Shown: one piece after another, positions 1 through 64,000 of the stretch
Layout: each line of letters starts with the position of its first letter
Position numbering within the stretch: the first letter of the stretch is position 1
DNA from: Candidatus Saccharimonadales bacterium
Lineage (GTDB): Bacteria > Patescibacteriota > Saccharimonadia > Saccharimonadales > EFPC-124
Direction of reading: 5' to 3'
Length of the DNA stretch: 64,000 nt
NCBI GenBank assembly: GCA_035457485.1
Contig: DATIBO010000006.1
Span: 498,659 to 562,658, forward strand
The notes under the pieces: generated by a model
The model's input: the letters and a program-made list of their open reading frames with translations, nothing else
Databases searched by the model: none
What the model was told of the DNA's origin: nothing
Translations under genes and position numbers: made by a program

Positions 1-531
1 GCCTTGGGTGTAGCTATTGCTGAACAAGGCCACACACTTTTAACTGGGGCAACTAGCGGATTGCCACAGTATGCGGCTCGAGGCGCCAAGGACCAAGGTG
101 GACTATCGGTTGGATTTTCGCCGGCCGGGTCGATTCGCGAACATGTAAAATCCTATAGACTGCCCGTAAAAGAATTTGACTACATAAATTTTACCAACAT
201 GGACTACGTTGGTCGCGACACTTACTTGGTGAGATCGAGCGATGCTGTAATCACGGTTGGCGGCAGAAGTGGTAGCTTGCATGAATTTAGCACTGCGATT
301 GAGAGCCACAAAATCTGCGGCATCCTATTAGGTAGTGGCGGTGTGGCGGATTTTATACCAACCTTACTGGATAAAATTCAAATTCACGCAAAAAAAGACG
401 ACATTATCTTTGATACTGATCCAGCCCGCCTAATAAAAACAATTATAGCTAGGTTGGACAAGGAGTATGCCGACTTTAAAGACGAAATCAAGAGTCTTGA
501 GGATCGTCCTAAGAAATCTTTGCGCGGGTAA
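1..531 (+). CDS. LOG/TIGR00725-like (SLOG Rossmann-fold) protein, 5' end outside window
   Basis: The frame is open from base 1 to TAA 529-531. HTLLTGATSGLPQYAARGA...DAVITVGGRSGSLHEFSTAI resembles LOG/DprA-type nucleotide-binding proteins. Codon usage is native (low GC). Confidence 0.55.
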   Translation, partial: ALGVAIAEQGHTLLTGATSGLPQYAARGAKDQGGLSVGFSPAGSIREHVKSYRLPVKEFDYINFTNMDYVGRDTYLVRSSDAVITVGGRSGSLHEFSTAIESHKICGILLGSGGVADFIPTLLDKIQIHAKKDDIIFDTDPARLIKTIIARLDKEYADFKDEIKSLEDRPKKSLRG

Positions 532-547
532 TAATAATTGCGGTATG

Positions 548-572
548 GCGGAGCTCTCGATGAGAGCTCCGC
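548..572 (-). terminator. GC-rich hairpin terminator of cassette 1 (no T-tract)
   Basis: GCGGAGCTCT / AGAGCTCCGC form a 10-bp perfect stem with a 5-nt loop, about 30 nt after the stop of the last peptide ORF. Confidence 0.5.
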
Positions 573-603
573 GTGTTGCTAGAGGTCGAACTGAGCTTCC
601 GAA

Positions 604-738
604 TCAGCTGAAGGAGCGGATGATCAGCAGGCCGCCAACCACGATCAGGACTGCCAGACCCATGACGAGCAGTAGGGGCACTGTTCGGATCCAGTCACGT
701 GGGGTCAGCTTCTTTGACCTGGATTCCTTGCTTGCCAC
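604..738 (-). CDS. small membrane peptide, 44 aa (third ORF of cassette 1, GTG start)
   Basis: Hand translation: (M)ASKESRSKKLTPRDWIRTVPLLLVMGLAVLIVVGGLLIIRSFS*. It is below the 60-aa track cutoff and starts 1 nt after the upstream stop. Third positions are G/C-rich and there is one TM helix. Confidence 0.45.
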   Translation of the reverse strand: MASKESRSKKLTPRDWIRTVPLLLVMGLAVLIVVGGLLIIRSFS

Positions 739-739
739 G

Positions 740-901
740 TCACCACCCACCCAAGGTGTAGCCCCAGGCGATGATGCCGATGCTCAGCAGCAGGCCGCAG
801 ACGCCACACCACTGGAACGGGTACGTCTGGAGCGAGCCCCAGAGCCAGCTCAGCAGCCGACGCGGGTAGTACAGCACGATCTCGAGACCGGGCATAGTCA
901 T
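740..901 (-). CDS. small membrane peptide, 53 aa (second ORF of cassette 1)
   Basis: MTMPGLEIVLYYPRRLLSWLWGSLQTYPFQWCGVCGLLLSIGIIAWGYTLGGW*. ATGA overlaps the upstream stop at 898-901. It is the same frame as track ORF 740-925, and the alternative start is ATG 895. Confidence 0.5.
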   Translation of the reverse strand: MTMPGLEIVLYYPRRLLSWLWGSLQTYPFQWCGVCGLLLSIGIIAWGYTLGGW

Positions 902-1014
902 GCTCCCATCAGGTTGTGGATCCATCCACCTAAGCTGGCGGCGATCCCTTCGGTCAGGGCGACCGAAATCAACATTGTGATGACGGTCGAGCGGAATGTG
1001 CGGAAGGCCCGCAT
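898..1014 (-). CDS. small hydrophobic peptide, 38 aa (first ORF of cassette 1)
   Basis: MRAFRTFRSTVITMLISVALTEGIAASLGGWIHNLMGA*. The ATG lies 6 nt after GAGGAGGTG, and third positions are mostly G/C. Confidence 0.45.
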   Translation of the reverse strand: MRAFRTFRSTVITMLISVALTEGIAASLGGWIHNLMGA

Positions 1015-1165
1015 CTGCGCCACCTCCTCGTAGCTAGGCTACTATACCACTTTTAGGTCACATGGTCTATAGTTGAATATGATCAAATTTTAACCAACTT
1101 TAAACATCTGTCGGACGGCACCATGCATACCTTAACAGGTTAGCGTTTTTAATGTATTACAGATG

Positions 1166-1174
1166 TGGTAACAT
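1166..1174 (+). promoter_or_regulatory. extended -10 box (TGGTAACAT) for a probably leaderless uvrB mRNA
   Basis: A TGn+TAACAT box ends 6 nt before ATG 1181, with no SD in between. Confidence 0.35.
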
Positions 1175-1180
1175 TGTTTT

Positions 1181-3148
1181 ATGACTGGCTCATTTAAGTT
1201 AGTTTCTAAATATCAACCGACAGGCGACCAGCCAACTGCTATCGCTCAGCTTGTTGATGGTTTAAAAAACGGCAAAAAAGAGCAAACTCTGCTTGGTGTA
1301 ACAGGCAGTGGTAAAACGTTCACGATGGCCAATATTGTGGCGCAGCGCCAAGTTCCAACCTTGGTGCTTTGCCATAACAAAACTTTAGCTGCGCAGCTCT
1401 ATAGCGAGTTTAAGCAGTTCTTTCCCGAGGCCGAAGTTCATTATTTTGTAAGTTACTTTGATTACTATCAGCCTGAGGCGTACATGCCTTCGAGCGATGT
1501 TTATATAGAGAAAGACAGTAAGATAAACGAAGAAATCGACCGGTTGCGACACGCCGCAACCAGCGCGCTTTTAACTCGCCGCGATGTTTTGATCGTTGCG
1601 AGCGTGAGTTGTATTTACGGTATTGGATCTGTTGAAGATTATGGTCAGATGGCTATTACTGTCAAAAAGGGAGAACAACGTCGTCAGGATAAACTTTTGC
1701 GCTGGTTAAGCGATATTCAATATACGCGCAATGATATTGATTTTCATCGCAGTACTTTTAGGGTGCGCGGCGATGTTTTAGACGTGTTTCCGGCTGGCAG
1801 TGAGACTGCGTATCGAATTGAATTTTTCGGTGACGAAGTTGACAGGATTACGAATATCGATCCGCTGACAGGGGAAATTATAAAACAGGTTGACCAAGTT
1901 ACAATCTTTCCGGGAAGTCACTATGTGACGCCACGCGAAAAGCTTAACGTTGCGATCGAAAAAATCCGCAAAGAATCCGAAGAACGGGTTAAACTTTTTG
2001 AAAGTCAAGGTAAGCTTCTTGAGGCGCAACGACTACAGCAACGCACTAAGTTCGACCTTGAAATGCTGGAGGAGACAGGGTTTGTAAAAGGCATCGAAAA
2101 CTATAGCCGTTATTTAACAAATCGCGCGCCAGGCGAACAACCTGCTACTTTGATGGATTACTTTCCTGACGATTTTTTGATGTTTGTGGATGAATCGCAC
2201 ATGACTTTGCCGCAGGTTCGTGGCATGTACAATGGTGACCGCGCCCGCAAAGAAGTTTTAGTGGATTACGGCTTTAGGTTGCCTAGTGCGCTCGATAACC
2301 GGCCGCTAACTTTTACGGAGTTTGAGCGCCACGTTAACCAGGTAGTTTACGTTAGTGCAACGCCTGCCGAGTACGAACTAGGTCGCAGTGGCGAACCGGC
2401 ACAACAAATTATTCGCCCAACCGGATTGCTCGACCCACCAATACAAATCCGCAAAATCGATGGCCAGATCGACGACTTGATTGGCGAAATTAAAGACACT
2501 ATAGCAAAAAATCAACGTGTTTTAGTTACAACTTTAACTAAGCGTATGGCCGAAGATCTAACCGAATATCTTAGCGATCTGAACATCAAAGCCACCTACG
2601 TACATTCAGATGTTGATACTTTAGAACGTAGTGATATTCTGCGAGATTTGCGACTTGGAGTTTACGATGTTTTGGTGGGAATTAACTTGTTGCGCGAAGG
2701 TCTGGATTTGCCAGAGGTTAGTTTGGTTGCAATCATGGACGCCGACAAGGAGGGCTTTTTGCGTTCGGCGCCAGCACTTATCCAAACTGTTGGCCGTGCC
2801 GCTAGACACGTCGATGGTCGGGTTATTATGTACGCCGATGTCATTACAAAAAGTATTCAGCAAACCCTAGACGAAACCACTCGTCGCCGCAAAATTCAAG
2901 ATGCCTACAATAAAAAACACGGAATTACTCCGACGGGAGTTAGTAAAGAAATAGAAGAAGGTTTGCGTGCGGTTATTCCTAAAGAAGCCCAAATGGTTAA
3001 GCGTGATATTAACAAGATTCCCAAAGAGGAATATGCTCGAGTCATCAAGGATCTTACGGCTGAAATGGATTTAGCCGCTGCGAATTTGCAGTTTGAAACG
3101 GCTGCCGAATTACGTGATTTGATAAATGAACTTAAATCAAAACAGTAG
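1181..3148 (+). CDS. uvrB: excinuclease ABC subunit B
   Basis: 655 aa with Walker [11 protein letters not shown], helicase motifs and a C-terminal UVR domain ([11 protein letters not shown]). Confidence 0.95.
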
Positions 3149-3248
3149 TTTAGATCGTTGATATTGTAAACTCTTCTGCTGGTCGTAAAATGTGTCCATC
3201 TCACCAAGAGATGCGTTTTAGAGGCTACGATCACCGAGGAGGTGTTTC

Positions 3249-3377
3249 ATGAAGATCATCGCCAAGATTGTGTCGCGCTTCGGTGCGCTGCTCCGGGCCG
3301 ATTGCACCTGCGCATGCTGGCAGTGTACTGTTCAGTCCTCGCACTGTCGCAACAGGTCCAACGGCTGCGTCTACTGA
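3249..3377 (+). CDS. 42-aa cysteine-rich peptide
   Basis: Hand translation: MKIIAKIVSRFGALLRADCTCACWQCTVQSSHCRNRSNGCVY*. It has 7 Cys in the last 24 residues. The ATG lies 4 nt after GAGGAGGTG, and 34/42 third positions are G/C. It is below the track cutoff. Confidence 0.5.
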   Translation: MKIIAKIVSRFGALLRADCTCACWQCTVQSSHCRNRSNGCVY

Positions 3378-3390
3378 TCCTCTATCTGTC

Positions 3391-3428
3391 TGGTGGCAGT
3401 CTCGTGTATGTTCACGGGGCTGCCACCA
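3391..3428 (+). terminator. hairpin terminator of cassette 2 (no T-tract)
   Basis: TGGTGGCAG (3391-3399) pairs with CTGCCACCA (3420-3428), with inner CGTG/CACG pairs. Confidence 0.45.
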
Positions 3429-3469
3429 CGCCTACCAACTTTTAATAATCGAAATTTTATTTTATAATA

Positions 3470-3790
3470 TAGTTGCAACATCGAGACGGGAGCAGTTCGT
3501 GGTTTACTTGAAGGGCAAACCGGGAGTGGATTTCGCGGTTTGTGTCTGTGGCTGCAGGGTTTGTTTGCCGCCGATTTTTGGGCGTCAGCCCGAGACACAT
3601 TGCGCCGAAGCAACTACGGGATGTATGTTTATCGTTCCGAAAGAGGAGGACTCGCAAGAGGCTTACATTCTGCGTCGCACGATCACAGCTCCAACTCGCT
3701 AAGCGATCCGCCCTAGGGTCGAGTCAGGGTTGCGCTTTGCTTAAGGCTTAGTGCGCTCAGGCGGTTGTAGGCGCCGCTATATAAAATGCC
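3470..3790 (+). ncRNA. candidate structured non-coding RNA, family unassigned
   Basis: About 320 nt have no credible ORF and are GC-elevated. A TATAAT at 3463-3468 precedes the block. Stems include CAAACCG/CGGTTTG (3516-3542), GTGTCT..GGCTG/CAGCC..AGACAC (3542-3598) and a CTC-GCAA-GAG tetraloop. gatC has its own promoter downstream, so this is not simply its leader. Confidence 0.2.
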
Positions 3791-3815
3791 TACAAAATCA
3801 CTGAACTTATATCTG

Positions 3816-3844
3816 TTGACGGCCACCCTAACAGTGGTTATACT
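3816..3844 (+). promoter_or_regulatory. gatC promoter TTGACG-17-TATACT (leaderless transcript)
   Basis: The -35 box is at 3816-3821 and the -10 box at 3839-3844. ATG 3852 lies 7 nt after the -10 box with no SD. Confidence 0.45.
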
Positions 3845-3851
3845 AAAGCCA

Positions 3852-4142
3852 ATGAGCAAAATTACTAGCAATGAAGTGCGTAGAATTGCGGCGCTTGCAA
3901 AAATTGCAATTACCGACAAAGAAGCCGAGAAATTCACGGATGAATTGGCTTCTATTCTAAAGTATGTAGAGCAGCTCGATTCAGTTGACACCGAAGGACT
4001 GGAACCAACATATCAGGTTACGGGCTTGGTTAACGTCAATCGAAAAGATGAGCTCCAAAATTACGGCGTAGATCAACAAGGTTTACTAAAAAATGTTCCT
4101 CAAACCAAAGATAACTATATTGAAGTCCCAAAGGTTCTATGA
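3852..4142 (+). CDS. gatC: Asp/Glu-tRNA amidotransferase subunit C
   Basis: MSKITSNEVRRIAALAKIAITDKEAEKF... is a typical GatC N-terminus. The start is moved from track 3786 to ATG 3852, and the stop overlaps the gatA start. Confidence 0.85.
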   Translation: MSKITSNEVRRIAALAKIAITDKEAEKFTDELASILKYVEQLDSVDTEGLEPTYQVTGLVNVNRKDELQNYGVDQQGLLKNVPQTKDNYIEVPKVL

Positions 4143-5554
4143 TTACAATCCCACAGATTACCGATGCTATTAACAAGAAGAAACTATCGGCTCGTGCTGC
4201 CGTTGAACAAGCTCTAAAAAAGTTGCGAGATTCCGCTGAATATAACTTGGTAATTAGCGAATGTGGCGATATGGCCTTAGCTCAAGCCGATGCTATAGAT
4301 GCTAAAATCGCTGCCGGCGAACAAGTTGGTCGGTTGGCTGGCGTGCCTTTTATCGCCAAGGATAACTTTTTGACTTTTGGCGGCGACACAACTGCGGCCA
4401 GTAATATTTTAAAAGGTTTCAAAGCTCCATATCAATCCACCGCAATCGAAAAACTGCAAGCCGAGGGAGCGATTTTAATTGCAAAAGCTAACCTTGATTC
4501 CTTTGGTCACGGCGGTAGTACCGAAAACAGCGACTTTGGCGTAACAAAAAATCCTCACGATAAAACTCGGGTAGCTGGCGGTTCGTCTGGCGGCTCTGCA
4601 GCGGCAGTAGCTCTGGATATTGTGCCTTTTGCGCTAGGCACTGACACTGGGGGTTCTAGTCGTCAGCCTGCGAGTTTTTGTGGAGTTTATGGAATTAAGC
4701 CAACTTACGGAATGGTTTCACGCTATGGGGTTGTGGCTATGGCAAGTAGCACTGACACTGTTGGACTACTTTGCAATACGGCCGAGGATGCCAGCTTGAT
4801 TTATGACATTATAGCCGGTAAAGATCCGCTGGACTCTACTAGTTTGCCTGACAGGCCTAAGAGTTTTTTGGTAAAAGATAATCCTGTGAAATCGCTTAAA
4901 GTCGGAATCATAAAAGAGGCCATGACTGACGTCGTCCAACCCGAAGTTTTAAAAGTTGTTCGCGAGCAAGCCAAACAACTTCAAAAACTAGGTCACGAGG
5001 TAACGGAGGTTAGCGTTCCGTCGAGCATTCTAGCACTGGCGGTTTATTATATTGTGGTGCCTGCCGAAGTCAGTAGTAATCTTAGCCGATACGACGGAGT
5101 GCGTTACGGTTACAGCGACAAAGATGCCAAAACTCTGGACGAGCTTTATGGTTTGAGTCGCGACCATGGTTTTAACGCCGAGAACAAACGTCGAATTTTA
5201 ATTGGTACCTATGTGTTAAGTAGTGGTTACATTGACGCCTATTATCGCAAGGCGCAGACTGTTCGTACAAAATTAATTAACGAGTTTGCCGAGCTTTTTG
5301 CCGATTATGACGTATTGATCTGCCCGGTCGCTCCAACTACGGCTTTTAAAATTGGTGAAAACACGGCTGACCCGCTACAAATGTACTTAACTGATGTCAT
5401 GACGGTTAGTCCGAGCTTGGCAGGTTTGCCGGCAATAAGCGTTCCGGCTGGATTTGACGATAATAATTTACCGATAGGGTTGCAGCTAATCGGCGCGCAA
5501 AAATCTGATCCGTTATTGCTTAGCTTAGCTGCTCAGCTAAAAGGAGCGAAGTAA
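4139..5554 (+). CDS. gatA: Asp/Glu-tRNA amidotransferase subunit A
   Basis: Amidase signature GGSSGGSAAAVA, in gatC-gatA order. Confidence 0.95.
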   Translation: MITIPQITDAINKKKLSARAAVEQALKKLRDSAEYNLVISECGDMALAQADAIDAKIAAGEQVGRLAGVPFIAKDNFLTFGGDTTAASNILKGFKAPYQSTAIEKLQAEGAILIAKANLDSFGHGGSTENSDFGVTKNPHDKTRVAGGSSGGSAAAVALDIVPFALGTDTGGSSRQPASFCGVYGIKPTYGMVSRYGVVAMASSTDTVGLLCNTAEDASLIYDIIAGKDPLDSTSLPDRPKSFLVKDNPVKSLKVGIIKEAMTDVVQPEVLKVVREQAKQLQKLGHEVTEVSVPSSILALAVYYIVVPAEVSSNLSRYDGVRYGYSDKDAKTLDELYGLSRDHGFNAENKRRILIGTYVLSSGYIDAYYRKAQTVRTKLINEFAELFADYDVLICPVAPTTAFKIGENTADPLQMYLTDVMTVSPSLAGLPAISVPAGFDDNNLPIGLQLIGAQKSDPLLLSLAAQLKGAK

Positions 5555-5976
5555 TGGTTATGGATGAAGTTTTAATTACCTTTTTGGCAGTTGCGCTTGT
5601 TATTGCTCTAGCTCTATTTATTTACATCGGTGTGTTTGGCAAAAAACATAGTTCACTTGACCGCGACTACTACCAACGTCAGTGGGCAATTATCAATCGC
5701 CAGCTCGACGGAAGTCAGGCAGAACTACATCAAGCTGTTTTTGAAGCCGATAAGCTCTTAGATCGTGCCCTAAAAGAAAAAGGAATGCGCGGTCAAACCA
5801 TGGGTGATCGATTAAAAAGTGCTAAAACCTTATTTAGTAATAACAACGCCGTTTGGCAAGCTCATAAAATGCGAAATCGTTTAGCTCATGAGACAGGAGT
5901 TAGATTTACGCAGGGTGAAGTCCGCGGGGCAATGACTAGTTTTAAAACCGGCTTAAAAGATTTAGGTGCGCTATGA
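5554..5976 (+). CDS. hypothetical N-terminally TM-anchored protein inserted between gatA and gatB
   Basis: 140 aa with an N-terminal hydrophobic helix. It is translationally coupled on both sides (TAATG, ATGA). Confidence 0.6.
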   Translation: MVMDEVLITFLAVALVIALALFIYIGVFGKKHSSLDRDYYQRQWAIINRQLDGSQAELHQAVFEADKLLDRALKEKGMRGQTMGDRLKSAKTLFSNNNAVWQAHKMRNRLAHETGVRFTQGEVRGAMTSFKTGLKDLGAL

Positions 5977-7430
5977 AAAATCTAGAAAATTATGAACCAA
6001 CTATCGGAATCGAATGTCATGTCCAGCTAAGTACTGCGACAAAGTTATTTTCGGGTGCGAGCAACGACGACAGGGGTCAAGCTCCGAACACCGTAGTTTC
6101 ACCTATTTGTTTTGGGTTACCCGGTACTTTGCCGGTATTGAACGAACGCGCCGTGGAACTTGCCATTAGGGCCGGCCACGCACTAAACGCAAAAATTGCC
6201 ACGGTTAGCAGTTTTGATCGAAAACATTATTTTTATCCAGATCTACCAAAAGGCTATCAGATTACACAGCTTGATCGCCCGATCGTTGGTGAGGGTAAGA
6301 TTAAAATTAAAGCCGACGGGCGCGAAATCGAAGTGCGGATTAACCGTGCACACCTCGAAGAAGACGCTGGTAAGTTGACTCACCCGAGCGGTGCTGCCTA
6401 TAGCCTAGTTGACCTAAACCGGGCGGGAACTCCTTTGCTCGAGATTGTAAGTGAGCCAGACATGCATAGTGCAGCTCAGGCTAAAGCATATGCCGAAGAA
6501 CTTTATTTGCTTATGAAATATGCGGGAGTGACTCGTGGCGACCTGCAACATGGTAATATGCGTTTTGATGTCAATATTTCGGTTGCAAAAAAAGGTGCAG
6601 ATAAATGGGGCACGCGCGTAGAAATTAAAAACCTAAATTCGTTTAGGGCCGTCGAGCGAGCTGTTGAATATGAAGTCAAACGTCACGTCGAGCTCGTCGA
6701 AAAAGGCGAAAAAATTCGTCAGGAGACTCGTGGTTGGGACGACGCCAAGCAAAAAACAATCAGTCAACGCAGCAAAGAAGAAGCTATGGATTATCGCTAT
6801 TTCCCTGAGCCCGATCTGCCACCGATTGAACTGAGCGTGGGCCAGATCAAAAAGGTTGTAGAATCTATGCCAAAACTGCCGCCGCAACTTAGATTCGAGC
6901 TTGAAAGTAAAGGAATCGAAAAATCAATTGCCGAGACACTAATTTTGCAGGACGCACTGACAAATGCGAATTATGTATTTACTGTACTGGGGGTCGGGGA
7001 AAAATCTGGCACGAAAGCGGCGCAGTTTGCGGCAAACTTTTTGGTGAATCGTGATATTAAACAGCGTCAGGAAACAGAAGAAAACTTGGCGATCGCAGAC
7101 GTAAGCCAGTTTAGTGATGTTTATCAGATGTTTAGCGCCAATGAACTTAGTTCAAATGCTGCCGACCAGCTGTTATTTGCGCTTAGGGGTAACGCTGGGG
7201 CTGACGCCAGAGCAGAGGCGAATGCTCTTGGATTGGTTCAGGAAAACGACGAAGATGCTATGCGCCAAATTGTGAACGAAGTCTTGCAGGCTAATGTAAA
7301 AGCCGCCGAAGATGTTAAAAATGGCGAGCTCAAAGCGATTGGCTTTTTAGTTGGCCAGGTCATGAAAGCAAGTAAAGGCAAAGCAAACCCCGAGCTTGCT
7401 AAAAGCCTGATCCAAGATCTACTAAAATAG
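5973..7430 (+). CDS. gatB: Asp/Glu-tRNA amidotransferase subunit B
   Basis: YEPTIGIECHVQL...FDRKHYFYPDLPKGYQITQ plus a C-terminal GatB/YqeY domain. Confidence 0.95.
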   Translation: MKNLENYEPTIGIECHVQLSTATKLFSGASNDDRGQAPNTVVSPICFGLPGTLPVLNERAVELAIRAGHALNAKIATVSSFDRKHYFYPDLPKGYQITQLDRPIVGEGKIKIKADGREIEVRINRAHLEEDAGKLTHPSGAAYSLVDLNRAGTPLLEIVSEPDMHSAAQAKAYAEELYLLMKYAGVTRGDLQHGNMRFDVNISVAKKGADKWGTRVEIKNLNSFRAVERAVEYEVKRHVELVEKGEKIRQETRGWDDAKQKTISQRSKEEAMDYRYFPEPDLPPIELSVGQIKKVVESMPKLPPQLRFELESKGIEKSIAETLILQDALTNANYVFTVLGVGEKSGTKAAQFAANFLVNRDIKQRQETEENLAIADVSQFSDVYQMFSANELSSNAADQLLFALRGNAGADARAEANALGLVQENDEDAMRQIVNEVLQANVKAAEDVKNGELKAIGFLVGQVMKASKGKANPELAKSLIQDLLK

Positions 7431-7484
7431 CCGCGATGGCTGTATAATTTGGATAACTACTTATAAAATGGAGGGTAGTTTTTT

Positions 7485-8375
7485 ATGAGGTTACCAACTA
7501 AAGCTGTAATTGCAGCCGCCGGGCTGGGCACGCGTTTCTTGCCGCAAACTAAGGCAATGCCAAAAGAGATGCTGCCAATAGTAGACAAACCGGTTATTCA
7601 GATAATTGTTGAACAACTCGTAGAAGCGGGCGTAACGGATGTAATCATTGTTACTGGATCTACAAAACGAGCAGTGGAAGATCATTTCGACCGCTCTGAC
7701 GAGCTCGAGCATGAGCTCCGCGCAAAAGGTAAAGACGATTTTGCGGATCAAATTAAAGAAATTGCTGAACTAGCTAACTTTGTTTATGTTCGTCAAAAAG
7801 GAACTCCAAAAGGTACGGCCCGACCCGTTTTAAACGCTAAACACTTAATAGGCGCAGATGAACCGTTTTTTGCCGTTTACGCCGATGACTTTTTTAGATC
7901 GAAAACTCCTGAACCGGTTCAGCTTCTAGAGGTTTTTAAAAAAACCGGAAGGCCGGTCGTTTCGTTTGGAAAAGTCGAGCCGGCTGAGGTAAAGCGCTAC
8001 GGAATCGCCGAAGTTGCCGAATATATTGACGATAACTCGTTCCGCCTAAAGCGCTTGGTTGAAAAACCAGATCCGAAAGCTAGCCCGTCTAATTTGGCGG
8101 TAGCGGGTTGCAGTATTTTGACTCCAGATATTTTTCCGATTTTAGCTAAAGAACAAACCGGTGTTGGCGGTGAGATAATTTTAACTGAGGCAGTAGGCGA
8201 GCTTGCTGAAACTACGCATGTCTATGGTTGCGTTACCGAAGGCATTTGGCACGACGCCGGTGATAAGTCTCGCTATTTGCAGGCAATTGTCGATTATGCC
8301 TTAGTGGATCCAAAACTAGCGCCGGAATTCCGTAGCTATTTAACTAAGCGATTAAAGCAAGAACCGAAGCAATAA
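7485..8375 (+). CDS. galU: UTP--glucose-1-phosphate uridylyltransferase
   Basis: AVIAAAGLGTRFLPQTKAMPKEMLPIVDKP nucleotidyltransferase motif; SD GGAGGG is upstream. Confidence 0.85.
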   Translation: MRLPTKAVIAAAGLGTRFLPQTKAMPKEMLPIVDKPVIQIIVEQLVEAGVTDVIIVTGSTKRAVEDHFDRSDELEHELRAKGKDDFADQIKEIAELANFVYVRQKGTPKGTARPVLNAKHLIGADEPFFAVYADDFFRSKTPEPVQLLEVFKKTGRPVVSFGKVEPAEVKRYGIAEVAEYIDDNSFRLKRLVEKPDPKASPSNLAVAGCSILTPDIFPILAKEQTGVGGEIILTEAVGELAETTHVYGCVTEGIWHDAGDKSRYLQAIVDYALVDPKLAPEFRSYLTKRLKQEPKQ

Positions 8376-8405
8376 TGCTATACTAAATGTAACTAAGGGG
8401 GAATT

Positions 8406-8669
8406 ATGACAGCAGAGGAAATACTAGTAATAATTTTGTCGATTACACTAGCTGTATTTTTGGTGTTATCAATTATCCTTGTGTCGCTTATGATTGCAGT
8501 TGCGCGCAAAGTCAACGATATTGTTGATTCTGCCGAAGAAACTGTTGGACAAGTACAAGGAATTGTTACTAACATTCAAAATACAACCGTGCCAGCTTTA
8601 ATTAGCACGCTTCTAGCCGAATGGCTGGGCAGAATGGCCGAAAAATCTAAAAAATCAAAGGAGGATTAG
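8406..8669 (+). CDS. DUF948-like small membrane protein
   Basis: 87 aa with an N-terminal TM helix followed by a coiled segment. It sits in the typical position upstream of a YtxH-like gene. Confidence 0.5.
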   Translation: MTAEEILVIILSITLAVFLVLSIILVSLMIAVARKVNDIVDSAEETVGQVQGIVTNIQNTTVPALISTLLAEWLGRMAEKSKKSKED

Positions 8670-8671
8670 TT

Positions 8672-9037
8672 GTGGCACACAAAAAAGGACATTTTAAAGT
8701 TGGTTTGTTGATCGGCGCAATTGCTGGTTTGGTGGCTGGTTTATTGACCGCTCCAAAAAGTGGAAAAGACACCCGTGACGATATTAAAAACAAAGCTACT
8801 GACGTGAAAGATGATCTACACAGTAAATTTAAAGATATGCGCGGTAAGGGCGAAGATTTTGCGGATGACGCTTCTGATAAACTTGATGACGCGCGCGGCC
8901 AAGCAGAAGAATTTGCTAAAGATGCAAAAAAGAAAGCTAGCGATGTAGCAGATGACCTTAAAGACAGGACAGACATGGCGGCCGACAAAACTAAAGACGC
9001 AATCGATGAAGCTAAAAAGCGAATAGCCAAAAAATAA
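8672..9037 (+). CDS. YtxH-like general stress protein
   Basis: GAIAGLVAGLLTAPKSGKDTRDDIK motif, a K/D-rich tail and a GTG start. Confidence 0.55.
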   Translation: MAHKKGHFKVGLLIGAIAGLVAGLLTAPKSGKDTRDDIKNKATDVKDDLHSKFKDMRGKGEDFADDASDKLDDARGQAEEFAKDAKKKASDVADDLKDRTDMAADKTKDAIDEAKKRIAKK

Positions 9038-9039
9038 GC

Positions 9040-9315
9040 ATGGAAAAGAAAACAAAAACCGATAAGCCCGCTAGTAATCACAGTGTTGGTGTAAATGATG
9101 TTTTTGAAGAGTTCTTTCAGGATTATGAGCGCCGTCGCTGGAGTATCTATAGACTAAACTTTGTTCGTGGAATATTTTTTGGTCTAGGAACATTCATCGG
9201 CGGTACATTGGTCATTGCTGGAATGTTCTGGTTCTTATCTTTATTCGAGAGCGTTCCGTATATATCGGACGTGATTAAAAATATTCAAACGTCAATTGAA
9301 GACGCACGCAAATAG
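9040..9315 (+). CDS. small membrane protein
   Basis: 91 aa with two hydrophobic segments; third gene of the 8406-9315 trio. Confidence 0.45.
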   Translation: MEKKTKTDKPASNHSVGVNDVFEEFFQDYERRRWSIYRLNFVRGIFFGLGTFIGGTLVIAGMFWFLSLFESVPYISDVIKNIQTSIEDARK

Positions 9316-9331
9316 TTAGGGAGATTTTGAG

Positions 9332-12300
9332 GTGTCAGAGCAAACGCCTGTTTTAGAGGCGAAAGATTTTGTGCATTTACATAACCACACGCACTACAGC
9401 GTGCTGGATGGTTTGCAAAAAGTTCCAGAAATGCTCGACCGAGTTAAGGACCTAGGTATGGAGGCTGTAGCGATTACAGACCACGGTGTCTTAAGTGGTG
9501 CGATTGAATTTTATAAAGAGGCGACTGCGCGAGGCATTAAACCGATTATCGGTATAGAAACATATGTTGCAGCCCGAAAACTCACCGACAAAGACCCCGT
9601 AAAAGATAAAGCTCGCTATCACCTAATTTTACTAGCCATGAATAATAAAGGCTACGAAAACCTAATGCGCATGGCGACTACTGCGAGCTTGGACGGGTAT
9701 TATTACAAACCGCGTATTGATCATGATTTACTCGAAAAATATAACGAAGGCATAATTTGCTTGTCTGCTTGTGCCGGTAGCGAATTAGGCGAAAACTTAC
9801 GCGCCGATCAAGATGAAAAAGCCTACGAAATTGCCAAATGGTACAAGAACTTATTTGGTGATCGCTACTATATTGAGGTTCAGGACCATGGCCATCCCGA
9901 TCACCCAATGAAGTGGGATGAGCAGGTAAAACTTAACCAAAAGCTTTTCAAGCTAGCAGCTGATCTTGGAATTAAAACAGTTTTAACCAGCGACGCGCAC
10001 TATGCTGCCCCCGCCGACAAGGATGCTCACGAAATTCTGCTTTGCGTGCAAACTGGTGCGTTTTTGAGCGACCAGGATAGGTTTAGCTTAAAAGATTTTG
10101 ATCTGTTTGTTGAAGATCCAAAAAGCGCAATTGCTCGTTGGGGCGCTGATCATGCAAGTAGTATTAGGACTTCTAAAGAAATCGCAGATCGCTGCGAGAT
10201 TAAGTTTGAGTTTGATAAAATCTTAATCCCAGAGTTCCCCGTGCCAGAGGGACAGACCGAAAAGACTTTTTTGGACGATTTAGTACATCGTGGCCTAGTA
10301 GATCGCTACACCAACATGAGCCGCGAAGACGCGTTTAAAATGACAATTGAACAAGCACGAAAAATTATTCCACCGCACGTGTTGGAACGCACGGACTTTG
10401 AGCTGGGCGTTATCGACGGCATGGGCTTTAACGGATATATGCTGATCGTGCAGGATTTTATCAACTGGGGTAAGGACCAAGGGATTATCTTTGGGCCGGG
10501 GCGTGGTAGTGCTGCCGGTTCGATTATTGCTTACGCGCTGCGTATAACGGATCTCGATCCTCTAAAATATGGCTTGCTGTTTGAGCGCTTCTTGAATCCT
10601 GATCGTATCAGTATGCCCGATATCGACGTTGACATTCAAGATAACCGACGTGACGAAGTGATCGAATATTGTTCTAACAAGTACGGCAAAGACCGCGTGA
10701 GTAATATTGTTACATTCGGTAAAATGGCGGCGCGTGCGGCAGTGCGCGACGTGGCACGTGTTTTGCAGGTTCCATACGCCGAGGCCGATAAACTGGCAAA
10801 AATGATCCCCGCACCTGTTCAGGGTAGGCATATTCCTCTTAAAGTTTCGATCGAAAAGGACCAAGATTTAAAGGCCGAATACGAAAACAACCAAACCGCA
10901 AAACGCGTGATCGACCTTGCGAGCCGGCTTGAAGGTACGATTCGTAGCCACGGTGTCCACGCATGTGGTGTGGTAATTGCGCCGGGCGAGCTCGTGCAAT
11001 ATATTCCGCTCGAGATGGCACAAAAAGGCGTCGTCGCTACCCAGTTCCCAATGGGTCAGATCGAAGAACTTGGGCTTTTAAAGATGGACTTTTTGGGTCT
11101 GAGCAACTTAACGGTTATTAAAAACGCTTTGAGAATTATTAAAAAGATCGAGGATGTGGATATTGATTTGGGTAAAATCCCACTTGATGATCTAAAAACT
11201 TTCGAGCTGTTAGCGCGTGGTGACACAACGGGAGTGTTTCAGTTTGAATCCGCCGGTATGAAGCGCTATTTACGTGACTTAAAGCCCAACGAGTTTGACG
11301 ACGTTATCGCTATGGGCGCACTGTATCGCCCGGGTCCGCTTAGTGCTGGGCTGACGGATAGCTTTATTAAGCGCAAAAATGGACTCGAAAAGGTGAGTTT
11401 CGCGCATCCGCTCATGGAGGGCGCACTTAAAAACACCTTCGGAGTGCTAGTTTACCAAGAGCAAGTGATGCAGATCTCGCGCGATGTTTGTGGTTTTACC
11501 GGTGGTGAAGCCGACACTTTGCGTAAGGCAATTGGTAAAAAGAAGCTAGATGTGATGGAAAAAATGCAAGTCAAGTTTATCGAGGGCGCAGTTAAAAATG
11601 GCGTGCCACAAGCTGTGATTGAAAAATTCTGGAAGGATCTTTTAGGCTTTGCCGACTATTGTTTTAATAAGTCGCACTCAGCATGCTACGGGTTAATTAG
11701 CTACTGGACGGCTTACTTAAAAGCGCACTTCCCGGGACCATTTATGGCGGCCTTAATGACCAGCGATCAAGATGACACTGATCGTTTAGCAATTGAAATT
11801 GCCGAATGTCGGCGTGCAGATTTGCAAGTTTTAACTCCAGATATTAACCAATCTTTTGCCGAATTTGGAACCGTGCCAGGCACGAATCAGATTCGTTTTG
11901 GTTTGAATGCTGTTAAAAATGTTGGCACAAATGCCGTCGAAGAAATTTTGCGTGCGCGTGAAGAGGGTAAGTTTAAGTCGATTGAGGACTTTTTGAAGCG
12001 AGTTAACGTTAGGATAGTGAATCGTAAAAATCTTGAAAGTTTAGTAAAAGCTGGCGCGTTTGATAGTTTGGCGGATCGAACTGATTTGCTTTATAACATG
12101 GATACGATCTTGGCTTTTGCGCACAAAATTCAAAAAGAGGCCGCCAGTGGTCAGGCGGATCTGTTCGGGAGTTTGCTAGACGAAATGATTCCAGCATTAA
12201 AACTTGATCCGGCGCCGACCAGAACCAGTGATCGCGAGATGCTTTTATGGGAACGTGAGCTGCTAGGGTTGTACTTAAGCGCACATCCGTTGGATAAGTA

Positions 12301-12973
12301 CGATGCATACTTCAGCGAGCAGACTATGCCTATATCGAATTTGGCCAAAGAAATGGACGGAAAGACTGCGATGGTTGGCGGAGTTATTAATGACTCTCGC
12401 GTTATTAACACAAAAAGTGGCAGTAAAATGGCTTTCGTAAAACTCGAAGACAAAGCCGGCGAGATGGAGATCATAGTATTCCCTAAGCTTTATGAGGAAA
12501 TTTCCGAAAAGCTCGTCCAGGACGCTGTGGTTAAAGTGAAAGGTAAAATCAACGCCAAGGACCGCGATGGCAATCCGACTGATGACGTAAAAATTATCGC
12601 CGAGGAAATAATTTTTGTAACCGACGACGAGCTCGATAACTACAAATCAACTGGCCGCAATATGCGATTACCGCAGACAAAGCGTTTGAATCTTGAGCCG
12701 AAATCTAAAAAAAAGCTTGAACTTTATACGTATGTCCCAGTCGAAGAGAAAAAGCCGCGCTTGTTTGTACACGTAAAAGATCCGTCGAATAATGAGGCGC
12801 TAGTTAAAGTTAAGCAAGTTTTTAACGAATGGCCAGGATCGCATGAAGTGGTTTTGGTTTTGGGTGAAGATAAAAAATCAGCGATAAAAATGCCTTTTAA
12901 AGTTGACCCGCAAGAAGATCTGATGGAAAGTTTGAGTGAGCTGCTGGGTACGGAGTGTGTCGCGGTTAAGTAA
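9332..12973 (+). CDS. dnaE: DNA polymerase III alpha subunit
   Basis: 1213 aa with PHP domain HLHNHTHYSVLDG, a polymerase core and an OB fold. GTG start after GGGAG. Confidence 0.95.
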   Translation: MSEQTPVLEAKDFVHLHNHTHYSVLDGLQKVPEMLDRVKDLGMEAVAITDHGVLSGAIEFYKEATARGIKPIIGIETYVAARKLTDKDPVKDKARYHLILLAMNNKGYENLMRMATTASLDGYYYKPRIDHDLLEKYNEGIICLSACAGSELGENLRADQDEKAYEIAKWYKNLFGDRYYIEVQDHGHPDHPMKWDEQVKLNQKLFKLAADLGIKTVLTSDAHYAAPADKDAHEILLCVQTGAFLSDQDRFSLKDFDLFVEDPKSAIARWGADHASSIRTSKEIADRCEIKFEFDKILIPEFPVPEGQTEKTFLDDLVHRGLVDRYTNMSREDAFKMTIEQARKIIPPHVLERTDFELGVIDGMGFNGYMLIVQDFINWGKDQGIIFGPGRGSAAGSIIAYALRITDLDPLKYGLLFERFLNPDRISMPDIDVDIQDNRRDEVIEYCSNKYGKDRVSNIVTFGKMAARAAVRDVARVLQVPYAEADKLAKMIPAPVQGRHIPLKVSIEKDQDLKAEYENNQTAKRVIDLASRLEGTIRSHGVHACGVVIAPGELVQYIPLEMAQKGVVATQFPMGQIEELGLLKMDFLGLSNLTVIKNALRIIKKIEDVDIDLGKIPLDDLKTFELLARGDTTGVFQFESAGMKRYLRDLKPNEFDDVIAMGALYRPGPLSAGLTDSFIKRKNGLEKVSFAHPLMEGALKNTFGVLVYQEQVMQISRDVCGFTGGEADTLRKAIGKKKLDVMEKMQVKFIEGAVKNGVPQAVIEKFWKDLLGFADYCFNKSHSACYGLISYWTAYLKAHFPGPFMAALMTSDQDDTDRLAIEIAECRRADLQVLTPDINQSFAEFGTVPGTNQIRFGLNAVKNVGTNAVEEILRAREEGKFKSIEDFLKRVNVRIVNRKNLESLVKAGAFDSLADRTDLLYNMDTILAFAHKIQKEAASGQADLFGSLLDEMIPALKLDPAPTRTSDREMLLWERELLGLYLSAHPLDKYDAYFSEQTMPISNLAKEMDGKTAMVGGVINDSRVINTKSGSKMAFVKLEDKAGEMEIIVFPKLYEEISEKLVQDAVVKVKGKINAKDRDGNPTDDVKIIAEEIIFVTDDELDNYKSTGRNMRLPQTKRLNLEPKSKKKLELYTYVPVEEKKPRLFVHVKDPSNNEALVKVKQVFNEWPGSHEVVLVLGEDKKSAIKMPFKVDPQEDLMESLSELLGTECVAVK

Positions 12974-13046
12974 TAAATTTGACTATTGCGCTCAAAACTG
13001 TTAGTTTAATCATTGCCCAAAGAAGTACTCACGAAGGAGGTGGCCA

Positions 13047-13700
13047 ATGGCCGCCAGAATCCTGCGGATGCAGGGCGTTCACTCCGACGACCGTCGGACG
13101 ATCTCGGAGGTCGACGTACCGACCGAGACCGGCTTCGGCATCGGTCGCATGACGCTGCTCGAGATCAACGCTCCGGTCGACGGTAAGCCGGTGACGCTGG
13201 GAGACCACTACCACATGGAGGACCGTGAGCGGTTCCTGCTGACGCGTGGTCGTGGTGTTCTGACCAGCTGCCACGTGAGCCCGGTCGGCCAGCTGGTCGG
13301 CCCGCTCAAGGTGGACTCGGTTCAGGCCGGCGACGTGATCGTGATTGAGCCCTTCGTGGCCCACACGTTCGTGTTCGACGGGCCGGCCACACTGGTCTGC
13401 GTCTCGTCGATGACCTTCGACCCGAAGGACACTGAGGTCCGCAAGCTGATGCTCCCGCCGGCCAGTGCTCGCATGATGCACTACCTGCGCGAGCTCGCGC
13501 TCACCGAGCGCATCACGCCGTGGGACGTGGCCTACTACAGCTTCCACGGGGAGCTGCAGGTCACGGTCAACGCGGCGGGCACGCTGGTGGTCAGCGACAA
13601 CAGCGGCGAGGGAGCCGTGACGCTCAACTTCAACGAGGGCAACCTCGAGGAAGTTCTGGCTAAGGTCGCCGAGATCGTGCGGGTCCCGTCTGTGAACTGA
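13047..13700 (+). CDS. cupin-fold protein with C-terminal extension
   Basis: 217 aa. The cupin motifs are GDHYHMEDRERFLLTRG and AGDVIVIEPFVAHTF. GC3 is very high. Confidence 0.6.
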   Translation: MAARILRMQGVHSDDRRTISEVDVPTETGFGIGRMTLLEINAPVDGKPVTLGDHYHMEDRERFLLTRGRGVLTSCHVSPVGQLVGPLKVDSVQAGDVIVIEPFVAHTFVFDGPATLVCVSSMTFDPKDTEVRKLMLPPASARMMHYLRELALTERITPWDVAYYSFHGELQVTVNAAGTLVVSDNSGEGAVTLNFNEGNLEEVLAKVAEIVRVPSVN

Positions 13701-13719
13701 ACGACAACTTCATAGGGCA

Positions 13720-13746
13720 GGCCTGGTACTCACGCAGTACCGGGCC
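13720..13746 (+). terminator. hairpin terminator of cassette 3 (no T-tract)
   Basis: GGCCTGGTACT-cacgc-AGTACCGGGCC forms an 11-bp stem with one G.T pair. Confidence 0.45.
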
Positions 13747-13757
13747 TCGCTCAGAGC

Positions 13758-14735
13758 TTATCTAATAAATCCGGCTGAACCAGCCAAAACGAGCCCAACA
13801 ATTACCGCAATTACCGCTAAATCAATAAGTGGATGTACCAAAATAAAGTGCGTGCTGTGCCGCCAACCTGCCACAATTAATTTTCGGTGCGTTATAGCAA
13901 AGCCAATTACGGCGGCAGTAATCACCCCAAGACTCGCGTAAACTGCCCAACTTGCATTACCACTCAGCAAGTTTTGCAAATTAGTAACTCTTGTGGGGGC
14001 GGCTACGGTAACTTTGGGTTCTTCGGTCTTGTCTTCGTTTACAACCTCGGGAGCGGGTGTGGTGGTTGGTTCGGCCGCGGACTCCACTGGGACCGGCGCG
14101 GGCTCCGCCTCGGGTGCTGTGGCTTGGGCTTGTGCGACAACTGGTGCTGGTGTTGGCTCCGGAGTAGGGGCCGGTGGCGCTGCTTGAGTGCCGTAAAAGG
14201 CTGCTACTACAGTGTACTGGCCGCTTTGATAGTTTGATCCATTGGTTATTCCAAAACCCATTTCTTTATAATCGCCTAAAATGTTGGCTTTGTGACCGGG
14301 GCTGTTCATCCAGGCGTCTACCATTTCAGCGCTGTCAGCAAAACCATAAGCTAGGTTCTCGCCTGCATGAATGTAGTTGTATCCTGCGGTGTCAAAAAAG
14401 TACCAGGGCTCAGTGCCATCTGGTGCGGTGTGAGCCCAGTAGTTATTTGCAACCATGTGGTTAGCTTTAGCCTGCGCTCCATTGTTGAGCTGGCTATTTA
14501 CACTTAAAGGTGCTAGACCATTTTCGGCTCTTTTTTGATTGGTCAAATTGGCTAGCTCACCAATACTTACGCTAACAGCATAGGCTAAAACGTTGCCCGG
14601 TGTTGTTTGTGCTAACCATGTAAATTGAATAGCTATCAGCGCAGCTGCCATTCCAAAGAATATGGTCATTCTGTGGCGATGCATTTTTTTGACTGTTTGT
14701 TTATGCGCGGATTTTGATTTAGGCATTTTAAACAA
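13758..14735 (-). CDS. CAP/SCP (YkwD-like) domain protein with Pro/Ala/Thr linker and C-terminal TM segments
   Basis: NQKRAENGLAPL...NYWAHT...MNSPGHKANIL CAP-domain motifs, an N-terminal signal anchor, a PAPTPEPTPAP linker and a hydrophobic C-terminus. Confidence 0.75.
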   Translation of the reverse strand: MFKMPKSKSAHKQTVKKMHRHRMTIFFGMAAALIAIQFTWLAQTTPGNVLAYAVSVSIGELANLTNQKRAENGLAPLSVNSQLNNGAQAKANHMVANNYWAHTAPDGTEPWYFFDTAGYNYIHAGENLAYGFADSAEMVDAWMNSPGHKANILGDYKEMGFGITNGSNYQSGQYTVVAAFYGTQAAPPAPTPEPTPAPVVAQAQATAPEAEPAPVPVESAAEPTTTPAPEVVNEDKTEEPKVTVAAPTRVTNLQNLLSGNASWAVYASLGVITAAVIGFAITHRKLIVAGWRHSTHFILVHPLIDLAVIAVIVGLVLAGSAGFIR

Positions 14736-14737
14736 TT

Positions 14738-15232
14738 TTACCTTGGCCTGGTCAGTTCGTACAGAGCGATTCCAGTGGCGACGCTAACGTTAAATGATTC
14801 TTTCTTTCCTTGCATTGGTATTTCGGTGATCATATCGCACATCTTTATAAGGTCGTCGGAAATACCATTAACTTCTTCGCCTAGCAGTAGAGCGGTTTTT
14901 TGAGTAGGTCTGATATTGGGTAATAAGATCGAATCTTTGTTTTGCTCAAGTGCTAAAATTGTGAAACCATTGTCTCGCAAGTTTTTTATAAGGGTAAAAA
15001 TATCATCCGCAAACTCGCTCGGCATAGTTACTTCGGCGCCAAGCGCGGTTTTATGAATCTGACTTGTGATTTTTTGTCTGATGTGCGGCAGACGGGGATC
15101 ATCGCGTTGTTCGGGGTAGGGGGTGTATCCACTAAAATAGACTTTCCGCACACCAAAGCCGTCAGCAGTTCGCAGGATCGACCCTACGTTATAAGTGCTA
15201 CGAATATTATGCGCGATTAAAACAAGTTGCAT
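14738..15232 (-). CDS. SpoU/TrmH-family RNA 2'-O-methyltransferase
   Basis: NVGSILRTADGFG...LLLGEEVNGIS...IPMQGKKESFNVSVATGIALYE. The start is moved from 15349 to ATG 15232. Confidence 0.8.
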   Translation of the reverse strand: MQLVLIAHNIRSTYNVGSILRTADGFGVRKVYFSGYTPYPEQRDDPRLPHIRQKITSQIHKTALGAEVTMPSEFADDIFTLIKNLRDNGFTILALEQNKDSILLPNIRPTQKTALLLGEEVNGISDDLIKMCDMITEIPMQGKKESFNVSVATGIALYELTRPR

Positions 15233-15295
15233 ACTTATAAAATACTTCACGCGCGCCCATTCCCCAAATCGCAAAACATTTGTACAATAGTGCTT

Positions 15296-16912
15296 ATGGC
15301 AGCCGATGATCAGGCTAAATTTAGAGCTGAGGACGAATTTAATACTCAACGCAGGGCGGGCTTACTTGGCTTGCAGTATTACGATACCGTTGGGGTTGTT
15401 CAAAAAGCACAACTTTTTCCGTCCACGCTAACCGTCCAGGAAATGCACAAAGGACGGATTGTTCCACTTAGCGACGGTAACGACGAAGCTGCTCTAATTT
15501 TCGGCATCACAGTTTCTACTCCGCAGCAACTATTAAACGAGCTGCGTGATCGTTTTAATGGGCGAGTCGTTAGATTTTTAATGATCTCAGACTCTGGCTT
15601 TAAAGAGTTCATGCAACGGTATGATCCGCCAAAAAAAGTAGTTTACCAAGATGTAAAAATCGCCAAAGAAGGCGACAACGCGGCGATCGCCGAGGTTTCA
15701 AAAACTTTAGACTCTGTGCGTTCTGACGATATTTTAAATTATCTAATAACTCAGGCCGATAAACTTGGCGCATCCGACATTCATCTTGAAAATCAACAGG
15801 GGAACTTGAGAGTAAGACTTCGCGTTGATGGCGCACTGCATCCGGTAGCTACTCTTTCACGCGATAAATATCGAGTTTTATTGGCGTCAATTGCATCACG
15901 AGGCAATGTGAGTACTGCGGCAACTGATGCGCAAACTGGTCACATGCAACAAGAGATCCGTAATCCTGATGGATCAACCCGAACCTTAAACATGCGTATC
16001 GAAACCGTTCCAACGATCTATGGCCAAGACGTCGTCATGCGATTATTCAATTTTGATCCCCGGCTCCTTAAGTTAGATTATCTAGGATTAAATCAGCAGC
16101 AACTAAAAACCATCCAAGATGTTGTTGAGCATCCGCATGGAATGGTGATGGTTGTCGGGCCTACTGGTTCCGGTAAATCAACCACGCTTTACAGCATGAT
16201 TAACGGTTTAAATACTACTGATCGCAAGATTTTGACACTCGAAGACCCGGTCGAATTAGCTGTGCCGGGTGTGATTCAGATTCCGGTTTCTACCGAAAGC
16301 GGCGATAGTTTTGCCGACAAGCTGCGTGCTGTGTTGCGACTTGACCCCGATATAATTATGGTAGGCGAAATTCGAGATATAGATACGGCGAAGACCGCCA
16401 TTCAGGCCTCAATCACCGGACATTTGGTGTTGAGTACATTCCATGCGAGTACAGCGGCCACAGCTTTTAGCAGAATTATAGATATGATTGGGCAGAACCC
16501 AATCTTCTCGACGGCGATCCGTCTAGTTATTGGCCAACGTTTAGTCCGTAAATTAGATGAAAAAACACGTGTAGCCTATAAGCCCGACGAGGCAACTAAA
16601 AAATATATCAACGAAGTGCTGAGTGATTTGCCCAAGAATGTCGCAAAGCCAGATGTCGACAATTTGACCTTATATAAACCCGGATCTTCGGCTGAAAATC
16701 CATTTGGGTATCGTGGCCGATTGGTGATAATGGAGCAAATGGCAATCACCGATAAAGTGCAGGCGTATTTGCGCGGCGATGTCGCTGATGTGGATTCGGT
16801 AATGATTGAGAAAACTGCCAAAGCACAAGGTATGGTAACCATGTTGCAGGACGGTGTGTTGAAGGCTTGTGCCGGAGTCACTACGCTCGAAGAGATCAAC
16901 AGAGTAATTTAA
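15296..16912 (+). CDS. pilB: type IV pilus / type II secretion ATPase (PilB/GspE family)
   Basis: Walker A GPTGSGKST, Asp/His boxes and a GspE N-terminal domain. The start is moved from 15227 to ATG 15296. Confidence 0.85.
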   Translation: MAADDQAKFRAEDEFNTQRRAGLLGLQYYDTVGVVQKAQLFPSTLTVQEMHKGRIVPLSDGNDEAALIFGITVSTPQQLLNELRDRFNGRVVRFLMISDSGFKEFMQRYDPPKKVVYQDVKIAKEGDNAAIAEVSKTLDSVRSDDILNYLITQADKLGASDIHLENQQGNLRVRLRVDGALHPVATLSRDKYRVLLASIASRGNVSTAATDAQTGHMQQEIRNPDGSTRTLNMRIETVPTIYGQDVVMRLFNFDPRLLKLDYLGLNQQQLKTIQDVVEHPHGMVMVVGPTGSGKSTTLYSMINGLNTTDRKILTLEDPVELAVPGVIQIPVSTESGDSFADKLRAVLRLDPDIIMVGEIRDIDTAKTAIQASITGHLVLSTFHASTAATAFSRIIDMIGQNPIFSTAIRLVIGQRLVRKLDEKTRVAYKPDEATKKYINEVLSDLPKNVAKPDVDNLTLYKPGSSAENPFGYRGRLVIMEQMAITDKVQAYLRGDVADVDSVMIEKTAKAQGMVTMLQDGVLKACAGVTTLEEINRVI

Positions 16913-16920
16913 AATGAAAC

Positions 16921-16944
16921 GCCCCGCTCGTAAATGAGCGGGGC
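16921..16944. terminator. bidirectional hairpin between pilB and cassette 4
   Basis: GCCCCGCTC-gtaaat-GAGCGGGGC forms a 9-bp stem. It is flanked by TTT on the plus strand and TTT-containing sequence on the minus strand. Confidence 0.5.
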
Positions 16945-17225
16945 TTTGGGCCCGGGTGAGGGCTCGTGTTTCAGGACTTGTGGTGGTGGCGGGTGGTGTA
17001 GATGTGGACCGTCACGATGCCGATGCTGACGCAGATGATCGCGCTGATCACCCGCACGACACCATCCAGCGACGGGAACTCCGTCTTGACCTGACCACCG
17101 GCCCACGTCACGAGGACGATGAGGGCCAGATTCGCCAGCCCGTAGCCGGCGATCGTCAGGATCTTGCTGCCACGCTTGGGCGTGTTCGCCATGATGTCTC
17201 CGATGTTCGAACGGGACAATTCCTT
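16945..17225 (-). other. GC-rich foreign-looking cassette 4 (2-TM protein)
   Basis: Line 17041-17100 has 39/60 G+C, flanked by AT-rich native DNA. Confidence 0.6.
16971..17192 (-). CDS. small two-TM membrane protein (73 aa)
   Basis: MANTPKRGSKILTIAGYGLANLALIVLVTWAGG...VISAIICVSIGIVTVHIYTTRHHHKS. The ATG lies 4 nt after GGAGAC; the track start 17219 is an upstream in-frame alternative. Confidence 0.5.
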   Translation of the reverse strand: MANTPKRGSKILTIAGYGLANLALIVLVTWAGGQVKTEFPSLDGVVRVISAIICVSIGIVTVHIYTTRHHHKS

Positions 17226-17236
17226 GAAACCATATA

Positions 17237-17265
17237 TTTATAACATAAAATGTAAATCAAGTCAA
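17237..17265 (-). promoter_or_regulatory. promoter TTGACT-17-TATAAA reading into cassette 4
   Basis: The -35 box is at 17260-17265 (inside the last codons of the upstream gene) and the -10 box at 17237-17242, on the minus strand. Confidence 0.4.
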
Positions 17266-17691
17266 TAAATAGAGAATCGCTGGCGAAATTAGTAGCAGGT
17301 AAAGCGCTTCTACAACAATACCTTGGGGCTTTTCGTACCACTGTAGATTTAGGTGAAAATTATGAAACCAGTTGTTAAGCGGCTTTTTTGTGTAGTAATG
17401 CACAAGCAGAGCGTCTGGTAGCATCGCAAAAAATACTCCTAGTAAAACAGGAAGTGCGAGTGAGGGATTAAGTGTTATGATTAAGCTAATAATCGACAAG
17501 CACGCGATTCCATCAGCGATGATAATTCGCGTAAAATGCTTATTGCCCCAGGTATAAATTTGGTGGCCTCCAAAATGAGGGATCACGTCTAATGCAAAAT
17601 GTGACGCAAACGCCAAAGGAACCACTAAAAGCGGTTCACGCACAGCGATTCCAATTGCCGCTCCTGTTAGAGCGTGGTTTAGGCCAATCAT
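17257..17691 (-). CDS. membrane-bound metal-dependent hydrolase (YdjM/DUF457-like)
   Basis: 144 aa, polytopic, with conserved His/Asp in MIGLNHALTGA...HFALDVIPH. Confidence 0.5.
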   Translation of the reverse strand: MIGLNHALTGAAIGIAVREPLLVVPLAFASHFALDVIPHFGGHQIYTWGNKHFTRIIIADGIACLSIISLIITLNPSLALPVLLGVFFAMLPDALLVHYYTKKPLNNWFHNFHLNLQWYEKPQGIVVEALYLLLISPAILYLLT

Positions 17692-17866
17692 ATCGTAATT
17701 CTACCACTTAAGTGTTGTATTATAAAAACATGAGTGAGCGGCAGACTGTGTAAATGATCCTTTTATCAAAATATGAATATTATAAAGATTGCAGAATAAT
17801 CCTTTTCAATCTGTAAGTTTTATGATAAAATTACCTGTAACTGCTAAAAAAGTGAGTAAAACCAGT

Positions 17867-18319
17867 ATGTTTGGATTAATCAAAGCTATTAACGACGCAC
17901 AACGCAAGGCTAAACTTGTTGATGTTCGTAGTGGTGACACAGTTAAAGTTCACCAAAAAATTAAAGAAGGTAACAAAGAGCGTATTCAGATTTTTGAAGG
18001 CGTTGTTATCCGTACTGATCGTAAAGACAGTATTAACGCAAGCTTTACTGTTCGCCGTATTGCTAGCGGTGTTGGTGTAGAAAAATCTTTCTTAATGCAC
18101 AGCCCACTTGTGCTTAAGGTAGAAGTTACAAAGCGAAGTAAAGTTCGTCGCAAATACCTAAGCTTCTTGCGAGAGCGTAGCGGTAAATCTGCTCGTTTGG
18201 TTGCGCGCGATTTTGACAAAAACAAAGTGAACGCTGCAAACAAAGCTGCCGAAGAAGAAATCGAACAGATTAAAGAAGAACTAGCCGAAAAGCACGAGCC
18301 AAAAGCTAAAAAGAAATAA
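17867..18319 (+). CDS. rplS: 50S ribosomal protein L19 with Lys/Glu-rich C-terminal extension
   Basis: VRSGDTVKVHQKIKEGNKERIQIFEGVVIR is the L19 core. The start was chosen at ATG 17867; ATG 17822 or the track start 17789 remain possible. Confidence 0.8.
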   Translation: MFGLIKAINDAQRKAKLVDVRSGDTVKVHQKIKEGNKERIQIFEGVVIRTDRKDSINASFTVRRIASGVGVEKSFLMHSPLVLKVEVTKRSKVRRKYLSFLRERSGKSARLVARDFDKNKVNAANKAAEEEIEQIKEELAEKHEPKAKKK

Positions 18320-18320
18320 C

Positions 18321-18351
18321 AAAAAACCACCTGCAAGTCGGGTGGTTTTTT
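18321..18351 (+). terminator. rho-independent terminator after rplS
   Basis: AAAAAACCACC...GGTGGTTTTTT; a native-type terminator with a T-tract. Confidence 0.6.
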
Positions 18352-18447
18352 GTTTGTCGCGATAGTGGGGTGACAAACTGAGGCTTAACTTGGCAAGTAC
18401 GTTGTGATAGCTTTACTTTTGCCCCCAAACTTGTTTATACTCCCCAC

Positions 18448-19008
18448 ATGATTGTCGGGATAGATGAAGTAGGACGCGGATGTTTAGCTGGTCCAGTTTG
18501 CGTAGCTGCAGTTTTAATGCCCGAAAAATTTAAAATGAAGGGTTTAGCGGATAGTAAAAAAGTTTTACGTGGAGATCGCGCAGAACTCGTTTTGCGAATT
18601 CGTAAAAAAGCCCAGCAAATCGCCATAGGTTGGGCTAGCCCGAGTGAAATTGATGAATTTAACATATGGAAAGCCGTTCAATTGGCGGCAGCAAGGGCGA
18701 TCAGCCAGCTTGATATTCCGAGTGGAACTTTAATAGTTGTCGACGGTAATGCCAGAATGCTAGGAGAGATGGCAGCAAGCTATGTTGTCAAGGCGGATGA
18801 TAAATATCCTGCAGTAATGGCTGCGAGTAACGTCGCGAAACTCGCTCGTGATAATTACATGGCAAAGATTGATCATATTTATGAGGGCTTTAATTTTGCT
18901 AGCCATGTGGGCTATGGCACGAAAAAGCATCGCGAGAGCCTAGCGCTACTTGGTCCAACCGATATACATAGGTTTAGTTACGGTCCTGTTAAAGAGTTTG
19001 CGGTGTGA
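18448..19008 (+). CDS. rnhB: ribonuclease HII
   Basis: IVGIDEVGRGCLAGPV motif. Confidence 0.85.
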   Translation: MIVGIDEVGRGCLAGPVCVAAVLMPEKFKMKGLADSKKVLRGDRAELVLRIRKKAQQIAIGWASPSEIDEFNIWKAVQLAAARAISQLDIPSGTLIVVDGNARMLGEMAASYVVKADDKYPAVMAASNVAKLARDNYMAKIDHIYEGFNFASHVGYGTKKHRESLALLGPTDIHRFSYGPVKEFAV

Positions 19009-19346
19009 GTGCGACAGAGATTGGTCGTATGGCCGAGGATGCCGCCGCAACATATTTACATGAACATGGATTTGAAATCTTGCAACAAAACTGGCGAACG
19101 CGCTGGTGTGAAATTGATATTGTGTGTAGTAAAAGTAGCGTAGTCTACTTCGTCGAATGTAAGTACAGAGCCAAAAATAATTGGGGCAGCGGATTCGAAT
19201 ACATAACCAACAAAAAGTTGCAGCAAATGCATTTCGCTGCACAATTTTGGGTGGCACAGCATCGGTGGGAAGGCGACTATAGCTTAAGCGCGATTGAACT
19301 TGCTGATAACCCGCCGCAGGTAAATGAGTTTTTAAAAGAAATATAG
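19005..19346 (+). CDS. YraN-family (UPF0102) endonuclease
   Basis: GRMAEDAAATYLHEHGFEILQQNWR...EIDIV...FVECK; overlaps the rnhB stop. Confidence 0.75.
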   Translation: MSATEIGRMAEDAAATYLHEHGFEILQQNWRTRWCEIDIVCSKSSVVYFVECKYRAKNNWGSGFEYITNKKLQQMHFAAQFWVAQHRWEGDYSLSAIELADNPPQVNEFLKEI

Positions 19347-19391
19347 AGATCTGGTATTTGGCTCAAAGGGCGATTAGTTACACCACGATTG

Positions 19392-21908
19392 TTATTTGAT
19401 CGATTCTAAAAACTCAGCCACTAGGTTTTCGTCGCGTGCACGCCACAAAACTTTTACTTCAATGTCCTCGATCGCTTGCGAAATGTTACGCCTTAAGCCT
19501 TGATCGTCTAGCTTTTGCTCGAAAAACTTTTTAAATTTTGCGAGTTCAAGTTCTGTACTAAAACCACTGGCAAAATACTGAGGTAGATCACTGTAATGCA
19601 AGTCGCCCTTAAAAGTGTTCTCTAGCCAACCCCAATTTGCGTGAGCCCAGTGCCAGGTAAGTTTTTTGCTAGCCGGGTTGCGCATAAGTCGCAAAAGCCA
19701 AAACGGTACATCCTGGTTGCGTATTTTGTTAGTTGGTAAAAGATTCAAGATCTCGGTAATTTGTGATTCACTTTTTGTACTAGTTAAGCCCGCGGTTAGT
19801 AAAAGCTTTTCTTGAGCTGAACTCGTAGTTTTGTACCAGTTTAAAAGCTTGGCAAAGTCTTGCGTCTCGCCGATTTTGCCAACTGAGCTATAAAAAACCT
19901 CCCGACCCTCAACAGGTAGGTCGTTAGTTTTACCTGCCTGCCTAAAAACCTGCAACATTTGCTGATTGGCAAGTTTATTTTCGCCGAGCACAGCCAGGTT
20001 TAAAATTACAGGTCGCAAAAGGTTGTCGTTGTAACTCTCATCTCCGAGGGGTTTTAAACCAAGGTGATTTAGCTGCTTTTTAATCAAATTATTTACAAAT
20101 TTATTAAAATGTAATTTTTGCGCATCGCTAATTAAGAACTCTGTGGCGCCTAAAATGCTAGCAATAGCAGACCAAACAGAATATTGAGTTTCGTTCGCGA
20201 AAGCGCTTAAAAGGCGCAGAGTGTCAGATGTAGAAACAAGTCCGGCGCGAGTCAACGCCAGCATATCGTGCAATAATTTTTGGCGATCCAGTGTTTTTAA
20301 TTGTTCTAAGTTATTAACAATGTCTTTAAGCTCGCCACTGTCATATTGAACATGGTAAAAGCCACCTGCGCCCTGGTTTAGTAGGTTTAGGTCTTCGCTT
20401 TTTAGCTTAACTTGAGTCGTACGATCTTTAAGAATTTTTTGCTCAACCGAATTGCCGAGTAGCGGAATTGGCCAAATCGCATCGTCAGAGTTGCGCGCGG
20501 CACGTGGGTCGGCGTAAAATCTCCTCTGGTTTAAGGTGGCGTGACCATTGGTCTGTCTAAAACTTACAACCGGGTGGCCGGGCTGAGTTAGCCATGGTTC
20601 GATAAAATCGGCGACTTCAATTTGAGCGACACTTCCTAACGACTCCCATAAATCTTGCATAGTCGCGTTTTTATAAGAAAATTTTTTAACATAGGCTCGA
20701 ATTCCGTTTTTGAAGTTTTGCTCGCCTAAGTAATCGTGCAACATTCGCACTAAACAGGCTCCCTTTGAGTACATAATTGCGCTGTCGAAAAGCGAGGCGA
20801 TTTCCTCTGGGTCGTTGAGCGGTTGCCTAACACTTTGAATAGTGGCCAAGCTGTCGCGGGCGTAGGCGCGCAAAGCCTCAAAATCATTAAAGTGTTCCCA
20901 GTAACGCCACTCTGGGTAAAAGTGATCAACAACTTTGTAGCCCATCCAGTTAGCAAAACTTTCGTTGAGCCATAAATCATCCCACCACTGCATAGTTACC
21001 AAGTTTCCAAACCACTGATGTGCCAGCTCATGACCAACAACCATGGCATTAAATTGCTTGGTCGCGATTGGAGTGCCGGGGCCTACAAACATGCAGCTTT
21101 CACGGAAAGTTACTAGACCCCAGTTTTCCATTGCTCCGGCACTAAAATCTGGCAAGGCAAGTAGGTCGCATTTTGGCAATGGATAGGGAGTGCCAAAGTA
21201 ATCGTCAAAATAGTCCAAAAATTTTGCTGCAACGTTTAGAACAAATTCAGTTTCGCCTACATGATCGAGCGTGCTGTATGCTCGAATTTTTACGCCACTT
21301 GCCGAGGTTGTTTCGGTAAAGCCCAGCTCGCCGGCCGCGAACGCAAGTAAGTAAGTGCTCATTTTTGGGGTTCGCTCAAACGTGGTGATCTGCGAAAGCT
21401 CATGCGTGACCTGTTTTTTAACAGGAGTGTTAGCAAGCGCTACCAATCCTTTTTTGGTTGTGAGCGTTAAGTCGAAAGTAGCTTTAGCGGCAGGTTCATC
21501 TATGCAGGGAAAGGCTTCGCGTGCTGAGTGGCTTTCGAATTGCGTTGCGAAAATCTCTTTGTCGTTGCCAAGATATTGGTAGGGGCAAGCGTATATCCCA
21601 GCCAGTGTTTCAGTTATTTTACCGCTAAACTCGATAGTGATAACTTGTTCGCCTTTTGCAAAGTCTCCATTTATTTGCAGTTCGTCGTGAGAACCTTGCT
21701 TAAACCTAACTGCAGTGTTGTTGACTTTTAGTTTAGAGATTCTTAAGCCCTTGCTATGCAGTGTGATGGTTTTGCTGTTTTTTGGTAGTTTGCCGGCTAT
21801 AATGACTTGGCCGGAAAAGTCGCGTTTGTGGGCACTCAGCAGGTCGATGTGTAGTTTGTAATTATCAACTTTAAAAAGTGGGCTTAGATGGCGAATAAGT
21901 TCTGGCAT
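19392..21908 (-). CDS. pepN: aminopeptidase N (M1 family)
   Basis: GAMENWG and HELAHQWFGN...E zinc motifs; 838 aa. Confidence 0.9.
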   Translation of the reverse strand: MPELIRHLSPLFKVDNYKLHIDLLSAHKRDFSGQVIIAGKLPKNSKTITLHSKGLRISKLKVNNTAVRFKQGSHDELQINGDFAKGEQVITIEFSGKITETLAGIYACPYQYLGNDKEIFATQFESHSAREAFPCIDEPAAKATFDLTLTTKKGLVALANTPVKKQVTHELSQITTFERTPKMSTYLLAFAAGELGFTETTSASGVKIRAYSTLDHVGETEFVLNVAAKFLDYFDDYFGTPYPLPKCDLLALPDFSAGAMENWGLVTFRESCMFVGPGTPIATKQFNAMVVGHELAHQWFGNLVTMQWWDDLWLNESFANWMGYKVVDHFYPEWRYWEHFNDFEALRAYARDSLATIQSVRQPLNDPEEIASLFDSAIMYSKGACLVRMLHDYLGEQNFKNGIRAYVKKFSYKNATMQDLWESLGSVAQIEVADFIEPWLTQPGHPVVSFRQTNGHATLNQRRFYADPRAARNSDDAIWPIPLLGNSVEQKILKDRTTQVKLKSEDLNLLNQGAGGFYHVQYDSGELKDIVNNLEQLKTLDRQKLLHDMLALTRAGLVSTSDTLRLLSAFANETQYSVWSAIASILGATEFLISDAQKLHFNKFVNNLIKKQLNHLGLKPLGDESYNDNLLRPVILNLAVLGENKLANQQMLQVFRQAGKTNDLPVEGREVFYSSVGKIGETQDFAKLLNWYKTTSSAQEKLLLTAGLTSTKSESQITEILNLLPTNKIRNQDVPFWLLRLMRNPASKKLTWHWAHANWGWLENTFKGDLHYSDLPQYFASGFSTELELAKFKKFFEQKLDDQGLRRNISQAIEDIEVKVLWRARDENLVAEFLESIK

Positions 21909-21986
21909 TGCTTTTTATTCTAACATGGGCTAGTATTAAGTAGTACTCATCCGGCCAGCAGGTCGGATTTTTCAATAAGGAGACAT

Positions 21987-23108
21987 ATGGACGATTTAAA
22001 TGTAAAACAATTAGGGCTTTCTGCTAAGCAGATCGCCGACGAAAAAAACCTACCAGAAGACATGGTTCATGACATTATCGAGCAGGCAATTGCCGCCGCT
22101 TATCGCCGTGACTTTGGTGATCGAGAGCAAGAAGTTCGCGCAACTCTAAACACCAGCACAGGCGAGGCTACTGTTTACGTTAGCAAAGAAGTTGTTGATG
22201 AAGTTAGCGACGAAACTATGGAAATAAGCCTAGCAGACGCTAAAAAAATCAAAAAAGACGCAGCAGTAGGAGAGACCGTTGAAGTCACTGACCATCCAAA
22301 AACTTTTGGCCGTGTGGCTGCACAAACTGCAAAACAAGTTATTTTGCAAAAGTTACGCGAAGCTGAGCGTGAAGTTGTAATGGCAGAGTTTGCGGACAAA
22401 ATTGGGACTGTTATTACAGGTACAGTTCAGCGTGTTGAACCACGTGTTGTTCGCGTTGAGCTTGGCAAAGCGTCGGGCATTATCCCACTTTCAGAGCAAA
22501 TTCCGGGCGAATACTACAGTATCGGTGCGCGTGTAAAGGTCTACTTAAAAGATGTTGAGCGCGGTAATCGTGGCCCACAGCTTATTTTGAGTCGTGCAAA
22601 TGAAGCCTTTGTTGAGTACTTGTTCCGTCAAGAAGTCCCAGAAATGGAAACGGGTGCTGTAGAGATTAAGGCGATTGCTCGCGAAGCCGGCAGACGCACA
22701 AAGATTGCAGTATTAAGCACGGTTCCTGGTGTTGACCCCGTCGGAACTTTCGTTGGCGGTCATGGAACTCGTGTTCAAGCCGTTATGAATGAAATTGGCG
22801 AAAACGAAAAGGTTGACATTATAACCTTTAGCGATGATGCGCAAACATTTATTACAAACGCCTTGAGCCCAGCCGAAGTCGTAAGTATAAAAATTGATCA
22901 AGACAAAAAACACGCGAAAGTTGCAGTTGACCCTTCGCAGCTTTCGGTTGCAATCGGTCGAGGTGGTCAAAACGTTCGCTTGGCTAGTCGATTGACTGGC
23001 TACGAGCTTGATATCGAAGCTGCTAACGGTGAGGCTAAAAACTCCAAACCAAAACCTAAAAAGAATATTGAGGATTCGCTACTGAACGCGATCGAAGAAA
23101 ACCAATAG
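21987..23108 (+). CDS. nusA: transcription termination/antitermination factor NusA
   Basis: N-terminal domain, S1 domain and two KH domains (GRGGQNVRLASRLTG). Confidence 0.9.
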   Translation: MDDLNVKQLGLSAKQIADEKNLPEDMVHDIIEQAIAAAYRRDFGDREQEVRATLNTSTGEATVYVSKEVVDEVSDETMEISLADAKKIKKDAAVGETVEVTDHPKTFGRVAAQTAKQVILQKLREAEREVVMAEFADKIGTVITGTVQRVEPRVVRVELGKASGIIPLSEQIPGEYYSIGARVKVYLKDVERGNRGPQLILSRANEAFVEYLFRQEVPEMETGAVEIKAIAREAGRRTKIAVLSTVPGVDPVGTFVGGHGTRVQAVMNEIGENEKVDIITFSDDAQTFITNALSPAEVVSIKIDQDKKHAKVAVDPSQLSVAIGRGGQNVRLASRLTGYELDIEAANGEAKNSKPKPKKNIEDSLLNAIEENQ

Positions 23109-23154
23109 CAAACAGCGCCCAGCAGAGGGCGCTTTTGTTTACATACGGCGATTA

Positions 23155-24027
23155 ATGTTGTATAATTTGCCGAAAGTGAACAAGTTAAAACTCGTTTTAG
23201 TTGCAGTGGCATCGTTTATTTTTGTGGCGCTTGTGGCCTACTTTTTTGTGCTGCCTGCGATTCTAGTGGGCGAATATAAAAATACTATTGGAGTGACGCA
23301 GCCCAAGGTTGACAGTGCTGTGAACGCTGTAGTGGCATACAAAAGCGAAGACTCTTTCGTTAGTATCGAGGTTGATCCTAACGAGCTGCACACCGATCTT
23401 GATAACGCCAAACTTGCAATCGAGGCAGCCGAAGAAAGCTTACAACAACATGAATCAAAACTATTGTCCCTGAAGGTTTTACCTTTTCTAGATTTCAATC
23501 CCGAGTACAAAACTGCAATACAGCTTAAAAATGCCGAGATTTCGTACGTTCAAACCTGCTGGGATGTCATAAGCGAAGCCAAGCAAACAATTGGATATGC
23601 GACTAAGACTTTGCCGGTGATTGAAAAGTTGAATGAGGCCGACGCAAAATATGAAAGCACGAGTACTGCAACTAGCGTCGCTCAAATAAGTATAGCTTTT
23701 GCTGATTCGGCAAAAATTTATCAGGACGCTGCTGCTGAGTTCGAACTGATTCAGGCGCCTGAGTCAGTTAAAAAGTATCACGAACAAAATGTAGTTGAAG
23801 CTAAACGTGTCGCAGTTACGGTTCGCGACATGCTAAATGCAATAAATTCTGCAGATTACAACGAGCTTGTGAGTTTGGAACAAACAGCATATTTGGCGGC
23901 AGAGAATGCTGGCGCTAAAGCCGAAGAAAGCGCAACAAACTACATTAAAGAATCTGTTTTAAAAAAGCTTAGTGACAAAATCAAGGAAGACCAGCAAGCG
24001 ATTGGCGCACATGTCGGCGAACTCTAA
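23155..24027 (+). CDS. hypothetical TM-anchored protein
   Basis: 290 aa with an N-terminal TM helix and a helical ectodomain; no motif recognised. Confidence 0.5.
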   Translation: MLYNLPKVNKLKLVLVAVASFIFVALVAYFFVLPAILVGEYKNTIGVTQPKVDSAVNAVVAYKSEDSFVSIEVDPNELHTDLDNAKLAIEAAEESLQQHESKLLSLKVLPFLDFNPEYKTAIQLKNAEISYVQTCWDVISEAKQTIGYATKTLPVIEKLNEADAKYESTSTATSVAQISIAFADSAKIYQDAAAEFELIQAPESVKKYHEQNVVEAKRVAVTVRDMLNAINSADYNELVSLEQTAYLAAENAGAKAEESATNYIKESVLKKLSDKIKEDQQAIGAHVGEL

Positions 24028-24054
24028 CTAGCACTCTTGCATACTGAGTGCTAG
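24028..24054 (+). promoter_or_regulatory. CIRCE-like inverted repeat CTAGCACTC-N9-GAGTGCTAG upstream of clpC
   Basis: A perfect 9-bp palindrome with a 9-nt spacer, matching the CIRCE consensus TTAGCACTC-N9-GAGTGCTAA at 16/18 positions. It starts right after the upstream stop and is followed by TTTT. Confidence 0.55.
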
Positions 24055-24065
24055 TTTTCTATAAT
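24037..24065 (+). promoter_or_regulatory. clpC promoter TTGCAT-17-TATAAT embedded in the CIRCE-like element
   Basis: The -35 box (24037-24042) lies in the N9 spacer. The -10 box (24060-24065) lies 5 nt after the right half-site. Confidence 0.5.
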
Positions 24066-24093
24066 TAAGGTATGGAAAACAGTTGGAGTAGAT

Positions 24094-26559
24094 ATGAACA
24101 GCGCTAATGACTTTTTTGAGTTTATAAACTACTTAACTGATAATGCAAAGTCGAGTTTGCAGCGCGCAGACACTATCGCGAGGAGTCTGGGGTCTGCTTA
24201 TATAGGAACTGAGCATTTGCTTTTGGGTGTTTTGAGCCAAGAGAGTTCGGTCGCATCGCAACTTTTGGTGGAATCTGGTGTAACTTTGGAACGGGCGCGT
24301 GTTGCACTTAATTTAACGCCTCGTGCGTTAGTTGTTAACAGTGGTGCCAAAGGACTTAGCGAGACTGCAAAGTTGACCTTAAAGCTTAGTTGGGATATTG
24401 CGCAGGAATTCAATCAGGATTTTTGTGGCACTGAACATATTTTATTTAGTATTCTAAGTCAAAAAAACGCTCGAGCCACTGTGTTATTGCGCGACATGAA
24501 TGTTGATGTCGATCAGCTAACGGCTCAGCTCGAGCAGTATTTAAATCGACAGCAGGAATATCGCGGTACGTCTCCAACCAAAGCTCAGCAGAGCAAGCTC
24601 AGTGCAAGTTTAGGTAAGTTTGGTGTAGATCTAACGGACAAAGCGGCACGAGGGGAGCTAGATCCGGTGATTGGTCGTGATAAGCAAATTAAGCGAATGA
24701 TCACAATTTTGGGCCGACGCAGTAAAAATAATCCTGTGTTATTGGGTGATCCAGGTGTAGGTAAAACTGCTATCGTTGAGGGGTTAGCTCAGCGAATCGT
24801 TGCCGAGGAAGTTCCTGACTTTTTGCTAGATAAGCAAATTTTTATGTTGGATCTAGCGGGGATGATCGCCGGTACGAAATATCGTGGTGAGTTTGAAGAG
24901 CGCCTTAAGAAGCTGATCAATGAGATGAAGACGAATCCAAATCTGATCGTGTTTATAGATGAAATTCATTTGCTTTCGGGAGCGGGTGCAGCCGAAGGTG
25001 CGATTGATGCTGGTAATATGCTTAAACCTGCGCTTGCTCGCGGTAAGGCTCGCGTGATTGGCGCAACGACAACGGATGAATACCGCAAGCATATAGAAAA
25101 AGACACTGCCCTAGAGCGCAGATTCCAAACCGTAACGGTGCCAGAGCCAAGTGTTAAAGAGTCAGTCGCGATTTTAAGAGGTCTTAAAAAATATTACGAA
25201 CGACATCACGGCGTTGAGGTGGCGGATGAGGTAATTGACGACGTAGCCTATTTGGCAAAACGCTACATCGGCGATCGCTTTATGCCTGATAAAGCGATTG
25301 ATTTACTGGACGAAGCTGCTGCAACCGTGCGCGTGGAAAAAGGTAAAACTCCTGTTGAGCTACGTAAATTAACACAAGAGCTCAAGCAGCTTTCGGCAAA
25401 AATGGAAGAATCCGTTGAAGCCGAAGACTACGAACGAGCTGCTTTGTACAAAACGCGTATTAGCCAAATAAATGGCCAAATTAACAAGTTGCGCAATAAT
25501 AAACAAGATGGTGAAAAATTGACAGTAACTAGTGATGATGTCGCTAAAACGATTTCAACCATGACTGGAGTTCCAGTTGAACGTGTAATTAAAAGTGAAG
25601 CTAAGTACCTGTTGCATCTCGAGAAGCATTTAGCGAAAAGTATAATCGGTCAACAAGAGGCCGTAGAGGCTGTAGCGCGTGCGATTCGTCGTAACAGGGT
25701 TGGAATTGGTGAGCAAAAACGACCTATTGGATCCTTTTTGTTTATGGGTCCAACAGGTGTAGGTAAAACAGAGCTAGCGCGAGTTTTGGCTCGTGAGCTT
25801 TTTGGCAGTAGCGATTCGTTAATCAAGATCGACATGAGCGAATTTTCAGAGCGTCATACTTCAGCGCGTCTAGTTGGCGCACCAGCTGGTTATGTGGGTT
25901 ACGACGATGCTGGTCAGTTGACTGATAAAATTCGTCGTCAGCCGTACAGTGTGGTGCTTTTTGATGAGATTGAAAAAGCCCACCCAGATGTGTTTAACAT
26001 TTTGTTGCAGATTTTAGAAGATGGTCAGTTGAGTGATGCTAAAGGACGTAAGGTTGATTTTACAAATACAGTTGTAATTTTAACGAGCAACCTTGGTGCT
26101 GAGCGCATGCAAAAAGAGGCTTCACTTGGCTTTACTGCAACATCGGCGAAAGATCGTGACAATTTAAATGATCTGCATAATAAAAATCGTGACGCAGCAA
26201 TGGCGGAACTTAAAAAGTCTATGCGCCCAGAGCTTATTAACCGCTTTGATAAGATTGTGGTTTTTGGTGCGCACACTAAACCTGAGGTTAAAAAAATCCT
26301 TGACGTTGAGCTCGCAAAACTTGAAAAACGATTGTCACGCCAGCACGTTGCGGTTAAATTAAATGCGGCAGCCAAAGCTTTGATGATTGAATTTGGTTAC
26401 GATCCACAGAATGGAGTAAGGCCTCTCCGGCGCGCAATACAAGATCACATTGAAGACGAAATAGCTGCAGGATTATTGGAAGAGCGTTATACTAAAGGGG
26501 ATGTCATTGCCGTTGCAGCAAAACGAGGAAAGTTCAGTTTTACCCGAATCGGAGAGTAA
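24094..26559 (+). CDS. clpC: ATP-dependent Clp protease ATP-binding subunit ClpC
   Basis: Clp_N repeats, two AAA+ modules ([18 protein letters not shown]) and a UVR-like middle domain. Confidence 0.9.
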
Positions 26560-27529
26560 AACTAATAACGTTATTAAGAACGTTCTATATACGATCTTAA
26601 TTTGTTTGAGCTTCTATAGTGCATGGTGGATTTTTACTCACGGCCAACAGTGGGTGGATTTTTGGCGTTATCGGTTTTACTCTCCGCCTGCCGAGGTGGT
26701 CGCGATTGCTGATAAGGTCGAAATGACAGACGAGGCGCGTTATATATTTTATGTCTCTGATCCGGCAGTTGAGACTGCTGACGATTTTAACTCACATTGT
26801 TCCGGTCTAGAAGGCGAGCAGACGGCTGTTTTGGGCTGCTATAGGTTGCAAAAAATATTCCTATATGATGTTACTGATCCGCGACTTTACGGAATTAAAG
26901 AGGTAACAGCAGCACATGAAATGCTGCATGCGGTTTATGAACGCTTGCCGCTAGACGAAAAGCTGCAAGTAAATAAGTTAATCCAGGAGGAATTGCCAAA
27001 AATTCAGGATGAGCACGTTAAAGAACTCGCTGAACTTTACGGGAAAGACGGTCTGGACGTTTTGTGGAACGAAATGCATTCGGTTTTAGGCAGTGAGTTT
27101 AGATCACTTTCGCCCGAACTCGAACAACACTATGCTAAATACTTTAAGGATCGCAGCAAAGTAGTTACCTTGTCAGAATCTTATCAATCTGTATTTAAGG
27201 CATCTAAGGCGCGTTTGAGTGATTATGATCGGCAGTTGAATGACATTAAAGTTGCGATTGATGCCGATTATGCTGAAATTGATAGCCGCATCAATACTAT
27301 CAACGCAGAATCAAGCAGGCTGAATAATTTACGAGCTACTGATCCTGAAGCTTACAATTTAGCAGTTCCTAGCTATAATGCTTTGGTCCAGGGATATAAC
27401 GCCCTGGTTGTTGAAACGCGCGGTTTGATTGATAGATATAATGCTTTGGTCGAAGCGCGTAATAGCGAAGCAGCGACGCAAAATAGCTTGTATAACAGTT
27501 TGAATAGTCATTACGAGCCGATTCAATAA
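26501..27529 (+). CDS. TM-anchored protein with HExxH motif (putative zinc metallopeptidase)
   Basis: 342 aa with a TM helix (LYTILICLSFYSAWWIF) and AAHEMLHAVYE. The ATG start overlaps the clpC 3' end by 59 nt, so the start is uncertain. Confidence 0.5.
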   Translation: MSLPLQQNEESSVLPESESKTNNVIKNVLYTILICLSFYSAWWIFTHGQQWVDFWRYRFYSPPAEVVAIADKVEMTDEARYIFYVSDPAVETADDFNSHCSGLEGEQTAVLGCYRLQKIFLYDVTDPRLYGIKEVTAAHEMLHAVYERLPLDEKLQVNKLIQEELPKIQDEHVKELAELYGKDGLDVLWNEMHSVLGSEFRSLSPELEQHYAKYFKDRSKVVTLSESYQSVFKASKARLSDYDRQLNDIKVAIDADYAEIDSRINTINAESSRLNNLRATDPEAYNLAVPSYNALVQGYNALVVETRGLIDRYNALVEARNSEAATQNSLYNSLNSHYEPIQ

Positions 27530-27543
27530 GTTTATTGTTGTTC

Positions 27544-27576
27544 GGGGGCTGTAGCGTCATCTCTGCTACAGCCCCC
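27544..27576. terminator. 12-bp GC hairpin between convergent genes (cassette 5 end)
   Basis: GGGGGCTGTAGC-gtcatctct-GCTACAGCCCCC. Confidence 0.5.
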
Positions 27577-27598
27577 GTGCACCTTGTGGGCGGTCAGC

Positions 27599-28522
27599 TC
27601 ACAGCGCGTTTCGCATCTCCAGGAACTTGGCGACGAGCTTGTCCGCCAGGCTCGGGTGCCAGTTGTTACTGTTGAGCAGCGCGAGTGTCATCGCCACTTC
27701 GGTCAGCGAGTTGCTGCTCAGTGCGCGGACGGCCGCCAGTCGAGCTTCGGCGTAGGACTCGATCGGACTCTCCCAGTTGAAGTCGCTCTGCTGGGTGTGC
27801 TTGACGTGCCGGGCGACCAGGTCGTTCCATCCCTCGGGCCGTGGCAGTTCGGTGACGCGCGCCGGGAAGAACTCCCCGACATTTCTGCCACCGATCCCCA
27901 TCCGCCGGTAGGCGAGGTAGCGCTCGATGTTTCGCACCAGGTTGAACAGCTCGAGGAAGGTCTCGCTGTCAGCCTCGTTGATGCCTTCGAGCAACTCGTC
28001 GTACCGGAACTTGAGGGCCAGGTTGAGGGTGGTATCGAGCCAGTCGTGCGGCAGCTGGTAGCACTCGAGCAGGATCACGGTAGCCTCGCTGAGGCCAGTG
28101 TAGGTCCAGCCCGTCCGCCTCGCCAGTTCGATCAGCTTCAGAACGCTGGCGAGGGATTCCTTCGCCGTTCCCGGGTTGGCCTGCCATTGCGCCAGGAGAT
28201 CGCCGAACTGCTGCATCACCTCATCGGCCTTCTGCATGGCCTTGTAGTGATCCTGGAGCGTGTAGTACTTCGAGAGATCGGTCGGCTTGGCCACATGCGC
28301 AATGCCGTACCACGCCGACGGGTTGTCGAACAGGTCGCTCATCGCGCCCCGGTCGTCCGACTCAGCTCGCCCGATCAGCCGCAGGAACTCGGCCAGTCGC
28401 TCAGCCGTCTCAGCCTGTGAAGCTGCCCTGGTCTGAGCGATCGTCTTGTTCCTCTTGCTGAGCGCGAACATTGCCGCAACGAACACGGCAACAAGTAGCA
28501 GTGCTACTAAGACCCAAACCAT
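27599..28522 (-). CDS. hypothetical N-terminally TM-anchored all-helical protein (307 aa)
   Basis: MVWVLVALLLVAVFVAAMFAL... followed by about 280 aa of soluble sequence. The start is set at the ATG preceded by GAGGTGG; the 85 upstream codons of track ORF 27599-28777 lie in AT-rich native DNA and overlap radA. Confidence 0.55.
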   Translation of the reverse strand: MVWVLVALLLVAVFVAAMFALSKRNKTIAQTRAASQAETAERLAEFLRLIGRAESDDRGAMSDLFDNPSAWYGIAHVAKPTDLSKYYTLQDHYKAMQKADEVMQQFGDLLAQWQANPGTAKESLASVLKLIELARRTGWTYTGLSEATVILLECYQLPHDWLDTTLNLALKFRYDELLEGINEADSETFLELFNLVRNIERYLAYRRMGIGGRNVGEFFPARVTELPRPEGWNDLVARHVKHTQQSDFNWESPIESYAEARLAAVRALSSNSLTEVAMTLALLNSNNWHPSLADKLVAKFLEMRNAL

Positions 28523-28556
28523 TGGGTCCACCTCACTTTCGCTTGGGTGCTTGCAA

Positions 28557-28585
28557 ATTATATAATAAGTTAAACACATTGCCAA
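28557..28585 (-). promoter_or_regulatory. promoter TTGGCA-17-TATAAT reading into cassette 5
   Basis: The -35 box is at 28580-28585 and the -10 box at 28557-28562 on the minus strand, in AT-rich DNA shared with the divergent radA promoter region. Confidence 0.4.
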
Positions 28586-28605
28586 ATTTTGATACAATAA
28601 ATTTA

Positions 28606-29955
28606 ATGCCGAAAAAACCCACAAGTCAGTACGTCTGCCAGCAATGCTCCGCCATAAGGACAAAATGGGCGGGGCGTTGCGATAGCTGTGGAGCGTGGAA
28701 TAGTTTAGTTGAGCAGCCAGTCGAACCAACGGGTGCAAGTGCGGTTGCCAGTAGTCATGGAAAGGCCCTGCAACCAAGTAGCATTACAAAGGTTGAGGCT
28801 AGCGATCAGGCTGGTCGAATTACGTCTGGGATTCCAGATGTGGACTCAGTTCTGGGCGGTGGAATTGTGCCTGCAAGTGTTATGCTGATTGCCGGGCAGC
28901 CGGGTATAGGTAAGTCTACGCTATTAATGCAGTTGGCACATAAGGTTTCGCTTGACCGCAAAATTTTGTATATAAGCGGCGAGGAATCTACTGGCCAAGT
29001 TAAGGTTCGCGCCACAAGGCTAGGCGCCGAGCACGAGAATTTGCATTTGGCGTCGTCTACTTCGGCCGATGACATAGCTGCGACAATCAAACAAGGCAGT
29101 TACCGGGTTGTTATTGTTGACTCCATCCAGACTTTGGCCATGCAAAGTTTAAGTTCGGCCCCCGGAAGCGTTGGTCAAATAACCAATTCGTCTAACTTGT
29201 TGACTCAGGCCGCCAAGGCCAGCAATACCGCGCTTATTTTGGTCGGGCATGTTACAAAAGAGGGGAGTATTGCAGGGCCAAAAGTTCTAGAGCACATGGT
29301 AGACGTGGTCTTGAATCTAGAAGGTGATAGATATGGAGGTTTTAAGGTACTACGCGCGATCAAAAATCGTTACGGCTCCACAAACGAGGCGGCGATATTT
29401 GAAATGGATGACAGTGGTCTAGTCCCAGTCGCCAACCCGTCCGCCGCGCTCTTGGCAGAGCGTGTAAATAGTGATGGCTCGGTCGTTTTGGCGACGCTTG
29501 AAGGCAACCGACCCCTGTTGGTCGAGATTCAAGCTCTTGTAAATAAGACAAATTTCGGGTATCCTAAGCGTGCGGCCTCGGGCTTTGATGTTAATAGACT
29601 TAGCTTGTTGGTTGCTGTGCTGGAGAGACGCACAAAATTGCAATTATCGGATTGCGACATTTATATAAATGTTGTTGGTGGAATAAAACTCCAGGATCCT
29701 GCCGCTGACCTTGCTGTTTGTATGGCGATTGCATCCGCCGCCAAAGAAATGGCACTAAGCGACGATACTGTTGTTTTTGGTGAAGTAGGCTTAAGCGGTG
29801 AAGTACGTAGTGCTCCGCAGGCCGAAAAGCGAATCGCCGAAGCTAAAAAACTTGGTTTTAAAACTGCAATTGCTCCAAGGGGTAAACAGAATAAATTTAT
29901 TAGTCCTGTGGGTTCAATGCGCGATGCTTTGAATGCACATCTAAAAAGAAAGTAG
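28606..29955 (+). CDS. radA: DNA repair protein RadA
   Basis: N-terminal C4 zinc ribbon (CQQCSAIRTKWAGRCDSCGAWN), Walker A GQPGIGKST, and a Lon-like C-terminal domain. The start is moved to ATG 28606, 7 nt after TGATACAAT (28590-28598). Confidence 0.9.
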   Translation: MPKKPTSQYVCQQCSAIRTKWAGRCDSCGAWNSLVEQPVEPTGASAVASSHGKALQPSSITKVEASDQAGRITSGIPDVDSVLGGGIVPASVMLIAGQPGIGKSTLLMQLAHKVSLDRKILYISGEESTGQVKVRATRLGAEHENLHLASSTSADDIAATIKQGSYRVVIVDSIQTLAMQSLSSAPGSVGQITNSSNLLTQAAKASNTALILVGHVTKEGSIAGPKVLEHMVDVVLNLEGDRYGGFKVLRAIKNRYGSTNEAAIFEMDDSGLVPVANPSAALLAERVNSDGSVVLATLEGNRPLLVEIQALVNKTNFGYPKRAASGFDVNRLSLLVAVLERRTKLQLSDCDIYINVVGGIKLQDPAADLAVCMAIASAAKEMALSDDTVVFGEVGLSGEVRSAPQAEKRIAEAKKLGFKTAIAPRGKQNKFISPVGSMRDALNAHLKRK

Positions 29956-29967
29956 TAAACTAAACTT

Positions 29968-30798
29968 ATGATTTCATTTAAAAAACGTGACAAGCAAAAG
30001 AACGTGTCGCTTATTTTAGACACATCGGGAATTATAGATGGCCGAATTATCGCTATTGCTAAGGCTGGTTTTGCACCACAAACAATTGTAGTGCCACAGT
30101 TCGTGGTAGCCGAGCTTCAACATTTAGCAGATACTGGCGACAGCCAAAAACGTGAGCGAGCGCGTTTTGGCCTTGATGTAATTCGCGAACTACAGGATCT
30201 GCGACGAGTAGAAGTTGTAGTTGCGCGCGAAAAATTTAAAAACATTAAAGAAGTCGACGATAAGCTTATTGCGCTCGCTAAAGAACATGGCGCGCTGCTT
30301 TATACTACCGATTACAACTTAAATAAAGTTGCCCAGATAGAGGGGATTACTGTACTAAATGTTAATGAGTTAGCTCAAGCTCTTAGACCGCCTCGCCTAC
30401 CGGGTGAGCAGGTTGAACTCAAAATTACTCAGCTCGGACAAGATAAAACCCAAGGCGTTGGATATTTAGATGACGGTACGATGGTTGTAGTAGAGAACGC
30501 AGGTAAAATGGTCGGTCAAAAAGTGCGTGTGCAGTTTAGCCGAATTTTGCAAACACAAGCTGGTAAAATGATGTTTGCTATTAAGCAAGATGGGGAACGT
30601 GTCGATGGTCACGTAAAGCACGAACAGCGTGATTTTAAACGTAATCAGCCACAAAGTAACCGTCAAAAGCCAGTTAATAAGCATCCGCAGTCGAATCAAA
30701 GCTGGCATTCGCATAGTCAGCAGAGCAATAAGCAAGGCAATAAACGACGTCCGTCGCCGGAAGATAGTCTACTTGCGGCTATCGATCGCCAGGACTAA
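29968..30798 (+). CDS. PIN and TRAM domain protein (YacL-like)
   Basis: A PIN acidic-residue pattern (ILDTSGIIDGRI...TTDYNL) followed by a TRAM barrel (GQKVRVQFSRILQTQAG) and a Q/N/K-rich tail. Confidence 0.75.
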   Translation: MISFKKRDKQKNVSLILDTSGIIDGRIIAIAKAGFAPQTIVVPQFVVAELQHLADTGDSQKRERARFGLDVIRELQDLRRVEVVVAREKFKNIKEVDDKLIALAKEHGALLYTTDYNLNKVAQIEGITVLNVNELAQALRPPRLPGEQVELKITQLGQDKTQGVGYLDDGTMVVVENAGKMVGQKVRVQFSRILQTQAGKMMFAIKQDGERVDGHVKHEQRDFKRNQPQSNRQKPVNKHPQSNQSWHSHSQQSNKQGNKRRPSPEDSLLAAIDRQD

Positions 30799-30805
30799 CC
30801 ACACA

Positions 30806-30833
30806 AAAACACTCGGTAAAAGCCGAGTGTTTT
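30806..30833. terminator. bidirectional rho-independent terminator
   Basis: AAAACACTCGG-taaaag-CCGAGTGTTTT with A/T tracts on both sides, between convergent genes. Confidence 0.55.
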
Positions 30834-30853
30834 ATTTTTAACGGGTGGACTAC

Positions 30854-33571
30854 CTACCCGCGTCTGCGACCTAGCGGCAGGGTTGGCGTGCTACCGCTGG
30901 TCGTCGTCGCAACATTCAGAGACTTGGTTGACGAACCGTCGTACTTGGCGGTGTCATACACTGTTACCGTAATAGACTTGCTACCTGATGATGTGAAAGT
31001 GTGTTCAGTCGAGTAGCTGCCCGGAGCGCTGATAGACTGGCTGTTGATTAGCTGATCGTCTACTTTAACCTCGTAAAAGCTTAGCGGGTGAGTACCTTGA
31101 GTTATTGTGGCCGTGATCTTGAATTTTTTATCTGCAGGATTTCCCACAGGATCAGTGGTTATTGTTACCGAAGGTTTTACGTCATCACATTTATGAACGT
31201 CATCATCAGCATTTGGATCGTATCCGTCGGGTGCACGCTTTTCCGATTTTCCAGTAAGTGGGTTGTCAAAGGTTGTTACGGTAATCTCGTACTTAGCTCG
31301 TTCAGGAGTACAGTTTGTGGCCTTCTTTTTGCTTACTGTATCAAACATTACTTTTTCACCGTCGGCGTTCTTTGGCTTACTGTACCAAGAAGGGAATAGG
31401 TCGTTAGTTCCATTGACATTCACATTTTGCACGCCACTTGGTCGAGTAAACCAGTCACCCTCTTTCCATGTTCCATCGGCTGCAAAAACTTCCTTATGAG
31501 CACGGCTCATTAAATCGTTAATCACACGACCGGTTCCTTGGTTGGACGCGACTAGTCCGTTCCAGGACCCGTCGTGTCGACCAACCCAAACTCCAGCTGC
31601 CATTCTTGGAGAGTAGCTCATCATCCAACTGTCTTTTGCATTGTCGGTTGTGCCAGTTTTAGTAGCAGTTTTTACTCCACTAATCACGGCTCCGCGGCCC
31701 GGCGTGTTTAAGCTGCCAAGCGCTGGATTGCGGGCACCTGGATCGCTCAAGATATCGCTGATTATGTAGGTTATTTGTGGATCAAGGACATTTTCTGACT
31801 CGTCTTTCCACTGTTTTATAACTTGGCCTTGCGAGTTTTTAACCTCCAAGATGTAAGCTACTGGCTTGTACACACCCTGACGAGCTAGCGTCGCATAAGA
31901 GTTGGCGTGCTCAACAGGGGATACGCTACATCCACCACCAATGGCCGAGGATAGAGTAAAGCTTGCAGCTCCCTCACAATAAGACTTATCACCTGCGCTA
32001 CGTGCTGTTTCGATTGCGGAATCTGGTCCAGTTATCATCATGGCTTCGACCGCAGGGGGGTTGCGTGAGTTGCCAAGTGCTTTACGCACCGACATCGTAC
32101 CTTGGTAGCCATTATCAAAGTTGGCCAAGTGACAAGGTGCGGGCGTGCCTAAGCAGTAGTAGCGATCAATATTTTCATCAAGTAATTGTGATCCGGCGCC
32201 ATAATTTACGCCTTCTCGCTGCTTAAACAAGTTAGAGTAAATAAATGGTTTAATACTCGAACCTGGCTCTAGTGTAGAAGTTGCGGCGTTCTTTTGCCCA
32301 TAGCCAGGAATGTTAAAGCCCAAGCTTCCAACCATAGAAAGTACCTGACCAGTAGGAACATCAACAGATGTCACGGCCGTGTTGTCTGAACCATTTCCGC
32401 GGATGTACTGTTCGTTATCTATTACGGCTTGTTCGGCGATCTGTTGGATTCGGTAATCCAAAGTAGTTTTTACGGTTAACCCGCCTTCGCGTACTAATTT
32501 TTTGCCAAACTCGGCTTCCAGTGATTCGCGAGCTGCAAGTACAAAGTGCGGAGCCTTAATATTTTCGGTTGCAGCAATTTCTGGCTTAACGGTATCGAGG
32601 ATTGCAAAAGCTTTGGCTTCGGTTGCTTGATCCTGAGTAATGTATCCTTGCTCAACCATTTGATCGATTACGTACTGCTGGCGTTCTATCAAATCGCTAG
32701 CACCGTCGGGTGTTAAGGTGTACGGGTCGTAATAACTTGGGTTTTGCGGAATAGATGCAAGCAAAGCAGCCTCGGCAATGTTTAAGTCTTTGGCGCTTTT
32801 ACCAAAATAAGTTTGGGCAGCGGACTCTACGCCGTTACGACGTCCACCGTAGGGAACCTCGTTTAGATAGAGAGTCAAGATCTGGTCTTTGTTGTACATT
32901 CGCTCAACTTCAAGGGCTAAGATTGCTTCTTTAATCTTTCGCGAGATACTCAAACGGTTCTGCTCTGATTCTTCCTGAAAAAAGATCTGCTTAATAAGCT
33001 GTTGGGTCAACGTAGACGCGCCTTGCGTATTGCCGCTGCCAAACAAGTTGTTAATACCGGCTCTAACAATACCCGTAAAACTTACGCCCGGATGGTTGTA
33101 AAAATCTTTATCTTCAATAGAAACAGTGGCATCTTTCATTACCTGAGCGATCTCACTGCCTTCGACTACTACTTTGTAGTTACCTTCCCCCTTGTCTTCC
33201 CAAAGCAAAACGTCGTTGCGGTCGTAATATTTAGTTACCGTACTTTGCACGCGACTCGCAATTTCATCTGGGCGAATTGTGTCTAGCTCTTTACGGTAGT
33301 AAGCAAAAAGTGCAGCCACAAAAATAGCCAAAATAACAGCACCAACAGCTAAAAGCTTTAAAAAGGTTTTTAAGCCTTCGCGACTAAACCAAAATCGAGC
33401 AAGCTCTTTAGGTCGTAGTCTGTATAGGAACCTTTTAACTGGGTTTTTTGGAAGCGACGCCAAATATTCGGCTTTTCGCCTAGAACGCGCGTCACGCTTG
33501 TTCTTGTGTCGCGCAACTAAATTACTGTAAACATTTAAAGCACTGGCTTTACGATTAGGTTTCTTGCTCAT
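30854..33571 (-). CDS. bifunctional penicillin-binding protein 1A (glycosyltransferase/transpeptidase) with C-terminal extension
   Basis: GT51 motifs (EDKDFYNHPG, GASTLTQQL, RKIKE), transpeptidase motifs SxxK (SSIKP) and KTGT, and a signal-anchor N-terminus. Confidence 0.9.
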   Translation of the reverse strand: MSKKPNRKASALNVYSNLVARHKNKRDARSRRKAEYLASLPKNPVKRFLYRLRPKELARFWFSREGLKTFLKLLAVGAVILAIFVAALFAYYRKELDTIRPDEIASRVQSTVTKYYDRNDVLLWEDKGEGNYKVVVEGSEIAQVMKDATVSIEDKDFYNHPGVSFTGIVRAGINNLFGSGNTQGASTLTQQLIKQIFFQEESEQNRLSISRKIKEAILALEVERMYNKDQILTLYLNEVPYGGRRNGVESAAQTYFGKSAKDLNIAEAALLASIPQNPSYYDPYTLTPDGASDLIERQQYVIDQMVEQGYITQDQATEAKAFAILDTVKPEIAATENIKAPHFVLAARESLEAEFGKKLVREGGLTVKTTLDYRIQQIAEQAVIDNEQYIRGNGSDNTAVTSVDVPTGQVLSMVGSLGFNIPGYGQKNAATSTLEPGSSIKPFIYSNLFKQREGVNYGAGSQLLDENIDRYYCLGTPAPCHLANFDNGYQGTMSVRKALGNSRNPPAVEAMMITGPDSAIETARSAGDKSYCEGAASFTLSSAIGGGCSVSPVEHANSYATLARQGVYKPVAYILEVKNSQGQVIKQWKDESENVLDPQITYIISDILSDPGARNPALGSLNTPGRGAVISGVKTATKTGTTDNAKDSWMMSYSPRMAAGVWVGRHDGSWNGLVASNQGTGRVINDLMSRAHKEVFAADGTWKEGDWFTRPSGVQNVNVNGTNDLFPSWYSKPKNADGEKVMFDTVSKKKATNCTPERAKYEITVTTFDNPLTGKSEKRAPDGYDPNADDDVHKCDDVKPSVTITTDPVGNPADKKFKITATITQGTHPLSFYEVKVDDQLINSQSISAPGSYSTEHTFTSSGSKSITVTVYDTAKYDGSSTKSLNVATTTSGSTPTLPLGRRRG

Positions 33572-33755
33572 TTTTTCTCTCTTAAACTCCCTAAAAATAC
33601 CTGGGAAATCATATCCATTATAGCATAATCAGAGCCCATACAATATAATGGTTAACAGATGCCAACAGATAAGAATATTGCGCACAAACATACTGACTAC
33701 CTCTATAGAAGGTAGATGTTTTTTGCAACTTAAATTTATTTGGAGAGACTTAAAA

Positions 33756-34940
33756 ATGACCCTGTTAGAAGAACTCAAGTGGCGCGGTTTTATAAACCAG
33801 ACTACCTTTAAAGATCCATCTGTTTTAAACAAACAAAAATTTACATTTTACTTTGGCGTTGATCCAAGCGCGGATAGTATGCAGGTTGGTAATTTGGCAG
33901 CCGCTATGATGGTACGGCATTTTATTGATTACGGACATAAGGCGATTTTGCTTGTTGGTGGCGCAACTGGGATGATCGGGGATCCTGATGGCAAAGATGA
34001 AGAGCGTCAGCTGAAATCGCTCGAAGAAGTAGCAAAAAATAAAGCCGGAATTTCCGCTCAGTATAGAACTATTTTTAATGATAAAGAGTTTGATCTAGTA
34101 GATAATTACGACTGGTTTAAGGATCTGGGCTACTTAAACTTTTTGCGTGATATTGGCAAGCATTTTTCGATGACTCAGTTGCTCGATCGCGAGTTTATTA
34201 AAAGTCGAATTGGTAAAGGTGGTAAGGGTATAAGTTATGCTGAGTTTAGTTATTCGTTGATTCAGGGTTATGACTTTTTACATCTGTTTCGCAAAAAGGG
34301 TGCAACTTTGCAGCTTTGCGGCGCTGACCAGTGGGGCAATAGTATCACTGGTGTAGATCTAATTCGTAAGCTCGAAGGCGCCGAAGCTCACGTTTGGTCA
34401 ACCCCGTTGGTGATCAACAAGTCTACTGGCAAAAAATTTGGTAAGACCGAGGGTGGCGCAGTGTGGCTTGATCCTAAAAAAACTAGCATCTTCGACTTTT
34501 ACCAATTTTGGCTGAACGCCGATGACGAGGGTGTATTTGATTATTTAAAAGTGTTTACCCTTTTACCAAAAGATGAGATTTTGCACGTAATTGAGCAATT
34601 TAAGGCGGATAAACCTGGCCGTTTAGCTCAAAAGACTTTGGCGTACGAAGTCACGAAATTAGTCCACGGAGAGGCTGCAGCGATCGAGGCTAAAAAAGCC
34701 ACCGAAGATCTATTTAAAGGTGGTGAGAATGTGCCCACTGTTAGCGTCGAGACCGGCAGAATAAACGTAGCCGAACTTTTAATAAAGGCGAATTTGGCCA
34801 AAAGTAGGTCGGAGGCTCAACGGTTGTTGGCGCAAGGCGGCGTTAAGTTAAACCAGCAAAAAGTTGATCAAGATGAAATCACAATTGCCGAGGGTGATTT
34901 GTTGCAGGTGGGTAAACGACGCTTTGTTCGCATTAAGTAA
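33756..34940 (+). CDS. tyrS: tyrosine--tRNA ligase
   Basis: Class I motifs and KFGKT, plus a C-terminal S4 domain. The start is moved from 33648 to ATG 33756. Confidence 0.9.
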   Translation: MTLLEELKWRGFINQTTFKDPSVLNKQKFTFYFGVDPSADSMQVGNLAAAMMVRHFIDYGHKAILLVGGATGMIGDPDGKDEERQLKSLEEVAKNKAGISAQYRTIFNDKEFDLVDNYDWFKDLGYLNFLRDIGKHFSMTQLLDREFIKSRIGKGGKGISYAEFSYSLIQGYDFLHLFRKKGATLQLCGADQWGNSITGVDLIRKLEGAEAHVWSTPLVINKSTGKKFGKTEGGAVWLDPKKTSIFDFYQFWLNADDEGVFDYLKVFTLLPKDEILHVIEQFKADKPGRLAQKTLAYEVTKLVHGEAAAIEAKKATEDLFKGGENVPTVSVETGRINVAELLIKANLAKSRSEAQRLLAQGGVKLNQQKVDQDEITIAEGDLLQVGKRRFVRIK

Positions 34941-34970
34941 AATCCGGTCAAACAGTGCTATAGTTTTTGT

Positions 34971-36998
34971 ATGTTGTTGAGTTCGAGGGTAGCCGAGGTC
35001 AAAGGCGTTGGTCCGGCACTTGCTGAGCGTTTTGAAGCTCTGCATATTAGAACTGTTAAAGATTTGATTTACTTTTTCCCGCGCAAGTACGATGATTTTT
35101 CGCAGGTCACAAAAATAGATGACCTAGTGCCGGGCAAGGTTACTATAAAGGGTACGGTTGAATCCGTTGTTGGTCGTTATATAAAACGTCGTTTACACAT
35201 AACCGAAGCAATTATTGCCGATGAAACAAGTAAGGTTCGCGCAGTTTGGTTTAACCAACCATATCGTGCAACTCAGCTTGCGAAAGGCGATGAATATTAT
35301 TTTTCGGGTGCCTACGATTTTCAGCGCAACAGATATGTTTTAAGTAATCCAGCTACCGAAAAAGCCGATAGTTTTGGTGTGAGTACAGCGCGAATTGTAC
35401 CGATTTATCGTGAGTCAAAAGGTTTAAAATCGCAGCAACTGCGTAAGGTCATGAAAGAACTTTTGCCTCTGATGGACGCTTTACCAGAGACTCTACCTCC
35501 GGTTCTTGTAAAAAAATTCAGGCTTGCCAGCGTAAACGAAACCTTAAAAAATCTACATTTTCCGCAAAATACTGAGGAGCTTGAGCGCGCGAAACGACGA
35601 ACAGCTTTCGAAGAATTGATTTGGCTGATTACGGCTAGTTTAATTAATAAAAATGATCAAGCTGGCTTAACGGGCTGGAGGATTGATTTTAAAAAACCAA
35701 TTGCCGATGCGTTCGTGAAGACATTGCCTTTTAAGATGACAGGTGCTCAAAAAAAAGCTGCCTGGGAGATTTTTCAGGATATGGAGAGTGGATCGCCGAT
35801 GAATCGTCTTGTGCAGGGAGATGTCGGATCTGGCAAAACTGTGGTTGGCGCCATGGCTGCATATTTAGCGGCAGAGCAAGGTTATCAAACGGCTTTTATG
35901 GCACCGACTGAGATTTTAGCAACTCAGCACGCCACCTCTATTGCTAATCTGCTTGAACCGCTTGGTGTTCGTGTAGGGTTGCTAGTTGGTTCAACAAAAA
36001 CTGCGCAAAAGTCGCAGCTCAAAAAAAAGGCCAGCAAGGGTGACCTCGATATTATCGTGGGAACTCATGCTCTGATTCAAGGCGATACCGAGTTTAACAA
36101 ACTTGGCCTGGTTATTATCGACGAACAGCATCGGTTTGGGGTGAGGCAGCGATCCGAGCTTTTAACTAAATCCAAACATATGCCACATCTTTTGAGTATG
36201 ACAGCCACTCCGATTCCGCGTAGCCTGCAGTTAACGGTTTATGGCGATCTGGAGGTGTCGATTATAGATGAAATGCCAAAAGGGCGTCAACCGATCGAGA
36301 CCGAAGTGGTAAAACCCGCAGCGCGCCATACAGTTTACGAGAAAATCGAGGCGCAAATTAGGCAAGGCAGGCAAGCCTATGTAGTCTGTCCTTTAATTAC
36401 GGACGGAATAAACGCCGAACTAAAGAGTGTCCAGACCGAATATGAACGGCTTAATAAGAGCATATTCAAACATCGCCAAGTCGGACTTTTGCACGGGCAA
36501 ATGAAGGCCGACGAAAAAGAGCACGTTATGAGGCAGTTTAAATCTGGCAAACTTGATATCTTAATAAGTACCACTGTTATCGAAGTCGGCGTGGACGTGC
36601 CGAATGCGACCGTTATGCTGATTGAGGGCGCAGATAGATTTGGACTGGCGCAGTTGCATCAGTTGCGTGGACGTGTTGGCCGCGGAAGCGAGCAGAGCTA
36701 TTGTTATTTAATTCCATCTGGTGACAATGTGAGTCAGCGGTTACGTGAACTTGAAAAATCTAATGACGGGTTTTACTTAGCCGAAGTCGACTTAAAGCTA
36801 CGTGGGCCAGGTGAAGTTTACGGTCGAGCGCAAAGTGGCAAACTAGATATGAGTTTTGTGAACCTTGCCGACACAAGATTAATAAAACAAGTTCGTCTAG
36901 CTGCGGCTTGGCTTATTCAAAGTAAGCTGAGTCTGGTAAAATATAAAGAACTAGCCGACAAGGTTAATCATTACCGTAGGCTGACGAGTTTAAACTAA
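34971..36998 (+). CDS. recG: ATP-dependent DNA helicase RecG
   Basis: Wedge domain plus SF2 helicase motifs (GDVGSGKT, DEQH, TATPIPR). Confidence 0.9.
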   Translation: MLLSSRVAEVKGVGPALAERFEALHIRTVKDLIYFFPRKYDDFSQVTKIDDLVPGKVTIKGTVESVVGRYIKRRLHITEAIIADETSKVRAVWFNQPYRATQLAKGDEYYFSGAYDFQRNRYVLSNPATEKADSFGVSTARIVPIYRESKGLKSQQLRKVMKELLPLMDALPETLPPVLVKKFRLASVNETLKNLHFPQNTEELERAKRRTAFEELIWLITASLINKNDQAGLTGWRIDFKKPIADAFVKTLPFKMTGAQKKAAWEIFQDMESGSPMNRLVQGDVGSGKTVVGAMAAYLAAEQGYQTAFMAPTEILATQHATSIANLLEPLGVRVGLLVGSTKTAQKSQLKKKASKGDLDIIVGTHALIQGDTEFNKLGLVIIDEQHRFGVRQRSELLTKSKHMPHLLSMTATPIPRSLQLTVYGDLEVSIIDEMPKGRQPIETEVVKPAARHTVYEKIEAQIRQGRQAYVVCPLITDGINAELKSVQTEYERLNKSIFKHRQVGLLHGQMKADEKEHVMRQFKSGKLDILISTTVIEVGVDVPNATVMLIEGADRFGLAQLHQLRGRVGRGSEQSYCYLIPSGDNVSQRLRELEKSNDGFYLAEVDLKLRGPGEVYGRAQSGKLDMSFVNLADTRLIKQVRLAAAWLIQSKLSLVKYKELADKVNHYRRLTSLN

Positions 36999-37810
36999 TG
37001 TACGCAGGCACAACTTTACGAAACAAATCCGGGCGACTGATTGGCGCGCATCAAAAAATTGATCGCGTTGCGCGACGAGCCGTTGATGCGATTGATCCAG
37101 GAAACAATTTTCCTAAGATCAAGCAGATTTTACATTTTGAAGGCAAAAACGGCCCAGATGGTATTAAGCGTAAATCGCCGGCTCAAGATGAGCCTTGGCA
37201 TTTTTATAACCCAGAGGATTCGGGCGACGATTTATTGCCCCAGATGATTGAGCGGCATTGTAAAAATCTTACAGCTGCTTTGCGCAAGAATAGTGTTGAG
37301 CGTGCTTCGTTTGAGGCGGCGTGGTTGGCGCACGCTATTGTTGACGGTTTGACCCCAGCTCATCACTATCCGTTTGAAGATAAGCTAGTAGAACTTCGCG
37401 GCGGCGAGGGAATTGAGACCAGAACCTCCGTGAAAGATAAGCTTATTATAAGGGGTCCCGGGGACAGCCATTTAAAGATGCTGGCCAAAAACTGGGAGTT
37501 TTGGGGTGCGAAAGGGGTAATGACCTCGCACTTGTTGTTTGAGCTTGGGATTGCAACTGCTATTGCTCCAATGCGATTAAAGGCTGGTTACCCTAATAAA
37601 GCCGACATTCGTAAACTTAAGCGAATGGGGATTGTGAACGTTTTTAAAGAAAGCGCCGCAGATATTCACAAGTTAGATATGTATCATCGCTTTGTCGCAA
37701 AGGGCTGGACTAATCGCTTGGCGAACGAGGTGCGCGATGTTTTAGTGCCTTCGATCATAAAAGTCGTGGCGCTTGCTTGGTACGAAGCGCTCGAGAATTC
37801 AAAGCAATGA
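36998..37810 (+). CDS. conserved hypothetical protein
   Basis: 270 aa. The His/Asp-rich segment AWLAHAIVDGLTPAHH is vaguely like zinc-dependent PLC/P1-nuclease folds. Function was not assigned. Confidence 0.45.
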   Translation: MYAGTTLRNKSGRLIGAHQKIDRVARRAVDAIDPGNNFPKIKQILHFEGKNGPDGIKRKSPAQDEPWHFYNPEDSGDDLLPQMIERHCKNLTAALRKNSVERASFEAAWLAHAIVDGLTPAHHYPFEDKLVELRGGEGIETRTSVKDKLIIRGPGDSHLKMLAKNWEFWGAKGVMTSHLLFELGIATAIAPMRLKAGYPNKADIRKLKRMGIVNVFKESAADIHKLDMYHRFVAKGWTNRLANEVRDVLVPSIIKVVALAWYEALENSKQ

Positions 37811-38349
37811 GGATGCGCATAGTTGCCGGTGAGCTTGGTGGTCGATTTTTTGAATCACCTGACAGCCAAACGACTCATCCGATGAGCGAGCGTATGCGCG
37901 GCGCGCTTTTTAATATTTTGGGCGATTTAAGAGGCAAAACAGTGTTGGACCCATTTGCCGGTAGCGGAGCGCTTAGTTTCGAGTCTGTAAGCCGAGGTGC
38001 GGCCAGTGCTGTACTTTTAGACAACGATAAACGTGCTCAGCGAATAATTGAGGGCAATATCAAATCTTTGGGTTTAGAGCAAAAAGCACGCTTAGTCAAG
38101 GCGAATTCGCGGATGTGGAGCGAGCGAAATAACGACCAGTTTGATCTGTTGTTGATTGATCCACCCTACCATGACATGCAGTTATCCACAGTTAGTATGT
38201 TAGTTAAGCATTTAAAACCTAACGGGCTTATGGTACTATCATACCCAGGTAAGGGTGATGAGCCGACCGTTAATGGAGTTGTTGTGGTGGACACGAGATT
38301 ATACGGAGACGCGGCACTAGCTTTTTACCGTAAAAGAGCGTCTGATTAG
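37807..38349 (+). CDS. rsmD: 16S rRNA (guanine966-N2)-methyltransferase RsmD
   Basis: RIVAGELGGR...LDPFAGSGALSFESVSRGA...DPPY. ATGA overlaps the upstream stop. Confidence 0.8.
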   Translation: MRMRIVAGELGGRFFESPDSQTTHPMSERMRGALFNILGDLRGKTVLDPFAGSGALSFESVSRGAASAVLLDNDKRAQRIIEGNIKSLGLEQKARLVKANSRMWSERNNDQFDLLLIDPPYHDMQLSTVSMLVKHLKPNGLMVLSYPGKGDEPTVNGVVVVDTRLYGDAALAFYRKRASD

Positions 38350-38425
38350 GCGCTCTTTTTGGTTTGATAATAGCTGATTTTTGCTCTACAAATTCGTAAA
38401 ATAATATGTTACAATAACCGTTAAT

Positions 38426-38509
38426 GCGCGAGTGGTGGAATGGTAGACACGCTGGTCTTAGGAACCAGTGCCGTAAGGCGTGAAGGTTCAAGTCCTTTCT
38501 CGCGCACCA
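38426..38509 (+). tRNA. tRNA-Leu (anticodon UAG), CCA encoded
   Basis: Hand-folded: acceptor GCGCGAG/CTCGCGC, D stem GTG/CAC, anticodon stem CTGGT/ACCAG with loop CTTAGGA, long variable arm GCC-gtaa-GGC, and T arm GAAGG-TTCAAGT-CCTTT. Confidence 0.9.
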
Positions 38510-38525
38510 TGGAATTATTACAGTT

Positions 38526-38555
38526 AAAGACGACCGGTTCATCGGCGTCTTTTTA
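38526..38555 (+). terminator. rho-independent terminator after tRNA-Leu
   Basis: AAGACG(a)CCG-gttcat-CGGCGTCTT followed by TTT. Confidence 0.5.
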
Positions 38556-38593
38556 GTTAGTAACTGTGGCTTTCTCGCTTGAATTGCCTTACA

Positions 38594-38622
38594 TCGACCA
38601 AACCTGTTTTATATGGTATAAT
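38594..38622 (+). promoter_or_regulatory. promoter TCGACC-17-(TGG)TATAAT reading into cassette 6
   Basis: An extended -10 box TGGTATAAT at 38614-38622 and a -35 box at 38594-38599, in AT-rich DNA just upstream of the GC-rich block. Confidence 0.45.
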
Positions 38623-38670
38623 TTGGATCCAGACGAAAGTTGACCCTTTTAGTTTTTAGGAGCTGGTTAC

Positions 38671-39504
38671 GTGTTCGACCGTAAAATTCAGCGCATTGCG
38701 CTGGGCGACGATGTTGTCGTTGCGGTGTCGCGTCGTGACGAGTCCGAGCCCGCTGCCTACAGCATGCGACGTACCGGACCCGACGCGCACCACGCGGCCC
38801 GCAACATCGCCGACTTCGCTGGTCGCGTTGGTTTCGACGTGAACCGGCTGGTCATGCCCCGCAGGTGGCCGCATCTTGGTCGAGTCATGGTCGTGAGTAA
38901 TGACGACCTGGTTCCGGACCCGGTGAGCGGCCTCAACCCCAATTTGCCGAAGGCCGACAAGCCGGGTTTCGAGCATTCGTGCGATGGACTGATCACGATG
39001 GCTCACGGTCTCTACCTGGGCGCCCAGGGTGCTGACTGCCCAATGCTCTACCTGTATGACTCGGTTCTCGGGATTATCGGCGCCATTCACTGTGGGTGGA
39101 AGCCGGTGGCACAGCACATTGTGACCACGGCCGTACGACAGTTCGAGTGGCTGGGTTCCAACCCGATGAACATCCGAGCGTTCGTATCGGCCGGCGCCGG
39201 CGATAACGTCTACGAGTTCGCCATCGACGACGCCTCGCGCCTGCTGCTTGAAGCGCAGGGCCGCGTCGCCGACTTCGAGGCACTCATGGCGCCGCATGGA
39301 ACCAAGCCCGGCACGAAGGTCTTGCGGCTCAATGCTCTGGTCGTCCACGACCTGACAAGAGCTGGAGTTCCGTTGTCGAACATCCTGTGCGACTGGCGGA
39401 GCTGCATCGAAGATCCGACGCTCCACAGCTATCGCCGTGACGGCGGTCCAGACATGGCCACGTCGCTGCACGGACTGGGCATCGGCGTGATCTTTCTGAA
39501 CTGA
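38671..39504 (+). CDS. pgeF: YfiH/PgeF-family (DUF152, Cu-oxidase_4) protein
   Basis: 277 aa. It aligns by eye with E. coli YfiH: PHLGRVMVV (QVHG region), GADCPMLYLYD...GAIHCGWKP (ADC.P / H.GW.G) and C...LHSYRRDG (FSYRRD). The His-Cys-His triad is retained. Confidence 0.75.
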   Translation: MFDRKIQRIALGDDVVVAVSRRDESEPAAYSMRRTGPDAHHAARNIADFAGRVGFDVNRLVMPRRWPHLGRVMVVSNDDLVPDPVSGLNPNLPKADKPGFEHSCDGLITMAHGLYLGAQGADCPMLYLYDSVLGIIGAIHCGWKPVAQHIVTTAVRQFEWLGSNPMNIRAFVSAGAGDNVYEFAIDDASRLLLEAQGRVADFEALMAPHGTKPGTKVLRLNALVVHDLTRAGVPLSNILCDWRSCIEDPTLHSYRRDGGPDMATSLHGLGIGVIFLN

Positions 39505-39527
39505 ACAACTTCACATCGTCGTCAAGA

Positions 39528-39557
39528 GGCCGGGGCGCAGTAAAAGGTGCCCCGGCC
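39528..39557 (+). terminator. hairpin terminator of cassette 6 (no T-tract)
   Basis: GGCCGGGGC-gcagtaaaaggt-GCCCCGGCC. Confidence 0.45.
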
Positions 39558-39753
39558 ACAATCCATGAAATCATTTCGGGATAAGTATTAATCTTTCTCG
39601 CCGCCTGCAAAAGTTATCTCAACGCCGCCTGTGGTGCGCTATGAATTAGAGTTTGATTTTAGAACGAGTAGTACTGTTATAATATTGTATGACTAAGTTA
39701 GTAGGTATATAGTAGCCGGCGTGAATATCTGAACTAAGTAGTTAAGGATTGCT

Positions 39754-40296
39754 ATGAGTTGGATTAAGATTGATGAACACGTTGTGTTGAATCATCCGCG
39801 GATGCACTTGGTAGAGCATACTGTCAAACTGCCAGATGGTACGGAGATCGACTATCTGCTTGAAGTTAACAGAAAAGACTACGTAACAACTATAGCTCGA
39901 CATAAAGGTAAGTTTGCTATGATTCGTGACTATTCGTACCCTAACGATGCGAGATTGTTGCAATTTAGTGAGGGTTGGATAGACGAGGGCGAATCTTCGG
40001 AGCAGGCTGCATCCCGCGAATTAAAAGAGGAGACGGGACTACGCGCAGCAAAGGTTCGTGAGATTGGCACGAATCTTCATGATCATCGGAGGAGTACCGC
40101 TTCGAGTCATGTTATGCTGGCCGAAAACATTGAAGACACTGGAACTGCTAACCTGGAGAGCACAGAGCACGGTATTGAAACTGTCTACTTAACTGAAGCT
40201 GAGATTTGGAAAAAGATTGCCAGTGGTGAGATTGTTCAAAAGAATACACTCGCAGCCTGGGCGATATATGTTGCTGAGTCATCCGCTCCTCGATAG
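39754..40296 (+). CDS. NUDIX hydrolase
   Basis: Nudix box GWIDEGESSEQAASRELKEETGL. Confidence 0.75.
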   Translation: MSWIKIDEHVVLNHPRMHLVEHTVKLPDGTEIDYLLEVNRKDYVTTIARHKGKFAMIRDYSYPNDARLLQFSEGWIDEGESSEQAASRELKEETGLRAAKVREIGTNLHDHRRSTASSHVMLAENIEDTGTANLESTEHGIETVYLTEAEIWKKIASGEIVQKNTLAAWAIYVAESSAPR

Positions 40297-40329
40297 GTAA
40301 CATATGCAACTTTTGCTACACTTATATAA

Positions 40330-41280
40330 ATGTTAAAAGATTTACAGGATCTTACACTTATCGGCGTACCTTTAGATCTGGGTGCCGAAAACTTGGGCGT
40401 TAGTTTTGGCCCAGATGCGTACCGCGCAAACTATATTGGCACAAAGTTAAGTTCTGCGGGCTTTAAAGTTGCCGACCTTGGCAATTTAGAGTGTCCTGAC
40501 CGTAAGAATCTAAAAGTTGACGACAAGAAGCAGCGCTACTCTAAGCAGATTATTGAAGTTAACGAGCGTCTTGCAAAACTGGTTCATGATCAAATACAGC
40601 TAGGTAATAAAGTTGTCGTTCTCGGTGGCGATCATTCTATAAACCTCGGTACTTTTAGTGGTGCTTCGGTGGCATGTAAAGGCGAGATCGGCCAAATTTA
40701 TCTTGATGCTCATGGCGATATGAATACTCGCGATACTACAATGAGCGGAAATATTCATGGTATGCATCTAGCTTCGTTGATGGGGTTTGGTTCAGATGAC
40801 TTAAAACAGGTCTTTGGAGATCAAACTAAACTGAGTATAAAAAACTTGCTACACATAGGTGGCTGCGATCTCGACGACGCCGAAGTTGAACTTATAAAAA
40901 CTCAAAACATCGCTGCGTTTACTATGCAAGATCTTTTGCGGCACGGTCTAGATCCGCTTTTTGCAATGGTCAATGAGCTTGCTGAGCGAGTTCCAAATGT
41001 GTGGATCAGTCTAGATCTAGATGCGATTGACAGCATCTATGCGCCAGGTGCTGGAATGCCTAACCCCAAGGGATTAACGTATCGCGAAGTTGTTGCGGTC
41101 GCAGAGTATGTGGGTAAAACCTGTAAAGTGGTAGGGATAGATGTGGTTGAATACAATCCACTTAACGATGAGAAGCATAAGACCGCTGAGCTAGCCACCG
41201 AACTTATTGCTAAGTTTTTGGGCCGGGATTACAGCTGGTACACGAATTACTTAAACAAAAACGGTAGTAATCGTGACTAA
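40330..41280 (+). CDS. arginase-family ureohydrolase (arginase-like)
   Basis: Mn-binding motifs GGDHSI, DAHGDMN and SLDLDAID. It is collinear with Bacillus RocF by eye. Confidence 0.8.
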   Translation: MLKDLQDLTLIGVPLDLGAENLGVSFGPDAYRANYIGTKLSSAGFKVADLGNLECPDRKNLKVDDKKQRYSKQIIEVNERLAKLVHDQIQLGNKVVVLGGDHSINLGTFSGASVACKGEIGQIYLDAHGDMNTRDTTMSGNIHGMHLASLMGFGSDDLKQVFGDQTKLSIKNLLHIGGCDLDDAEVELIKTQNIAAFTMQDLLRHGLDPLFAMVNELAERVPNVWISLDLDAIDSIYAPGAGMPNPKGLTYREVVAVAEYVGKTCKVVGIDVVEYNPLNDEKHKTAELATELIAKFLGRDYSWYTNYLNKNGSNRD

Positions 41281-41367
41281 AATGTGATAACTTTAACACG
41301 TGATTATCAATCAAATTCATCATTTACATATCTTGCCGGAACGCATCCGTTAGTTTTGTATATTACG

Positions 41368-41395
41368 AACGCCGGATCGCTTCCGGCGTTTTTTA
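41368..41395 (+). terminator. rho-independent terminator after the arginase gene
   Basis: AACGCCGGA-tcgct-TCCGGCGTT followed by TTTT. Confidence 0.6.
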
Positions 41396-41425
41396 TTGCT
41401 ACAATAATTACTTAAGGACTTTTTT

Positions 41426-42745
41426 ATGAATCTTTCAACCCAACCATATAAAGGTGCGCGCGATTACTACCCAGAGGAAAAACGCGTCCAGAATTACATT
41501 TTTAACATCTGGCGCAAGGTTGCACAGCGCTACGGTTACGAAGAATACGGCACGCCAATTTTGGAGCCAATAGACATTTACGCCGCAAAAACTGGCCAGG
41601 AAATCGTAAATGATCAAACCTATCAGTTTGTAGATCGTGGTGGACGCAACGTTAGTATTAGACCCGAGATGACCCCGAGTGTTTGCCGCTTAATTGCGGG
41701 TCGTCGGCAAGAACTTGCTTATCCTGCTCGTTGGTTTTCTATTGCTAACTTTATGCGCTACGAGCGACCGCAACGTGGTCGCGAACGCGAATTTTGGCAA
41801 ATGAACGTTGACATATTTGGTGTTTCTACGCTCGACGCCGAAGTAGAGATTATTGGAATGGCAGATGACTTGATGAAAGCTTTTGGTGCCACGGATAATA
41901 TGTACCGGATCAAAATCAATAGCCGCAAGCTTGTTAATTTTATGATGAGCGAGTACTTAGAGCTAGATATCGTGCAATCACAGTTAATGGTAAAACTGTT
42001 TGATCGTAAAGATAAAATGACACCCGAAGAGTTTCGACAACAAGCCGAGTCGATTTTTGATGACGAAAAACGCCGCGACGGCTTGCGTAAAATTGCGAAG
42101 CTTTTGGGCGCAAAGAGTATGGCTGAATTGCCGCGCGAGGTGCTAGATTCTAGCGCAATTCAAGAGGTTCAGACCTTATTCACGTTGTTGCGTGAGCACG
42201 GAGTAAACAGTGCAATTTTTGATATTGGTTTAATGCGCGGCCTAGATTACTACAGCGACATTGTTTTTGAAGTATTCGACACGAATCCAGAAAACGCACG
42301 CTCCCTATTTGGCGGAGGAAGATTTGATGGGCTGGTCGGTCTATTCGGTGTTGAACCTATACAAGCAGTTGGCTTTGCACCCGGCGCAACAACTATGCAA
42401 GACTTTTTACAAACTCACAACTTGTTGCCAAAACTTCAGCCTGCAACCGAAGTTTACATTGCAGTCCTGGGCGACGTTTTAAAACAAGCCCGCAATCTTG
42501 CGACCGCTCTACGCGAAGAAGGTGTGAACGTCGAGCTGGATATTACTGGCCGTAAATTAGATAAACAGATCAAAACGGCCATAAAAAAAGGCATACCGTA
42601 TATTTTGTTTGTGGGTCAAAATGAACTCGATCAGGGTGAGTTTACGCTTAAGGACGTAGCTCAAGAATCTGAGCAAAGACTCGGCTTTGAGCGACTAGTG
42701 GCCGCAATCAAGGATTATCGTCATAAAGATGATGATTTAATTTAA
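41426..42745 (+). CDS. hisS: histidine--tRNA ligase
   Basis: Class II motifs (RYERPQRGRxREFWQ) and an anticodon-binding C-terminal domain. Confidence 0.9.
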   Translation: MNLSTQPYKGARDYYPEEKRVQNYIFNIWRKVAQRYGYEEYGTPILEPIDIYAAKTGQEIVNDQTYQFVDRGGRNVSIRPEMTPSVCRLIAGRRQELAYPARWFSIANFMRYERPQRGREREFWQMNVDIFGVSTLDAEVEIIGMADDLMKAFGATDNMYRIKINSRKLVNFMMSEYLELDIVQSQLMVKLFDRKDKMTPEEFRQQAESIFDDEKRRDGLRKIAKLLGAKSMAELPREVLDSSAIQEVQTLFTLLREHGVNSAIFDIGLMRGLDYYSDIVFEVFDTNPENARSLFGGGRFDGLVGLFGVEPIQAVGFAPGATTMQDFLQTHNLLPKLQPATEVYIAVLGDVLKQARNLATALREEGVNVELDITGRKLDKQIKTAIKKGIPYILFVGQNELDQGEFTLKDVAQESEQRLGFERLVAAIKDYRHKDDDLI

Positions 42746-42784
42746 TTCGACATTCTTAACTACTCGAGGTATACTGGCACGGAT

Positions 42785-44071
42785 ATGAAGCACACAATTA
42801 ACAATACATCTGACACAACAAAACAAATCACAGTAAGCTTAACTGCCGACGATTTGGCTGAAGTTAAGGCTAAAACTGTAAAGCGTCTTGCCAAGGACGT
42901 AAAAGTTGCAGGTTTTAGGCAGGGCAAGACACCTGTTGGAGTTGCTGAAAAAAACATTAATCCCCAAGTTTTAGAGAGTGAAATTGTTGAAGACGCTGTC
43001 AACCAACATATGATTGCTATCTTGGACGCCGAGAGCATTATGCCGCTTGATCGTCCAAAAGTTGAGGTTAAAAAAATGGTTCCTGGTGAACAACTTGAGT
43101 TCGTGGCTGAGCTAGAGGTGATTCCAGAAATTAAGCTTGGTGACTACAAAAACCTAAAGGCCAAAAAAGATGACGTTAAAGTTACTGAAAAAGACGTAAC
43201 TGAAGTGATTGATCGCCTGCGTGGCGCAGCATCTGAAAAGAAAGATGTTGACCGTGCGGCTAAAGACGGCGACGAAATTGTTATGGATTTTGCCGGCACA
43301 GACAAAGACGGCAAAGAAGTCGAAGGAGCTAAGGGCACTGATTACCCTTTGACTTTGGGTTCTAAGACTTTTATTCCTGGTTTCGAGGAAGGCTTGATTG
43401 GCAAAAAGCTGGGCGATAAGTTTGATCTCGACTTAACCTTCCCTAAGGACTACCATCATAAACCTCTTGCAGGCGCAAAGGTTAAATTTGCCGTAACAAT
43501 CAAAGCTGTTAAAGAAGTAGTTCTGCCGGAATTGACAGATGAATTTGCTGCAAAAACTGGTGCTTTTAAAACTGTCGACGAGCTTAAAGCCGATATCAAA
43601 AAAGAATTAGAATCTCAAAAAGAACGTGAAGCAACCGATAAGCTAAAAGACTCTTTGCTTGAACAGCTTATTAAAGTCAGTACAATTCCAACTCCCGAGA
43701 TCTTAATCAAAGACCAAATGCAAATGTTGGAGCGGGACTTTACTCAAAACTTGATGTACCGTGGTCTAACTCTTGATCAGTATCTTGAGCAGCAAGGTTT
43801 AACCAAGGAAGATTGGGAGAAGAACGAGCTTCGCGAGCAATCCATTCGACGTGTGCAAGTTGGATTGGCTTTGGCCGAGCTTAGCAAAATCGCTAAGATC
43901 GAAGTTAATCAACAAGAGCTTGAAGCGCGCGTTGCCGAATTAATGCAAGGTTACGGAAACAATCCTGAAATTGCTAAACAGTTTGAAAGCCCTGAAGTTC
44001 GCCGAGATATTGCAAATAACGTTATGACTCGTAAAACAACCGACTACTTAGTTGAGGTTAACGCAAAGTAA
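42785..44071 (+). CDS. tig: trigger factor
   Basis: N-terminal ribosome-binding segment (GFRQGKTP), an FKBP PPIase domain and a C-terminal arm. Confidence 0.9.
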   Translation: MKHTINNTSDTTKQITVSLTADDLAEVKAKTVKRLAKDVKVAGFRQGKTPVGVAEKNINPQVLESEIVEDAVNQHMIAILDAESIMPLDRPKVEVKKMVPGEQLEFVAELEVIPEIKLGDYKNLKAKKDDVKVTEKDVTEVIDRLRGAASEKKDVDRAAKDGDEIVMDFAGTDKDGKEVEGAKGTDYPLTLGSKTFIPGFEEGLIGKKLGDKFDLDLTFPKDYHHKPLAGAKVKFAVTIKAVKEVVLPELTDEFAAKTGAFKTVDELKADIKKELESQKEREATDKLKDSLLEQLIKVSTIPTPEILIKDQMQMLERDFTQNLMYRGLTLDQYLEQQGLTKEDWEKNELREQSIRRVQVGLALAELSKIAKIEVNQQELEARVAELMQGYGNNPEIAKQFESPEVRRDIANNVMTRKTTDYLVEVNAK

Positions 44072-44346
44072 TGAGTGAGCGTGGTGGGTACGACCCGAAC
44101 GTGGCCGGCACCGTTCCTTGGTATTCTAAGGAGCAGCGTACAGCTAACTCTATTGATACGATGCCTCATCCAATGATGGTGGAAATCGCCGGCTATACGC
44201 AGGCGGCACGCGAATCTGGTGTTCAGCTTGATGAGAAGGACGTTGCGGAGGCGATTGCACAAGCAATTGCTAATAGTTACGGCGATGTCTGGCGTGGGCC
44301 TGCGTTTGAATTGGGCATGATTCTTCTGCGACAGAACGAACAGTAG
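44071..44346 (+). CDS. hypothetical 91-aa protein
   Basis: TAATG overlap with the tig stop and intermediate GC. No motif recognised. Confidence 0.4.
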   Translation: MSERGGYDPNVAGTVPWYSKEQRTANSIDTMPHPMMVEIAGYTQAARESGVQLDEKDVAEAIAQAIANSYGDVWRGPAFELGMILLRQNEQ

Positions 44347-44426
44347 CGAATAAATGTTGTTTTTTATTAATTAAGTATTGTCATGTAGGGCAAAACAAAC
44401 TAAAATTGCGCTAATTACTTTTCACA

Positions 44427-47400
44427 ATGGAGGGGTCTGGGGTATTTATGCGTGAAGAAAAAATTAAACTAAGTAAGTTAAAATCTTATTTTTATAAAGC
44501 GTCGTTTTTTTGTATGGCGCTAATGTCGGTTTTATCGCTTGTGCCGACAGATGCGATAAAAGCAATCGCTCCTCCACATACAAACATCGAAGGTAGCGCT
44601 GAACCTATTGACGCCTCAAACATAGCCCCAATAAAAGAGACCGATAAAACTGAGGTCCCTGCGGCTGATTACGGTAAAGTTCCATTTGCCGACGGAATGG
44701 GTGCGCAAAACGCGCCCGAGCAAAATAAGAAAGATCGCAAAGAGCTGTTTGAGGACGAAACAAAACGTACAGCTTTTTCGAACGAATATGTAAATAGCGA
44801 CGGAACTCGCACGATAAAAAGCTCGCCGGTTGATGCAATTAACTACAAAGAGGGTGATACTTGGCGCAAAATCGAGCATGTTGTAAACGATGATGAGGCG
44901 TACGTCCCAAGTAAAAACCTTGATGATTCCTCTTTTTGGGATTTTTTGCCCTGGACAAATAAGTCTAAAGCCGTAGACGCACAGGCGGGTCGAACAAAAG
45001 CTAAGCTAAGGCCGTTTGCCGAAGGTATTAGTTACGAAATGGGCGGTAAAACTTTTACACTTGAGCCGGTTGATGCGCGCAATGTTAAACCTAGAATTTC
45101 TACTGTTGCCGACGGGCGTGTCACGCTTATAACCTATGTGGATGCCTGGCCGGGCGTGGATGTTCTATATGAGTTGCACGGTGAATCGGTGAAAGAGTCA
45201 ATAATTATTAAAAACGCAAATGCGCGTACAGATTATGAGTTTAAGGTATCAGGCGCGACGCTTTTCGAGCATCCAACTATAAAAGGCGCTTTGGCGATTG
45301 AGGGGCTAGATCCAGAATTTTACATGATCTCTCCGCTTAGTGTGAATGTAAACAAGCAAGGTTTAACTACCGAGCAAGTTGCGGCGCAAACAACAGATGG
45401 TTCAAAAATTAAGGTTACCCTTGACCAAAAGTGGTTTTCAAGTCAGCCACAACAAAGTTTTCCAATAGTTATAGACCCCACTGTTTCTGTTAACTCTGCC
45501 GAGTATGGCTTTTATTCCTATAAATCCGATGGCTATTCTTGCACGGATGTACAATGCGGTGGTCCGAATGTTGGAGCGCTGTATGACAGTAGTTGGAAGA
45601 ATTGGCGCAGCCTAGTTAGGTTGCCATTTGAGCAGCTACGCGGAAAGCAATTGTTGTTTGCCGAGCTTGGAATGGACATGGCCCAGAGACCATATTGGAC
45701 AGGCACAACCGACGCCAAGACCATTTATACAACTTACGCTCAGTGTATCGGCTACCAATGCGCAAGTAACATTTGGCACAGTAGCGCGAGCATGGCTACA
45801 GGTGTTTGGATGAACATTACAAACACTATTCAAGGGATGATCGATGCTAATCAATGGGGTGGTTGGTTGATATTGTGGGGCGAAGAAGGCAACTCGACTT
45901 CTTACAAACAGCTAGAATATAGCACAATGGAGATTCGGCTCACCTATACAACCCCAGCACCTATAGCTCGGCCGGTTGAACCTTCAAATCAACAGGTAGT
46001 TGTAACAACCCAGCCAAACTTAAAAGTTGGCACAGTAGCCGATGCCGAGGGTGAGCAAGTTGAGTATAACTTTAAGCTTGCAACTGGGGCTGACGCTGAA
46101 TCTGGCACGGTTGCTGCTTCGGGTTGGTCGCCGTCTAATTTATGGACGGTTCCCGACGGTGTTTTACAAGATGGCGTGACGTATTATTGGCATACTTACA
46201 CTAAAGATGGGAACGTACAGACAAATCCGGATTGGGTTAGCTCGTTTAAAGTGGATATGAGAACCGGCAAAGACAGCACACAGGCTTACGATACGGTTGG
46301 TCCACTTAGTGTAGATATCGCTACCGGTAATTTAACTACTTCTAACGCTAGTCATTCTGTAAGTGCTTTAGGGGGATCGCTTGGCGTAGGAATGTCATAC
46401 AACTCGCCAATGCAATCTCGCCAAGGTTTGTACGGCGAATATTGGAACAACACAAACTTTAGTGGCAACCCTGTTTTGGGGCGTGTTGACCCTGAGGTTG
46501 ATTTTAAATGGGGTAACGGTTCGCCGGCTACAGGCGCGGTTAATGCAGATAACTTTGCTGTTCGTTGGACTGGCTATTTTGTAGCGCCAAGCACGGGTGA
46601 CTTTTACATTGGGGCAGATGTCGATGATTCTTATAACATTTATTTAAATAACCAACTTCATCATAGCCGCAGTGGCGCCGGTAGCGAATTTGGCGCAACG
46701 CCAGTTAGCTTAACAGAAGGCCAGATCATACCGATTAAGGTAGAAATGGTCGAAAATTACGGCTTAGCGGTTATGAGTTTGCGAATGAAAAAGGCCGGCG
46801 GTGAACCGCAAATTATTCCTAGCTCAATGTTGCAGACCGGCGTTAGACAAGTGGGTGCGCCGCATGGCTTGATTGGGCGTTACTACTATGATTCTGGTAA
46901 CCATAACTTTCCAACTAATCCAAACGAAGCGTTTTTGGTTCGAAACGACAGTTTAATATCTTTTAACTGGGGTTCTGGTTCTCCAGTTCCTAGCGGTCCA
47001 GCCAACGATTTCTTAGTTAGATGGACGGGTTATGTGACAGTTCCGGAAACAGGTGTATACCAATTTGGTTCAAGGGCTGACGATGGTGTTAGGATAAAAC
47101 TTGGAATTGGGTCGGGAGGATCCGATCAGACAGTTCATGATAAGTGGATTGACTCGAGTGCAGTTGATAGTTGGGGTGGCGATGTTAGCTTGACTGCCGG
47201 ACAGGTAATTCCGATAACAGTCGAGTATTACGAATACGGCGGCGATGCTGTTATGGAGCTAAAAGTTCGTCGCGCTGCAGGTGTAGGTGAACAAACTTTG
47301 CCATCAACATGGTTAATTCCTAGTACTATGGCTTTGCCAGCCGGCTGGAGCTTAAGCGTAGATCCTGATGGCGGTTTAAGCTACGACCGAATGAAATTGG

Positions 47401-50400
47401 TTGGCAACAACGTGGTTTTGTACGACTCAACAGGTAGCACTCATGAATACACGTGGACGGGCAGTGGCTACAAACCGCCACTTAACGAAGACGGGTACTT
47501 AGTTCGCAATCAAGACGGCACTTACACAATGCAAGATGTAGATGGCCGAACTTACGTGTTTAACGCAGACGGAACTTTAAAAGAAACAGTCACGCCAACA
47601 GATGACCGCAAACCTGCGGCCCTTAAGTACGAATACACCGGAACGCCTTCGCGTTTAACAAAAATCATCGATGGAGTGACGAACGATAGGTTTACCAGCC
47701 TACATTACAGCGGCGATAGTGAGTGTAGTGGCGCACCGAGCGGATTCGACGCGCAAGCTCCTGCGGGCATGCTTTGTGCTGTAAAAACCAGCGACAATGC
47801 GGTTACAAAAATCTGGTATAAACAAAATAGGTTGGCCAGAATCGTACGCCCGGGCGGCGAGACGACTGACTACGGTTACGACACATTTGGCCGAATTGTA
47901 TCTGTCCGTGACCCGCTAGCAAGTGATGCTTTGGCGGCCGGCGTCCGAAGTGACAACGACGAGCTTTTAACTCAGGTAGCTTACGATTCAATTGGTCGCG
48001 TTAGTGCGCTTACTCAGCCAGCGGCCACAGCCGGAGCGAACCGATTGCAAAAAACTTACGATTACGGCTCTTCGGCAAACGCAATTTGGTATGACCCAAC
48101 AATTGTTACTGGCGAGACTCCAGCTGGCAATCCGGCATTAGTCAATTTTGGGCCAGGTAAGCTGGCAATGTTTGCGCGCTTTGGCGCCGACGAACTTAAG
48201 TATCGTTTTTACGAAAACGGTGCCTGGGGTGATTGGCTTTCGCTCGGAACGTGTATGCGTAGCGATCCTGCGGCAGCAAGTTGGACAGCAAACAGAATAG
48301 ATGTGTTTATTAGGGGTTGTGACGACCAGCTCTACACTCGCGTTTACATCGATGGCACCTGGAACGGCTTTGTAGCCTTGGGTAGTAACCAAATATCCTC
48401 GTCGCCATCTGCTACAACTTGGGGCAATGCACGTATTGATGTTGTGGCACGCGCGACCGACAACCGACTAATGCACCGAAACCTTTCAGCTACCGGCTGG
48501 TCAAACTTTAGCTACCTCGATGGCTGTTTGTCGGATGCGCCAAGCGTTTCTACCTGGGGCTACGATCGCCTGAATGTTTTTGCTAATGGCTGCGACAATC
48601 CGTCTACGGTCTATACCCGCAATTACTCTGCTGGCTGGCAAAACTTTCAGCAGACAACCGACCAAAAAATAACTTCGGCACCACAATCTGTTAGCGCTTT
48701 AGATAAAAAAATTCATATGGCAGCTAAAGGCCCGGCCAACGAGCTACGGTACTTAAACGGTTATGAATACAACGCAAACGATCTCAAGTGGTCGTGGCAA
48801 ACGCTGCAGCCATGTATGCAAGGATCGCCTGCAATAACAATGGACGGCACAACGGTAGCTATAGTTTATAAAGGCTGTGACGGCAAAATGTACCAAACGC
48901 GCCGCGCCCAACAGGGAACAACCAAAGTACACGTAACCGGTGATTCTGAACCAAACGGCTACAACACTAAGGTTCAATACGACAACCTGTTTAGAACAAT
49001 CAAAAACTACGACAAAACTGGCAATGTAACCGTTAGTGAATGGGACTCAGTTAAAGATTTACTACTAAGCACTACTGGCGCAACTGGCCAAAAATCTACC
49101 ACAATTTACGACGTCGATGACCGCGCAACCGATAGCTACGGCGCAGCTCCCAAAGAATGGTTTGGTAGCGATCGCAAACCACTAGCGGCAAACGTAAACC
49201 AGGTGCCACATGTAGAAACAAAATTCGACGAAGGTATTTGGGGCCCGCAAGTCACCTGGTACAACTTTAAGCAAGGTAATCCAAGCACAACCGGTAGTTT
49301 TGTCGGCGCACCAAAACTGCATACAACAGGTTTTGGTGACGCAGCCGGTAGCCACGTTTGGGCAAAAAACATGGCAACTGCACCGATCACCGCAGACGCA
49401 GGTATGGATGGAATTGGCTTTTCGGCCACAGGTAAGCTACGCGTTACACAAACCGGCACGTACACAATTACCAGCAATCACGACGACGCCGCTCGCGTTT
49501 GGGTAGATGACAAATTAGTTTTCGACCGTTGGAGTAGGCGAACCGAAACTCAAGATCAAGTTTCGGGCCAAGTGTCCCTGCAAGCTGGCAAAGTTTACCG
49601 TTTACGCTACGACTACGCTAACATTGGCGCAGCTGGTTACATGGACTTGCAGCTAAACGGCCCAGGCCGCAGTGCCCCATTAAACCACTGGACCAACTAC
49701 TTAGCACCAGGCTACAACCTAGCCACAACCAACAAAGTTTACGACGCAACATTAGGCGATATCGAGACTAAAACCAACTACGGCAGCGAACCACAATATG
49801 GTTTAGTACAAAGCGCAACGCTAGACCCAACCGGATTAAACTACTCTAGCGGTAGCACATTCGAAGCCCCAGGCACCGGCTTTTTGCGTCAAACCAGCAA
49901 AACCCTGCCAGGCGGAGGCACAACCACCTACACCTACAACAGCGCAACCGAAACCGCCGACAACCCTTGCACCGGCCCAACCGAAGCCATACATCAAGCT
50001 GGGTTTATAAAACAAAAAATCGAAGCCGATCCAGATGGCGCCGGCACCCAAACCGCACGAACGCAAAGCACAGTTTATGATGCGGCTGGGCGAGCGGTGG
50101 CAGTCCGGTTTAACAACGATCCGTGGACATGTACTACTTTCGATACCCGCGGCAGAGTAACCCAAGCCACTATTCCAACGATAAACGGACGTGCTGGTAG
50201 AACCACCACAACAACCTATAGCTACACGGGCAATCCATTTAAAACACAAACCGTTGATTCTGTCGCCGGCACCACTGAATCCGAAATTGACCTTCTTGGC
50301 CGAGCTGTTTCTAGCATCGACGTATTTGGTAACGTTTCTACCTTGGCTTACGACAACCTTGGCCGAGTAACCACTAAAACCTCACCAATAGGAACCGAAG

Positions 50401-52199
50401 GCTTTAGCTACGATACTTACGGTCGCCCTACTGAATATCTTCTCAATAGTGTTAAATATGCGACGACAACCTACGACCAGTACTCCCGAGTTCAAGACAT
50501 AACCTACGACCAAGCCAAAGACGCCTCCAATAACAAACTAAAACTAGAACAGCTCAAACGCGACTCCCTCGACCGCAACACCGGTGCGGTCTTCAGATTC
50601 AGCAACGGCCTTGCCTTCGACGAATCTGTAACTCGTTCACAATCTGGCCTAGTAACGTCGTATTCTGACACCTTCGACGCCAAAACCGCTGGTGCAGCCT
50701 ACACCTACGACAAAGCCGGCCGCCTACTCGAAGCCACAGTAGATACAACAAAATACACCTACGGTTACGCGGCCCCAAGTTCTAGCGTTTGCAACCAAGC
50801 TAGTGCTAACCTAAACGCCAACAAAAATAGCAACCGCACCACCTACACCGTAACCAACACTCAGACCAGCCAAGTAGTTCAATCCCAATCCTACTGCTAC
50901 GACCAATCCGACCGCCTAATCTCCACCTCCGACTCACAAATTGGCACCCCAACCTACGACGACCACGGCAACACTGTCTCCCTCGCCGGCAACAGCAATC
51001 CAATTACCTTCACGTACGACGCTAGCGACCAAAACACTGCCATCGGGCAAGGCCAGAACAAGGTAGAATACCTAAAAACTGCTGTCGGCTCAGTTCTCCG
51101 CAAAAAAGAATACGAAAATAATGTTCTTGTACGTTCCTACCGCAACCTCTCCGGTGGTTCCGTAATGCAGAGCTGTTCCCTAACCAACGACTCCGACTGC
51201 CAAACCACCGACACATACCTAAGTCTCCCCGGCGGCCTAACCCTAACCCTCTCACCAACCAACCCAGACACAAACAAACAAATCGTATATAGCATAAAGA
51301 ACTTCCACGGAGACAGTGCAATCACTGCTAGTTCAACTGGACTTCCAACATCTTCCGTCTTCCTCTACGAACCCTTCGGCCAAGCTACTTCTTCTACAAC
51401 ATTCAGTACTAACTCCAATCCTCAAAACAGCTCTAACCAAACACTAGGTTGGGCTGCAAGCCCAACCAGAAAACAAGAATCCTTGTTCTCTATACCAATA
51501 GTACAAATGGGAGCTAGAGTATACCTACCTACACTAGGACGCTTCCTCCAAGTAGACCCAATCGAAGGAGGAACAGCCAATTCGTATGTGTATGCGGGGG
51601 ATCCGGTGAATGCGGATGACTATAGTGGGATGGCGATACCGCAGAAGGGTAATGCTAAGTGGTTAAATAATTATCCCCACTATCCTCTTGTCTACCAGCA
51701 ACCTATTATCTATCCGTTAATTAACGTCAGACCAAAACCTGCCATGCCGCAAGATGCCGGTGGACTAGTCGCTGGCGCAATATCCTTGTCTGGCGATGTT
51801 TCTAGCGGATTTAAACGCCAATCTTCCGTATATGGCCAACAATTACAACGGGGCTCGAGTATAGCAGGTCGGAATTTACGGTCCGTTAGTCAGCTGGCTA
51901 AAAACCCCGCTATTCGTGCGGTTGGAAAATACGCAGGACCGATAGGGGCTAGTGTAGAGTTTGCCGGAAACTACTTCGCTGGTGACAGTCTAGGGCGCAA
52001 TGTATTAAAGACTGGCGGGGGAGTGGCCTTAGGGGGAGCGGGTGTATTCGTTGGAGGTGTGGCTTGCGGGACTGTATCCTTAGGTACTGGCGGAATTGCT
52101 GCGGTTACATGCCCTGTTCTGGTGGGTGGATTAGGGGCTGCTGGTTCAGTGGCTGGAAATAAGTTTGGAGAGGGTCTTGCTGATGTGTTTGGATGGTAA
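44427..52199 (+). CDS. giant secreted RHS/YD-repeat polymorphic toxin (2590 aa) with three PA14 domains and a lectin-like beta-propeller
   Basis: N-terminal signal/anchor (FFCMALMSVLSLVP). There are more than 12 YD repeats (YGYDTFGRIV, AYDNLGRVT, TYDKAGRLLE and others). The core end is RVYLPTLGRFLQVDPIEGGTANSYVYAGDPVNADDYSGM, followed by a variable C-terminal tip. ATG 44448 is an alternative start. Confidence 0.9.
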   Translation: MEGSGVFMREEKIKLSKLKSYFYKASFFCMALMSVLSLVPTDAIKAIAPPHTNIEGSAEPIDASNIAPIKETDKTEVPAADYGKVPFADGMGAQNAPEQNKKDRKELFEDETKRTAFSNEYVNSDGTRTIKSSPVDAINYKEGDTWRKIEHVVNDDEAYVPSKNLDDSSFWDFLPWTNKSKAVDAQAGRTKAKLRPFAEGISYEMGGKTFTLEPVDARNVKPRISTVADGRVTLITYVDAWPGVDVLYELHGESVKESIIIKNANARTDYEFKVSGATLFEHPTIKGALAIEGLDPEFYMISPLSVNVNKQGLTTEQVAAQTTDGSKIKVTLDQKWFSSQPQQSFPIVIDPTVSVNSAEYGFYSYKSDGYSCTDVQCGGPNVGALYDSSWKNWRSLVRLPFEQLRGKQLLFAELGMDMAQRPYWTGTTDAKTIYTTYAQCIGYQCASNIWHSSASMATGVWMNITNTIQGMIDANQWGGWLILWGEEGNSTSYKQLEYSTMEIRLTYTTPAPIARPVEPSNQQVVVTTQPNLKVGTVADAEGEQVEYNFKLATGADAESGTVAASGWSPSNLWTVPDGVLQDGVTYYWHTYTKDGNVQTNPDWVSSFKVDMRTGKDSTQAYDTVGPLSVDIATGNLTTSNASHSVSALGGSLGVGMSYNSPMQSRQGLYGEYWNNTNFSGNPVLGRVDPEVDFKWGNGSPATGAVNADNFAVRWTGYFVAPSTGDFYIGADVDDSYNIYLNNQLHHSRSGAGSEFGATPVSLTEGQIIPIKVEMVENYGLAVMSLRMKKAGGEPQIIPSSMLQTGVRQVGAPHGLIGRYYYDSGNHNFPTNPNEAFLVRNDSLISFNWGSGSPVPSGPANDFLVRWTGYVTVPETGVYQFGSRADDGVRIKLGIGSGGSDQTVHDKWIDSSAVDSWGGDVSLTAGQVIPITVEYYEYGGDAVMELKVRRAAGVGEQTLPSTWLIPSTMALPAGWSLSVDPDGGLSYDRMKLVGNNVVLYDSTGSTHEYTWTGSGYKPPLNEDGYLVRNQDGTYTMQDVDGRTYVFNADGTLKETVTPTDDRKPAALKYEYTGTPSRLTKIIDGVTNDRFTSLHYSGDSECSGAPSGFDAQAPAGMLCAVKTSDNAVTKIWYKQNRLARIVRPGGETTDYGYDTFGRIVSVRDPLASDALAAGVRSDNDELLTQVAYDSIGRVSALTQPAATAGANRLQKTYDYGSSANAIWYDPTIVTGETPAGNPALVNFGPGKLAMFARFGADELKYRFYENGAWGDWLSLGTCMRSDPAAASWTANRIDVFIRGCDDQLYTRVYIDGTWNGFVALGSNQISSSPSATTWGNARIDVVARATDNRLMHRNLSATGWSNFSYLDGCLSDAPSVSTWGYDRLNVFANGCDNPSTVYTRNYSAGWQNFQQTTDQKITSAPQSVSALDKKIHMAAKGPANELRYLNGYEYNANDLKWSWQTLQPCMQGSPAITMDGTTVAIVYKGCDGKMYQTRRAQQGTTKVHVTGDSEPNGYNTKVQYDNLFRTIKNYDKTGNVTVSEWDSVKDLLLSTTGATGQKSTTIYDVDDRATDSYGAAPKEWFGSDRKPLAANVNQVPHVETKFDEGIWGPQVTWYNFKQGNPSTTGSFVGAPKLHTTGFGDAAGSHVWAKNMATAPITADAGMDGIGFSATGKLRVTQTGTYTITSNHDDAARVWVDDKLVFDRWSRRTETQDQVSGQVSLQAGKVYRLRYDYANIGAAGYMDLQLNGPGRSAPLNHWTNYLAPGYNLATTNKVYDATLGDIETKTNYGSEPQYGLVQSATLDPTGLNYSSGSTFEAPGTGFLRQTSKTLPGGGTTTYTYNSATETADNPCTGPTEAIHQAGFIKQKIEADPDGAGTQTARTQSTVYDAAGRAVAVRFNNDPWTCTTFDTRGRVTQATIPTINGRAGRTTTTTYSYTGNPFKTQTVDSVAGTTESEIDLLGRAVSSIDVFGNVSTLAYDNLGRVTTKTSPIGTEGFSYDTYGRPTEYLLNSVKYATTTYDQYSRVQDITYDQAKDASNNKLKLEQLKRDSLDRNTGAVFRFSNGLAFDESVTRSQSGLVTSYSDTFDAKTAGAAYTYDKAGRLLEATVDTTKYTYGYAAPSSSVCNQASANLNANKNSNRTTYTVTNTQTSQVVQSQSYCYDQSDRLISTSDSQIGTPTYDDHGNTVSLAGNSNPITFTYDASDQNTAIGQGQNKVEYLKTAVGSVLRKKEYENNVLVRSYRNLSGGSVMQSCSLTNDSDCQTTDTYLSLPGGLTLTLSPTNPDTNKQIVYSIKNFHGDSAITASSTGLPTSSVFLYEPFGQATSSTTFSTNSNPQNSSNQTLGWAASPTRKQESLFSIPIVQMGARVYLPTLGRFLQVDPIEGGTANSYVYAGDPVNADDYSGMAIPQKGNAKWLNNYPHYPLVYQQPIIYPLINVRPKPAMPQDAGGLVAGAISLSGDVSSGFKRQSSVYGQQLQRGSSIAGRNLRSVSQLAKNPAIRAVGKYAGPIGASVEFAGNYFAGDSLGRNVLKTGGGVALGGAGVFVGGVACGTVSLGTGGIAAVTCPVLVGGLGAAGSVAGNKFGEGLADVFGW
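46425..46838 (+). other. PA14-like domain 1 within the RHS protein
   Basis: GLYGEYWNNTNFSGNPV...DFKWGNGSP...FAVRWTGYFVAPSTGDFYIGADVDDSYNIYLNN. Confidence 0.7.
46862..47320 (+). other. PA14-like domain 2 within the RHS protein
   Basis: GLIGRYYYDSGNHNF...SFNWGSGSP...FLVRWTGYVTVPETGVYQFGSRADDGVRIKLG. Confidence 0.7.
48132..48915 (+). other. about six ~48-aa repeats resembling tectonin/PLL/fucose-lectin beta-propeller blades, embedded in the YD region
   Basis: Repeating pattern P(A/S)xxxW..(N/D)R(I/L)(D/N)VF(A/I)(R/N)G.D..L..R......W..(F/W)..LG. Confidence 0.55.
49241..49670 (+). other. PA14-like domain 3 within the RHS protein
   Basis: VTWYNFKQGNP...GFSATGKLRVTQTGTYTITSNHDDAARVWVDDKLVFDRW...GKVYRLRYDY. 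Confidence 0.6.
51339..51384 (+). repeat. 46-nt direct repeat, copy 1 (inside the RHS core 3' region)
   Basis: GGACTTCCAACATCTTCCGTCTTCCTCTACGAACCCTTCGGCCAAG is identical to 53169-53214. Confidence 0.9.
51633..52199 (+). other. RHS C-terminal variable tip: glycine-zipper, predicted membrane-inserting toxin domain
   Basis: It begins after DDYSGM. The tail GGGVALGGAGVFVGGVACGTVSLGTGGIAAVTCPVLVGGLGAAGSVAG has repeated GxxxG spacing. Confidence 0.45.
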
Positions 52200-52205
52200 C
52201 CTTAA

Positions 52206-52589
52206 ATGTTACAATATATTGGTATGAATATAGAAAGCACCCTATACCCATTGGCTTTACTCGTCTTATCATTTTTTTCGATATGGGCCTTGTTAAGTAT
52301 GAAATCTCTCTATACTGATCCAAAGCGACTTCCAATAACACCTCCGGCATGGTGGCCATACAGTAAAAAGGGATGGCGAAACTGGGCTAGGGCGGCACCT
52401 ACTTTTGTGGCGTATGCGGTTCCAGGTATAATCGGAGGAACAATTGCCGAGTATGGGGACCTCTCCAACCCAATAGTTCGAGTGCTATTTTTATTGTGCG
52501 GATTTTTGATGTTTTTCGGGCTTATAATTGGCCTTATTGTTGCTTTCATCGGTCGTCCGAAATGGCTCATACCTAAACATTTGAGGTAA
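52206..52589 (+). CDS. polytopic membrane protein, candidate RHS immunity protein
   Basis: 127 aa with 3-4 TM segments, starting 7 nt after the RHS stop. An alternative leaderless start is ATG 52224, 8 nt after TGTTACAAT (52207-52215). Confidence 0.45.
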   Translation: MLQYIGMNIESTLYPLALLVLSFFSIWALLSMKSLYTDPKRLPITPPAWWPYSKKGWRNWARAAPTFVAYAVPGIIGGTIAEYGDLSNPIVRVLFLLCGFLMFFGLIIGLIVAFIGRPKWLIPKHLR

Positions 52590-52688
52590 AATTATCGTAC
52601 TCGTAATCGTAAGGGTTACTCAATCTTCAAACCTGGTAATAGAGCACGCAGATTATACAATTAACTTCGAAGGAAGCACAGAGGTAAA

Positions 52689-52961
52689 TTGGTCATGGTA
52701 AAAAATAAGAAAGCTCTAACAATAACTTTAATAACAATTGCAGCACTTAGTCTAACCGCTTACATTGCTGTAAAAATCTTAGAATACGAGAACCAAAAGA
52801 ATACCTATGCTCAGGAAGCTATGGAATATGGAGCTAAAGTACTTGTTGATGAATGCTTGAAAGAAGGCAAATCTAACGAAGCATGCCAAAACCTAGAAAT
52901 AAGTCGGAGCGAAACTGAATGCATGGGACAGACATGTTGGATAGTTTATGGCATTGAATAG
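52689..52961 (+). CDS. small TM-anchored Cys-containing protein
   Basis: 90 aa with an N-terminal TM helix and 4 Cys in the ectodomain. The start is ambiguous (TTG 52689 or ATG 52695). Confidence 0.35.
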   Translation: MVMVKNKKALTITLITIAALSLTAYIAVKILEYENQKNTYAQEAMEYGAKVLVDECLKEGKSNEACQNLEISRSETECMGQTCWIVYGIE

Positions 52962-53126
52962 AATAGGAGGCTACGACGCTAGTATTATCGTAAGCAAAGT
53001 CTACGAAAAATATAAGTCCTATAACTACTTACGTAACACAGGAGTACAGTAAGGCCTTTAGCAAGCAAGTCGGTGCTAATTAGCTCAATTGCTGACTGAT
53101 GTGTTTCAAATACATCAAGAATATAG

Positions 53127-53294
53127 TGGCAATCGTCCTATGCACCACCCAAAACCGCTAGCCCCACCGGACTTCCAACATCTTCCGTCTTCCTCTACGA
53201 ACCCTTCGGCCAAGTTGCGGTAGGAACGGAGGAGGGTGGTGACACCTATACAATCACACCAACTTGTGTTATATTTCGCAAAATAGTTAAGTAA
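53127..53294 (+). pseudogene. orphan RHS 3'-fragment (no start codon, decayed tip cassette)
   Basis: Its frame is continuous with the repeat: ...ASPTGLPTSSVFLYEPFGQVAVGTEEGGDTYTITPTCVIFRKIVK*. It is preceded by an in-frame TAG and lacks the DPxG-type core end. Confidence 0.5.
53169..53214 (+). repeat. 46-nt direct repeat, copy 2
   Basis: Identical to 51339-51384. Weaker similarity extends about 12 nt upstream (GCTAG...). Confidence 0.9.
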
Positions 53295-53303
53295 AGGACC
53301 TCT

Positions 53304-53591
53304 ATGAAGAGCCCGTGGATTGCTGGAATTTTAAACTTTATTCTCCCTGGAGTGGGCTATCTGTATCTTGGAATAAGAAAGCCATTTGCAATACTTTTAT
53401 TGGCAGGCGGGGCAGTAGTCTTCTTGTCGGGCCTCGACCCCGTTATAGGTGAATGCCTTACAGCTCTCAGTTTTACCCCGCTTTATGTCTTAGGTGGTAT
53501 TTTGATGGCAAGCGCATTTGCTGTGGATGCTGTCCTTGAGACCAAGAGACTTAACTCGCTTAAATCGAAAAACGATTCAAAAGAAAAATAA
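53304..53591 (+). CDS. small membrane protein (candidate orphan immunity)
   Basis: 95 aa with 3 TM segments and SD AAAGGA. It lies directly after the orphan RHS fragment. Confidence 0.45.
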   Translation: MKSPWIAGILNFILPGVGYLYLGIRKPFAILLLAGGAVVFLSGLDPVIGECLTALSFTPLYVLGGILMASAFAVDAVLETKRLNSLKSKNDSKEK

Positions 53592-53730
53592 GTGTAGAGT
53601 GTTTTTGAGCGGCGAAAAAGTTGCATGCCAAACGCCACCAGTGCTTTAATTAAATTAGTAAACTTTGTTGGCTTACAAAGCATTATGCTGTAACCAAAGT
53701 TACTAGTTAATTAAGTAATAAGGAGAAAGC

Positions 53731-54129
53731 ATGCAACTCTTTAGGCATAATTTGCGAGATTTAGATAAGACTTGGGCTAATGATTGGGGCTTTCAGATTA
53801 GCGAAAGCAACGCTATGGATGTTTATGAAGAGAACGGCAATTTAATTGCAGAAGTTAGCTTGCCTAATTTTAGCAAAAACGAGATTAACGTTACGACCGA
53901 CGAAGGTGTTTTAGAGGTTTCGGCTGAGCACAAAGAGCACGAGGAACAAAAAGATAAGCGACGCTATTATCTTCGCGAAAGCAGTAATCAGTATTTTAGG
54001 CGCGTTGCGCTACCTGGCGGCGCAAAAGTCGAAAAGGCAGAGGCTGAATTTAAGAACGGGACGCTAAAGGTAATTGTCCCGATGACCGGTGACGGCAAGA
54101 CCAAAGCAAAAGCGATTAAGGTCAAATAA
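53731..54129 (+). CDS. Hsp20/alpha-crystallin small heat-shock protein
   Basis: Alpha-crystallin domain (DVYEENGNLIAEVSLPNF...AEFKNGTLKVIVPM); SD AAGGAG. Confidence 0.8.
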   Translation: MQLFRHNLRDLDKTWANDWGFQISESNAMDVYEENGNLIAEVSLPNFSKNEINVTTDEGVLEVSAEHKEHEEQKDKRRYYLRESSNQYFRRVALPGGAKVEKAEAEFKNGTLKVIVPMTGDGKTKAKAIKVK

Positions 54130-54145
54130 GGTTTAAGGGGGGCTT

Positions 54146-54829
54146 GTGGATCAACTCGGCCTGGATAATGGTCAGTTTGCAGATCGGCGCGATGCTGGTA
54201 AGAAGCTAGGTAAAGCGCTCGCTCGTTTTAAAGGCCCTGACACGGTGGTGCTTGCATTGCCTCGCGGCGGAGTTGTAATTGGTGTTGAGGTAGCTAAAGA
54301 ACTGCAGGCGCCTTTGGGGCTAGTGCTCGTGCGAAAGATAGGGCATCCGACCTTTTCTGAGTACGCAATTGGGGCCGTGGCCGAAGGGCAAGAGCCGATT
54401 TACAATCAAAGCGAGATAGGATCACTAGATAAAGCGTGGCTAAAACAAGCTGAAACCGCAGCCAAAAGCTTGATAGCAAAGCGCCGCAGTCTTTATTTTG
54501 GCGGTAAGGTACCTGAGCCAGATATCCGGGGTAAGATCGTGGTTATTGTAGACGACGGAGTTGCGACAGGTTTAACAATGGAAGCCGCTATCAAATCGGT
54601 TGTTAGGGCCGGGCCTAACAACGTAGTCATTGCGGTTCCAGTAGCTGCGGCCGAAAGTGTGTCTATGCTCAAACAACTAGCCAACGAGGTGATAATTTTA
54701 GATAATCCTAACAATTTTTTGGGTGCGGTCGGCAGTCATTATCTTGATTTTCCGCAGGTTGATGACAGTGAGGTGCAATCTTTATTGATGGAGGCCTACG
54801 GCTACATTCACCCAGAGGCAAAGCTATGA
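54146..54829 (+). CDS. phosphoribosyltransferase-family protein
   Basis: PRPP-binding loop VVIVDDGVATGLTM; GTG start. Confidence 0.7.
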   Translation: MDQLGLDNGQFADRRDAGKKLGKALARFKGPDTVVLALPRGGVVIGVEVAKELQAPLGLVLVRKIGHPTFSEYAIGAVAEGQEPIYNQSEIGSLDKAWLKQAETAAKSLIAKRRSLYFGGKVPEPDIRGKIVVIVDDGVATGLTMEAAIKSVVRAGPNNVVIAVPVAAAESVSMLKQLANEVIILDNPNNFLGAVGSHYLDFPQVDDSEVQSLLMEAYGYIHPEAKL

Positions 54830-55719
54830 AAATTTTTGCAACCACAGAGTTTCATGAAAGATTCTTAAAGCCACTCTCTCGGGTGGATCCCAAAATAGAA
54901 ATCGGCGAAGCAAAGGCAGAGCGCTACAAAAATGGTGAGCTGCATGTTTTGATAGCTTCAAACGTGTCCGATGAAAACTGTATTATCGTTGGATCGGCTG
55001 CCCCGCCCGACGAACAGCTAATTAGGCTATGCATGTTTGCTAACGCCCTAAAAAATAGCGGCGCTAAAACAGTGTGCGCGTTTTTGCCCTACCTTGGCTA
55101 CGGTCGGCAAGACAAACCTAAGCCCAACGAAGCTCATGGGGTAGAGCTAATAGGCGCGATGCTCAAATTGGCTGGTATAGATAAAATCGTCACTTTCGAT
55201 GTTCACAGCAAACTCGACGAATCTCTAATTGGCCTACCTTTAGTCTCGCTTTCATCTGCCCAGATTTTTGTTGACGAGATTAAAGAGTTCGGTTGGGATG
55301 AATTTGTGGTAGTGGCGCCAGACGAGGGTGCGATCGAACGGGCTAAATCGTTTGCTGGCTTGATGAGCGCGCCAGTAGTTCATTTTGTAAAAAAGCGTTT
55401 TGACGGAGTCTCGCAGCTGGAACTCGTTGGAAATGCTTTGCCAAGAGCAGTTATAGTTGACGACATAATCGACACGGGTAGCACCTTGGTGTCTGCTTGC
55501 GATGCGCTGAGAGCAAAGGGTGTTAGCGAAATACTAGTAGTTGCCACGCACGGATTATTTAGCAGCAAAATATGGGAGCAGGCTTTTGTCACTGGCGTGG
55601 TCAAAATTGTTACGAGCGACAGTACGCCTCAAGCTGTTGCTCAAAGGCATGAACAGGTCAAAATTACGTCTTTAGCTCCTGTGGTAAGCGGCGTAATTAA
55701 AGAGGTAGGTAGACTATGA
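54826..55719 (+). CDS. prs: ribose-phosphate pyrophosphokinase-like protein
   Basis: GYGRQDK and VIVDDIIDTGSTL motifs; overlaps both neighbours by 4 nt. Confidence 0.7.
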   Translation: MKIFATTEFHERFLKPLSRVDPKIEIGEAKAERYKNGELHVLIASNVSDENCIIVGSAAPPDEQLIRLCMFANALKNSGAKTVCAFLPYLGYGRQDKPKPNEAHGVELIGAMLKLAGIDKIVTFDVHSKLDESLIGLPLVSLSSAQIFVDEIKEFGWDEFVVVAPDEGAIERAKSFAGLMSAPVVHFVKKRFDGVSQLELVGNALPRAVIVDDIIDTGSTLVSACDALRAKGVSEILVVATHGLFSSKIWEQAFVTGVVKIVTSDSTPQAVAQRHEQVKITSLAPVVSGVIKEVGRL

Positions 55720-55976
55720 TCGTACGAATTCCCGCCAATGGTTTAGAGGTGGAGGGTGAGTTGATTATCCCAAAAAACGCAAACGGCCTGGTAATTTTTG
55801 CGCACGGCAGCGGCAGTAGCAGGCACAGCCCGCGTAATATGCTTGTAGCTCAAGAGTTGCGTCAAAACAATCTGGGGACTCTTTTGGTGGACTTACTCTC
55901 GGTGGATGAAGATAGTGACTATCAAAATCGATTTAATATTGCGCTTTTAGCTGAACGACGAACAGTCTGTAGCTAG
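55716..55976 (+). pseudogene. truncated alpha/beta (dienelactone) hydrolase-like ORF (86 aa)
   Basis: Only the N-terminal part of the fold is present (VIFAHGSGSSRHSPRN). The frame ends inside the clpP operator/promoter. Confidence 0.4.
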
Positions 55977-55999
55977 CACTCTTGACCCTCGACTGCCAA
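55973..55999 (+). promoter_or_regulatory. degenerate CIRCE-like element CTAGCACTC-N9-GACTGCCAA upstream of clpP
   Basis: The left half is identical to the clpC element and the right half matches at 6/9. The geometry relative to the -35/-10 boxes is identical. Confidence 0.35.
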
Positions 56000-56010
56000 C
56001 TTTGTATAGT
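55982..56010 (+). promoter_or_regulatory. clpP promoter TTGACC-17-TATAGT (leaderless transcript)
   Basis: The -10 box ends 6 nt before ATG 56017, with no SD. Confidence 0.45.
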
Positions 56011-56016
56011 TAAAGC

Positions 56017-56610
56017 ATGAACTCTCAAAGCTACCTCGTTCCAACAGTAATAGAGCAAACTCACATGGGTGAGCGCGCTTACGACATTTATAGCCGCCTT
56101 CTTAAAGAGCGCATCATCTTTTTAGGTGACGAAGTTAACGAGCATACAGCCAATCTGGTTATTGCCCAGCTACTACATCTAGCTTACGAGGACCCTAAAA
56201 AGGACATTTACCTATACATCAACAGCCCAGGTGGATCGGTTAGTGACGGCCTAGGGATTTACGACACTATGCAGTTTATTAAACCCGATGTTCAGACCAT
56301 TGGCATTGGAATGCAAGCAAGTATGGGTGCGTTTTTATTGAGCAGCGGCACAAAAGGTAAGCGATTTATGCTACCGCATGCGCGTGCCATGATTCACCAG
56401 CCTCGAGGTGGAACACAAGGTGTTATGACAGACATGGAAATCAGTTTACGTGAAGGTTTACGAACTAAAGAGTTGCTCGCGACTATTATTGCTAAAAACA
56501 CGGGTCAAAAACTTGCAAAAGTTAAAGATGACATGGAACGTGATCTGTGGATGACCGCAACAGAGGCTGTTAAGTACGGATTAGTTGACGGGATTTTAGA
56601 TAAGGCCTAG
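56017..56610 (+). CDS. clpP: ATP-dependent Clp protease proteolytic subunit
   Basis: The Ser-His-Asp triad context ([16 protein letters not shown]) and the full length are conserved. Confidence 0.9.
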
Positions 56611-56616
56611 GCGCTT

Positions 56617-56644
56617 GGGGCACAGCGATCTCTCGCCATGCCCC
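56617..56644 (-). terminator. imperfect hairpin after the cassette 7 ORF
   Basis: GGGGCA...TGCCCC outer stem with an inner GCGA/TCGC stem. Confidence 0.3.
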
Positions 56645-56648
56645 GTCA

Positions 56649-57161
56649 TCAGCGCAGGAGGGTGGTGTCGTCAGGTACGACGAACGGTTGTGGGTTTAGC
56701 AGAATGATTCTGCCGACAGTCAGGGTGTTGCGGCTGAGCTCACCCTTGAGTTGGTCGTCCAGCTGGAATAGCTTGGTTAAGCGTTCAGCCTCTGTGCCGT
56801 GAGTGGATGAAGCTTGTCGGTGGCCGGAGTTGAATATTCTCCACGACGTATTCATTTGTTCACGCCACAGTTGTTGAATTCTGTGGACTCTGGGTCCGTC
56901 GAACACTGGCTGGTCTTCCAGATCCCTTACTTCTAGCAGCGCATCTTTATATGTTTTACTTTGCGCTACGGTCAGAACGCGGAAGTAGGCCGACCTAACC
57001 CTGTGAACTTTCGGCCAGCTCAGTCTTGCGTCGGCTACGTCAAGGTCGGCTAGGATTCGGGCCAGCTCCAGGATCGAGTTGCGCATCGCGGCTCGATAGT
57101 ATGGAAAATCAGCCAAAGCCGGCATTCCATTCCAGGCCGCTAGTAATTGCTTGCTTCTCAC
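56649..57161 (-). CDS. hypothetical helical protein (170 aa)
   Basis: (M)RSKQLLAAWNGMPALADFPYYRAAMRNSILELARILADL.... GTG 57161 lies 8 nt after AGGAGG; track start 57170 lies inside the SD. No family recognised. Confidence 0.5.
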   Translation of the reverse strand: MRSKQLLAAWNGMPALADFPYYRAAMRNSILELARILADLDVADARLSWPKVHRVRSAYFRVLTVAQSKTYKDALLEVRDLEDQPVFDGPRVHRIQQLWREQMNTSWRIFNSGHRQASSTHGTEAERLTKLFQLDDQLKGELSRNTLTVGRIILLNPQPFVVPDDTTLLR

Positions 57162-57221
57162 GCTAATCACCTCCTAAATGCGTGATGTGACGACATATTA
57201 CCACAAAATACCCAAAAACCC

Positions 57222-57250
57222 TTGACATTACCTGTGGATTTATTCACAAT
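57222..57250 (+). promoter_or_regulatory. candidate rpoB promoter TTGACA-17-CACAAT
   Basis: A consensus -35 box at 57222-57227, a 17-nt spacer, and about 135 nt of leader before ATG 57387. Confidence 0.35.
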
Positions 57251-57386
57251 ACATGATAAGAAGTAGAGTAAGGTAGGTGTATTATAACTGTTTGCTAGTT
57301 GGCAGCTGGTTTACAGTTTTTACTTACGCTTAGAAGATCTTCGGGCGCCAAGATCATAAAACTAATTATAGGGGCATAACTTACGC

Positions 57387-60300
57387 ATGAGTAAAACTGC
57401 GACCACGAAGCCGGCAGATTTAAAGAATGCGCGTGTTTTCTTTACACAAGATGACACCGCTTTGCCGATGCCGAATTTAATCGGCCACCAGATCAGTAGC
57501 TTTAAATGGTTTGTTGAGGAGGGCTTGAGTGAAATCTTTGCCGAAATCAACCCGATCGAAGATTACACAGGTCAAAAACTTGAACTAAGATTTAAAGATT
57601 ATCACTTTGCTGACCCAAAGATGAGTGAAATCGAAGCGCGCGAAAACAACGTGACTTTTGAAGCTCCTTTGCGTGCAAAAGTTGAACTTACCAACAAGGT
57701 AACGGGTGAAGTTAAAGAGCAAGAAATCTACTTAGGCGACTACCCTTGGATGACCGAACGCGGCACTTTTGTTATTAACGGCGCAGAGCGTGTTGTTGTT
57801 AGCCAGCTTATTCGCTCGGCCGGCGTGTTCTTTACTGCCGACAAGAGTGGTGGACGGGGACTTTACGGTGCTAAAGTTATTCCTGGTCGTGGTGCTTGGC
57901 TTGAGTTTGAAACCGCATCAAATGGCACTTTATATGTAAAAATCGACCGTCGTCGTAAAATTCCGGTAACAACTTTGTTGCGCGCCCTTGCTTACCCAAC
58001 GAATGCTGCAATCAAAGAATTGTTCGCAGATGTTGACACTGGCGATGTAAAACACATTGACATCACTCTAGACAAAGACCCGGCAAAATCAACTAACGAA
58101 GCTATGATCGAAGTTTACCGTCGCTTGCGCCCAGGCGATTTGGCAACCGTAGACAATGCTCGTGAGCTAATCCAGCGCATGTTCTTTGACTTTAAGCGTT
58201 TTGACTTTAGCCGCGTTGGCCGCTACAAGCTTAACCAGCGCCTTGGTGTTGATGTGCCTAACACAGCCGAAAACCGTGTTATGCGAATCGAAGATCTAGT
58301 TGCGATCATCCGCGAGATCATTCGCTTAAACAACACGCAAGAACCAGCCGATGACATTGACGCATTAAGCAACCGCCGTGTAAAAATGGTCGGTGAACTT
58401 GTTCAGCGCCAGTTCCGTATCGGTCTACTACGCATGGAGCGCAACGCCCGCGACCGTATGAGCATGAGCGATATCGAGACTGTAACTCCTAACCAGCTTA
58501 TCAACGCTCGCCCGATCGTTGCTGCGGTGCGTGAGTTCTTTGCTAGCTCTCAGCTTAGCCAGTTCATGGATCAAACCAACCCGCTTAGCGAACTTGCTCA
58601 CAAGCGCCGCCTAAGTTCGATGGGCCCAGGTGGTTTAAGCCGAGAACGCGCAGGCTTTGATGTTCGTGACGCCCACGCAACTCACTACGGACGCCTTTGT
58701 GTAGTTGAGACTCCAGAAGGTACGAACATTGGTTTGGTGCTTAACCTCGCTAGCTATGCTCGCGTGAACGAATATGGCTTTTTGGAAGCACCATATGTTC
58801 GCGTTAAAAACGGTAAAGTTACCGACGAAGTTGTATACCTTGGTGCAGACGCCGAAGCTCGCGAGATTATCGCCGAGGCCGGTAACGAAATCGACGCAAG
58901 TGGTAAATTTAAAAACGCTCGTGTGTCTGCACGTGTAAACTTGCAGGCTGGTGAAATCGACGCAAGCGAAGTTACATTTATTGACGCCGCTCGTAAGGAA
59001 ATTCTAGGAAGTACTGCTTCGTTGATCCCTTTTATCGAGAAAAACCGCGTCGACCGATCTTTGACTGGTTCGAACATGCAGAAGCAGGCTGTGCCTCTTA
59101 TTAACCCTAAATCTCCAATTGTCGGAACCGGTGTTGAGCGTGCAATCGCGCTAAACAGTGGTCAGCTAGTTATTGCTGAAGCCGATGGTGAAGTGGTAAA
59201 AGCCGATGGTGATGAAGTTCAGGTTAAATACAAAGATGGCGTAAAGTCTTATGTTCCTCAGCACTTTAAACGAAGTAACGATGGCGAGTGTATTGACCAG
59301 CGTGTTGTAGTGAACCGTGGTCAAAAAGTTAAGGCTGGCGATTCTTTGATCGAAGGTATGAGTATGGCAGACGGCGAACTTGCTGTTGGCCGTGACCTTA
59401 TGGTTGCGTTCATGCCTTGGGGTGGTTACAACATGGACGACTCAATCGTATTGAGTCAACGTATTGTAAAAGACGACGAATTAACAAGTATTCACATTAC
59501 TGACTACATGGTAGAAGTGCGTGAAACTAAGCTTGGCCCAGAAATCGTAACTCGCGACATTCCAAACGTATCAGAGGAAACTCTTCGCCACCTGGACGAA
59601 AACGGTATCGTACGCATTGGCGCCGAAGTTCGTGCTGGCGACATTTTGGTTGGTAAAATTACTCCAAAAGGTGAGCAAGAACTATCTAGCGAAGAACGCT
59701 TGCTACGCGCTATCTTTGGTGAAAAAGCTAAAGATGTTCGCGACACTTCGCAGCGTATGAACAATGGTAAACACGGTAAAGTTGTTGGTGTTAAGGTGTT
59801 TAGCCGCGAAAACGGCCACGAACTAAAAGCTGGCGTTTTGATGCAAATCCAGATCTTTGTTGCTCAAATGCGCAAGATTGCAGTTGGTGACAAATTGGCT
59901 GGACGTCACGGTAACAAAGGTGTAGTTGCTCGAGTATTGCCAGTTGAGGACATGCCTTTCATGGCCGACGGTACTCCTGTTGACGTAATTTTGAACCCAC
60001 TGGGTGTGCCTAGCCGTATGAACATTGGTCAGTTGTTTGAGACTCACCTTGGTATGGCTGCTCGTGCACTTGGCTATAAAGTTGCAACTCCGCCATTTAA
60101 CGGTGTTAGCCAAGAAACTATTGTTGGTGAGCTTAAAAAAGCTGGCTTCCCAGAAGATGGTAAAGTTGAGTTGTTTGATGGCCGAACTGGTGAAATGTTC
60201 AAAGAAAAAGTTGCCGTTGGTAACATGTACATGATGAAACTGCACCACATGGTTGCTGACAAGATCCACGCGCGCTCAATTGGGCCATACACAATGGTCA

Positions 60301-60803
60301 CCCAGCAGCCGCTTGGTGGTAAGGCGCAAAACGGTGGTCAGCGGTTTGGTGAGATGGAGGTGTGGGCACTTGAAGCTTACGGTGCCGCAGCAACTCTACA
60401 AGAAATGCTAACTATTAAGTCTGACGACGTTTACGGACGCGCGAAGGCTTATGAAGCAATCATTAAAAAAGAACCGATTCTTGGTCCAAAAGTTCCAGAA
60501 AGCTTTAATGTGTTAGTAAAAGAACTTCAAGGCTTGAACCTAAGGGTTGACCTAGTAAAAGGTGAAAATCATGTGGTTGATGCCGAGGAGGTTCTGGAGA
60601 CTAGTATTGAAGGCGAAGCAGCTGCAATGCCAACTGTAGAAGTTGCAGGCGAGCCACTCGATGTGACTGTTGCTGACGAAGTAGATGAATTTGGTGAAAT
60701 CGACCTTGGCGACGGAATGTCCGTACGAGACACTGATGACATAAACGAAGATGACATTGCTGCAGCCGCAGCCAATGAAGATGACGAAAAGGAGGTCAAA
60801 TAA
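57387..60803 (+). CDS. rpoB: DNA-directed RNA polymerase subunit beta
   Basis: 1138 aa with conserved beta motifs ([28 protein letters not shown]) and an acidic C-terminal tail. Confidence 0.95.
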
Positions 60804-63800
60804 TGAGCGGTATCTCTAGTGGTACAAGTATTGCTGACTTTGACGCAGTGCGATTAGCCGTGGCATCTCATGAAGACATTCTTGATTGGTCCTACGGTGA
60901 AGTATTAAAACCCGAAACAATTAACTACCGAACACAAAAACCAGAACGCGACGGTTTGTTCTGTGAGCGTATTTTCGGGCCAGTAAAAGACATCAATCCG
61001 CACGACGCAAAATACAAAGGTGTTCGCAGTCGCGAAGCTGCTGTTGACAAGCGCGGTGAGTTGGTTACGAAAAGCATTGTTCGGCGCGAACGAATGGGCC
61101 ACATTAGTCTTGCTGCTCCTGTTGGTCACATCTGGTTTATGCGTGGGACTCCAAGTGCGATGAGTTTGTTGCTTGGAATTACTGTTCGTAATATCGAGCG
61201 CGTTGCTTACTTTGCTAGCTACATTGTTAAAAATGTAGAGACCGAAAAGCGCGATCAGTTCTTGGCCGATGCAGAAGCTGAATATGAAGCAGCAAAGTCT
61301 GCGATCAAAATCCGCTTTGAAAAAGCTGCCGAAGAGGAAGGTGCAAACGTTAAAGAACTTGCAACCGCTCAAAGCAAAGAGCTTGACGAAGTAACTGAAG
61401 GATATCTGCTCAAAAAATCTCAGCTTGAAAGCATGCAGAAAACTCAGCTAATGAGTGAGACCGACTACCGAAACTTGCCAGAAGAATATCGCGAGATCAT
61501 TAAGGTTGGCATGGGTGGAACGGCTCTTCGTGACCTGCTAGAGCAAATTGATCTCGAGCAACTTGTTAATGAGCTAACTACCGAAGCCGCCGAAGCTAAG
61601 GGTCAGCGCAAAAAGAAAGTTCTAAAACGGCTTAAAGTGCTAGAGGGTATGTTGCGCGCGGGAATTAAGCCTGCCAGCATGTGTATTACTGCCTTGCCTG
61701 TTATTCCGCCGGATCTTCGCCCAATGGTTCAGCTTACTGGTGGTCGTTTTGCGACTAGCGACTTAAACGACTTGTATCGACGTGTTATTAACCGTAACAA
61801 TCGTCTTAAAAAGTTAATCGACCTAAACGCTCCAGAAGTAATTCGCCGAAACGAGATGCGCATGTTGCAAGAAGCGGTTGACGCTTTGATCGACAACAGT
61901 GCTGCTCGTAGCGGTCGTGCTGTAAGCGCAACTGGTGGCCGACGTCGCCTTAAATCTTTGAGCGATATGCTTAAGGGTAAACAAGGTCGTTTCCGTCAGA
62001 ACCTTTTAGGTAAACGTGTGGACTACTCTGGTCGTTCAGTAATCGTTGCTGGTCCGGAGCTAAAGATTCACCAGTGTGGTTTGCCAAAACTAATGGCTTT
62101 GGAATTGTTCAAACCATTCGTAATTGCCGACCTACTCGCAAACGAACATGCTCACAACATCAAGAGCGCAACTCGTTTGATTGAATCTGGAGACAGTCTT
62201 GTTTGGGACGCTTTGGACGAAGTGATTAAGGGTAAGTACGTACTTCTTAACCGTGCACCGTCATTGCACCGTTTGTCGATCCAGGCTTTCCAACCTAAGT
62301 TGATCGAAGGTAAAGCAATTCAGCTTCACCCGTTAGTAACTAAAGGTTTCAACGCCGACTTCGATGGTGACCAGATGGCAGTTCACTTGCCGCTTAGCGA
62401 CGAGGCTCAAGCCGAAGCTGGACGCTTGATGAGTGCAACCAACAACTTGTTAAAACCAGCTGATGGTACTCCAATTTTGAACATTAGCCAGGACATTGTT
62501 TTGGGTTGTTACTATTTGACGTACCCTAAACCAGATGCGCAAATTAAGCAGGCTAAGCGTTTTGCTAGTGTAAACGAAGCAATTGCAGCTTACGACCAAG
62601 GTTTGATTAAACTTCAAACTCCAATCGTGGTATTTGCTAAGGGCGCTGAACGCGAAACTACTTTGGGCCGCGTGTACTTCAACGAAGTGCTGCCAGCCGA
62701 CCTACCATACGTAGAAGAAGTAATCGGCAAAAAACCGCTAAGCAAAGTTTTAGCTAAAATCTTTGACCTTTACGGACAAGAAACTACAGCCGAAGTTGCC
62801 GACGCAATCAAAGACTTGGCTCTTGAGTTCGCGACAATCTCTGCCGTTTCTACCGGTATGACTGACTACTTTGATGTTGAAGAGCTTGATGGAATCATCG
62901 GCGAAGGCGACGAAAAGACAGCGCAGATCTCACAACAATACGAACAAGGTTTAATTACCGATGAAGAGCGATATAGCTTAACGGTTGCCGCATGGCGCGC
63001 AATCGACAAAAAAATCACCGACTTGTTGCAGACCATTTTGGTTGGCCAAGACACTAGCGTGAGCGTGATGGTGAACTCTGGTGCGCGTGGCGACCTTTCT
63101 AACGTTAAACTTGCGACCGCAATGATCGGTATCATGGTGGACGCGAGCGGTAAAGAAATCGAACTTCCGATTCGAAGCAGCTACAAAAAAGGCTTGAGCC
63201 CACTTGAGGCTTTCGTGGCTACTCGTGGTGCGCGTAAAGGTTTGATCGACACGGCGCTTCGTACTGCCGACTCAGGTTACTTGACTCGTCGTTTGGTGGA
63301 TGTTAGCCAGGATATCTTCACAGTAGAAGATGAGCTTGAAGATCCAGGATTCGAGATCTTCCGAGCGGAATCTGAAGAAACCATGATTGCGTTTACGGAT
63401 CGCCTATACGGACGCTATGCAGCCGAAGATGTAAAAGGTCACGTGGCTAAAGGTGACTTGATTAGCCGTGACATTGCAAACGCGATTGACGCTGACGAAA
63501 AAGTTACATCTGTTCGTATCATGAGTATCTTGAGCTGTCCTACGCTTCGTGGTGTGGCGCGCAAGAGCTATGGTATCGACATGGCAACGAACTTGCTGGT
63601 AGATACTCACCAACCTGTTGGTGTAATCGCTGCGCAATCTGTAGGTGAGCCTGGTACGCAGTTGACTCTAAAAACCTTCCACGCTGGTGGTGTGGCTGGT
63701 GGAGACATCACTCAGGGTCTACCGCGCGTAGACGAGTTGTTTGAAGCTCGTTCACCTAAGGGTCAGGCTTTCTTGAGTGAAATTCCTGGTACGGCCGAAG

Positions 63801-64000
63801 TTTGGGAAGATGGCGAAAACTACATTGTCCAGATTACTCCGGACAAAGGTCGCATCGAAAAACTTGAACTTGATGGTCGCAAGGCACAAGTCAAGACTGG
63901 CACTGAAGTGTTGGCCGGCGATGTGCTTGCTGCCGATAAGGGTGATGCTCGTCCTTTGACTGCTCCGTTTGACGGCGTTGTCGAGGTAACTAAGGGTCAT
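60803..64000 (+). CDS. rpoC: DNA-directed RNA polymerase subunit beta-prime (3' end outside window)
   Basis: Absent from the ORF track because there is no stop in the window. Hand translation from ATG 60803 (TAATG overlap with rpoB): [34 protein letters not shown]...[31 protein letters not shown] is in frame at 62351. Confidence 0.95.

Follow-up and report, generated by a model that had tools for sequence, protein, structure and literature searches.

Phage morons, reportedly described by Juhala, Hendrix and colleagues in 2000, are promoter–gene–terminator units lying between phage genes. Lawrence and Ochman are said to have treated, in 1997, transferred genes of atypical composition and the way these ameliorate. 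Integron gene cassettes consist of a single ORF followed by an imperfect palindrome, and unrelated ORFan cargo is common in integron arrays. Transfer hot spots that contain no mobile elements gain their genes through recombination in the flanking core genes, and transformable species have more of them (Oliveira et al., 2017; PMC5635113). Saccharibacteria can be transformed via ComEC; in Southlakia epibionticum an engineered promoter–ORF–terminator cassette carrying no mobility genes was inserted in a ComEC-dependent manner at a neutral intergenic site between convergent ORFs (Wang et al., 2023; PMC10633639). Among Patescibacteria, most single-gene transfers stay inside the phylum (PMC12455944).

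The window analysed here is a stretch of 64,000 nucleotides from a Saccharimonadales genome (contig DATIBO010000006.1), a lineage that agrees with the Saccharibacteria-type epibiont guessed in the original prediction. Its GC content is moderate (46.3%; mean 0.463 and SD 0.056 over 200-nt windows), not low as had been supposed. All seven GC-rich blocks proposed in intergenic spacers were recovered, with the predicted coordinates off by only ~10–45 nt. A change-point search placed their bounds at 540–1030 (B1), 3221–3432 (B2), 13036–13757 (B3), 16920–17190 (B4), 27543–28536 (B5), ~38610–39560 (B6) and 56603–57180 (B7). The blocks are sharp compositional islands (GC 0.55–0.65 versus 0.28–0.45 in the flanks), the weakest being B2 and B7. 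Third codon positions are dominated by G and C, as predicted: GC3 is 0.59–0.89 in the cassettes (0.76, 0.82 and 0.71 for the B1 ORFs, 0.79 for B2, 0.88 for B3, 0.89 for B4, 0.83 for B5, 0.76 for B6 and 0.59 for B7) and 0.30–0.53, about 0.40, in native genes. All nine cassette ORFs stop at TGA, a codon that only 7 of the 45 native ORFs use as their stop (Fisher p = 2e-6), and the cassette products are arginine-rich, with R/(K+R) of 0.70 versus 0.43 in native proteins. Composition departs from that of native genes at all three codon positions, and the non-coding leader and hairpin are likewise GC-rich in most blocks. The seven blocks are compositionally foreign.

In each block AT-rich promoter-like DNA is followed by a Shine–Dalgarno sequence, one to three ORFs (nine in total) and a GC stem-loop, and the cassettes are intact and coding. 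Strong AGGAGG Shine–Dalgarno sites, claimed for every block, are found in B1, B2, B3 and B7; those of B4, B5 and B6 are weaker and of a purine-rich GAGG/GGAG type. GTG starts recur (3/9 ORFs). A GC hairpin lies 10–35 nt past the stop codon in all seven blocks; six hairpins have no T-tract, as stated originally, whereas that of B4 is bordered by A- and T-rich sequence and was classified as a terminator. The native terminators at 18321, 30806 and 41368 do carry A/T tracts. Promoter-like boxes are present outside the blocks, but because a consensus scan barely exceeds shuffled sequence (32 versus 23.6 expected) they are plausible and short of demonstrated. The native ORFs scanned in the window yielded no integrase or transposase domain, and direct repeats at the flanks were no better than non-cognate controls, both as predicted.

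B1 (540–1035, minus strand) contains three small membrane ORFs that are translationally coupled and have TM-like segments (898–1014, 38 aa; 740–901, 53 aa; 604–750, 48 aa), a Shine–Dalgarno sequence GAGGAGGTG and a GC hairpin at 548–572. Just beyond the block (~1041–1069) is a promoter-like site on the same strand, whose −10 box is TG-extended (TGGTATAGT). B2 (3221–3432, plus strand) has the Shine–Dalgarno sequence GAGGAGGTG, an ORF at 3249–3377 encoding a Cys-rich product of 42 aa and ending in TGA, a hairpin at 3392–3427 and a promoter-like site at 3164–3191; a family search with the product gave no match. B3 (13025–13757, plus strand; Shine–Dalgarno AAGGAGGTG) encodes 217 aa with a weak cupin-like signal (13047–13700, stop TGA), and its hairpin (13720–13746) abuts the stop codon of a convergent CAP-domain gene. 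The AF2 model of the product is of low confidence, with a β-rich N-terminal domain. B4 (16918–17225, minus strand) encodes 73 aa with two TM-like segments (16971–17192, stop TGA). Its hairpin (16921–16944) is common to the cassette and to a convergent T2SSE/PilB-like gene, and a promoter-like TTGACT-N17-TATAAA lies upstream (~17229–17262). B5 (27543–28545, minus strand) encodes 307 aa (27599–28522, stop TGA), comprising an N-terminal membrane anchor and an all-α body (model pLDDT 92.7) for which no fold match was found in the PDB. The hairpin (27543–27577) begins 14 nt past the stop of the upstream gene, and a promoter-like TTGGCA-N17-TATAAT lies just beyond the block (~28541–28569). B7 (56603–57180, minus strand; Shine–Dalgarno AGGAGGTGA), the weakest islet, encodes 170 aa between a GTG start and a TGA stop (56649–57161), with a hairpin (56617–56644) that begins 7 nt past the clpP stop codon. 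The cassette neighbours are cellular housekeeping genes, for example uvrB, dnaE, radA, clpP and rpoB.

The B6 module (38603–39557, plus strand) starts with a TG-extended −10 box (38614–38622) and a conserved AT-rich leader, and ends in a conserved 3′UTR with a hairpin at 39528–39557. Its ORF (38671–39504, GTG start, TGA stop) encodes a 277-aa protein of the PgeF/YfiH superfamily, as predicted (Pfam PF02578, 99 bits). A tRNA-Leu(tag) gene (38426–38509, plus strand) lies ~100 nt 5′ of the promoter, and synteny with relatives stops there. Homologues of B6 were found only on short metagenomic contigs, the placeable ones being Saccharimonadales; the flanks of one copy (L083) group into clusters that bear the name Saccharimonadales. 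B6 is under purifying selection (dN/dS 0.17–0.23 at dS 0.8–1.8). A recent import, as originally proposed, does not fit B6, since its module, AT-rich leader included, is common to other contigs at this divergence; foreign origin itself is supported.

The same spacers were compared in related genomes. The B1 and B3 sites correspond in L003 to spacers of 52 and 69 bp without insert, and the B5 site, between a 342-aa gene and radA, is a spacer of 21–126 bp in L095, L129 and L099 (read directly), the synteny around it being common to seven relatives. The B1, B3 and B5 sites are therefore empty, at 21–126 bp, in every syntenic relative looked at. The uvrB–gatC spacer that holds B2 is occupied by other cargo in both L003 and L004, and L008 has an empty spacer of 49 bp; at the B4 site L003 carries a different 90-aa ORF, and L009, which lacks the flanking gene, has a 53-bp spacer. 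Since relatives hold other cargo there, these spacers act as hot spots. GatB of the nearest relative is only ~70% identical, so an empty site is compatible with gain here or loss elsewhere; ORFan status and sharp composition favour gain. Eleven GC-rich genes of the relatives have a similar layout, with a GC stem-loop 3′ of the gene in 11/11, TGA stops in 7/11 and purine-rich ribosome-binding sites before most; where read, clear promoter-like boxes were seen in two L084 cassettes and in the B6-family copies. These sites resemble the element-free hot spots of Oliveira et al. (2017; PMC5635113) in holding accessory genes between core genes with no integrase or transposase, in cargo that differs among relatives and in belonging to a transformable lineage. 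They differ in that the units are single-gene, bring their own promoter and stem-loop, and are far GC-richer than the host.

The label moron-like is accurate as a description of these promoter–gene–terminator modules: like phage morons, each has an atypical composition, forms a transcription unit complete in itself and is placed precisely between genes. Unlike morons, they sit among housekeeping genes with no prophage, and eight of the nine products have no PHROG or phage-genome match. The original proposal, that an epibiont took up the cassettes recently and directly from its actinobacterial host or from actinophages, we consider unlikely. The cassettes have TGA stops, some GTG starts, start/stop overlaps of the ATGA kind and stem-loops free of T-tracts, all of which suit high-GC bacteria and their phages. 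The GC3 of B3–B5 (0.83–0.89) implies a donor of ~62–65% GC, above the 38–58% of 40 sampled Saccharibacteria loci, and small membrane ORFans are typical of phage accessory genes. Saccharibacteria in cultivation grow on Actinobacteria (PMC10633639). No homologue was found among Actinobacteria or phages, however, and B3, B5 and B7 qualify as ORFans. In searches of 5.8 billion clusters or 1.84 billion representatives, B3 matched itself and one sequence at 36% identity and B7 only itself; the best non-self match of B5 among the 1.84 billion representatives was at 29%. The cassette products gave nothing in 50,697 phage genomes (INPHARED), PLSDB plasmids or PHROGs beyond distant PgeF-family matches of B6 (28.8% to an unannotated faecal phage contig; 25–34% on plasmids), and the three products searched in IMG/VR gave no match. 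B6 is equidistant from PgeF of Firmicutes, Actinobacteria and Proteobacteria (~25–34% identity), its placeable close relatives are on Saccharimonadales contigs, and its AT-rich leader belongs to the conserved module. Because these protein, phage and plasmid searches turned up no donor sequence for any of the cassettes, foreign origin rests on composition and absence from relatives; composition, stop codons, amino acids and terminator style all differ from native, and the blocks look imported, as the original prediction held.

The cassettes could also be units of an unrecognized mobile system, in which promoter–ORF–hairpin modules would travel among loci and genomes of Saccharimonadales with the help of machinery in trans, or would come from a GC-rich extrachromosomal reservoir, for instance a phage or plasmid of these bacteria; we regard this as quite improbable. 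The case for it comes from B6: in four to six different neighbourhoods its homology to relatives has precise ends, running from the −10 box to just past the hairpin. The 3′UTR is more conserved than the coding sequence (61–65% amino-acid identity), tRNA genes adjoin the module in several contexts, several contigs end 130–150 nt 5′ of the gene, and dS between L083 and L087 (0.56) is under half that of the neighbouring genes (1.3–1.4). The 3′UTRs of B3 and B6 also start alike. Against this, no terminal motif is common to the seven cassettes, the B6 3′ motif being confined to its family; no target-site duplications or inverted repeats were found at the blocks and no recombinase among the scanned ORFs of the window; and B6 is the only cargo that recurs in ~3 Mb of related loci. 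A tRNA-Val follows downstream in L083/L087 as well as in L169, so some of these contexts may represent a single, rearranged locus. The blocks resemble integron cassettes in their single ORF followed by a palindrome and in their unrelated ORFan cargo; unlike attC sites, their stems are short and nearly perfect, with no R″/L″–L′/R′ boxes, GTTRRRY core or intI, and the blocks carry their own promoters and are scattered instead of arrayed.

That the genes are native and old, held GC-rich by selection on mRNA or by GC-biased gene conversion, is very unlikely. The B6 family does remain GC-rich (GC3 0.67–0.85) over dS of ~1.8 with dS lower than that of its neighbours, but the empty sites and the ORFans B3, B5 and B7 argue against this explanation, as do the GC-rich leaders and hairpins of most blocks, the shifted stop codons and amino-acid usage, and the GC3 of just 0.30–0.43 in the highly expressed native genes rpoB, tig, clpP and rplS. 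The sequence comes from a short-read MAG. Logan contigs assembled from run SRR25158331 match it at 100% identity over 12.7 and 7.2 kb, and one 81.9-kb Logan contig should, from contig coordinates, span B1 to B5. Chimeric assembly or binning is scarcely credible as the origin of the blocks: although both assemblies appear to derive from the same run, the second assembler reproduces the B3, B4 and B6 junctions at 100% identity, each of the seven inserts fits a spacer exactly and is bordered by the same genome on either side, with intact ORFs and matching signals, and the B6 module layout is the same in other samples.

We therefore think it rather probable that the seven blocks were acquired independently, through transformation and host recombination, as genomic islets that are not mobile by themselves and are each a complete expression module. 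Each islet would bring a σ70-type promoter in AT-rich DNA, a strong Shine–Dalgarno sequence, one to three ORFs and a GC-rich stem-loop, its ORFs having presumably evolved in a gene pool of 52–65% GC. DNA would enter by natural transformation via ComEC and a type IV pilus and be fixed by host recombination; comEC, dprA and recA are absent from the 64-kb window. Illegitimate or homology-facilitated recombination would be required for the first entry, and later spread inside the lineage may proceed by double crossovers in the core genes on either side. Insertions would survive only in short spacers, mostly convergent with the upstream gene, an orientation that would keep their transcription from running into native genes. 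Insertion without mobility genes had been called undescribed, but hot spots without mobile elements are known (PMC5635113) and ComEC-dependent intergenic insertion of a cassette has been shown (PMC10633639). The latter experiment supplied ~0.5–1 kb of flanking homology, which a natural first entry would be without. A double crossover limited to flanking core genes would not by itself relocate the B6 module between its different neighbourhoods.

The GC3 series from 0.89 to 0.59, against ~0.40 in native genes, reads like amelioration at different ages or from different sources. We propose that B3, B4 and B5 are the least ameliorated, that B6 is older, and that B7 is either the oldest or from a donor of moderate GC. 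Simple amelioration predicts a shorter persistence of high GC3 than the B6 family shows; because GC3 stays high and dS is below that of the neighbours, a single old import followed by decay is inadequate for B6. Since the nearest relatives of B6 sit on Saccharimonadales contigs, transfer among Saccharimonadales of differing GC is the best-supported route.

The cargo includes small membrane proteins, a helical protein with a membrane anchor, a peptide rich in Cys and a divergent enzyme resembling PgeF. TM-like segments occur in five of the nine products, in line with the envelope bias first suggested, and the cargo plausibly acts at the envelope or host interface. In our judgement the islets are genuine horizontally acquired genes of a known kind, such as would be expected from transfer in a naturally transformable bacterium.

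The seven GC-rich blocks (B1–B7), with nine ORFs in all and three of them in B1, represent single-gene islets gained by horizontal transfer; both the kind of feature and the type of route are known. Islets are judged by base composition and codon usage unlike those of the host genome, by absence from the orthologous site and by an identifiable donor lineage. All seven blocks were recovered by an unsupervised change-point search, ~10–45 nt off the coordinates first proposed: B1 at ~540–1035, B2 at 3221–3432, B3 at 13025–13757, B4 at 16918–17225, B5 at 27543–28545, B6 at 38603–39557 and B7 at 56603–57180. Together they make up ~4.1 kb (6.4% of the window). Their GC content is 0.55–0.65, compared with 0.28–0.45 in the flanks and 0.46 in the window; the original prediction had placed them in a low-GC genome, whereas the window value of 46.3% is moderate. 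GC3 is 0.71–0.89 in eight cassette ORFs and 0.59 in that of B7 (0.30–0.53 in native ORFs), so the predicted blocks with G/C-dominated third positions are real by change-point search, block GC and GC3. All nine cassette ORFs end in TGA, as opposed to seven of 45 native ORFs (p = 2e-6), and the ratio R/(K+R) is 0.70 in cassette proteins and 0.43 in native proteins; this preference for Arg over Lys carries the high-GC signature into the proteins, beyond silent sites. Composition and codon usage are thus unlike those of the host genome in GC, GC3, TGA stops and R/(K+R). With identical criteria, six islands were counted in the 64-kb window and 32 across all 1.39 Mb of fetched loci (~28 of the 32 outside this genome's own contigs), figures that give no genome-wide baseline because the fetched loci cover one conserved neighbourhood only.

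The MAG behind the window is a soil-type Candidatus Saccharimonadales. NCBI lists proteins identical to the B3, B6 and B7 products, all from a single contig of 889,392 bp (locus tags VLA77_). Contigs from Logan, a second assembly of run SRR25158331, match the window with 100% identity over 12,654 and 7,241 bp, with the B3, B4 and B6 junctions included, and an 81.9-kb Logan contig should span B1 to B5, judged by contig coordinates. At window ~38264–38291, two of this run's Logan contigs, overlapping by ~28 nt, break off within a gene for an RsmD-like methyltransferase (Pfam Cons_hypoth95) immediately upstream of tRNA-Leu; the relative orientation of tRNA-Leu(tag) and this methyltransferase gene is opposite in relatives. 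From this break and the tRNA orientation, the B6 site may carry a rearrangement or a strain-level branch. A Logan contig also terminates within the gene at 44427–52199, which encodes a 2590-aa protein with three PA14 domains, GLEYA domains and an RHS repeat and resembles a giant adhesin or toxin.

The native genes of the window include uvrB, gatCAB, dnaE, a PilB-like ATPase gene, rplS, rnhB, nusA and clpC, together with radA, a class A PBP gene, tyrS, recG, hisS, tig, clpP and rpoB. Saccharibacteria with GatB just 55–70% identical keep this gene order. A PIN-TRAM domain protein (29968–30798) immediately follows radA and has the same position in relatives. The spacers that hold B1 and B3 measure 52 and 69 bp in L003, the locus of the closest species representative. 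The B5 flanks, a 342-aa gene and radA, are adjacent in seven of the seven relatives where both were found, with a gap of 21–126 bp in the three read directly (L095, L129 and L099). These three islets are therefore absent from their orthologous sites, and the empty sites looked for in relatives exist for B1, B3 and B5. The picture differs at two spacers that vary among genomes and hold other cargo or are empty, one between uvrB and gatC (B2) and one following the PilB-like gene (B4), and at B6, which is located at a synteny break. The uvrB–gatC spacer encodes a 264-aa membrane protein in L003 and in the related locus L004, which adds a GC-rich 198-aa gene; a 90-aa ORF occupies the B4 site in L003, and the loci L008 and L009 have short spacers at such variable sites. 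For the B7 site, an exact look-up of ClpP for other strains returned no record.

Between the B2 hairpin and gatC lie ~350 nt (3433–3785) with GC 0.51–0.56 in which no convincing ORF, Rfam match or similarity to relatives was found. An RNA gene in B2 or in this stretch was rejected (no Rfam match, folding not better than that of shuffles with z = -0.16 for 3433–3785, and no conservation), as was a remnant of the L003/L004 membrane-protein gene, to which there is no similarity. The stretch may be a decayed cassette.

GC-rich genes of similar layout in relatives show that the phenomenon is not private to this genome. L004 has a 4.7-kb insert (8770–13510) between dnaE and the gene preceding it. 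The contents are a GC-rich gene for a secreted trypsin-like protease, two further unknown genes that are GC-rich and one for a DUF7010 membrane protein, and inspection showed no mobility gene. Other examples are a PspA-like gene in L026 and a Macro-domain gene in L084. Among the relatives' GC-rich genes, a purine-rich ribosome-binding site precedes most, a GC stem-loop follows all and TGA is the stop codon of seven of 11.

Every block of the window has a purine-rich ribosome-binding site. The strong Shine–Dalgarno sequence predicted for each of them holds for B1, B2, B3 and B7, which are near the AGGAGG consensus, but those of B4, B5 and B6 are weaker. A GC stem-loop lies 10–35 nt past the stop codon in each block; as predicted, six lack a T-tract, the exception being the B4 stem, the only one of seven with T-rich flanks. 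The native terminators have the classic form of a stem between A- and T-tracts, the T-tracts as described. Boxes close to consensus, either -35/-10 or TG-extended -10, sit in the AT-rich DNA immediately outside blocks, but in a consensus promoter scan such boxes were only slightly commoner than in shuffled sequence, near the shuffle expectation, so the candidate promoters are plausible and not proven. The 3'UTR starts of the unrelated B3 and B6 are alike immediately past TGA (ACGACAACTTCATAG versus the family consensus ACAACAACTACACAT, 11 of 15 matches); they lie at 13698–13720 and 39502–39530, the other B6-family copies being those of the loci L083, L087, L084 and L169.

The word envelope-biased, used in the original prediction, describes the cargo fairly; five of nine products have TM-like segments. 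Three coupled small membrane proteins, with an ATGA start/stop overlap, come from B1, a 42-aa Cys-rich peptide from B2 and a small protein with two TM-like segments from B4. For the B3 product the cupin signal was weak and the model of low confidence (pLDDT 60, too poor for searching). The B5 product is all-alpha and membrane-anchored and has a conserved PxxWNDLVARH motif; its confident model (pLDDT 92.7) has no fold match in the PDB. The 277-aa B6 product matches PF02578 (Pfam Cu-oxidase_4) with 99 bits (cut-off 22.9, E = 3.6e-28), a match at superfamily level. Aligned with the YfiH structure 6dzd, it has GADCP opposite ADC and IHCGWK opposite HAGWK, so that the motifs ADC and HxGW are kept, and its N-terminal His lies immediately outside the stretch aligned to 6dzd. 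At equivalog level it falls short, with 67.7 bits against TIGR00726 PgeF (cut-off 141) and 20.4 against YfiH (cut-off 369). By these profile and motif matches B6 is classed as a divergent PgeF/YfiH superfamily member below the NCBIfam equivalog cut-offs; the label of a peptidoglycan-editing-type enzyme, as in the original prediction, exceeds the evidence. Being mostly ORFans, and with membrane segments in five of nine, the products are candidates for strain-specific factors that act at the envelope or at the interface with the host.

Many transfer hot spots without mobile elements have been described; they are flanked by core genes with raised recombination and are more frequent in species capable of natural transformation (PMC5635113). 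In Saccharibacteria, DNA uptake via ComEC was reported together with insertion of a promoter–gene–terminator cassette between convergent ORFs (PMC10633639). From these hot spots and ComEC uptake we infer transformation and host recombination for the blocks. Repeated single-gene insertion had been put forward as a mechanism not yet described, a proposal that these two precedents remove. Cassette DNA would be taken up by transformation (competence genes lying outside the window) and fixed by host recombination, and selection would retain inserts in spacers only. Five of the seven cassettes converge at their 3' end with the neighbouring gene and so do not read into native genes. Crossover in flanking genes fails to explain the change of loci of the B6 module.

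The B6 module underlies a more novel reading, in which Saccharimonadales share a pool of self-contained promoter–ORF–hairpin mini-cassettes that move between loci and genomes in the absence of a cis-encoded recombinase, with their GC-richness kept by an unseen GC-rich reservoir or by gene-specific bias. We consider this improbable. B6 is the one case that speaks for it: its ends are precise and conserved across four to six contexts, its 3'UTR is conserved above the protein, its dS is roughly half the value of the neighbouring genes and its GC3 is persistently high. Homology between the window and L083/L087 starts at the TG-extended -10 box, takes in the AT-rich leader, ORF and 3'UTR and stops immediately past the hairpin. 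Leader and 3'UTR (ATCGTCGTCAAAGAGG plus stem) are recognisable even at 61–65% protein identity, and ATCGTCGTCAAAGAGG with the hairpin is more conserved in the family than is the protein. The module lies between tRNA-Leu and NUDIX in the window, between MMPL–MazG and tRNA-Val in L083 and L087, before Macro-hydrolase–NrdR in L084, between methyltransferase–hydrolase and an 88-aa GC-rich gene followed by tRNA-Val in L169, and before TlyA–CYTH in the loci L088 and L170; one further context is without DNA. As the downstream tRNA-Val is common to L083/L087 and L169, the truly independent contexts number four to six. The gene stands out as a GC-rich island from surroundings of lower GC on L083, L087, L084 and L169. 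It is under purifying selection (dN/dS 0.17–0.23). Between L083 and L087 its dS is 0.56, compared with 1.3–1.4 in the adjacent MazG and MMPL genes, and its dN is 2–16 times above theirs; the low dS despite high dN suggests that silent sites are constrained or that the module was exchanged more recently. The neighbours match the B6 gene in GC-richness in L088 and L170 (GC3 0.59–0.78), a lineage that could be donor-like for B6; a search for its taxonomy turned up no named cluster members, nor any anchor among the fetched loci. The 88-aa gene of L169 (2618–2884, GC3 0.91), between the module and tRNA-Val, adds a second GC-rich cassette next to the first at this site; in L084 the GC-rich Macro-domain gene likewise comes next after the B6 homologue.

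For the single-gene islets, no donor lineage with closer homologues outside the recipient clade was identified. Among 5.8 billion clusters, B3 had a single remote match (36% identity, 61% of length); for B5, nothing above 29% identity was found among 1.84 billion exhaustively scored representatives; B7 found only itself. By these searches B3, B5 and B7 are classed as ORFans. The relatives of B6 (55–82% identity) are all on short metagenomic contigs, and the genes that flank the L083 copy belong to 90%-identity clusters bearing the name Candidatus Saccharimonadales or sit on contigs of ~1.09 Mb. The proposed import from Actinobacteria or their phages is unsupported, given these ORFans, the Saccharimonadales placement of one set of B6 relatives and phage and plasmid matches limited to remote PgeF-family proteins. 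In Patescibacteria, most single-gene transfers are reported to stay inside the phylum (PMC12455944). When GatB GC3 was regressed on locus GC (40 Saccharibacteria, sampled range 0.38–0.58), the implied source-genome GC was ~0.52 for B7, 0.59–0.61 for B1, B2 and B6 and 0.62–0.65 for B3–B5. Set against the sampled range, the values for B7 and B6 leave GC-richer Saccharimonadales as a possible source, from which both could derive; those for B3–B5 are above it.

A phage origin was rejected. A tblastn search with a concatenate of the nine products against 50,697 phage genomes (INPHARED) gave only remote PgeF-family matches to B6, three IMG/VR scans were negative and PHROGs gave no significant matches; PADLOC found no defence systems. 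Phage morons have their own promoter and terminator, to which the near-consensus boxes (in a scan near shuffle expectation) and stem-loops of the blocks would correspond, but they sit in a phage or prophage, whereas the blocks are flanked by uvrB, gatC, dnaE, the PilB-like ATPase gene, radA, clpP and rpoB. Neither these housekeeping flanks nor the PHROG search places the blocks in a phage or prophage. A plasmid origin was likewise discarded, as searching PLSDB with the nine products returned only remote PgeF-family matches to B6 (25–34% identical, from Firmicutes, Actinobacteria and Proteobacteria alike). Integron gene cassettes have an attC with paired R/L boxes and a GTTRRRY core, with IntI and attI nearby; the blocks lack the GTTRRRY core and a common end motif, their stems (6–13 bp, nearly perfect, loops of 3–16 nt) are unlike attC, and no integrase domain occurs in the window ORFs scanned. 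One end motif for all cassettes was sought and rejected, the 3' motif ATCGTCGTCAAAGAGG being restricted to the B6 family. A tRNA-Leu lies ~100 nt upstream of B6, but a tRNA-targeting integrative island was dismissed, with no integrase and a 9-mer outside the tRNA as the sole flanking repeat. This exact 9-mer, CTTTCTCGC, occurs at 38570–38578 and 39593–39601, ~35 nt beyond each B6 end, and its score of 9 is marginally over the non-cognate control maximum of 8. An IS element, transposon or MITE finds no support, with terminal inverted repeats lacking around the blocks and target-site duplications or flanking direct repeats at control level (4–9 nt in cognate and 4–8 nt in non-cognate flank pairs); imperfect 13–15 nt repeats around B3, B4 and B5 were rejected as terminal repeats, being AT-rich sequence around stop codons and not significant. 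The predicted lack of integrase, transposase and long flanking repeats was borne out, no integrase or transposase having been detected among the window ORFs scanned.

A truly mobile B6-type module would point to an uncharacterised transfer route, and a mini-cassette pool, if real, would be a distinct class of mobile accessory genes in reduced epibiont genomes. Atypically high GC in an epibiont of Actinobacteria should be taken as host-derived DNA only where homology supports it. The dense landing of expression-ready single modules in core-gene spacers fits the demonstrated natural competence of Saccharibacteria, and the window is an example of how a reduced, host-dependent bacterium without visible mobile elements still acquires genes.

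Follow-up and report, generated by a model that had tools for sequence, protein, structure and literature searches.

The GC-rich islet that lies between a SLOG-family gene and uvrB in the analyzed window (the whole stretch of 64,000 nt under study) very probably encodes three tiny, coupled membrane peptides on its minus strand. We consider it probable that the islet is a self-contained accessory three-ORF unit of foreign composition, which occupies a fast-turnover slot and yields three very small membrane proteins from one mRNA. The features of the islet, its flanks, and comparable islets elsewhere in the window are listed in Table 1. The first-pass annotation of this DNA had described a minus-strand trio of 38, 53, and 44 aa with a Shine-Dalgarno (SD) sequence, an ATGA overlap, and a GTG start 1 nt further on, and all of these sequence details were verified.

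Table 1. Coordinates of the islet, its flanking genes, and other GC-rich islets of the window
Feature	Position	Strand	Details
GC-rich islet, predicted transcribed cassette	541–1035	−	61% GC vs 46% in the window (composition profile, 50-nt GC scan)
Promoter-like site TAGACC-17 nt-TATAGT, TG extended −10	1041–1069	−	Consensus scan; pattern match only, putative function
SD of peptide 1, GAGGAGGTG	1020–1028	−	About 5–6 nt before ATG 1014
Peptide 1, 38 aa, MRAFRTFRSTVITMLISVALTEGIAASLGGWIHNLMGA	898–1014	−	ATG 1014, TGA 900–898
Peptide 2, 53 aa (ATG 901) or 51 aa (ATG 895)	740–901	−	TGA 742–740
Peptide 3, 44 aa	604–738	−	GTG 738, stop 606–604; alternative start GTG 750
Hairpin, perfect 11-bp GC-rich stem, 3-nt loop	548–572		Between the convergent SLOG gene and peptide 3
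Non-coding shadow ORF of 188 aa, antisense	467–1033	+	Flat GC1/2/3; codon LLR about −2 bits
SLOG cluster-4 (LDcluster4) gene, left slot flank	4–531	+	Pfam PF18306, E = 8e-26; native composition
uvrB, right slot flank	1181–3148	+	Pfam UvrB domains; native composition
Cupin-like protein islet	13047–13700	+	
Small 2-TM protein islet	16971–17219	−	
Islet of a roughly 300-aa protein with an N-terminal TM segment	27599–about 28500	−	
PgeF/YfiH-like protein islet	38671–39504	+	Beside tRNA-Leu

The three ORFs follow one another with almost no space between them. If peptide 2 starts at ATG 901, its start codon overlaps the stop codon of peptide 1 as ATGA (901–898); if it starts at ATG 895, the junction reads TGA-ct-ATG. 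The junction between peptides 2 and 3 reads TGA-c-GTG (742–736), with GTG 738 located 1 nt past the peptide 2 stop. Both junctions therefore show the stop/start overlap or the gap of ≤5 nt by which a translationally coupled operon is recognized, in agreement with the tight coupling proposed at first pass. Peptides 1 and 3 lie in one frame (1014 − 738 = 276), which is interrupted by stops at 900, 852, and 786, and peptide 2 alone is shifted. The promoter-like site is found in AT-rich DNA immediately upstream of the islet. At the opposite end, the segment from 520 to 610 that contains the hairpin folds with −28.7 kcal/mol (z = −3.1). This hairpin had been reported earlier as a perfect 10-bp stem; it is real, but the stem comprises 11 bp. 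It is probably a bidirectional terminator without a classical U-tract, and the terminator scan made no call at this position because there is no T-run.

The strength of the SD sequences was measured as pairing to a generic anti-SD, with 775 internal sites serving as controls. The peptide 1 SD reaches −16.3 kcal/mol, and none of the 775 control sites attains −12 kcal/mol. For peptide 2, the SD is GGGAG, whose pairing of −6.5 kcal/mol is modest, being attained by 20% of the control sites. This element is 6 nt before ATG 895 and directly abuts ATG 901; because of this difference in spacing, ATG 895 is the better supported start of peptide 2, giving the 51-aa product that is also NCBI's choice. 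The 53-aa ORF of the first-pass annotation is present from ATG 901, but its length is accordingly less well supported than that of the shorter version. Peptide 3 is preceded by an SD-like element, GGGTGGGTGGTGA, which pairs with −10.1 kcal/mol at a very short spacer, and fewer than 4% of the controls attain −8 kcal/mol.

Composition and codon usage support the three minus-strand frames as the coding ones and the plus-strand 188-aa frame as a GC shadow, which is how the latter had been interpreted from the outset. GC at codon positions 1/2/3 is 0.46/0.54/0.74 in the peptide 1 frame, 0.52/0.52/0.89 in the peptide 2 frame, and 0.58/0.44/0.73 in the peptide 3 frame; the GC3 of the trio (0.73–0.89) compares with 0.42–0.46 in native genes. 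When GC is followed by phase in sliding windows, the maximum shifts from the peptide 1 frame to the peptide 2 frame near 900 and returns near 740. The plus-strand frame, in contrast, is flat at 0.58/0.53/0.63. We also scored the frames with a codon-usage log-odds model, for whose training 14 other GC-rich island genes were taken from the window and its relatives; none of these genes is homologous to the trio. The model gave LLRs of +11.4 bits for peptide 1, +24.4 bits for peptide 2, and +17.1 bits for peptide 3, with no stops, and ranked the proposed frame first of the six in every segment. The total for the trio, +52.8 bits, was matched by none of 5000 first-order Markov resamples (maximum 13.2), and the long plus-strand ORF totals about −2 bits. 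No homologous DNA in which the three frames could be compared (dN/dS, covariation) turned up in any collection searched.

Public records cover the islet in part. A 157-aa version of the shadow ORF has been deposited as protein P0001 by another public gene caller/pipeline; used as a query, the shadow ORF matched only itself, and no family in Pfam, NCBIfam, or PHROGs was found for it. Peptide 2, in its 51-aa version (ATG 895), is in GenBank as a hypothetical protein (HSE29512.1/VLA77_02925), and peptides 1 and 3 are in no collection searched. The trio, which the first-pass annotation had called invisible to the ORF track, is thus not entirely missing from public annotation. The islet is neither a known nor an evident structured RNA: Rfam was empty both at the gathering threshold and at E = 10, ARAGORN called neither a tmRNA nor a tRNA at the islet, and folding gave z-scores of −1.4 and +0.2, neither of them significant.

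Each of the three peptides contains one TM-grade hydrophobic segment, as the first-pass annotation had stated. The best 19-aa Kyte-Doolittle (KD) hydropathy is 1.75 for peptide 1, 1.81 for peptide 2, and 3.13 for peptide 3, and a value of 1.74 is attained by just 3.4% of the off-frame windows of 44 aa from comparable GC-rich DNA. Peptide 1 has a basic N-terminus followed by a single hydrophobic segment, peptide 2 carries a WCGVCG motif where its TM segment begins, and in peptide 3 a charged N-terminus leads into a very hydrophobic TM segment, LLLVMGLAVLIVVGGLLII; a basic stretch precedes the TM segment in peptides 1 and 3. The C-termini of the trio are short and uncharged, and the GG motifs lie near the C-termini, not behind a leader. 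Beyond a short LGGW motif, the three peptides show no significant similarity to one another.

Searches for relatives of the trio were negative across protein, genome, and phage collections. Exhaustive phmmer against 1.84 billion representatives recovered only P0018, which is the window's own peptide 2, and a word-indexed HMMER search with the concatenated trio recovered no relatives. A fused 135-aa query found no family in the 1.84 billion representatives or in 5.8 billion clusters. Blastn and tblastn yielded no match among the 50,697 phage genomes of INPHARED and none in plasmid collections; a scan of IMG/VR found no relatives, and scans of genome, viral, and metagenome contigs found no homologue of the trio. 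There was no trio match in Pfam, NCBIfam, PHROGs, or PADLOC, and at E ≤ 1 Pfam and NCBIfam gave only two sub-threshold chance matches, to peptide 3. P0019 and P0020 were rejected as relatives, being Cys-rich repeat proteins that match just the AWGh.yGdW motif, and PDB sequence matches (weak PsaO) were rejected as hydrophobic noise. Because short peptides are rarely called and weak matches do not reach significance in huge databases, these absences are informative for fairly close relatives only.

UvrB assigns the window, with its 46% GC, to Candidatus Saccharibacteria (TM7); in relatives from this group, UvrB is 70–88% identical. The Logan assembly of SRR25158331 agrees with the window base for base across 7 kb, including the islet and both junctions. 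Logan divides the region between two contigs, so the window itself must stem from the NCBI MAG. A single sequencing run is the only source of this genome, and the two assemblers agree probably on the same reads, not on independent samples. In most Saccharibacteria the gap between the SLOG gene and uvrB is at most about 110 nt, compared with 650 nt here, and in some distant relatives the site is occupied by unrelated plus-strand genes whose GC is native. Closer relatives, obtained by a metagenome scan with the SLOG protein, are L089, L094, and L096 (UvrB about 87% identical), together with L093. In these four, the gap is 1.15–1.85 kb long with 55–60% GC and holds two or three minus-strand genes each, with a GC3 of roughly 0.64–0.85, for proteins of 120–180 aa with N-terminal TM or lipoprotein-type signals. 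The order of elements is the same in the window and in the four relatives, namely the SLOG stop, a GC-rich hairpin, the cassette, an AT-rich divergent promoter region with an SD, and uvrB, and all four have strong hairpins at the equivalent position.

The content of the slot differs from one lineage to another. The trio is absent from the orthologous site in all relatives examined, and it shows no similarity to the relatives' cassettes at either the protein or the DNA level. Between L094 and L096, the SLOG proteins are 95% and the UvrB proteins 91% identical; one pair of cassette proteins is only 37% identical, and the other is unrelated. Flanks at 91–95% identity thus enclose cargo that is diverged or unrelated, which means that the slot is renewed far more quickly than the genes on either side. 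The islet combines atypical composition with absence at the orthologous site, as expected of a horizontally acquired islet, and it appears as foreign-looking GC-rich DNA in a slot where sister lineages have other GC-rich cassettes. There are no flanking direct repeats longer than 7 nt at the islet, no repeats common to the islets beyond chance, and no mobility genes at the islet. Downstream of uvrB is gatCAB; in this neighborhood of a SLOG-family gene, uvrB, and then gatCAB, no phage genes, endolysin, or integrase were found near the islet, and no transporter or respiratory-complex genes share its operon. This context, which is central, was missing from the first-pass annotation: the islet is GC-rich and foreign, the surrounding Saccharibacteria genome has 46% GC, and the slot changes its content from lineage to lineage.

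At least four further islets with 60–66% GC and a GC3 of 0.75–0.89 occur in the window (Table 1). Homologues of the PgeF-like protein, with 62–79% identity, are found on GC-rich islets with different neighbors on other contigs. Around uvrB, GC-rich islets are essentially limited to this small clade. The 14 other GC-rich cassette genes seen in the clade are all single ORFs, of 72–300 aa, and none is a small-ORF operon. A donor search with the larger island proteins showed these to be orphans themselves or ≤35% identical to plasmid-borne genes and identified no donor. Literature searches on the sequencing run and on Saccharibacteria islands that are GC-rich or hypervariable were without relevant results.

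Other explanations of the islet were weighed against this evidence. In the main rival reading, the peptides would be fragments of a split gene or pseudogene that once encoded one membrane protein of ~135 aa with three or four helices and suffered two compensating frameshifts, near 925–898 and 750–740, so that their GC3 and codon signals would be inherited from the ancestral frame. The frame map fits this idea, with a common frame for peptides 1 and 3 and a shift confined to the middle part, and so does the fused length of 135 aa, which is similar to that of the 120–180-aa single genes in the relatives' slot. The lack of small-ORF operons among the 14 other cassette genes seen in the clade would fit a broken single gene as well. 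The fused sequence also conforms to the positive-inside rule, and its AF2 model has four helices (pTM 0.35, not decisive); GC3 and codon evidence cannot tell an operon from a split gene. The junctions speak against it: in a simulation with 13 comparable genes, a random indel led to a stop within 27 nt and an adjacent ATG or GTG in the ancestral frame in 7.8% of cases per junction, or about 0.6% for both, and SD-like elements stand ahead of the second and third starts. Moreover, homopolymer runs are absent at the junctions, the two assemblies are identical, and the fused query has neither a family nor any similarity to the relatives' cassette proteins. Overall, we hold a split gene to be unlikely.

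The functions suggested at first pass, a holin-like or phage lysis module or small subunits of a transporter, were not borne out. Small hydrophobic TM peptides in compositionally foreign DNA bear a resemblance, and only that, to a phage-derived holin/lysis or superinfection-exclusion module; however, no endolysin, integrase, or other phage gene lies near the trio, whose flanks are SLOG and uvrB, PHROGs and Pfam contain no holin match, INPHARED and IMG/VR gave no hits, and the peptides are below typical holin length and lack a charged C-terminal tail. Such an origin is very improbable, and an exclusion role is partly contained in the explanation that we prefer. We give similarly little credence to the trio being small accessory subunits of a transporter or respiratory complex like KdpF, CydX, or AcrZ, which they resemble in size and single-TM architecture. 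Subunits of this type are normally co-operonic with their partner complex; here, the unit has its own promoter-like site and hairpin with no partner gene, no family HMM matches it, and it is missing from all relatives and therefore cannot serve a conserved complex. It is scarcely credible, finally, that the minus strand is non-coding and the islet a plus-strand 188-aa gene, a structured non-coding RNA, or an assembly chimera, even though one gene caller picked the plus-strand ORF and RNA genes can stand out as GC-rich islets from AT-richer surroundings. The flat codon-position GC and the codon LLR of the plus-strand frame argue against a gene, the empty Rfam search even at E = 10 and the fold z-scores against an RNA, and the identity of two assemblers over both junctions, along with analogous GC-rich cassettes at the same site in relatives, against a chimera.

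We therefore return to the accessory three-ORF unit, whose anatomy suggests translational coupling and membrane insertion. Transcription would start about 7 nt past the TATAGT box. Ribosomes would enter at the strong SD and initiate again at both junctions, so that the three bitopic peptides would be produced at about the same level. By the positive-inside rule the peptides are predicted to be oriented N-in/C-out; they would become embedded in the cytoplasmic membrane, where they would probably associate with one another. The most likely role, proposed here with low confidence, is an accessory envelope function, such as membrane modulation or exclusion of or protection against phage, competitors, or the host. 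We favor this role because the unit has no enzyme or transporter partner, its composition is foreign, and the other occupants of the slot are envelope proteins. A lysis module or a housekeeping-complex subunit is less likely, given that a partner gene, a phage context, and conservation are all lacking.

Little is known about the envelope biology of the Saccharibacteria, a phylum of obligate epibionts, to which the three peptides, if indeed produced, would add an orphan small-membrane-protein family. The islet also illustrates two annotation failures, with the antisense shadow ORF called by one pipeline and only one of the three peptides called by another. In addition, this small Saccharibacteria clade has many single-gene or single-operon islets with a GC3 of about 0.8 in genomes with a GC3 of about 0.45, and at least one of these is in a fixed slot where the cargo changes while the flanks stay 91–95% identical. 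The cassette slot could be a route by which ultra-small symbionts acquire or vary envelope functions, and clade-specific GC-rich cassettes at fixed slots are a more unusual lead than the trio itself. In a bolder version, which we put forward as a long shot, the trio would be one allele of a lineage-specific cassette exchange in an environmental Saccharibacteria clade. Compact GC-rich transcription units, running from the SD to the terminator hairpin and encoding envelope proteins, would be swapped at fixed slots, with the replacements drawn from a high-GC gene pool not yet sampled, which may be that of the actinobacterial host or of its mobile elements, and the peptides would form a new hetero-oligomeric membrane complex for epibiont–host contact or for the exclusion of phage or competitors.

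The unit can be compared with several known systems. Phage holins are likewise small TM proteins, but the trio does not lie in a lysis cassette, PHROGs has no match for it, the phage searches found no homologue, and its C-termini are short and uncharged. Type I toxins (Hok, TisB, Fst, and Ibs) are, like the trio, hydrophobic single-TM peptides of <55 aa on horizontally acquired DNA. They are usually encoded by a single ORF whose translation signals are weak or occluded and which is paired with an antisense RNA, whereas here three coupled ORFs lie behind a very strong SD; a consensus scan, which cannot exclude an antisense RNA, found no plus-strand promoter-like site in 400–1300. Multi-peptide leaderless and two-peptide bacteriocins, such as aureocin A70, garvicin KS, and lactococcin G, also consist of very small peptides encoded back to back in a short operon on accessory DNA. 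Their peptides are cationic, amphipathic, and mutually homologous and are accompanied by export and immunity genes. The trio differs in having membrane-anchor segments (19-aa KD up to 3.1) and little mutual similarity, and no double-glycine leader, ABC transporter, immunity gene, or Pfam/NCBIfam match was found at it.

Two further systems are also comparable. Replacement-type flexible genomic islands are single slots that hold non-homologous envelope or surface cassettes in related strains, and the slot described here shares with them conserved flanks, exported or membrane cargo that is non-homologous or highly diverged, and atypical composition. It differs in its small size (0.5–1.8 kb, one to three genes), in cargo far GC-richer than the host genome, and in that searches for mobility genes and flanking repeats were negative; so far, none of its other occupants is a peptide trio. 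The small bitopic proteins KdpF, CydX, AcrZ, and MgtS resemble the three peptides in being <55 aa long with one TM helix, in the basic N-terminal flank that is present in peptides 1 and 3, and in having genes that are easily missed or mis-called by gene finders. The trio departs from them in its tandem arrangement, its foreign composition, and the lack of an operon partner complex and of a family model. The trio is an orphan member of a known general kind, small membrane proteins from small ORFs on acquired DNA.

Sequences of high GC content occur at several places in the window besides the islet that holds the trio of small minus-strand ORFs (541-1035) encoding putative membrane peptides. We identified four further islets (60-66% GC vs. 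46% for the genome), each of which carries one gene with a GC3 of 0.75-0.89 and, in every case, a long antisense shadow ORF. Such a shadow ORF, on the plus strand over the trio (467-1033), is also represented in a public collection by a predicted protein of 157 aa (P0001), which is probably a spurious database entry. Elsewhere in the window, a single plus-strand ORF of 2590 aa spans 44427-52199.

The PgeF-like gene of one islet lies about 160 nt downstream of a tRNA-Leu gene, and the Logan assembly of run SRR25158331, which is identical to the window over 7 kb spanning the trio islet, breaks at this tRNA-Leu/PgeF-like site. Homologues of the gene (62-79% identity) likewise form GC-rich islets on other contigs (L084 and L085), where their neighbours differ; on L085, the homologue adjoins a second GC-rich gene (68% GC), which encodes a Macro domain.

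Coordinates of GC-rich islets, cassettes of the SLOG-uvrB slot and associated genes
Feature	Sequence	Position	Strand	Content
GC-rich islet	window	12950-13800		cupin-like protein, 217 aa
GC-rich islet	window	16850-17250		small 2-TM protein, 72-82 aa
GC-rich islet	window	27500-28550		protein of ~300 aa, N-terminal TM segment
GC-rich islet	window	38600-39600		PgeF/YfiH (Cu-oxidase_4) protein
tRNA-Leu	window	38426-38509		
GC-rich PgeF-like gene	window	38671-39504		
Slot cassette	L094	4548-5570	minus	
Slot cassette	L096	4565-5620	minus	
Slot cassette	L093	761-1830	minus	
Slot cassette	L089	4604-6232	minus	
GC-rich islet, GC3 0.83	L096	7710-8264	plus	cupin-like protein, 184 aa

Within the trio, the Shine-Dalgarno sequence of peptide 1 (1020-1028) pairs with the anti-SD at -16.3 kcal/mol, whereas pairing is weak (-2 to -4 kcal/mol) at the native starts of uvrB (1160-1180), gatC (3765-3785), and gatA (4118-4138). 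Possibly, then, the strength of this SD is of foreign origin too; the comparison covers four native starts, one of which, that of dnaE, reached -8.9 kcal/mol. In peptide 1 (898-1014) as in peptide 2 (740-901), an (S/T)LGGW motif lies just past the hydrophobic segment; this very short motif may serve as an interfacial Trp anchor or reflect a paralogous origin of the two peptides.

In four closer Saccharibacteria relatives, the site occupied here by the trio, between a SLOG-family gene and uvrB, holds other cassettes, whose proteins are 29-37% identical between relatives with flanks that are 91-95% identical. These cassettes comprise two orphan families of predicted small exported or lipoprotein-like proteins with the motifs QYGWP and ENGW, one of them having the lipobox VGAVAC, and none of the cassette proteins matched Pfam. 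Between uvrB and gatC in the window (3149-3785) are 640 nt with few ORFs and moderately high GC (about 0.51-0.59 in places), in which we found no clear coding phase and no Rfam match, although one gene caller predicted an ORF of 67 aa here; this interval could be a decayed islet or a novel RNA. The cupin-like islet of L096 lies directly downstream of uvrB, which suggests a second slot beyond this gene, on the side opposite the SLOG-uvrB slot.

Follow-up and report, generated by a model that had tools for sequence, protein, structure and literature searches.

A predicted Sec-exported RHS toxin of a Saccharimonadales bacterium with three PA14 domains and a PLL-type propeller embedded in its YD shell

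The WapA toxins of the Gram-positive bacteria Bacillus subtilis and Streptococcus suis, Sec-dependent in the latter species (PMC12704120), combine a Sec signal, a giant YD cocoon and an RHS core with a cleavage motif; their C-terminal toxin is polymorphic, its immunity gene lies next to the toxin gene, and the producers have no outer membrane. In the TcB/YenB-TcC toxins and the teneurins, a six-bladed propeller is the norm, set into the N-terminal part of the YD shell or beside it; cocoons of this type are characterized by a constitutive propeller of the NHL type, and in teneurins the propeller is exposed and mediates recognition (PMC5851990). Meanwhile, the Photorhabdus lectins of the PLL family (PLL, PLL2-5, PHL) are free proteins of ~370 aa with seven blades (PMC5584973, PMC6943638), and the sugar-contact residues of PHL comprise T194, W199 and W214, together with R186, E188, W202 and W163 (PMC5584973). 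Fucose or O-methylated sugars are the ligands expected of this family. Glycine-zipper toxins that depolarize membranes and are paired with membrane immunity proteins include the C-terminus of EsxX (PMC12744356) and the CDI ionophoric toxins (PMC11630599). On Saccharibacteria and RHS proteins together, the literature held one sentence, the mention of a PA14-RHS toxin in a Saccharibacterium by Starr et al. (2018; PMC6031116).

Here we describe a protein of this kind encoded in a 64,000-nt stretch of Candidatus Saccharimonadales DNA, hereafter the window. As the preliminary description of this DNA had proposed from its letters, ORF analysis gives a single unbroken frame of 2590 codons on the forward strand (44427-52199), and its product is 100% identical to a public protein, HSE29550.1 (NCBI), which is labeled "PA14 domain-containing protein" and lies on an 889-kb contig of a Saccharibacterium, the reduced-genome host that had been supposed. 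HSE29550.1 is annotated from Met8 at 44448, giving 2583 aa, and since a GGAGG motif lies upstream of this codon at 44429-44433, the true start may be 44448. The intact frame and its colinearity with homologs rule out a pseudogene or an assembly artifact. Base composition is uninformative about a recent horizontal acquisition, the gene having a GC content of 48.4% versus 46.0% in its flanks, and the genes of its relatives likewise matching their own flanks.

The features of the protein are collected in the table. Domain searches and the predicted fold bear out a polymorphic RHS toxin with a Sec signal, three PA14 domains and an embedded PLL-type propeller, and the domain assignments far exceed chance.

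Table. Features of the 2590-aa protein and of the gene that follows it, with positions in the window
Feature	Protein (aa)	Window (nt)	Strand	Basis and remarks
Sec-type signal peptide region (predicted)	1-47	44427..44567	+	charged n-region and hydrophobic segment aa 23-44; annotated start Met8, 44448
N-terminal all-beta multi-domain region	102-615	44730..46271	+	AF2, Foldseek; disordered linker aa 48-101 before it
Putative first RHS cocoon strands, DUF6531-like (...VDIATGNLTTS...MSYNSP)		46272..46415	+	weak Pfam DUF6531
PA14 domain 1	664-804	46416..46838	+	best Pfam PA14 stretch aa 664-777
PA14 domain 2	812-965	46860..47321	+	second PA14 stretch; GLEYA aa 862-947
YD-repeat block 1	985-1213	47379..48065	+	RHS_repeat/TIGR01643 aa 1130-1164; colinear in all homologs to aa 1213
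Six-bladed PLL-family (PF26607/DUF346-type) beta-propeller, insertion site 1	1214-1497	48066..48917	+	PDB phmmer, AF2, Foldseek
YD-repeat block 2	1498-1625	48918..49301	+	homolog alignments resume at aa 1497-1499
PA14 domain 3	~1626-1750	49302..49676	+	PA14 E=5.9e-17, GLEYA E=3.1e-10 on aa 1590-1760
Main YD/RHS shell	1751-2313	49677..51365	+	RHS_repeat, 5 stretches, E=6.2e-10; PF25023 TEN_YD-shell
RHS-associated core, putative aspartyl autoprotease motif	2314-2402	51366..51632	+	TIGR03696 E=1e-11
Polymorphic C-terminal toxin domain (predicted)	2403-2590 (188 aa)	51633..52199	+	Gly-zipper, two-Cys hydrophobic domain, rare
Candidate immunity protein, small polytopic membrane protein	127 aa; 121 aa if started at Met 52224	52206..52589	+	

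The shell and core are recognized by several profiles. YD repeats are matched by RHS_repeat (PF05593, E=2.3e-13) and TIGR01643 (E=1.6e-10), the precomputed annotation of HSE29550.1 adds PF25023, and the core match to TIGR03696 lies above the cut-off; the Pfam annotation that had been suggested as a check thus returned PA14 and RHS_repeat, with the TIGR03696 core besides. The core ends in DPVNADDYSGM, within GRFLQVDPIEGGTANSYVYAGDPVNADDYSGM, exactly as first reported, and its motif, GRFxxVDPxEGGxxNxYxYxxDPxNxxD(L/Y)xG, is kept in 55 homologs, including both Asp positions. At the other end of the shell, DUF6531 matches aa 629-674 weakly (E=0.045), and the canonical "GW" continuation picks up at aa ~988, past the PA14 pair; we infer that 46272-46415 encodes the first strands of the cocoon. 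The three PA14-like domains lie where the preliminary description had placed them: Pfam PA14 (PF07691) matches three stretches with a whole-protein E=1.3e-53 and 181 bits against a gathering score of 24, the third domain reaching 62 bits by itself. Domain 2 is missing in 13 of 62 homologs, which have one N-terminal PA14, and domain 3 is present throughout the family, in a region that is colinear among its members.

The N-terminus presents a positively charged stretch followed by a hydrophobic segment of 15-20 aa and then AxA-like sites, an n-h-c layout common to the homologs, and the Sec signal is called heuristically from this hydrophobicity and conserved layout. The Sec-type N-terminus and the lack of targeting domains, Pfam giving no matches to PAAR, VgrG, LXG or WXG in the protein, exclude a T6SS or T7SS effector. 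For the all-beta region that follows, an AF2 model built on a 33-sequence alignment has pLDDT mostly >85, and Foldseek returns only weak matches to tandem FN3/Ig-like and CBM-like folds (TM ~0.15); Pfam adds a weak DUF7948 match. Neither Pfam nor NCBIfam finds a CWB2, LysM or LPXTG wall anchor in the protein, this N-terminal region being FN3/Ig-like only, so that surface display is assumed here for a toxin with no recognized wall anchor.

Residues 1214-1497 are a true homolog of the PLL-family lectins. A phmmer search with aa 1215-1518 against PDB sequences retrieves Photorhabdus PLL2, PLL5, PHL and PLL (E=2.5e-44 to 1e-21), the match to PLL2 having E=2.5e-44 as a whole and ~1e-13 per stretch, and PF26607 (Beta-prop_PLL) is precomputed on HSE29550.1, while a local Pfam copy gives only a weak DUF346 propeller match (E=0.013). 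The lectin-like propeller of about six blades proposed in the preliminary description is recovered in the AlphaFold model that it had suggested (AF2, pLDDT 83.6, pTM 0.83): repeat register and DSSP agree on a six-bladed instead of a seven-bladed ring, probably closed by the N-terminal strand. Foldseek places PLL-family lectins at the top (E~2e-15), followed by six-bladed fungal fucose lectins, with a TM of ~0.67 that is the same to the seven-bladed PLLs as to the fungal proteins. Besides sequence homology and best structural match, the W-motif blade is shared with the Photorhabdus lectins, which differ in that they have seven blades and are free proteins, whereas six blades lie here inside a 2590-aa chain. 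The propeller also differs from them by intrablade Cys pairs, three in number, in blades 2, 4 and 6, which are kept among RHS-embedded homologs, by the replacement of the Fuc-site Trp with Tyr or Met, and by the absence of the polar-site Trp.

When the PHL contacts are mapped onto the blades (PMC5584973), the sugar-contact set of PHL and PLL appears to be kept in part only. The equivalent of T194 is Cys, Thr or Ala, five of the six blades have Tyr and one has Met in place of the CH-pi residue W199, and where PHL has W214, the second Trp of WSxW, 3 blades have Phe and 2 keep Trp; the R-x-E pair of R186 and E188 corresponds to R-x-D/N in 3 blades only, the equivalent of W202 is lost, and that of W163 is retained in 5 blades. 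Glycan targeting by the lectin-type modules is plausible.

Alignment with the family, which has at least 60 homologs in Saccharibacteria and Actinobacteria, free-living Actinobacteria included, indicates that the propeller is a cassette that some members have and others lack, inserted at one fixed site. Site 1 is empty in 46 of the 60 mappable homologs, which run from the equivalent of aa 1213 to that of aa 1497 with only 3-15 residues between; it holds a propeller of 282-294 aa in 7 and a module of ~130 aa, with no Pfam or PDB match, in another 7. The insertion is thus seamless against 46 homologs, and a propeller is absent from 53 of the 60. In a rough NJ tree that carries no support values, the propeller-bearing members do not form a single clade, which would fit gain and loss of the module. 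A profile search from a tighter alignment over species representatives gave Allorhizocola as the sole RHS-embedded match, and a single-protein scan of genome contigs gave no matches.

Lectin-like bacteriocins pick their target cell by lectin modules, the B-lectin domain being their targeting domain. A B-lectin module of ~113 aa occupies insertion site 2 (aa ~1611-1624, in YD block 2) in 4 or 5 homologs, at aa 1611/1624, and this site is empty in HSE29550.1; the module matches plant mannose lectins and the lectin-like bacteriocins putidacin L1 and pyocin L1 in the PDB (E=1e-21). The likeness to these bacteriocins (putidacin L1/LlpA, pyocin L1) is confined to the MMBL/B-lectin domain of the relatives, since the bacteriocins are small, soluble, two-domain proteins without an RHS shell, and the window protein carries PA14 and PLL modules, not B-lectin. 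Further fixed sites in relatives hold CBM_4_9 (E=9e-12) and DUF1349 (E=3e-13). That different modules occur at the same sites in relatives suggests that they may choose the target cell.

The C-terminal tip is polymorphic. Only one homolog (P0010) aligns beyond aa ~2401, and comparison of related genomes, which had been suggested for tip variability, sorts 55 tips into 29 clusters. The tip domain of HSE29550.1 is common to only 5 other sequences, in which the Gly and Cys positions are invariant; its last 70 aa are 30% Gly, with a hydrophobic stretch of ~50 aa. Pfam finds nothing significant in aa 2403-2590 or in 9 other tip clusters, and the reading of the tip as what looks like a glycine-zipper membrane toxin is therefore drawn from its composition and from the nature of the neighboring gene. 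Tse5-CT is another glycine-zipper toxin that depolarizes membranes, and with it, the EsxX C-terminus and the CDI ionophoric toxins the tip shares a Gly-rich hydrophobic C-terminal domain and a small membrane immunity partner (a candidate here), the likeness being one of composition rather than of detected sequence homology. The two invariant Cys and the N-terminal half of the tip, ~120 aa long, are not accounted for by the glycine-zipper reading.

The candidate immunity ORF begins 7 nt past the toxin stop codon and encodes TM-like segments. An unrelated contig (L002) encodes the same toxin domain, and the gene that directly follows it there has a product 52% identical to the candidate (E=3e-47). 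A small ORF abuts or overlaps the stop codon in every propeller-bearing relative; the tip of P0010 is 56-58% identical, yet the membrane protein downstream of it has no detectable similarity to the candidate. Together, a rare Gly-zipper tip and a linked polytopic membrane protein that is kept elsewhere suggest a membrane-depolarizing toxin with its immunity protein.

All the features listed above for WapA recur in the window protein, the adjacent immunity gene as a candidate, whereas the LysM/CWB2 wall-binding repeats of WapA do not, and, unlike in WapA, no sortase or SecF-like gene is associated with the toxin in the window. What sets the protein further apart is the splicing of PA14 domains and a PLL propeller into the cocoon, with B-lectin, CBM4/9 and DUF1349 modules in its relatives. 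From TcB/YenB and the teneurins, with which it shares the YD shell, the RHS core and the position of a six-bladed propeller, it differs in that its propeller belongs to the PLL/DUF346 family and is optional, Pfam giving no NHL match in the protein, and, unlike TcB, it has no TcA partner and is a single-chain bacterial toxin predicted to be Sec-secreted. The preliminary description had called the intercalation of lectin modules atypical and the arrangement unfamiliar, which overstated the case: embedded six-bladed propellers are already known from TcB and the teneurins, and the PA14-RHS combination from a family of at least 60 members and from the 2018 mention (PMC6031116).

We take the protein, with a probability of about 0.7, to be a WapA-like, Sec-exported polymorphic RHS/YD toxin with carbohydrate-binding-type modules at fixed loop sites, which would act by glycan recognition, tip release and depolarization, countered by immunity. 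After Sec export it would stay on the cell surface or leave it, and its lectin-type modules would attach to glycans on the envelope of the target, either an actinobacterial host or a rival bacterium. The conserved aspartyl autoprotease motif would then cut after DYSGM, and the freed 188-aa glycine-zipper domain would insert in the target membrane and depolarize it, while the small membrane protein of the ORF that starts 7 nt past the toxin stop codon would protect the producer. The lectin-type modules might instead anchor the toxin to wall glycopolymers of the producer itself, as LysM/CWB domains do in WapA; WapA-type toxins depend on a region that binds the wall (PMC12704120), no recognized wall-anchoring domain is present here, and the PA14 domains, three or, in 13 members, two, are near-universal, as for housekeeping anchoring. 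We consider this unlikely, as the other modules (propeller, B-lectin, CBM4/9 and DUF1349) occur sporadically in the family and are exchanged among close relatives, which fits diversifying target recognition better, B-lectin modules serve targeting in bacteriocins, and the N-terminal beta-sandwich region of 500 aa could be the anchor instead.

A structural role, in which the propeller would gate or plug the cocoon like that of TcB/YenB or the teneurin NHL domain and its lectin ancestry would be irrelevant, would agree with the six blades, with a position in the YD region that follows an earlier YD block, as it does in YenB (PMC5851990), and with the partly kept sugar contacts. We regard this as improbable: the shell sequence is continuous without a module in 46 of 60 members, and the propeller is therefore not needed for shell closure, its homology is to PLL lectins and not to NHL or FG-GAP propellers, and an unrelated ~130-aa module takes the same site in 7 members. 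In its strict form, that of an essential shell plug, the idea is rejected, the propeller being missing in most members. We likewise give little credence to a protein that is chiefly a teneurin-like adhesin for attachment of the epibiont to its host, with a vestigial toxin function. The epibiotic lifestyle, the many lectin-type modules and the long beta-sandwich N-terminal region speak for an adhesin, but the autoprotease motif kept family-wide, the highly polymorphic tips and the small downstream gene, tightly coupled at every locus examined, are hallmarks of active toxin-immunity systems, and homologs also occur in free-living Actinobacteria.

For the WapA-like toxin that we favor, more tentatively, the fixed loop sites of the cocoon could each accept one or another glycan-recognition cassette (PA14, PLL propeller, B-lectin, CBM4/9, DUF1349), and the cassettes would set the target range of Sec-exported contact toxins in Saccharibacteria and in Actinobacteria, their host phylum. 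If so, receptor-binding domains would be swapped as in lectin-like bacteriocins or CdiA, which was previously unrecognized for RHS/WapA toxins, and epibionts could permeabilize the membrane of their host or fight rivals on its surface. For WapA-type RHS toxins exported through Sec by bacteria that lack an outer membrane, little is known of how targets are recognized and entered, and lectin-type modules whose presence varies at constant positions of the shell offer natural "domain-swap" experiments on receptor recognition. Members of the family abound in Saccharibacteria, and little is understood of how these bacteria interact with their actinobacterial hosts at the molecular level; that Actinobacteria have the family as well is a hint of genes passing between the lineages of parasite and host. 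If particular wall glycans prove to be their ligands, the modules may be useful for probing the cell surfaces of Actinobacteria or CPR bacteria.

The RHS gene is a single open frame of 2590 codons, and its product is 100% identical to a public protein, HSE29550.1, which is encoded on an 889-kb contig and annotated from Met8; given a GGAGG at 44429-44433, 44448 is a plausible true start. It is flanked by housekeeping genes, for an arginase-family protein, HisRS and trigger factor upstream and for HSP20, phosphoribosyltransferases, ClpP and RpoB downstream, and is therefore chromosomal, within a reduced genome. In its second half (48001-52000), GC skew is negative (-0.07 to -0.21) and AT skew reaches up to +0.18, GC skew being positive elsewhere in the window. 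Since GC content is 48.4% in the gene against 46.0% in its flanks, this shift probably stems from the Thr/Ser/Asn/Tyr/Asp-rich YD composition rather than from foreign origin. Farther upstream, a predicted ATPase (table) would fit type IV pilus machinery; such pili matter for the epibiotic lifestyle of Saccharibacteria.

Features of the RHS locus (window positions; aa numbering in the 2590-aa frame)
Feature	Position	Strand	Length	Remarks
T2SSE/PilB-type ATPase	15227-16912			Pfam T2SSE, E=4e-88
Small ORF	44071-44346		91 aa	directly upstream of RHS gene, overlaps trigger-factor stop codon; no Pfam match, no hydrophobic segment
RHS gene	44427-52199	+	2590 aa
All-beta domains	aa 102-615			confident AF2 fold; weak FN3/Ig-like fold matches
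Propeller	aa 1214-1497			inserted in YD shell
RHS-associated core	aa 2314-2402			NCBIfam
Toxin tip	aa 2403-2590		188 aa	no Pfam family match
Immunity candidate	52206-52589	+	127 aa	7 nt 3' of RHS gene; TM-like segments; 121 aa if Met at 52224 is the start
Small ORF	52689-52961		90 aa	between immunity candidate and HSP20; N-terminal TM segment, Cys residues; no Pfam match
Small ORF	53304-53591		95 aa	between immunity candidate and HSP20; 2-3 TM-like segments; no Pfam match

The giant architecture proposed in the preliminary description, with three PA14 domains, a propeller and a YD/RHS core, was confirmed by the open frame and by Pfam, NCBIfam, phmmer and AF2/Foldseek. Pfam returned three PA14 matches (E=1.3e-53), with overlapping GLEYA, as well as RHS_repeat. 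The core ends in GRFLQVDPIEGGTANSYVYAGDPVNADDYSGM, a motif that recurs with both Asp positions in 55 homologues. At the N-terminus, a charged stretch precedes a hydrophobic segment, a layout shared by homologues, in which AxA-like sites follow, and consistent with Sec export; the Pfam search found no T6SS or T7SS targeting domains.

The propeller belongs with the PLL-family lectins. Although DUF346 matched only below threshold in our local Pfam copy, precomputed PF26607 (Beta-prop_PLL) is annotated on the identical protein and its relatives, and phmmer of aa 1215-1518 against PDB sequences retrieved the Photorhabdus lectins PLL2, PLL5, PHL and PLL (E=2.5e-44 to 1e-21). The suspected lectin-like fold was borne out by an AF2 model (pLDDT 83.6, pTM 0.83), for which PLL-family lectins were the best Foldseek matches (E~2e-15, TM ~0.67), followed by six-bladed fungal fucose lectins. 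By repeat register and DSSP the propeller has six blades, versus seven in PLLs, the N-terminal strand AIWYDP probably completing blade six. RHS-embedded relatives share its three Cys pairs, located in blades 2, 4 and 6, as would suit an extracellular, disulfide-stabilised domain. When the contact residues of PHL (PMC5584973) were transferred to the blades by HMMER alignment, T194 corresponded to Cys, Thr or Ala, W199 to Tyr in five blades and Met in one, W214 to Phe in three with Trp kept in two, and R-x-E to R-x-D/N in three; the polar-site Trp (W202 equivalent) is absent. Lectin ancestry is firm; lectin activity is putative, and glycan targeting by the toxin plausible.

Family members may carry or lack the propeller, an optional cassette. 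Among 5.8 billion proteins searched, 65 were relatives, mainly from Saccharibacteria, with actinobacterial members from Allorhizocola, Saccharothrix, Lentzea, Microbacterium and Antricoccus. BLAST mapping typed the propeller site in 60: in 46 it is vacant, the alignment running to aa 1213 and resuming at aa 1497-1499 with 3-15 residues between; seven carry a propeller (282-294 aa); and seven (homologues P0015, P0018, P0022, P0024, P0043, P0045 and P0058) carry a ~130-aa Cys-rich module with repeated LYSC...CEGQ...GY motifs, which had no match in Pfam or PDB sequences and could represent a new binding domain. Another insertion point (aa 1611/1624) holds a ~113-aa mannose-type B-lectin (MMBL) module with three QxDGNxVxY motifs in 4-5 members (P0025, P0044, P0046, P0048, P0019, at the aa 1611-1624 equivalent). 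In the PDB this module matches mannose lectins of plants as well as two lectin-like bacteriocins, putidacin L1 and pyocin L1 (E~1e-21 to 1e-18); pyocin L2 is also among its closest solved relatives. Late in the shell, around aa 2030 and aa 2280, further modules are accommodated: CBM_4_9 in P0067 (E=9e-12) and P0010 (aa ~2031-2211; E=8e-5), an insert in P0034/P0042, which is tandem DUF1349 in P0034, and an unnamed ~210-aa segment in P0069. Thirteen members have a single N-terminal PA14 rather than two. PLL-type propellers occur in ~7000 protein clusters (exhaustive HMMER search), giant RHS proteins making up two of the top 150, and the RHS-embedded form is confined to Allorhizocola among GTDB species representatives.

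Members with the propeller lie scattered over a rough NJ tree (no support values), in which Allorhizocola groups with Saccharibacteria-type proteins, apart from Saccharothrix and Lentzea. The Allorhizocola protein, WP_162907085.1, from the cultured actinobacterium Allorhizocola rhizosphaerae (NZ_QJUG01000012.1, 6380-14005), is full-length and propeller-bearing, aligning at 43% identity across 92% of the protein; local GC is ~61-62%, which looks low for the genus. One possible explanation for this relative is gene exchange between the lineages of epibiont and host. On another contig (L068, 14447-15245), a sortase and a small Gram_pos_anchor protein are encoded ~3 kb downstream of a propeller-bearing RHS gene, recalling the SrtB-WapA linkage reported for Streptococcus suis; no sortase was seen near the window gene.

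The RHS toxin reading was upheld by the conserved core motif, an adjoining small membrane-protein ORF and the variability of the tips, 55 of which fall into 29 clusters. Homologue alignments end at aa ~2401 in all relatives but one. Only five other sequences share the 188-aa tip, with Gly positions and two Cys invariant; its final 70 residues are 30% Gly and include a ~50-aa hydrophobic stretch. The immunity candidate shares 52% identity (E=3e-47) with the product of the gene behind this tip on another, unrelated contig of metagenomic origin. P0010, the sole full-length relative with this tip, has a different small membrane protein downstream, and a small ORF abuts or overlaps the stop codon in every propeller-bearing relative examined, each in a different genomic neighbourhood. 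The tip most likely acts on membranes as a toxin, on the analogy of depolarising glycine-zipper toxins, which are paired with immunity proteins of the membrane (PMC12744356, PMC11630599). Beyond the immunity candidate, the 90-aa ORF shows weak similarity (E=0.002) to the gene upstream of the same tip on contig L003; it and the 95-aa ORF may serve as orphan immunity genes or in an accessory role.

The nearest functional class is that of WapA-type RHS toxins, Sec-dependent proteins of Gram-positive bacteria with a LysM or CWB wall-binding region (PMC12704120), which the window protein lacks. The preliminary description overstated the atypicality of modules within the YD region: an embedded propeller as such is not new, because six-bladed propellers in or beside the YD shell are standard in TcB/YenB and teneurins (PMC5851990). 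Those are NHL-type and constitutive. The unusual feature here is that a propeller of a lectin family behaves, along with PA14, B-lectin, CBM and DUF1349 modules, like an exchangeable insert at fixed positions of the shell. In a single sentence, Starr et al. (2018) noted a secreted RHS/YD/PA14/galactose-binding toxin of 2487 aa, accompanied by an immunity gene, in a rhizosphere Saccharibacterium (PMC6031116); our literature search found no account of cassette behaviour or of a PLL insert. The finding is of moderate interest, as it provides a testable handle on target-surface recognition by WapA-like RHS toxins and possibly by epibiotic Saccharibacteria.
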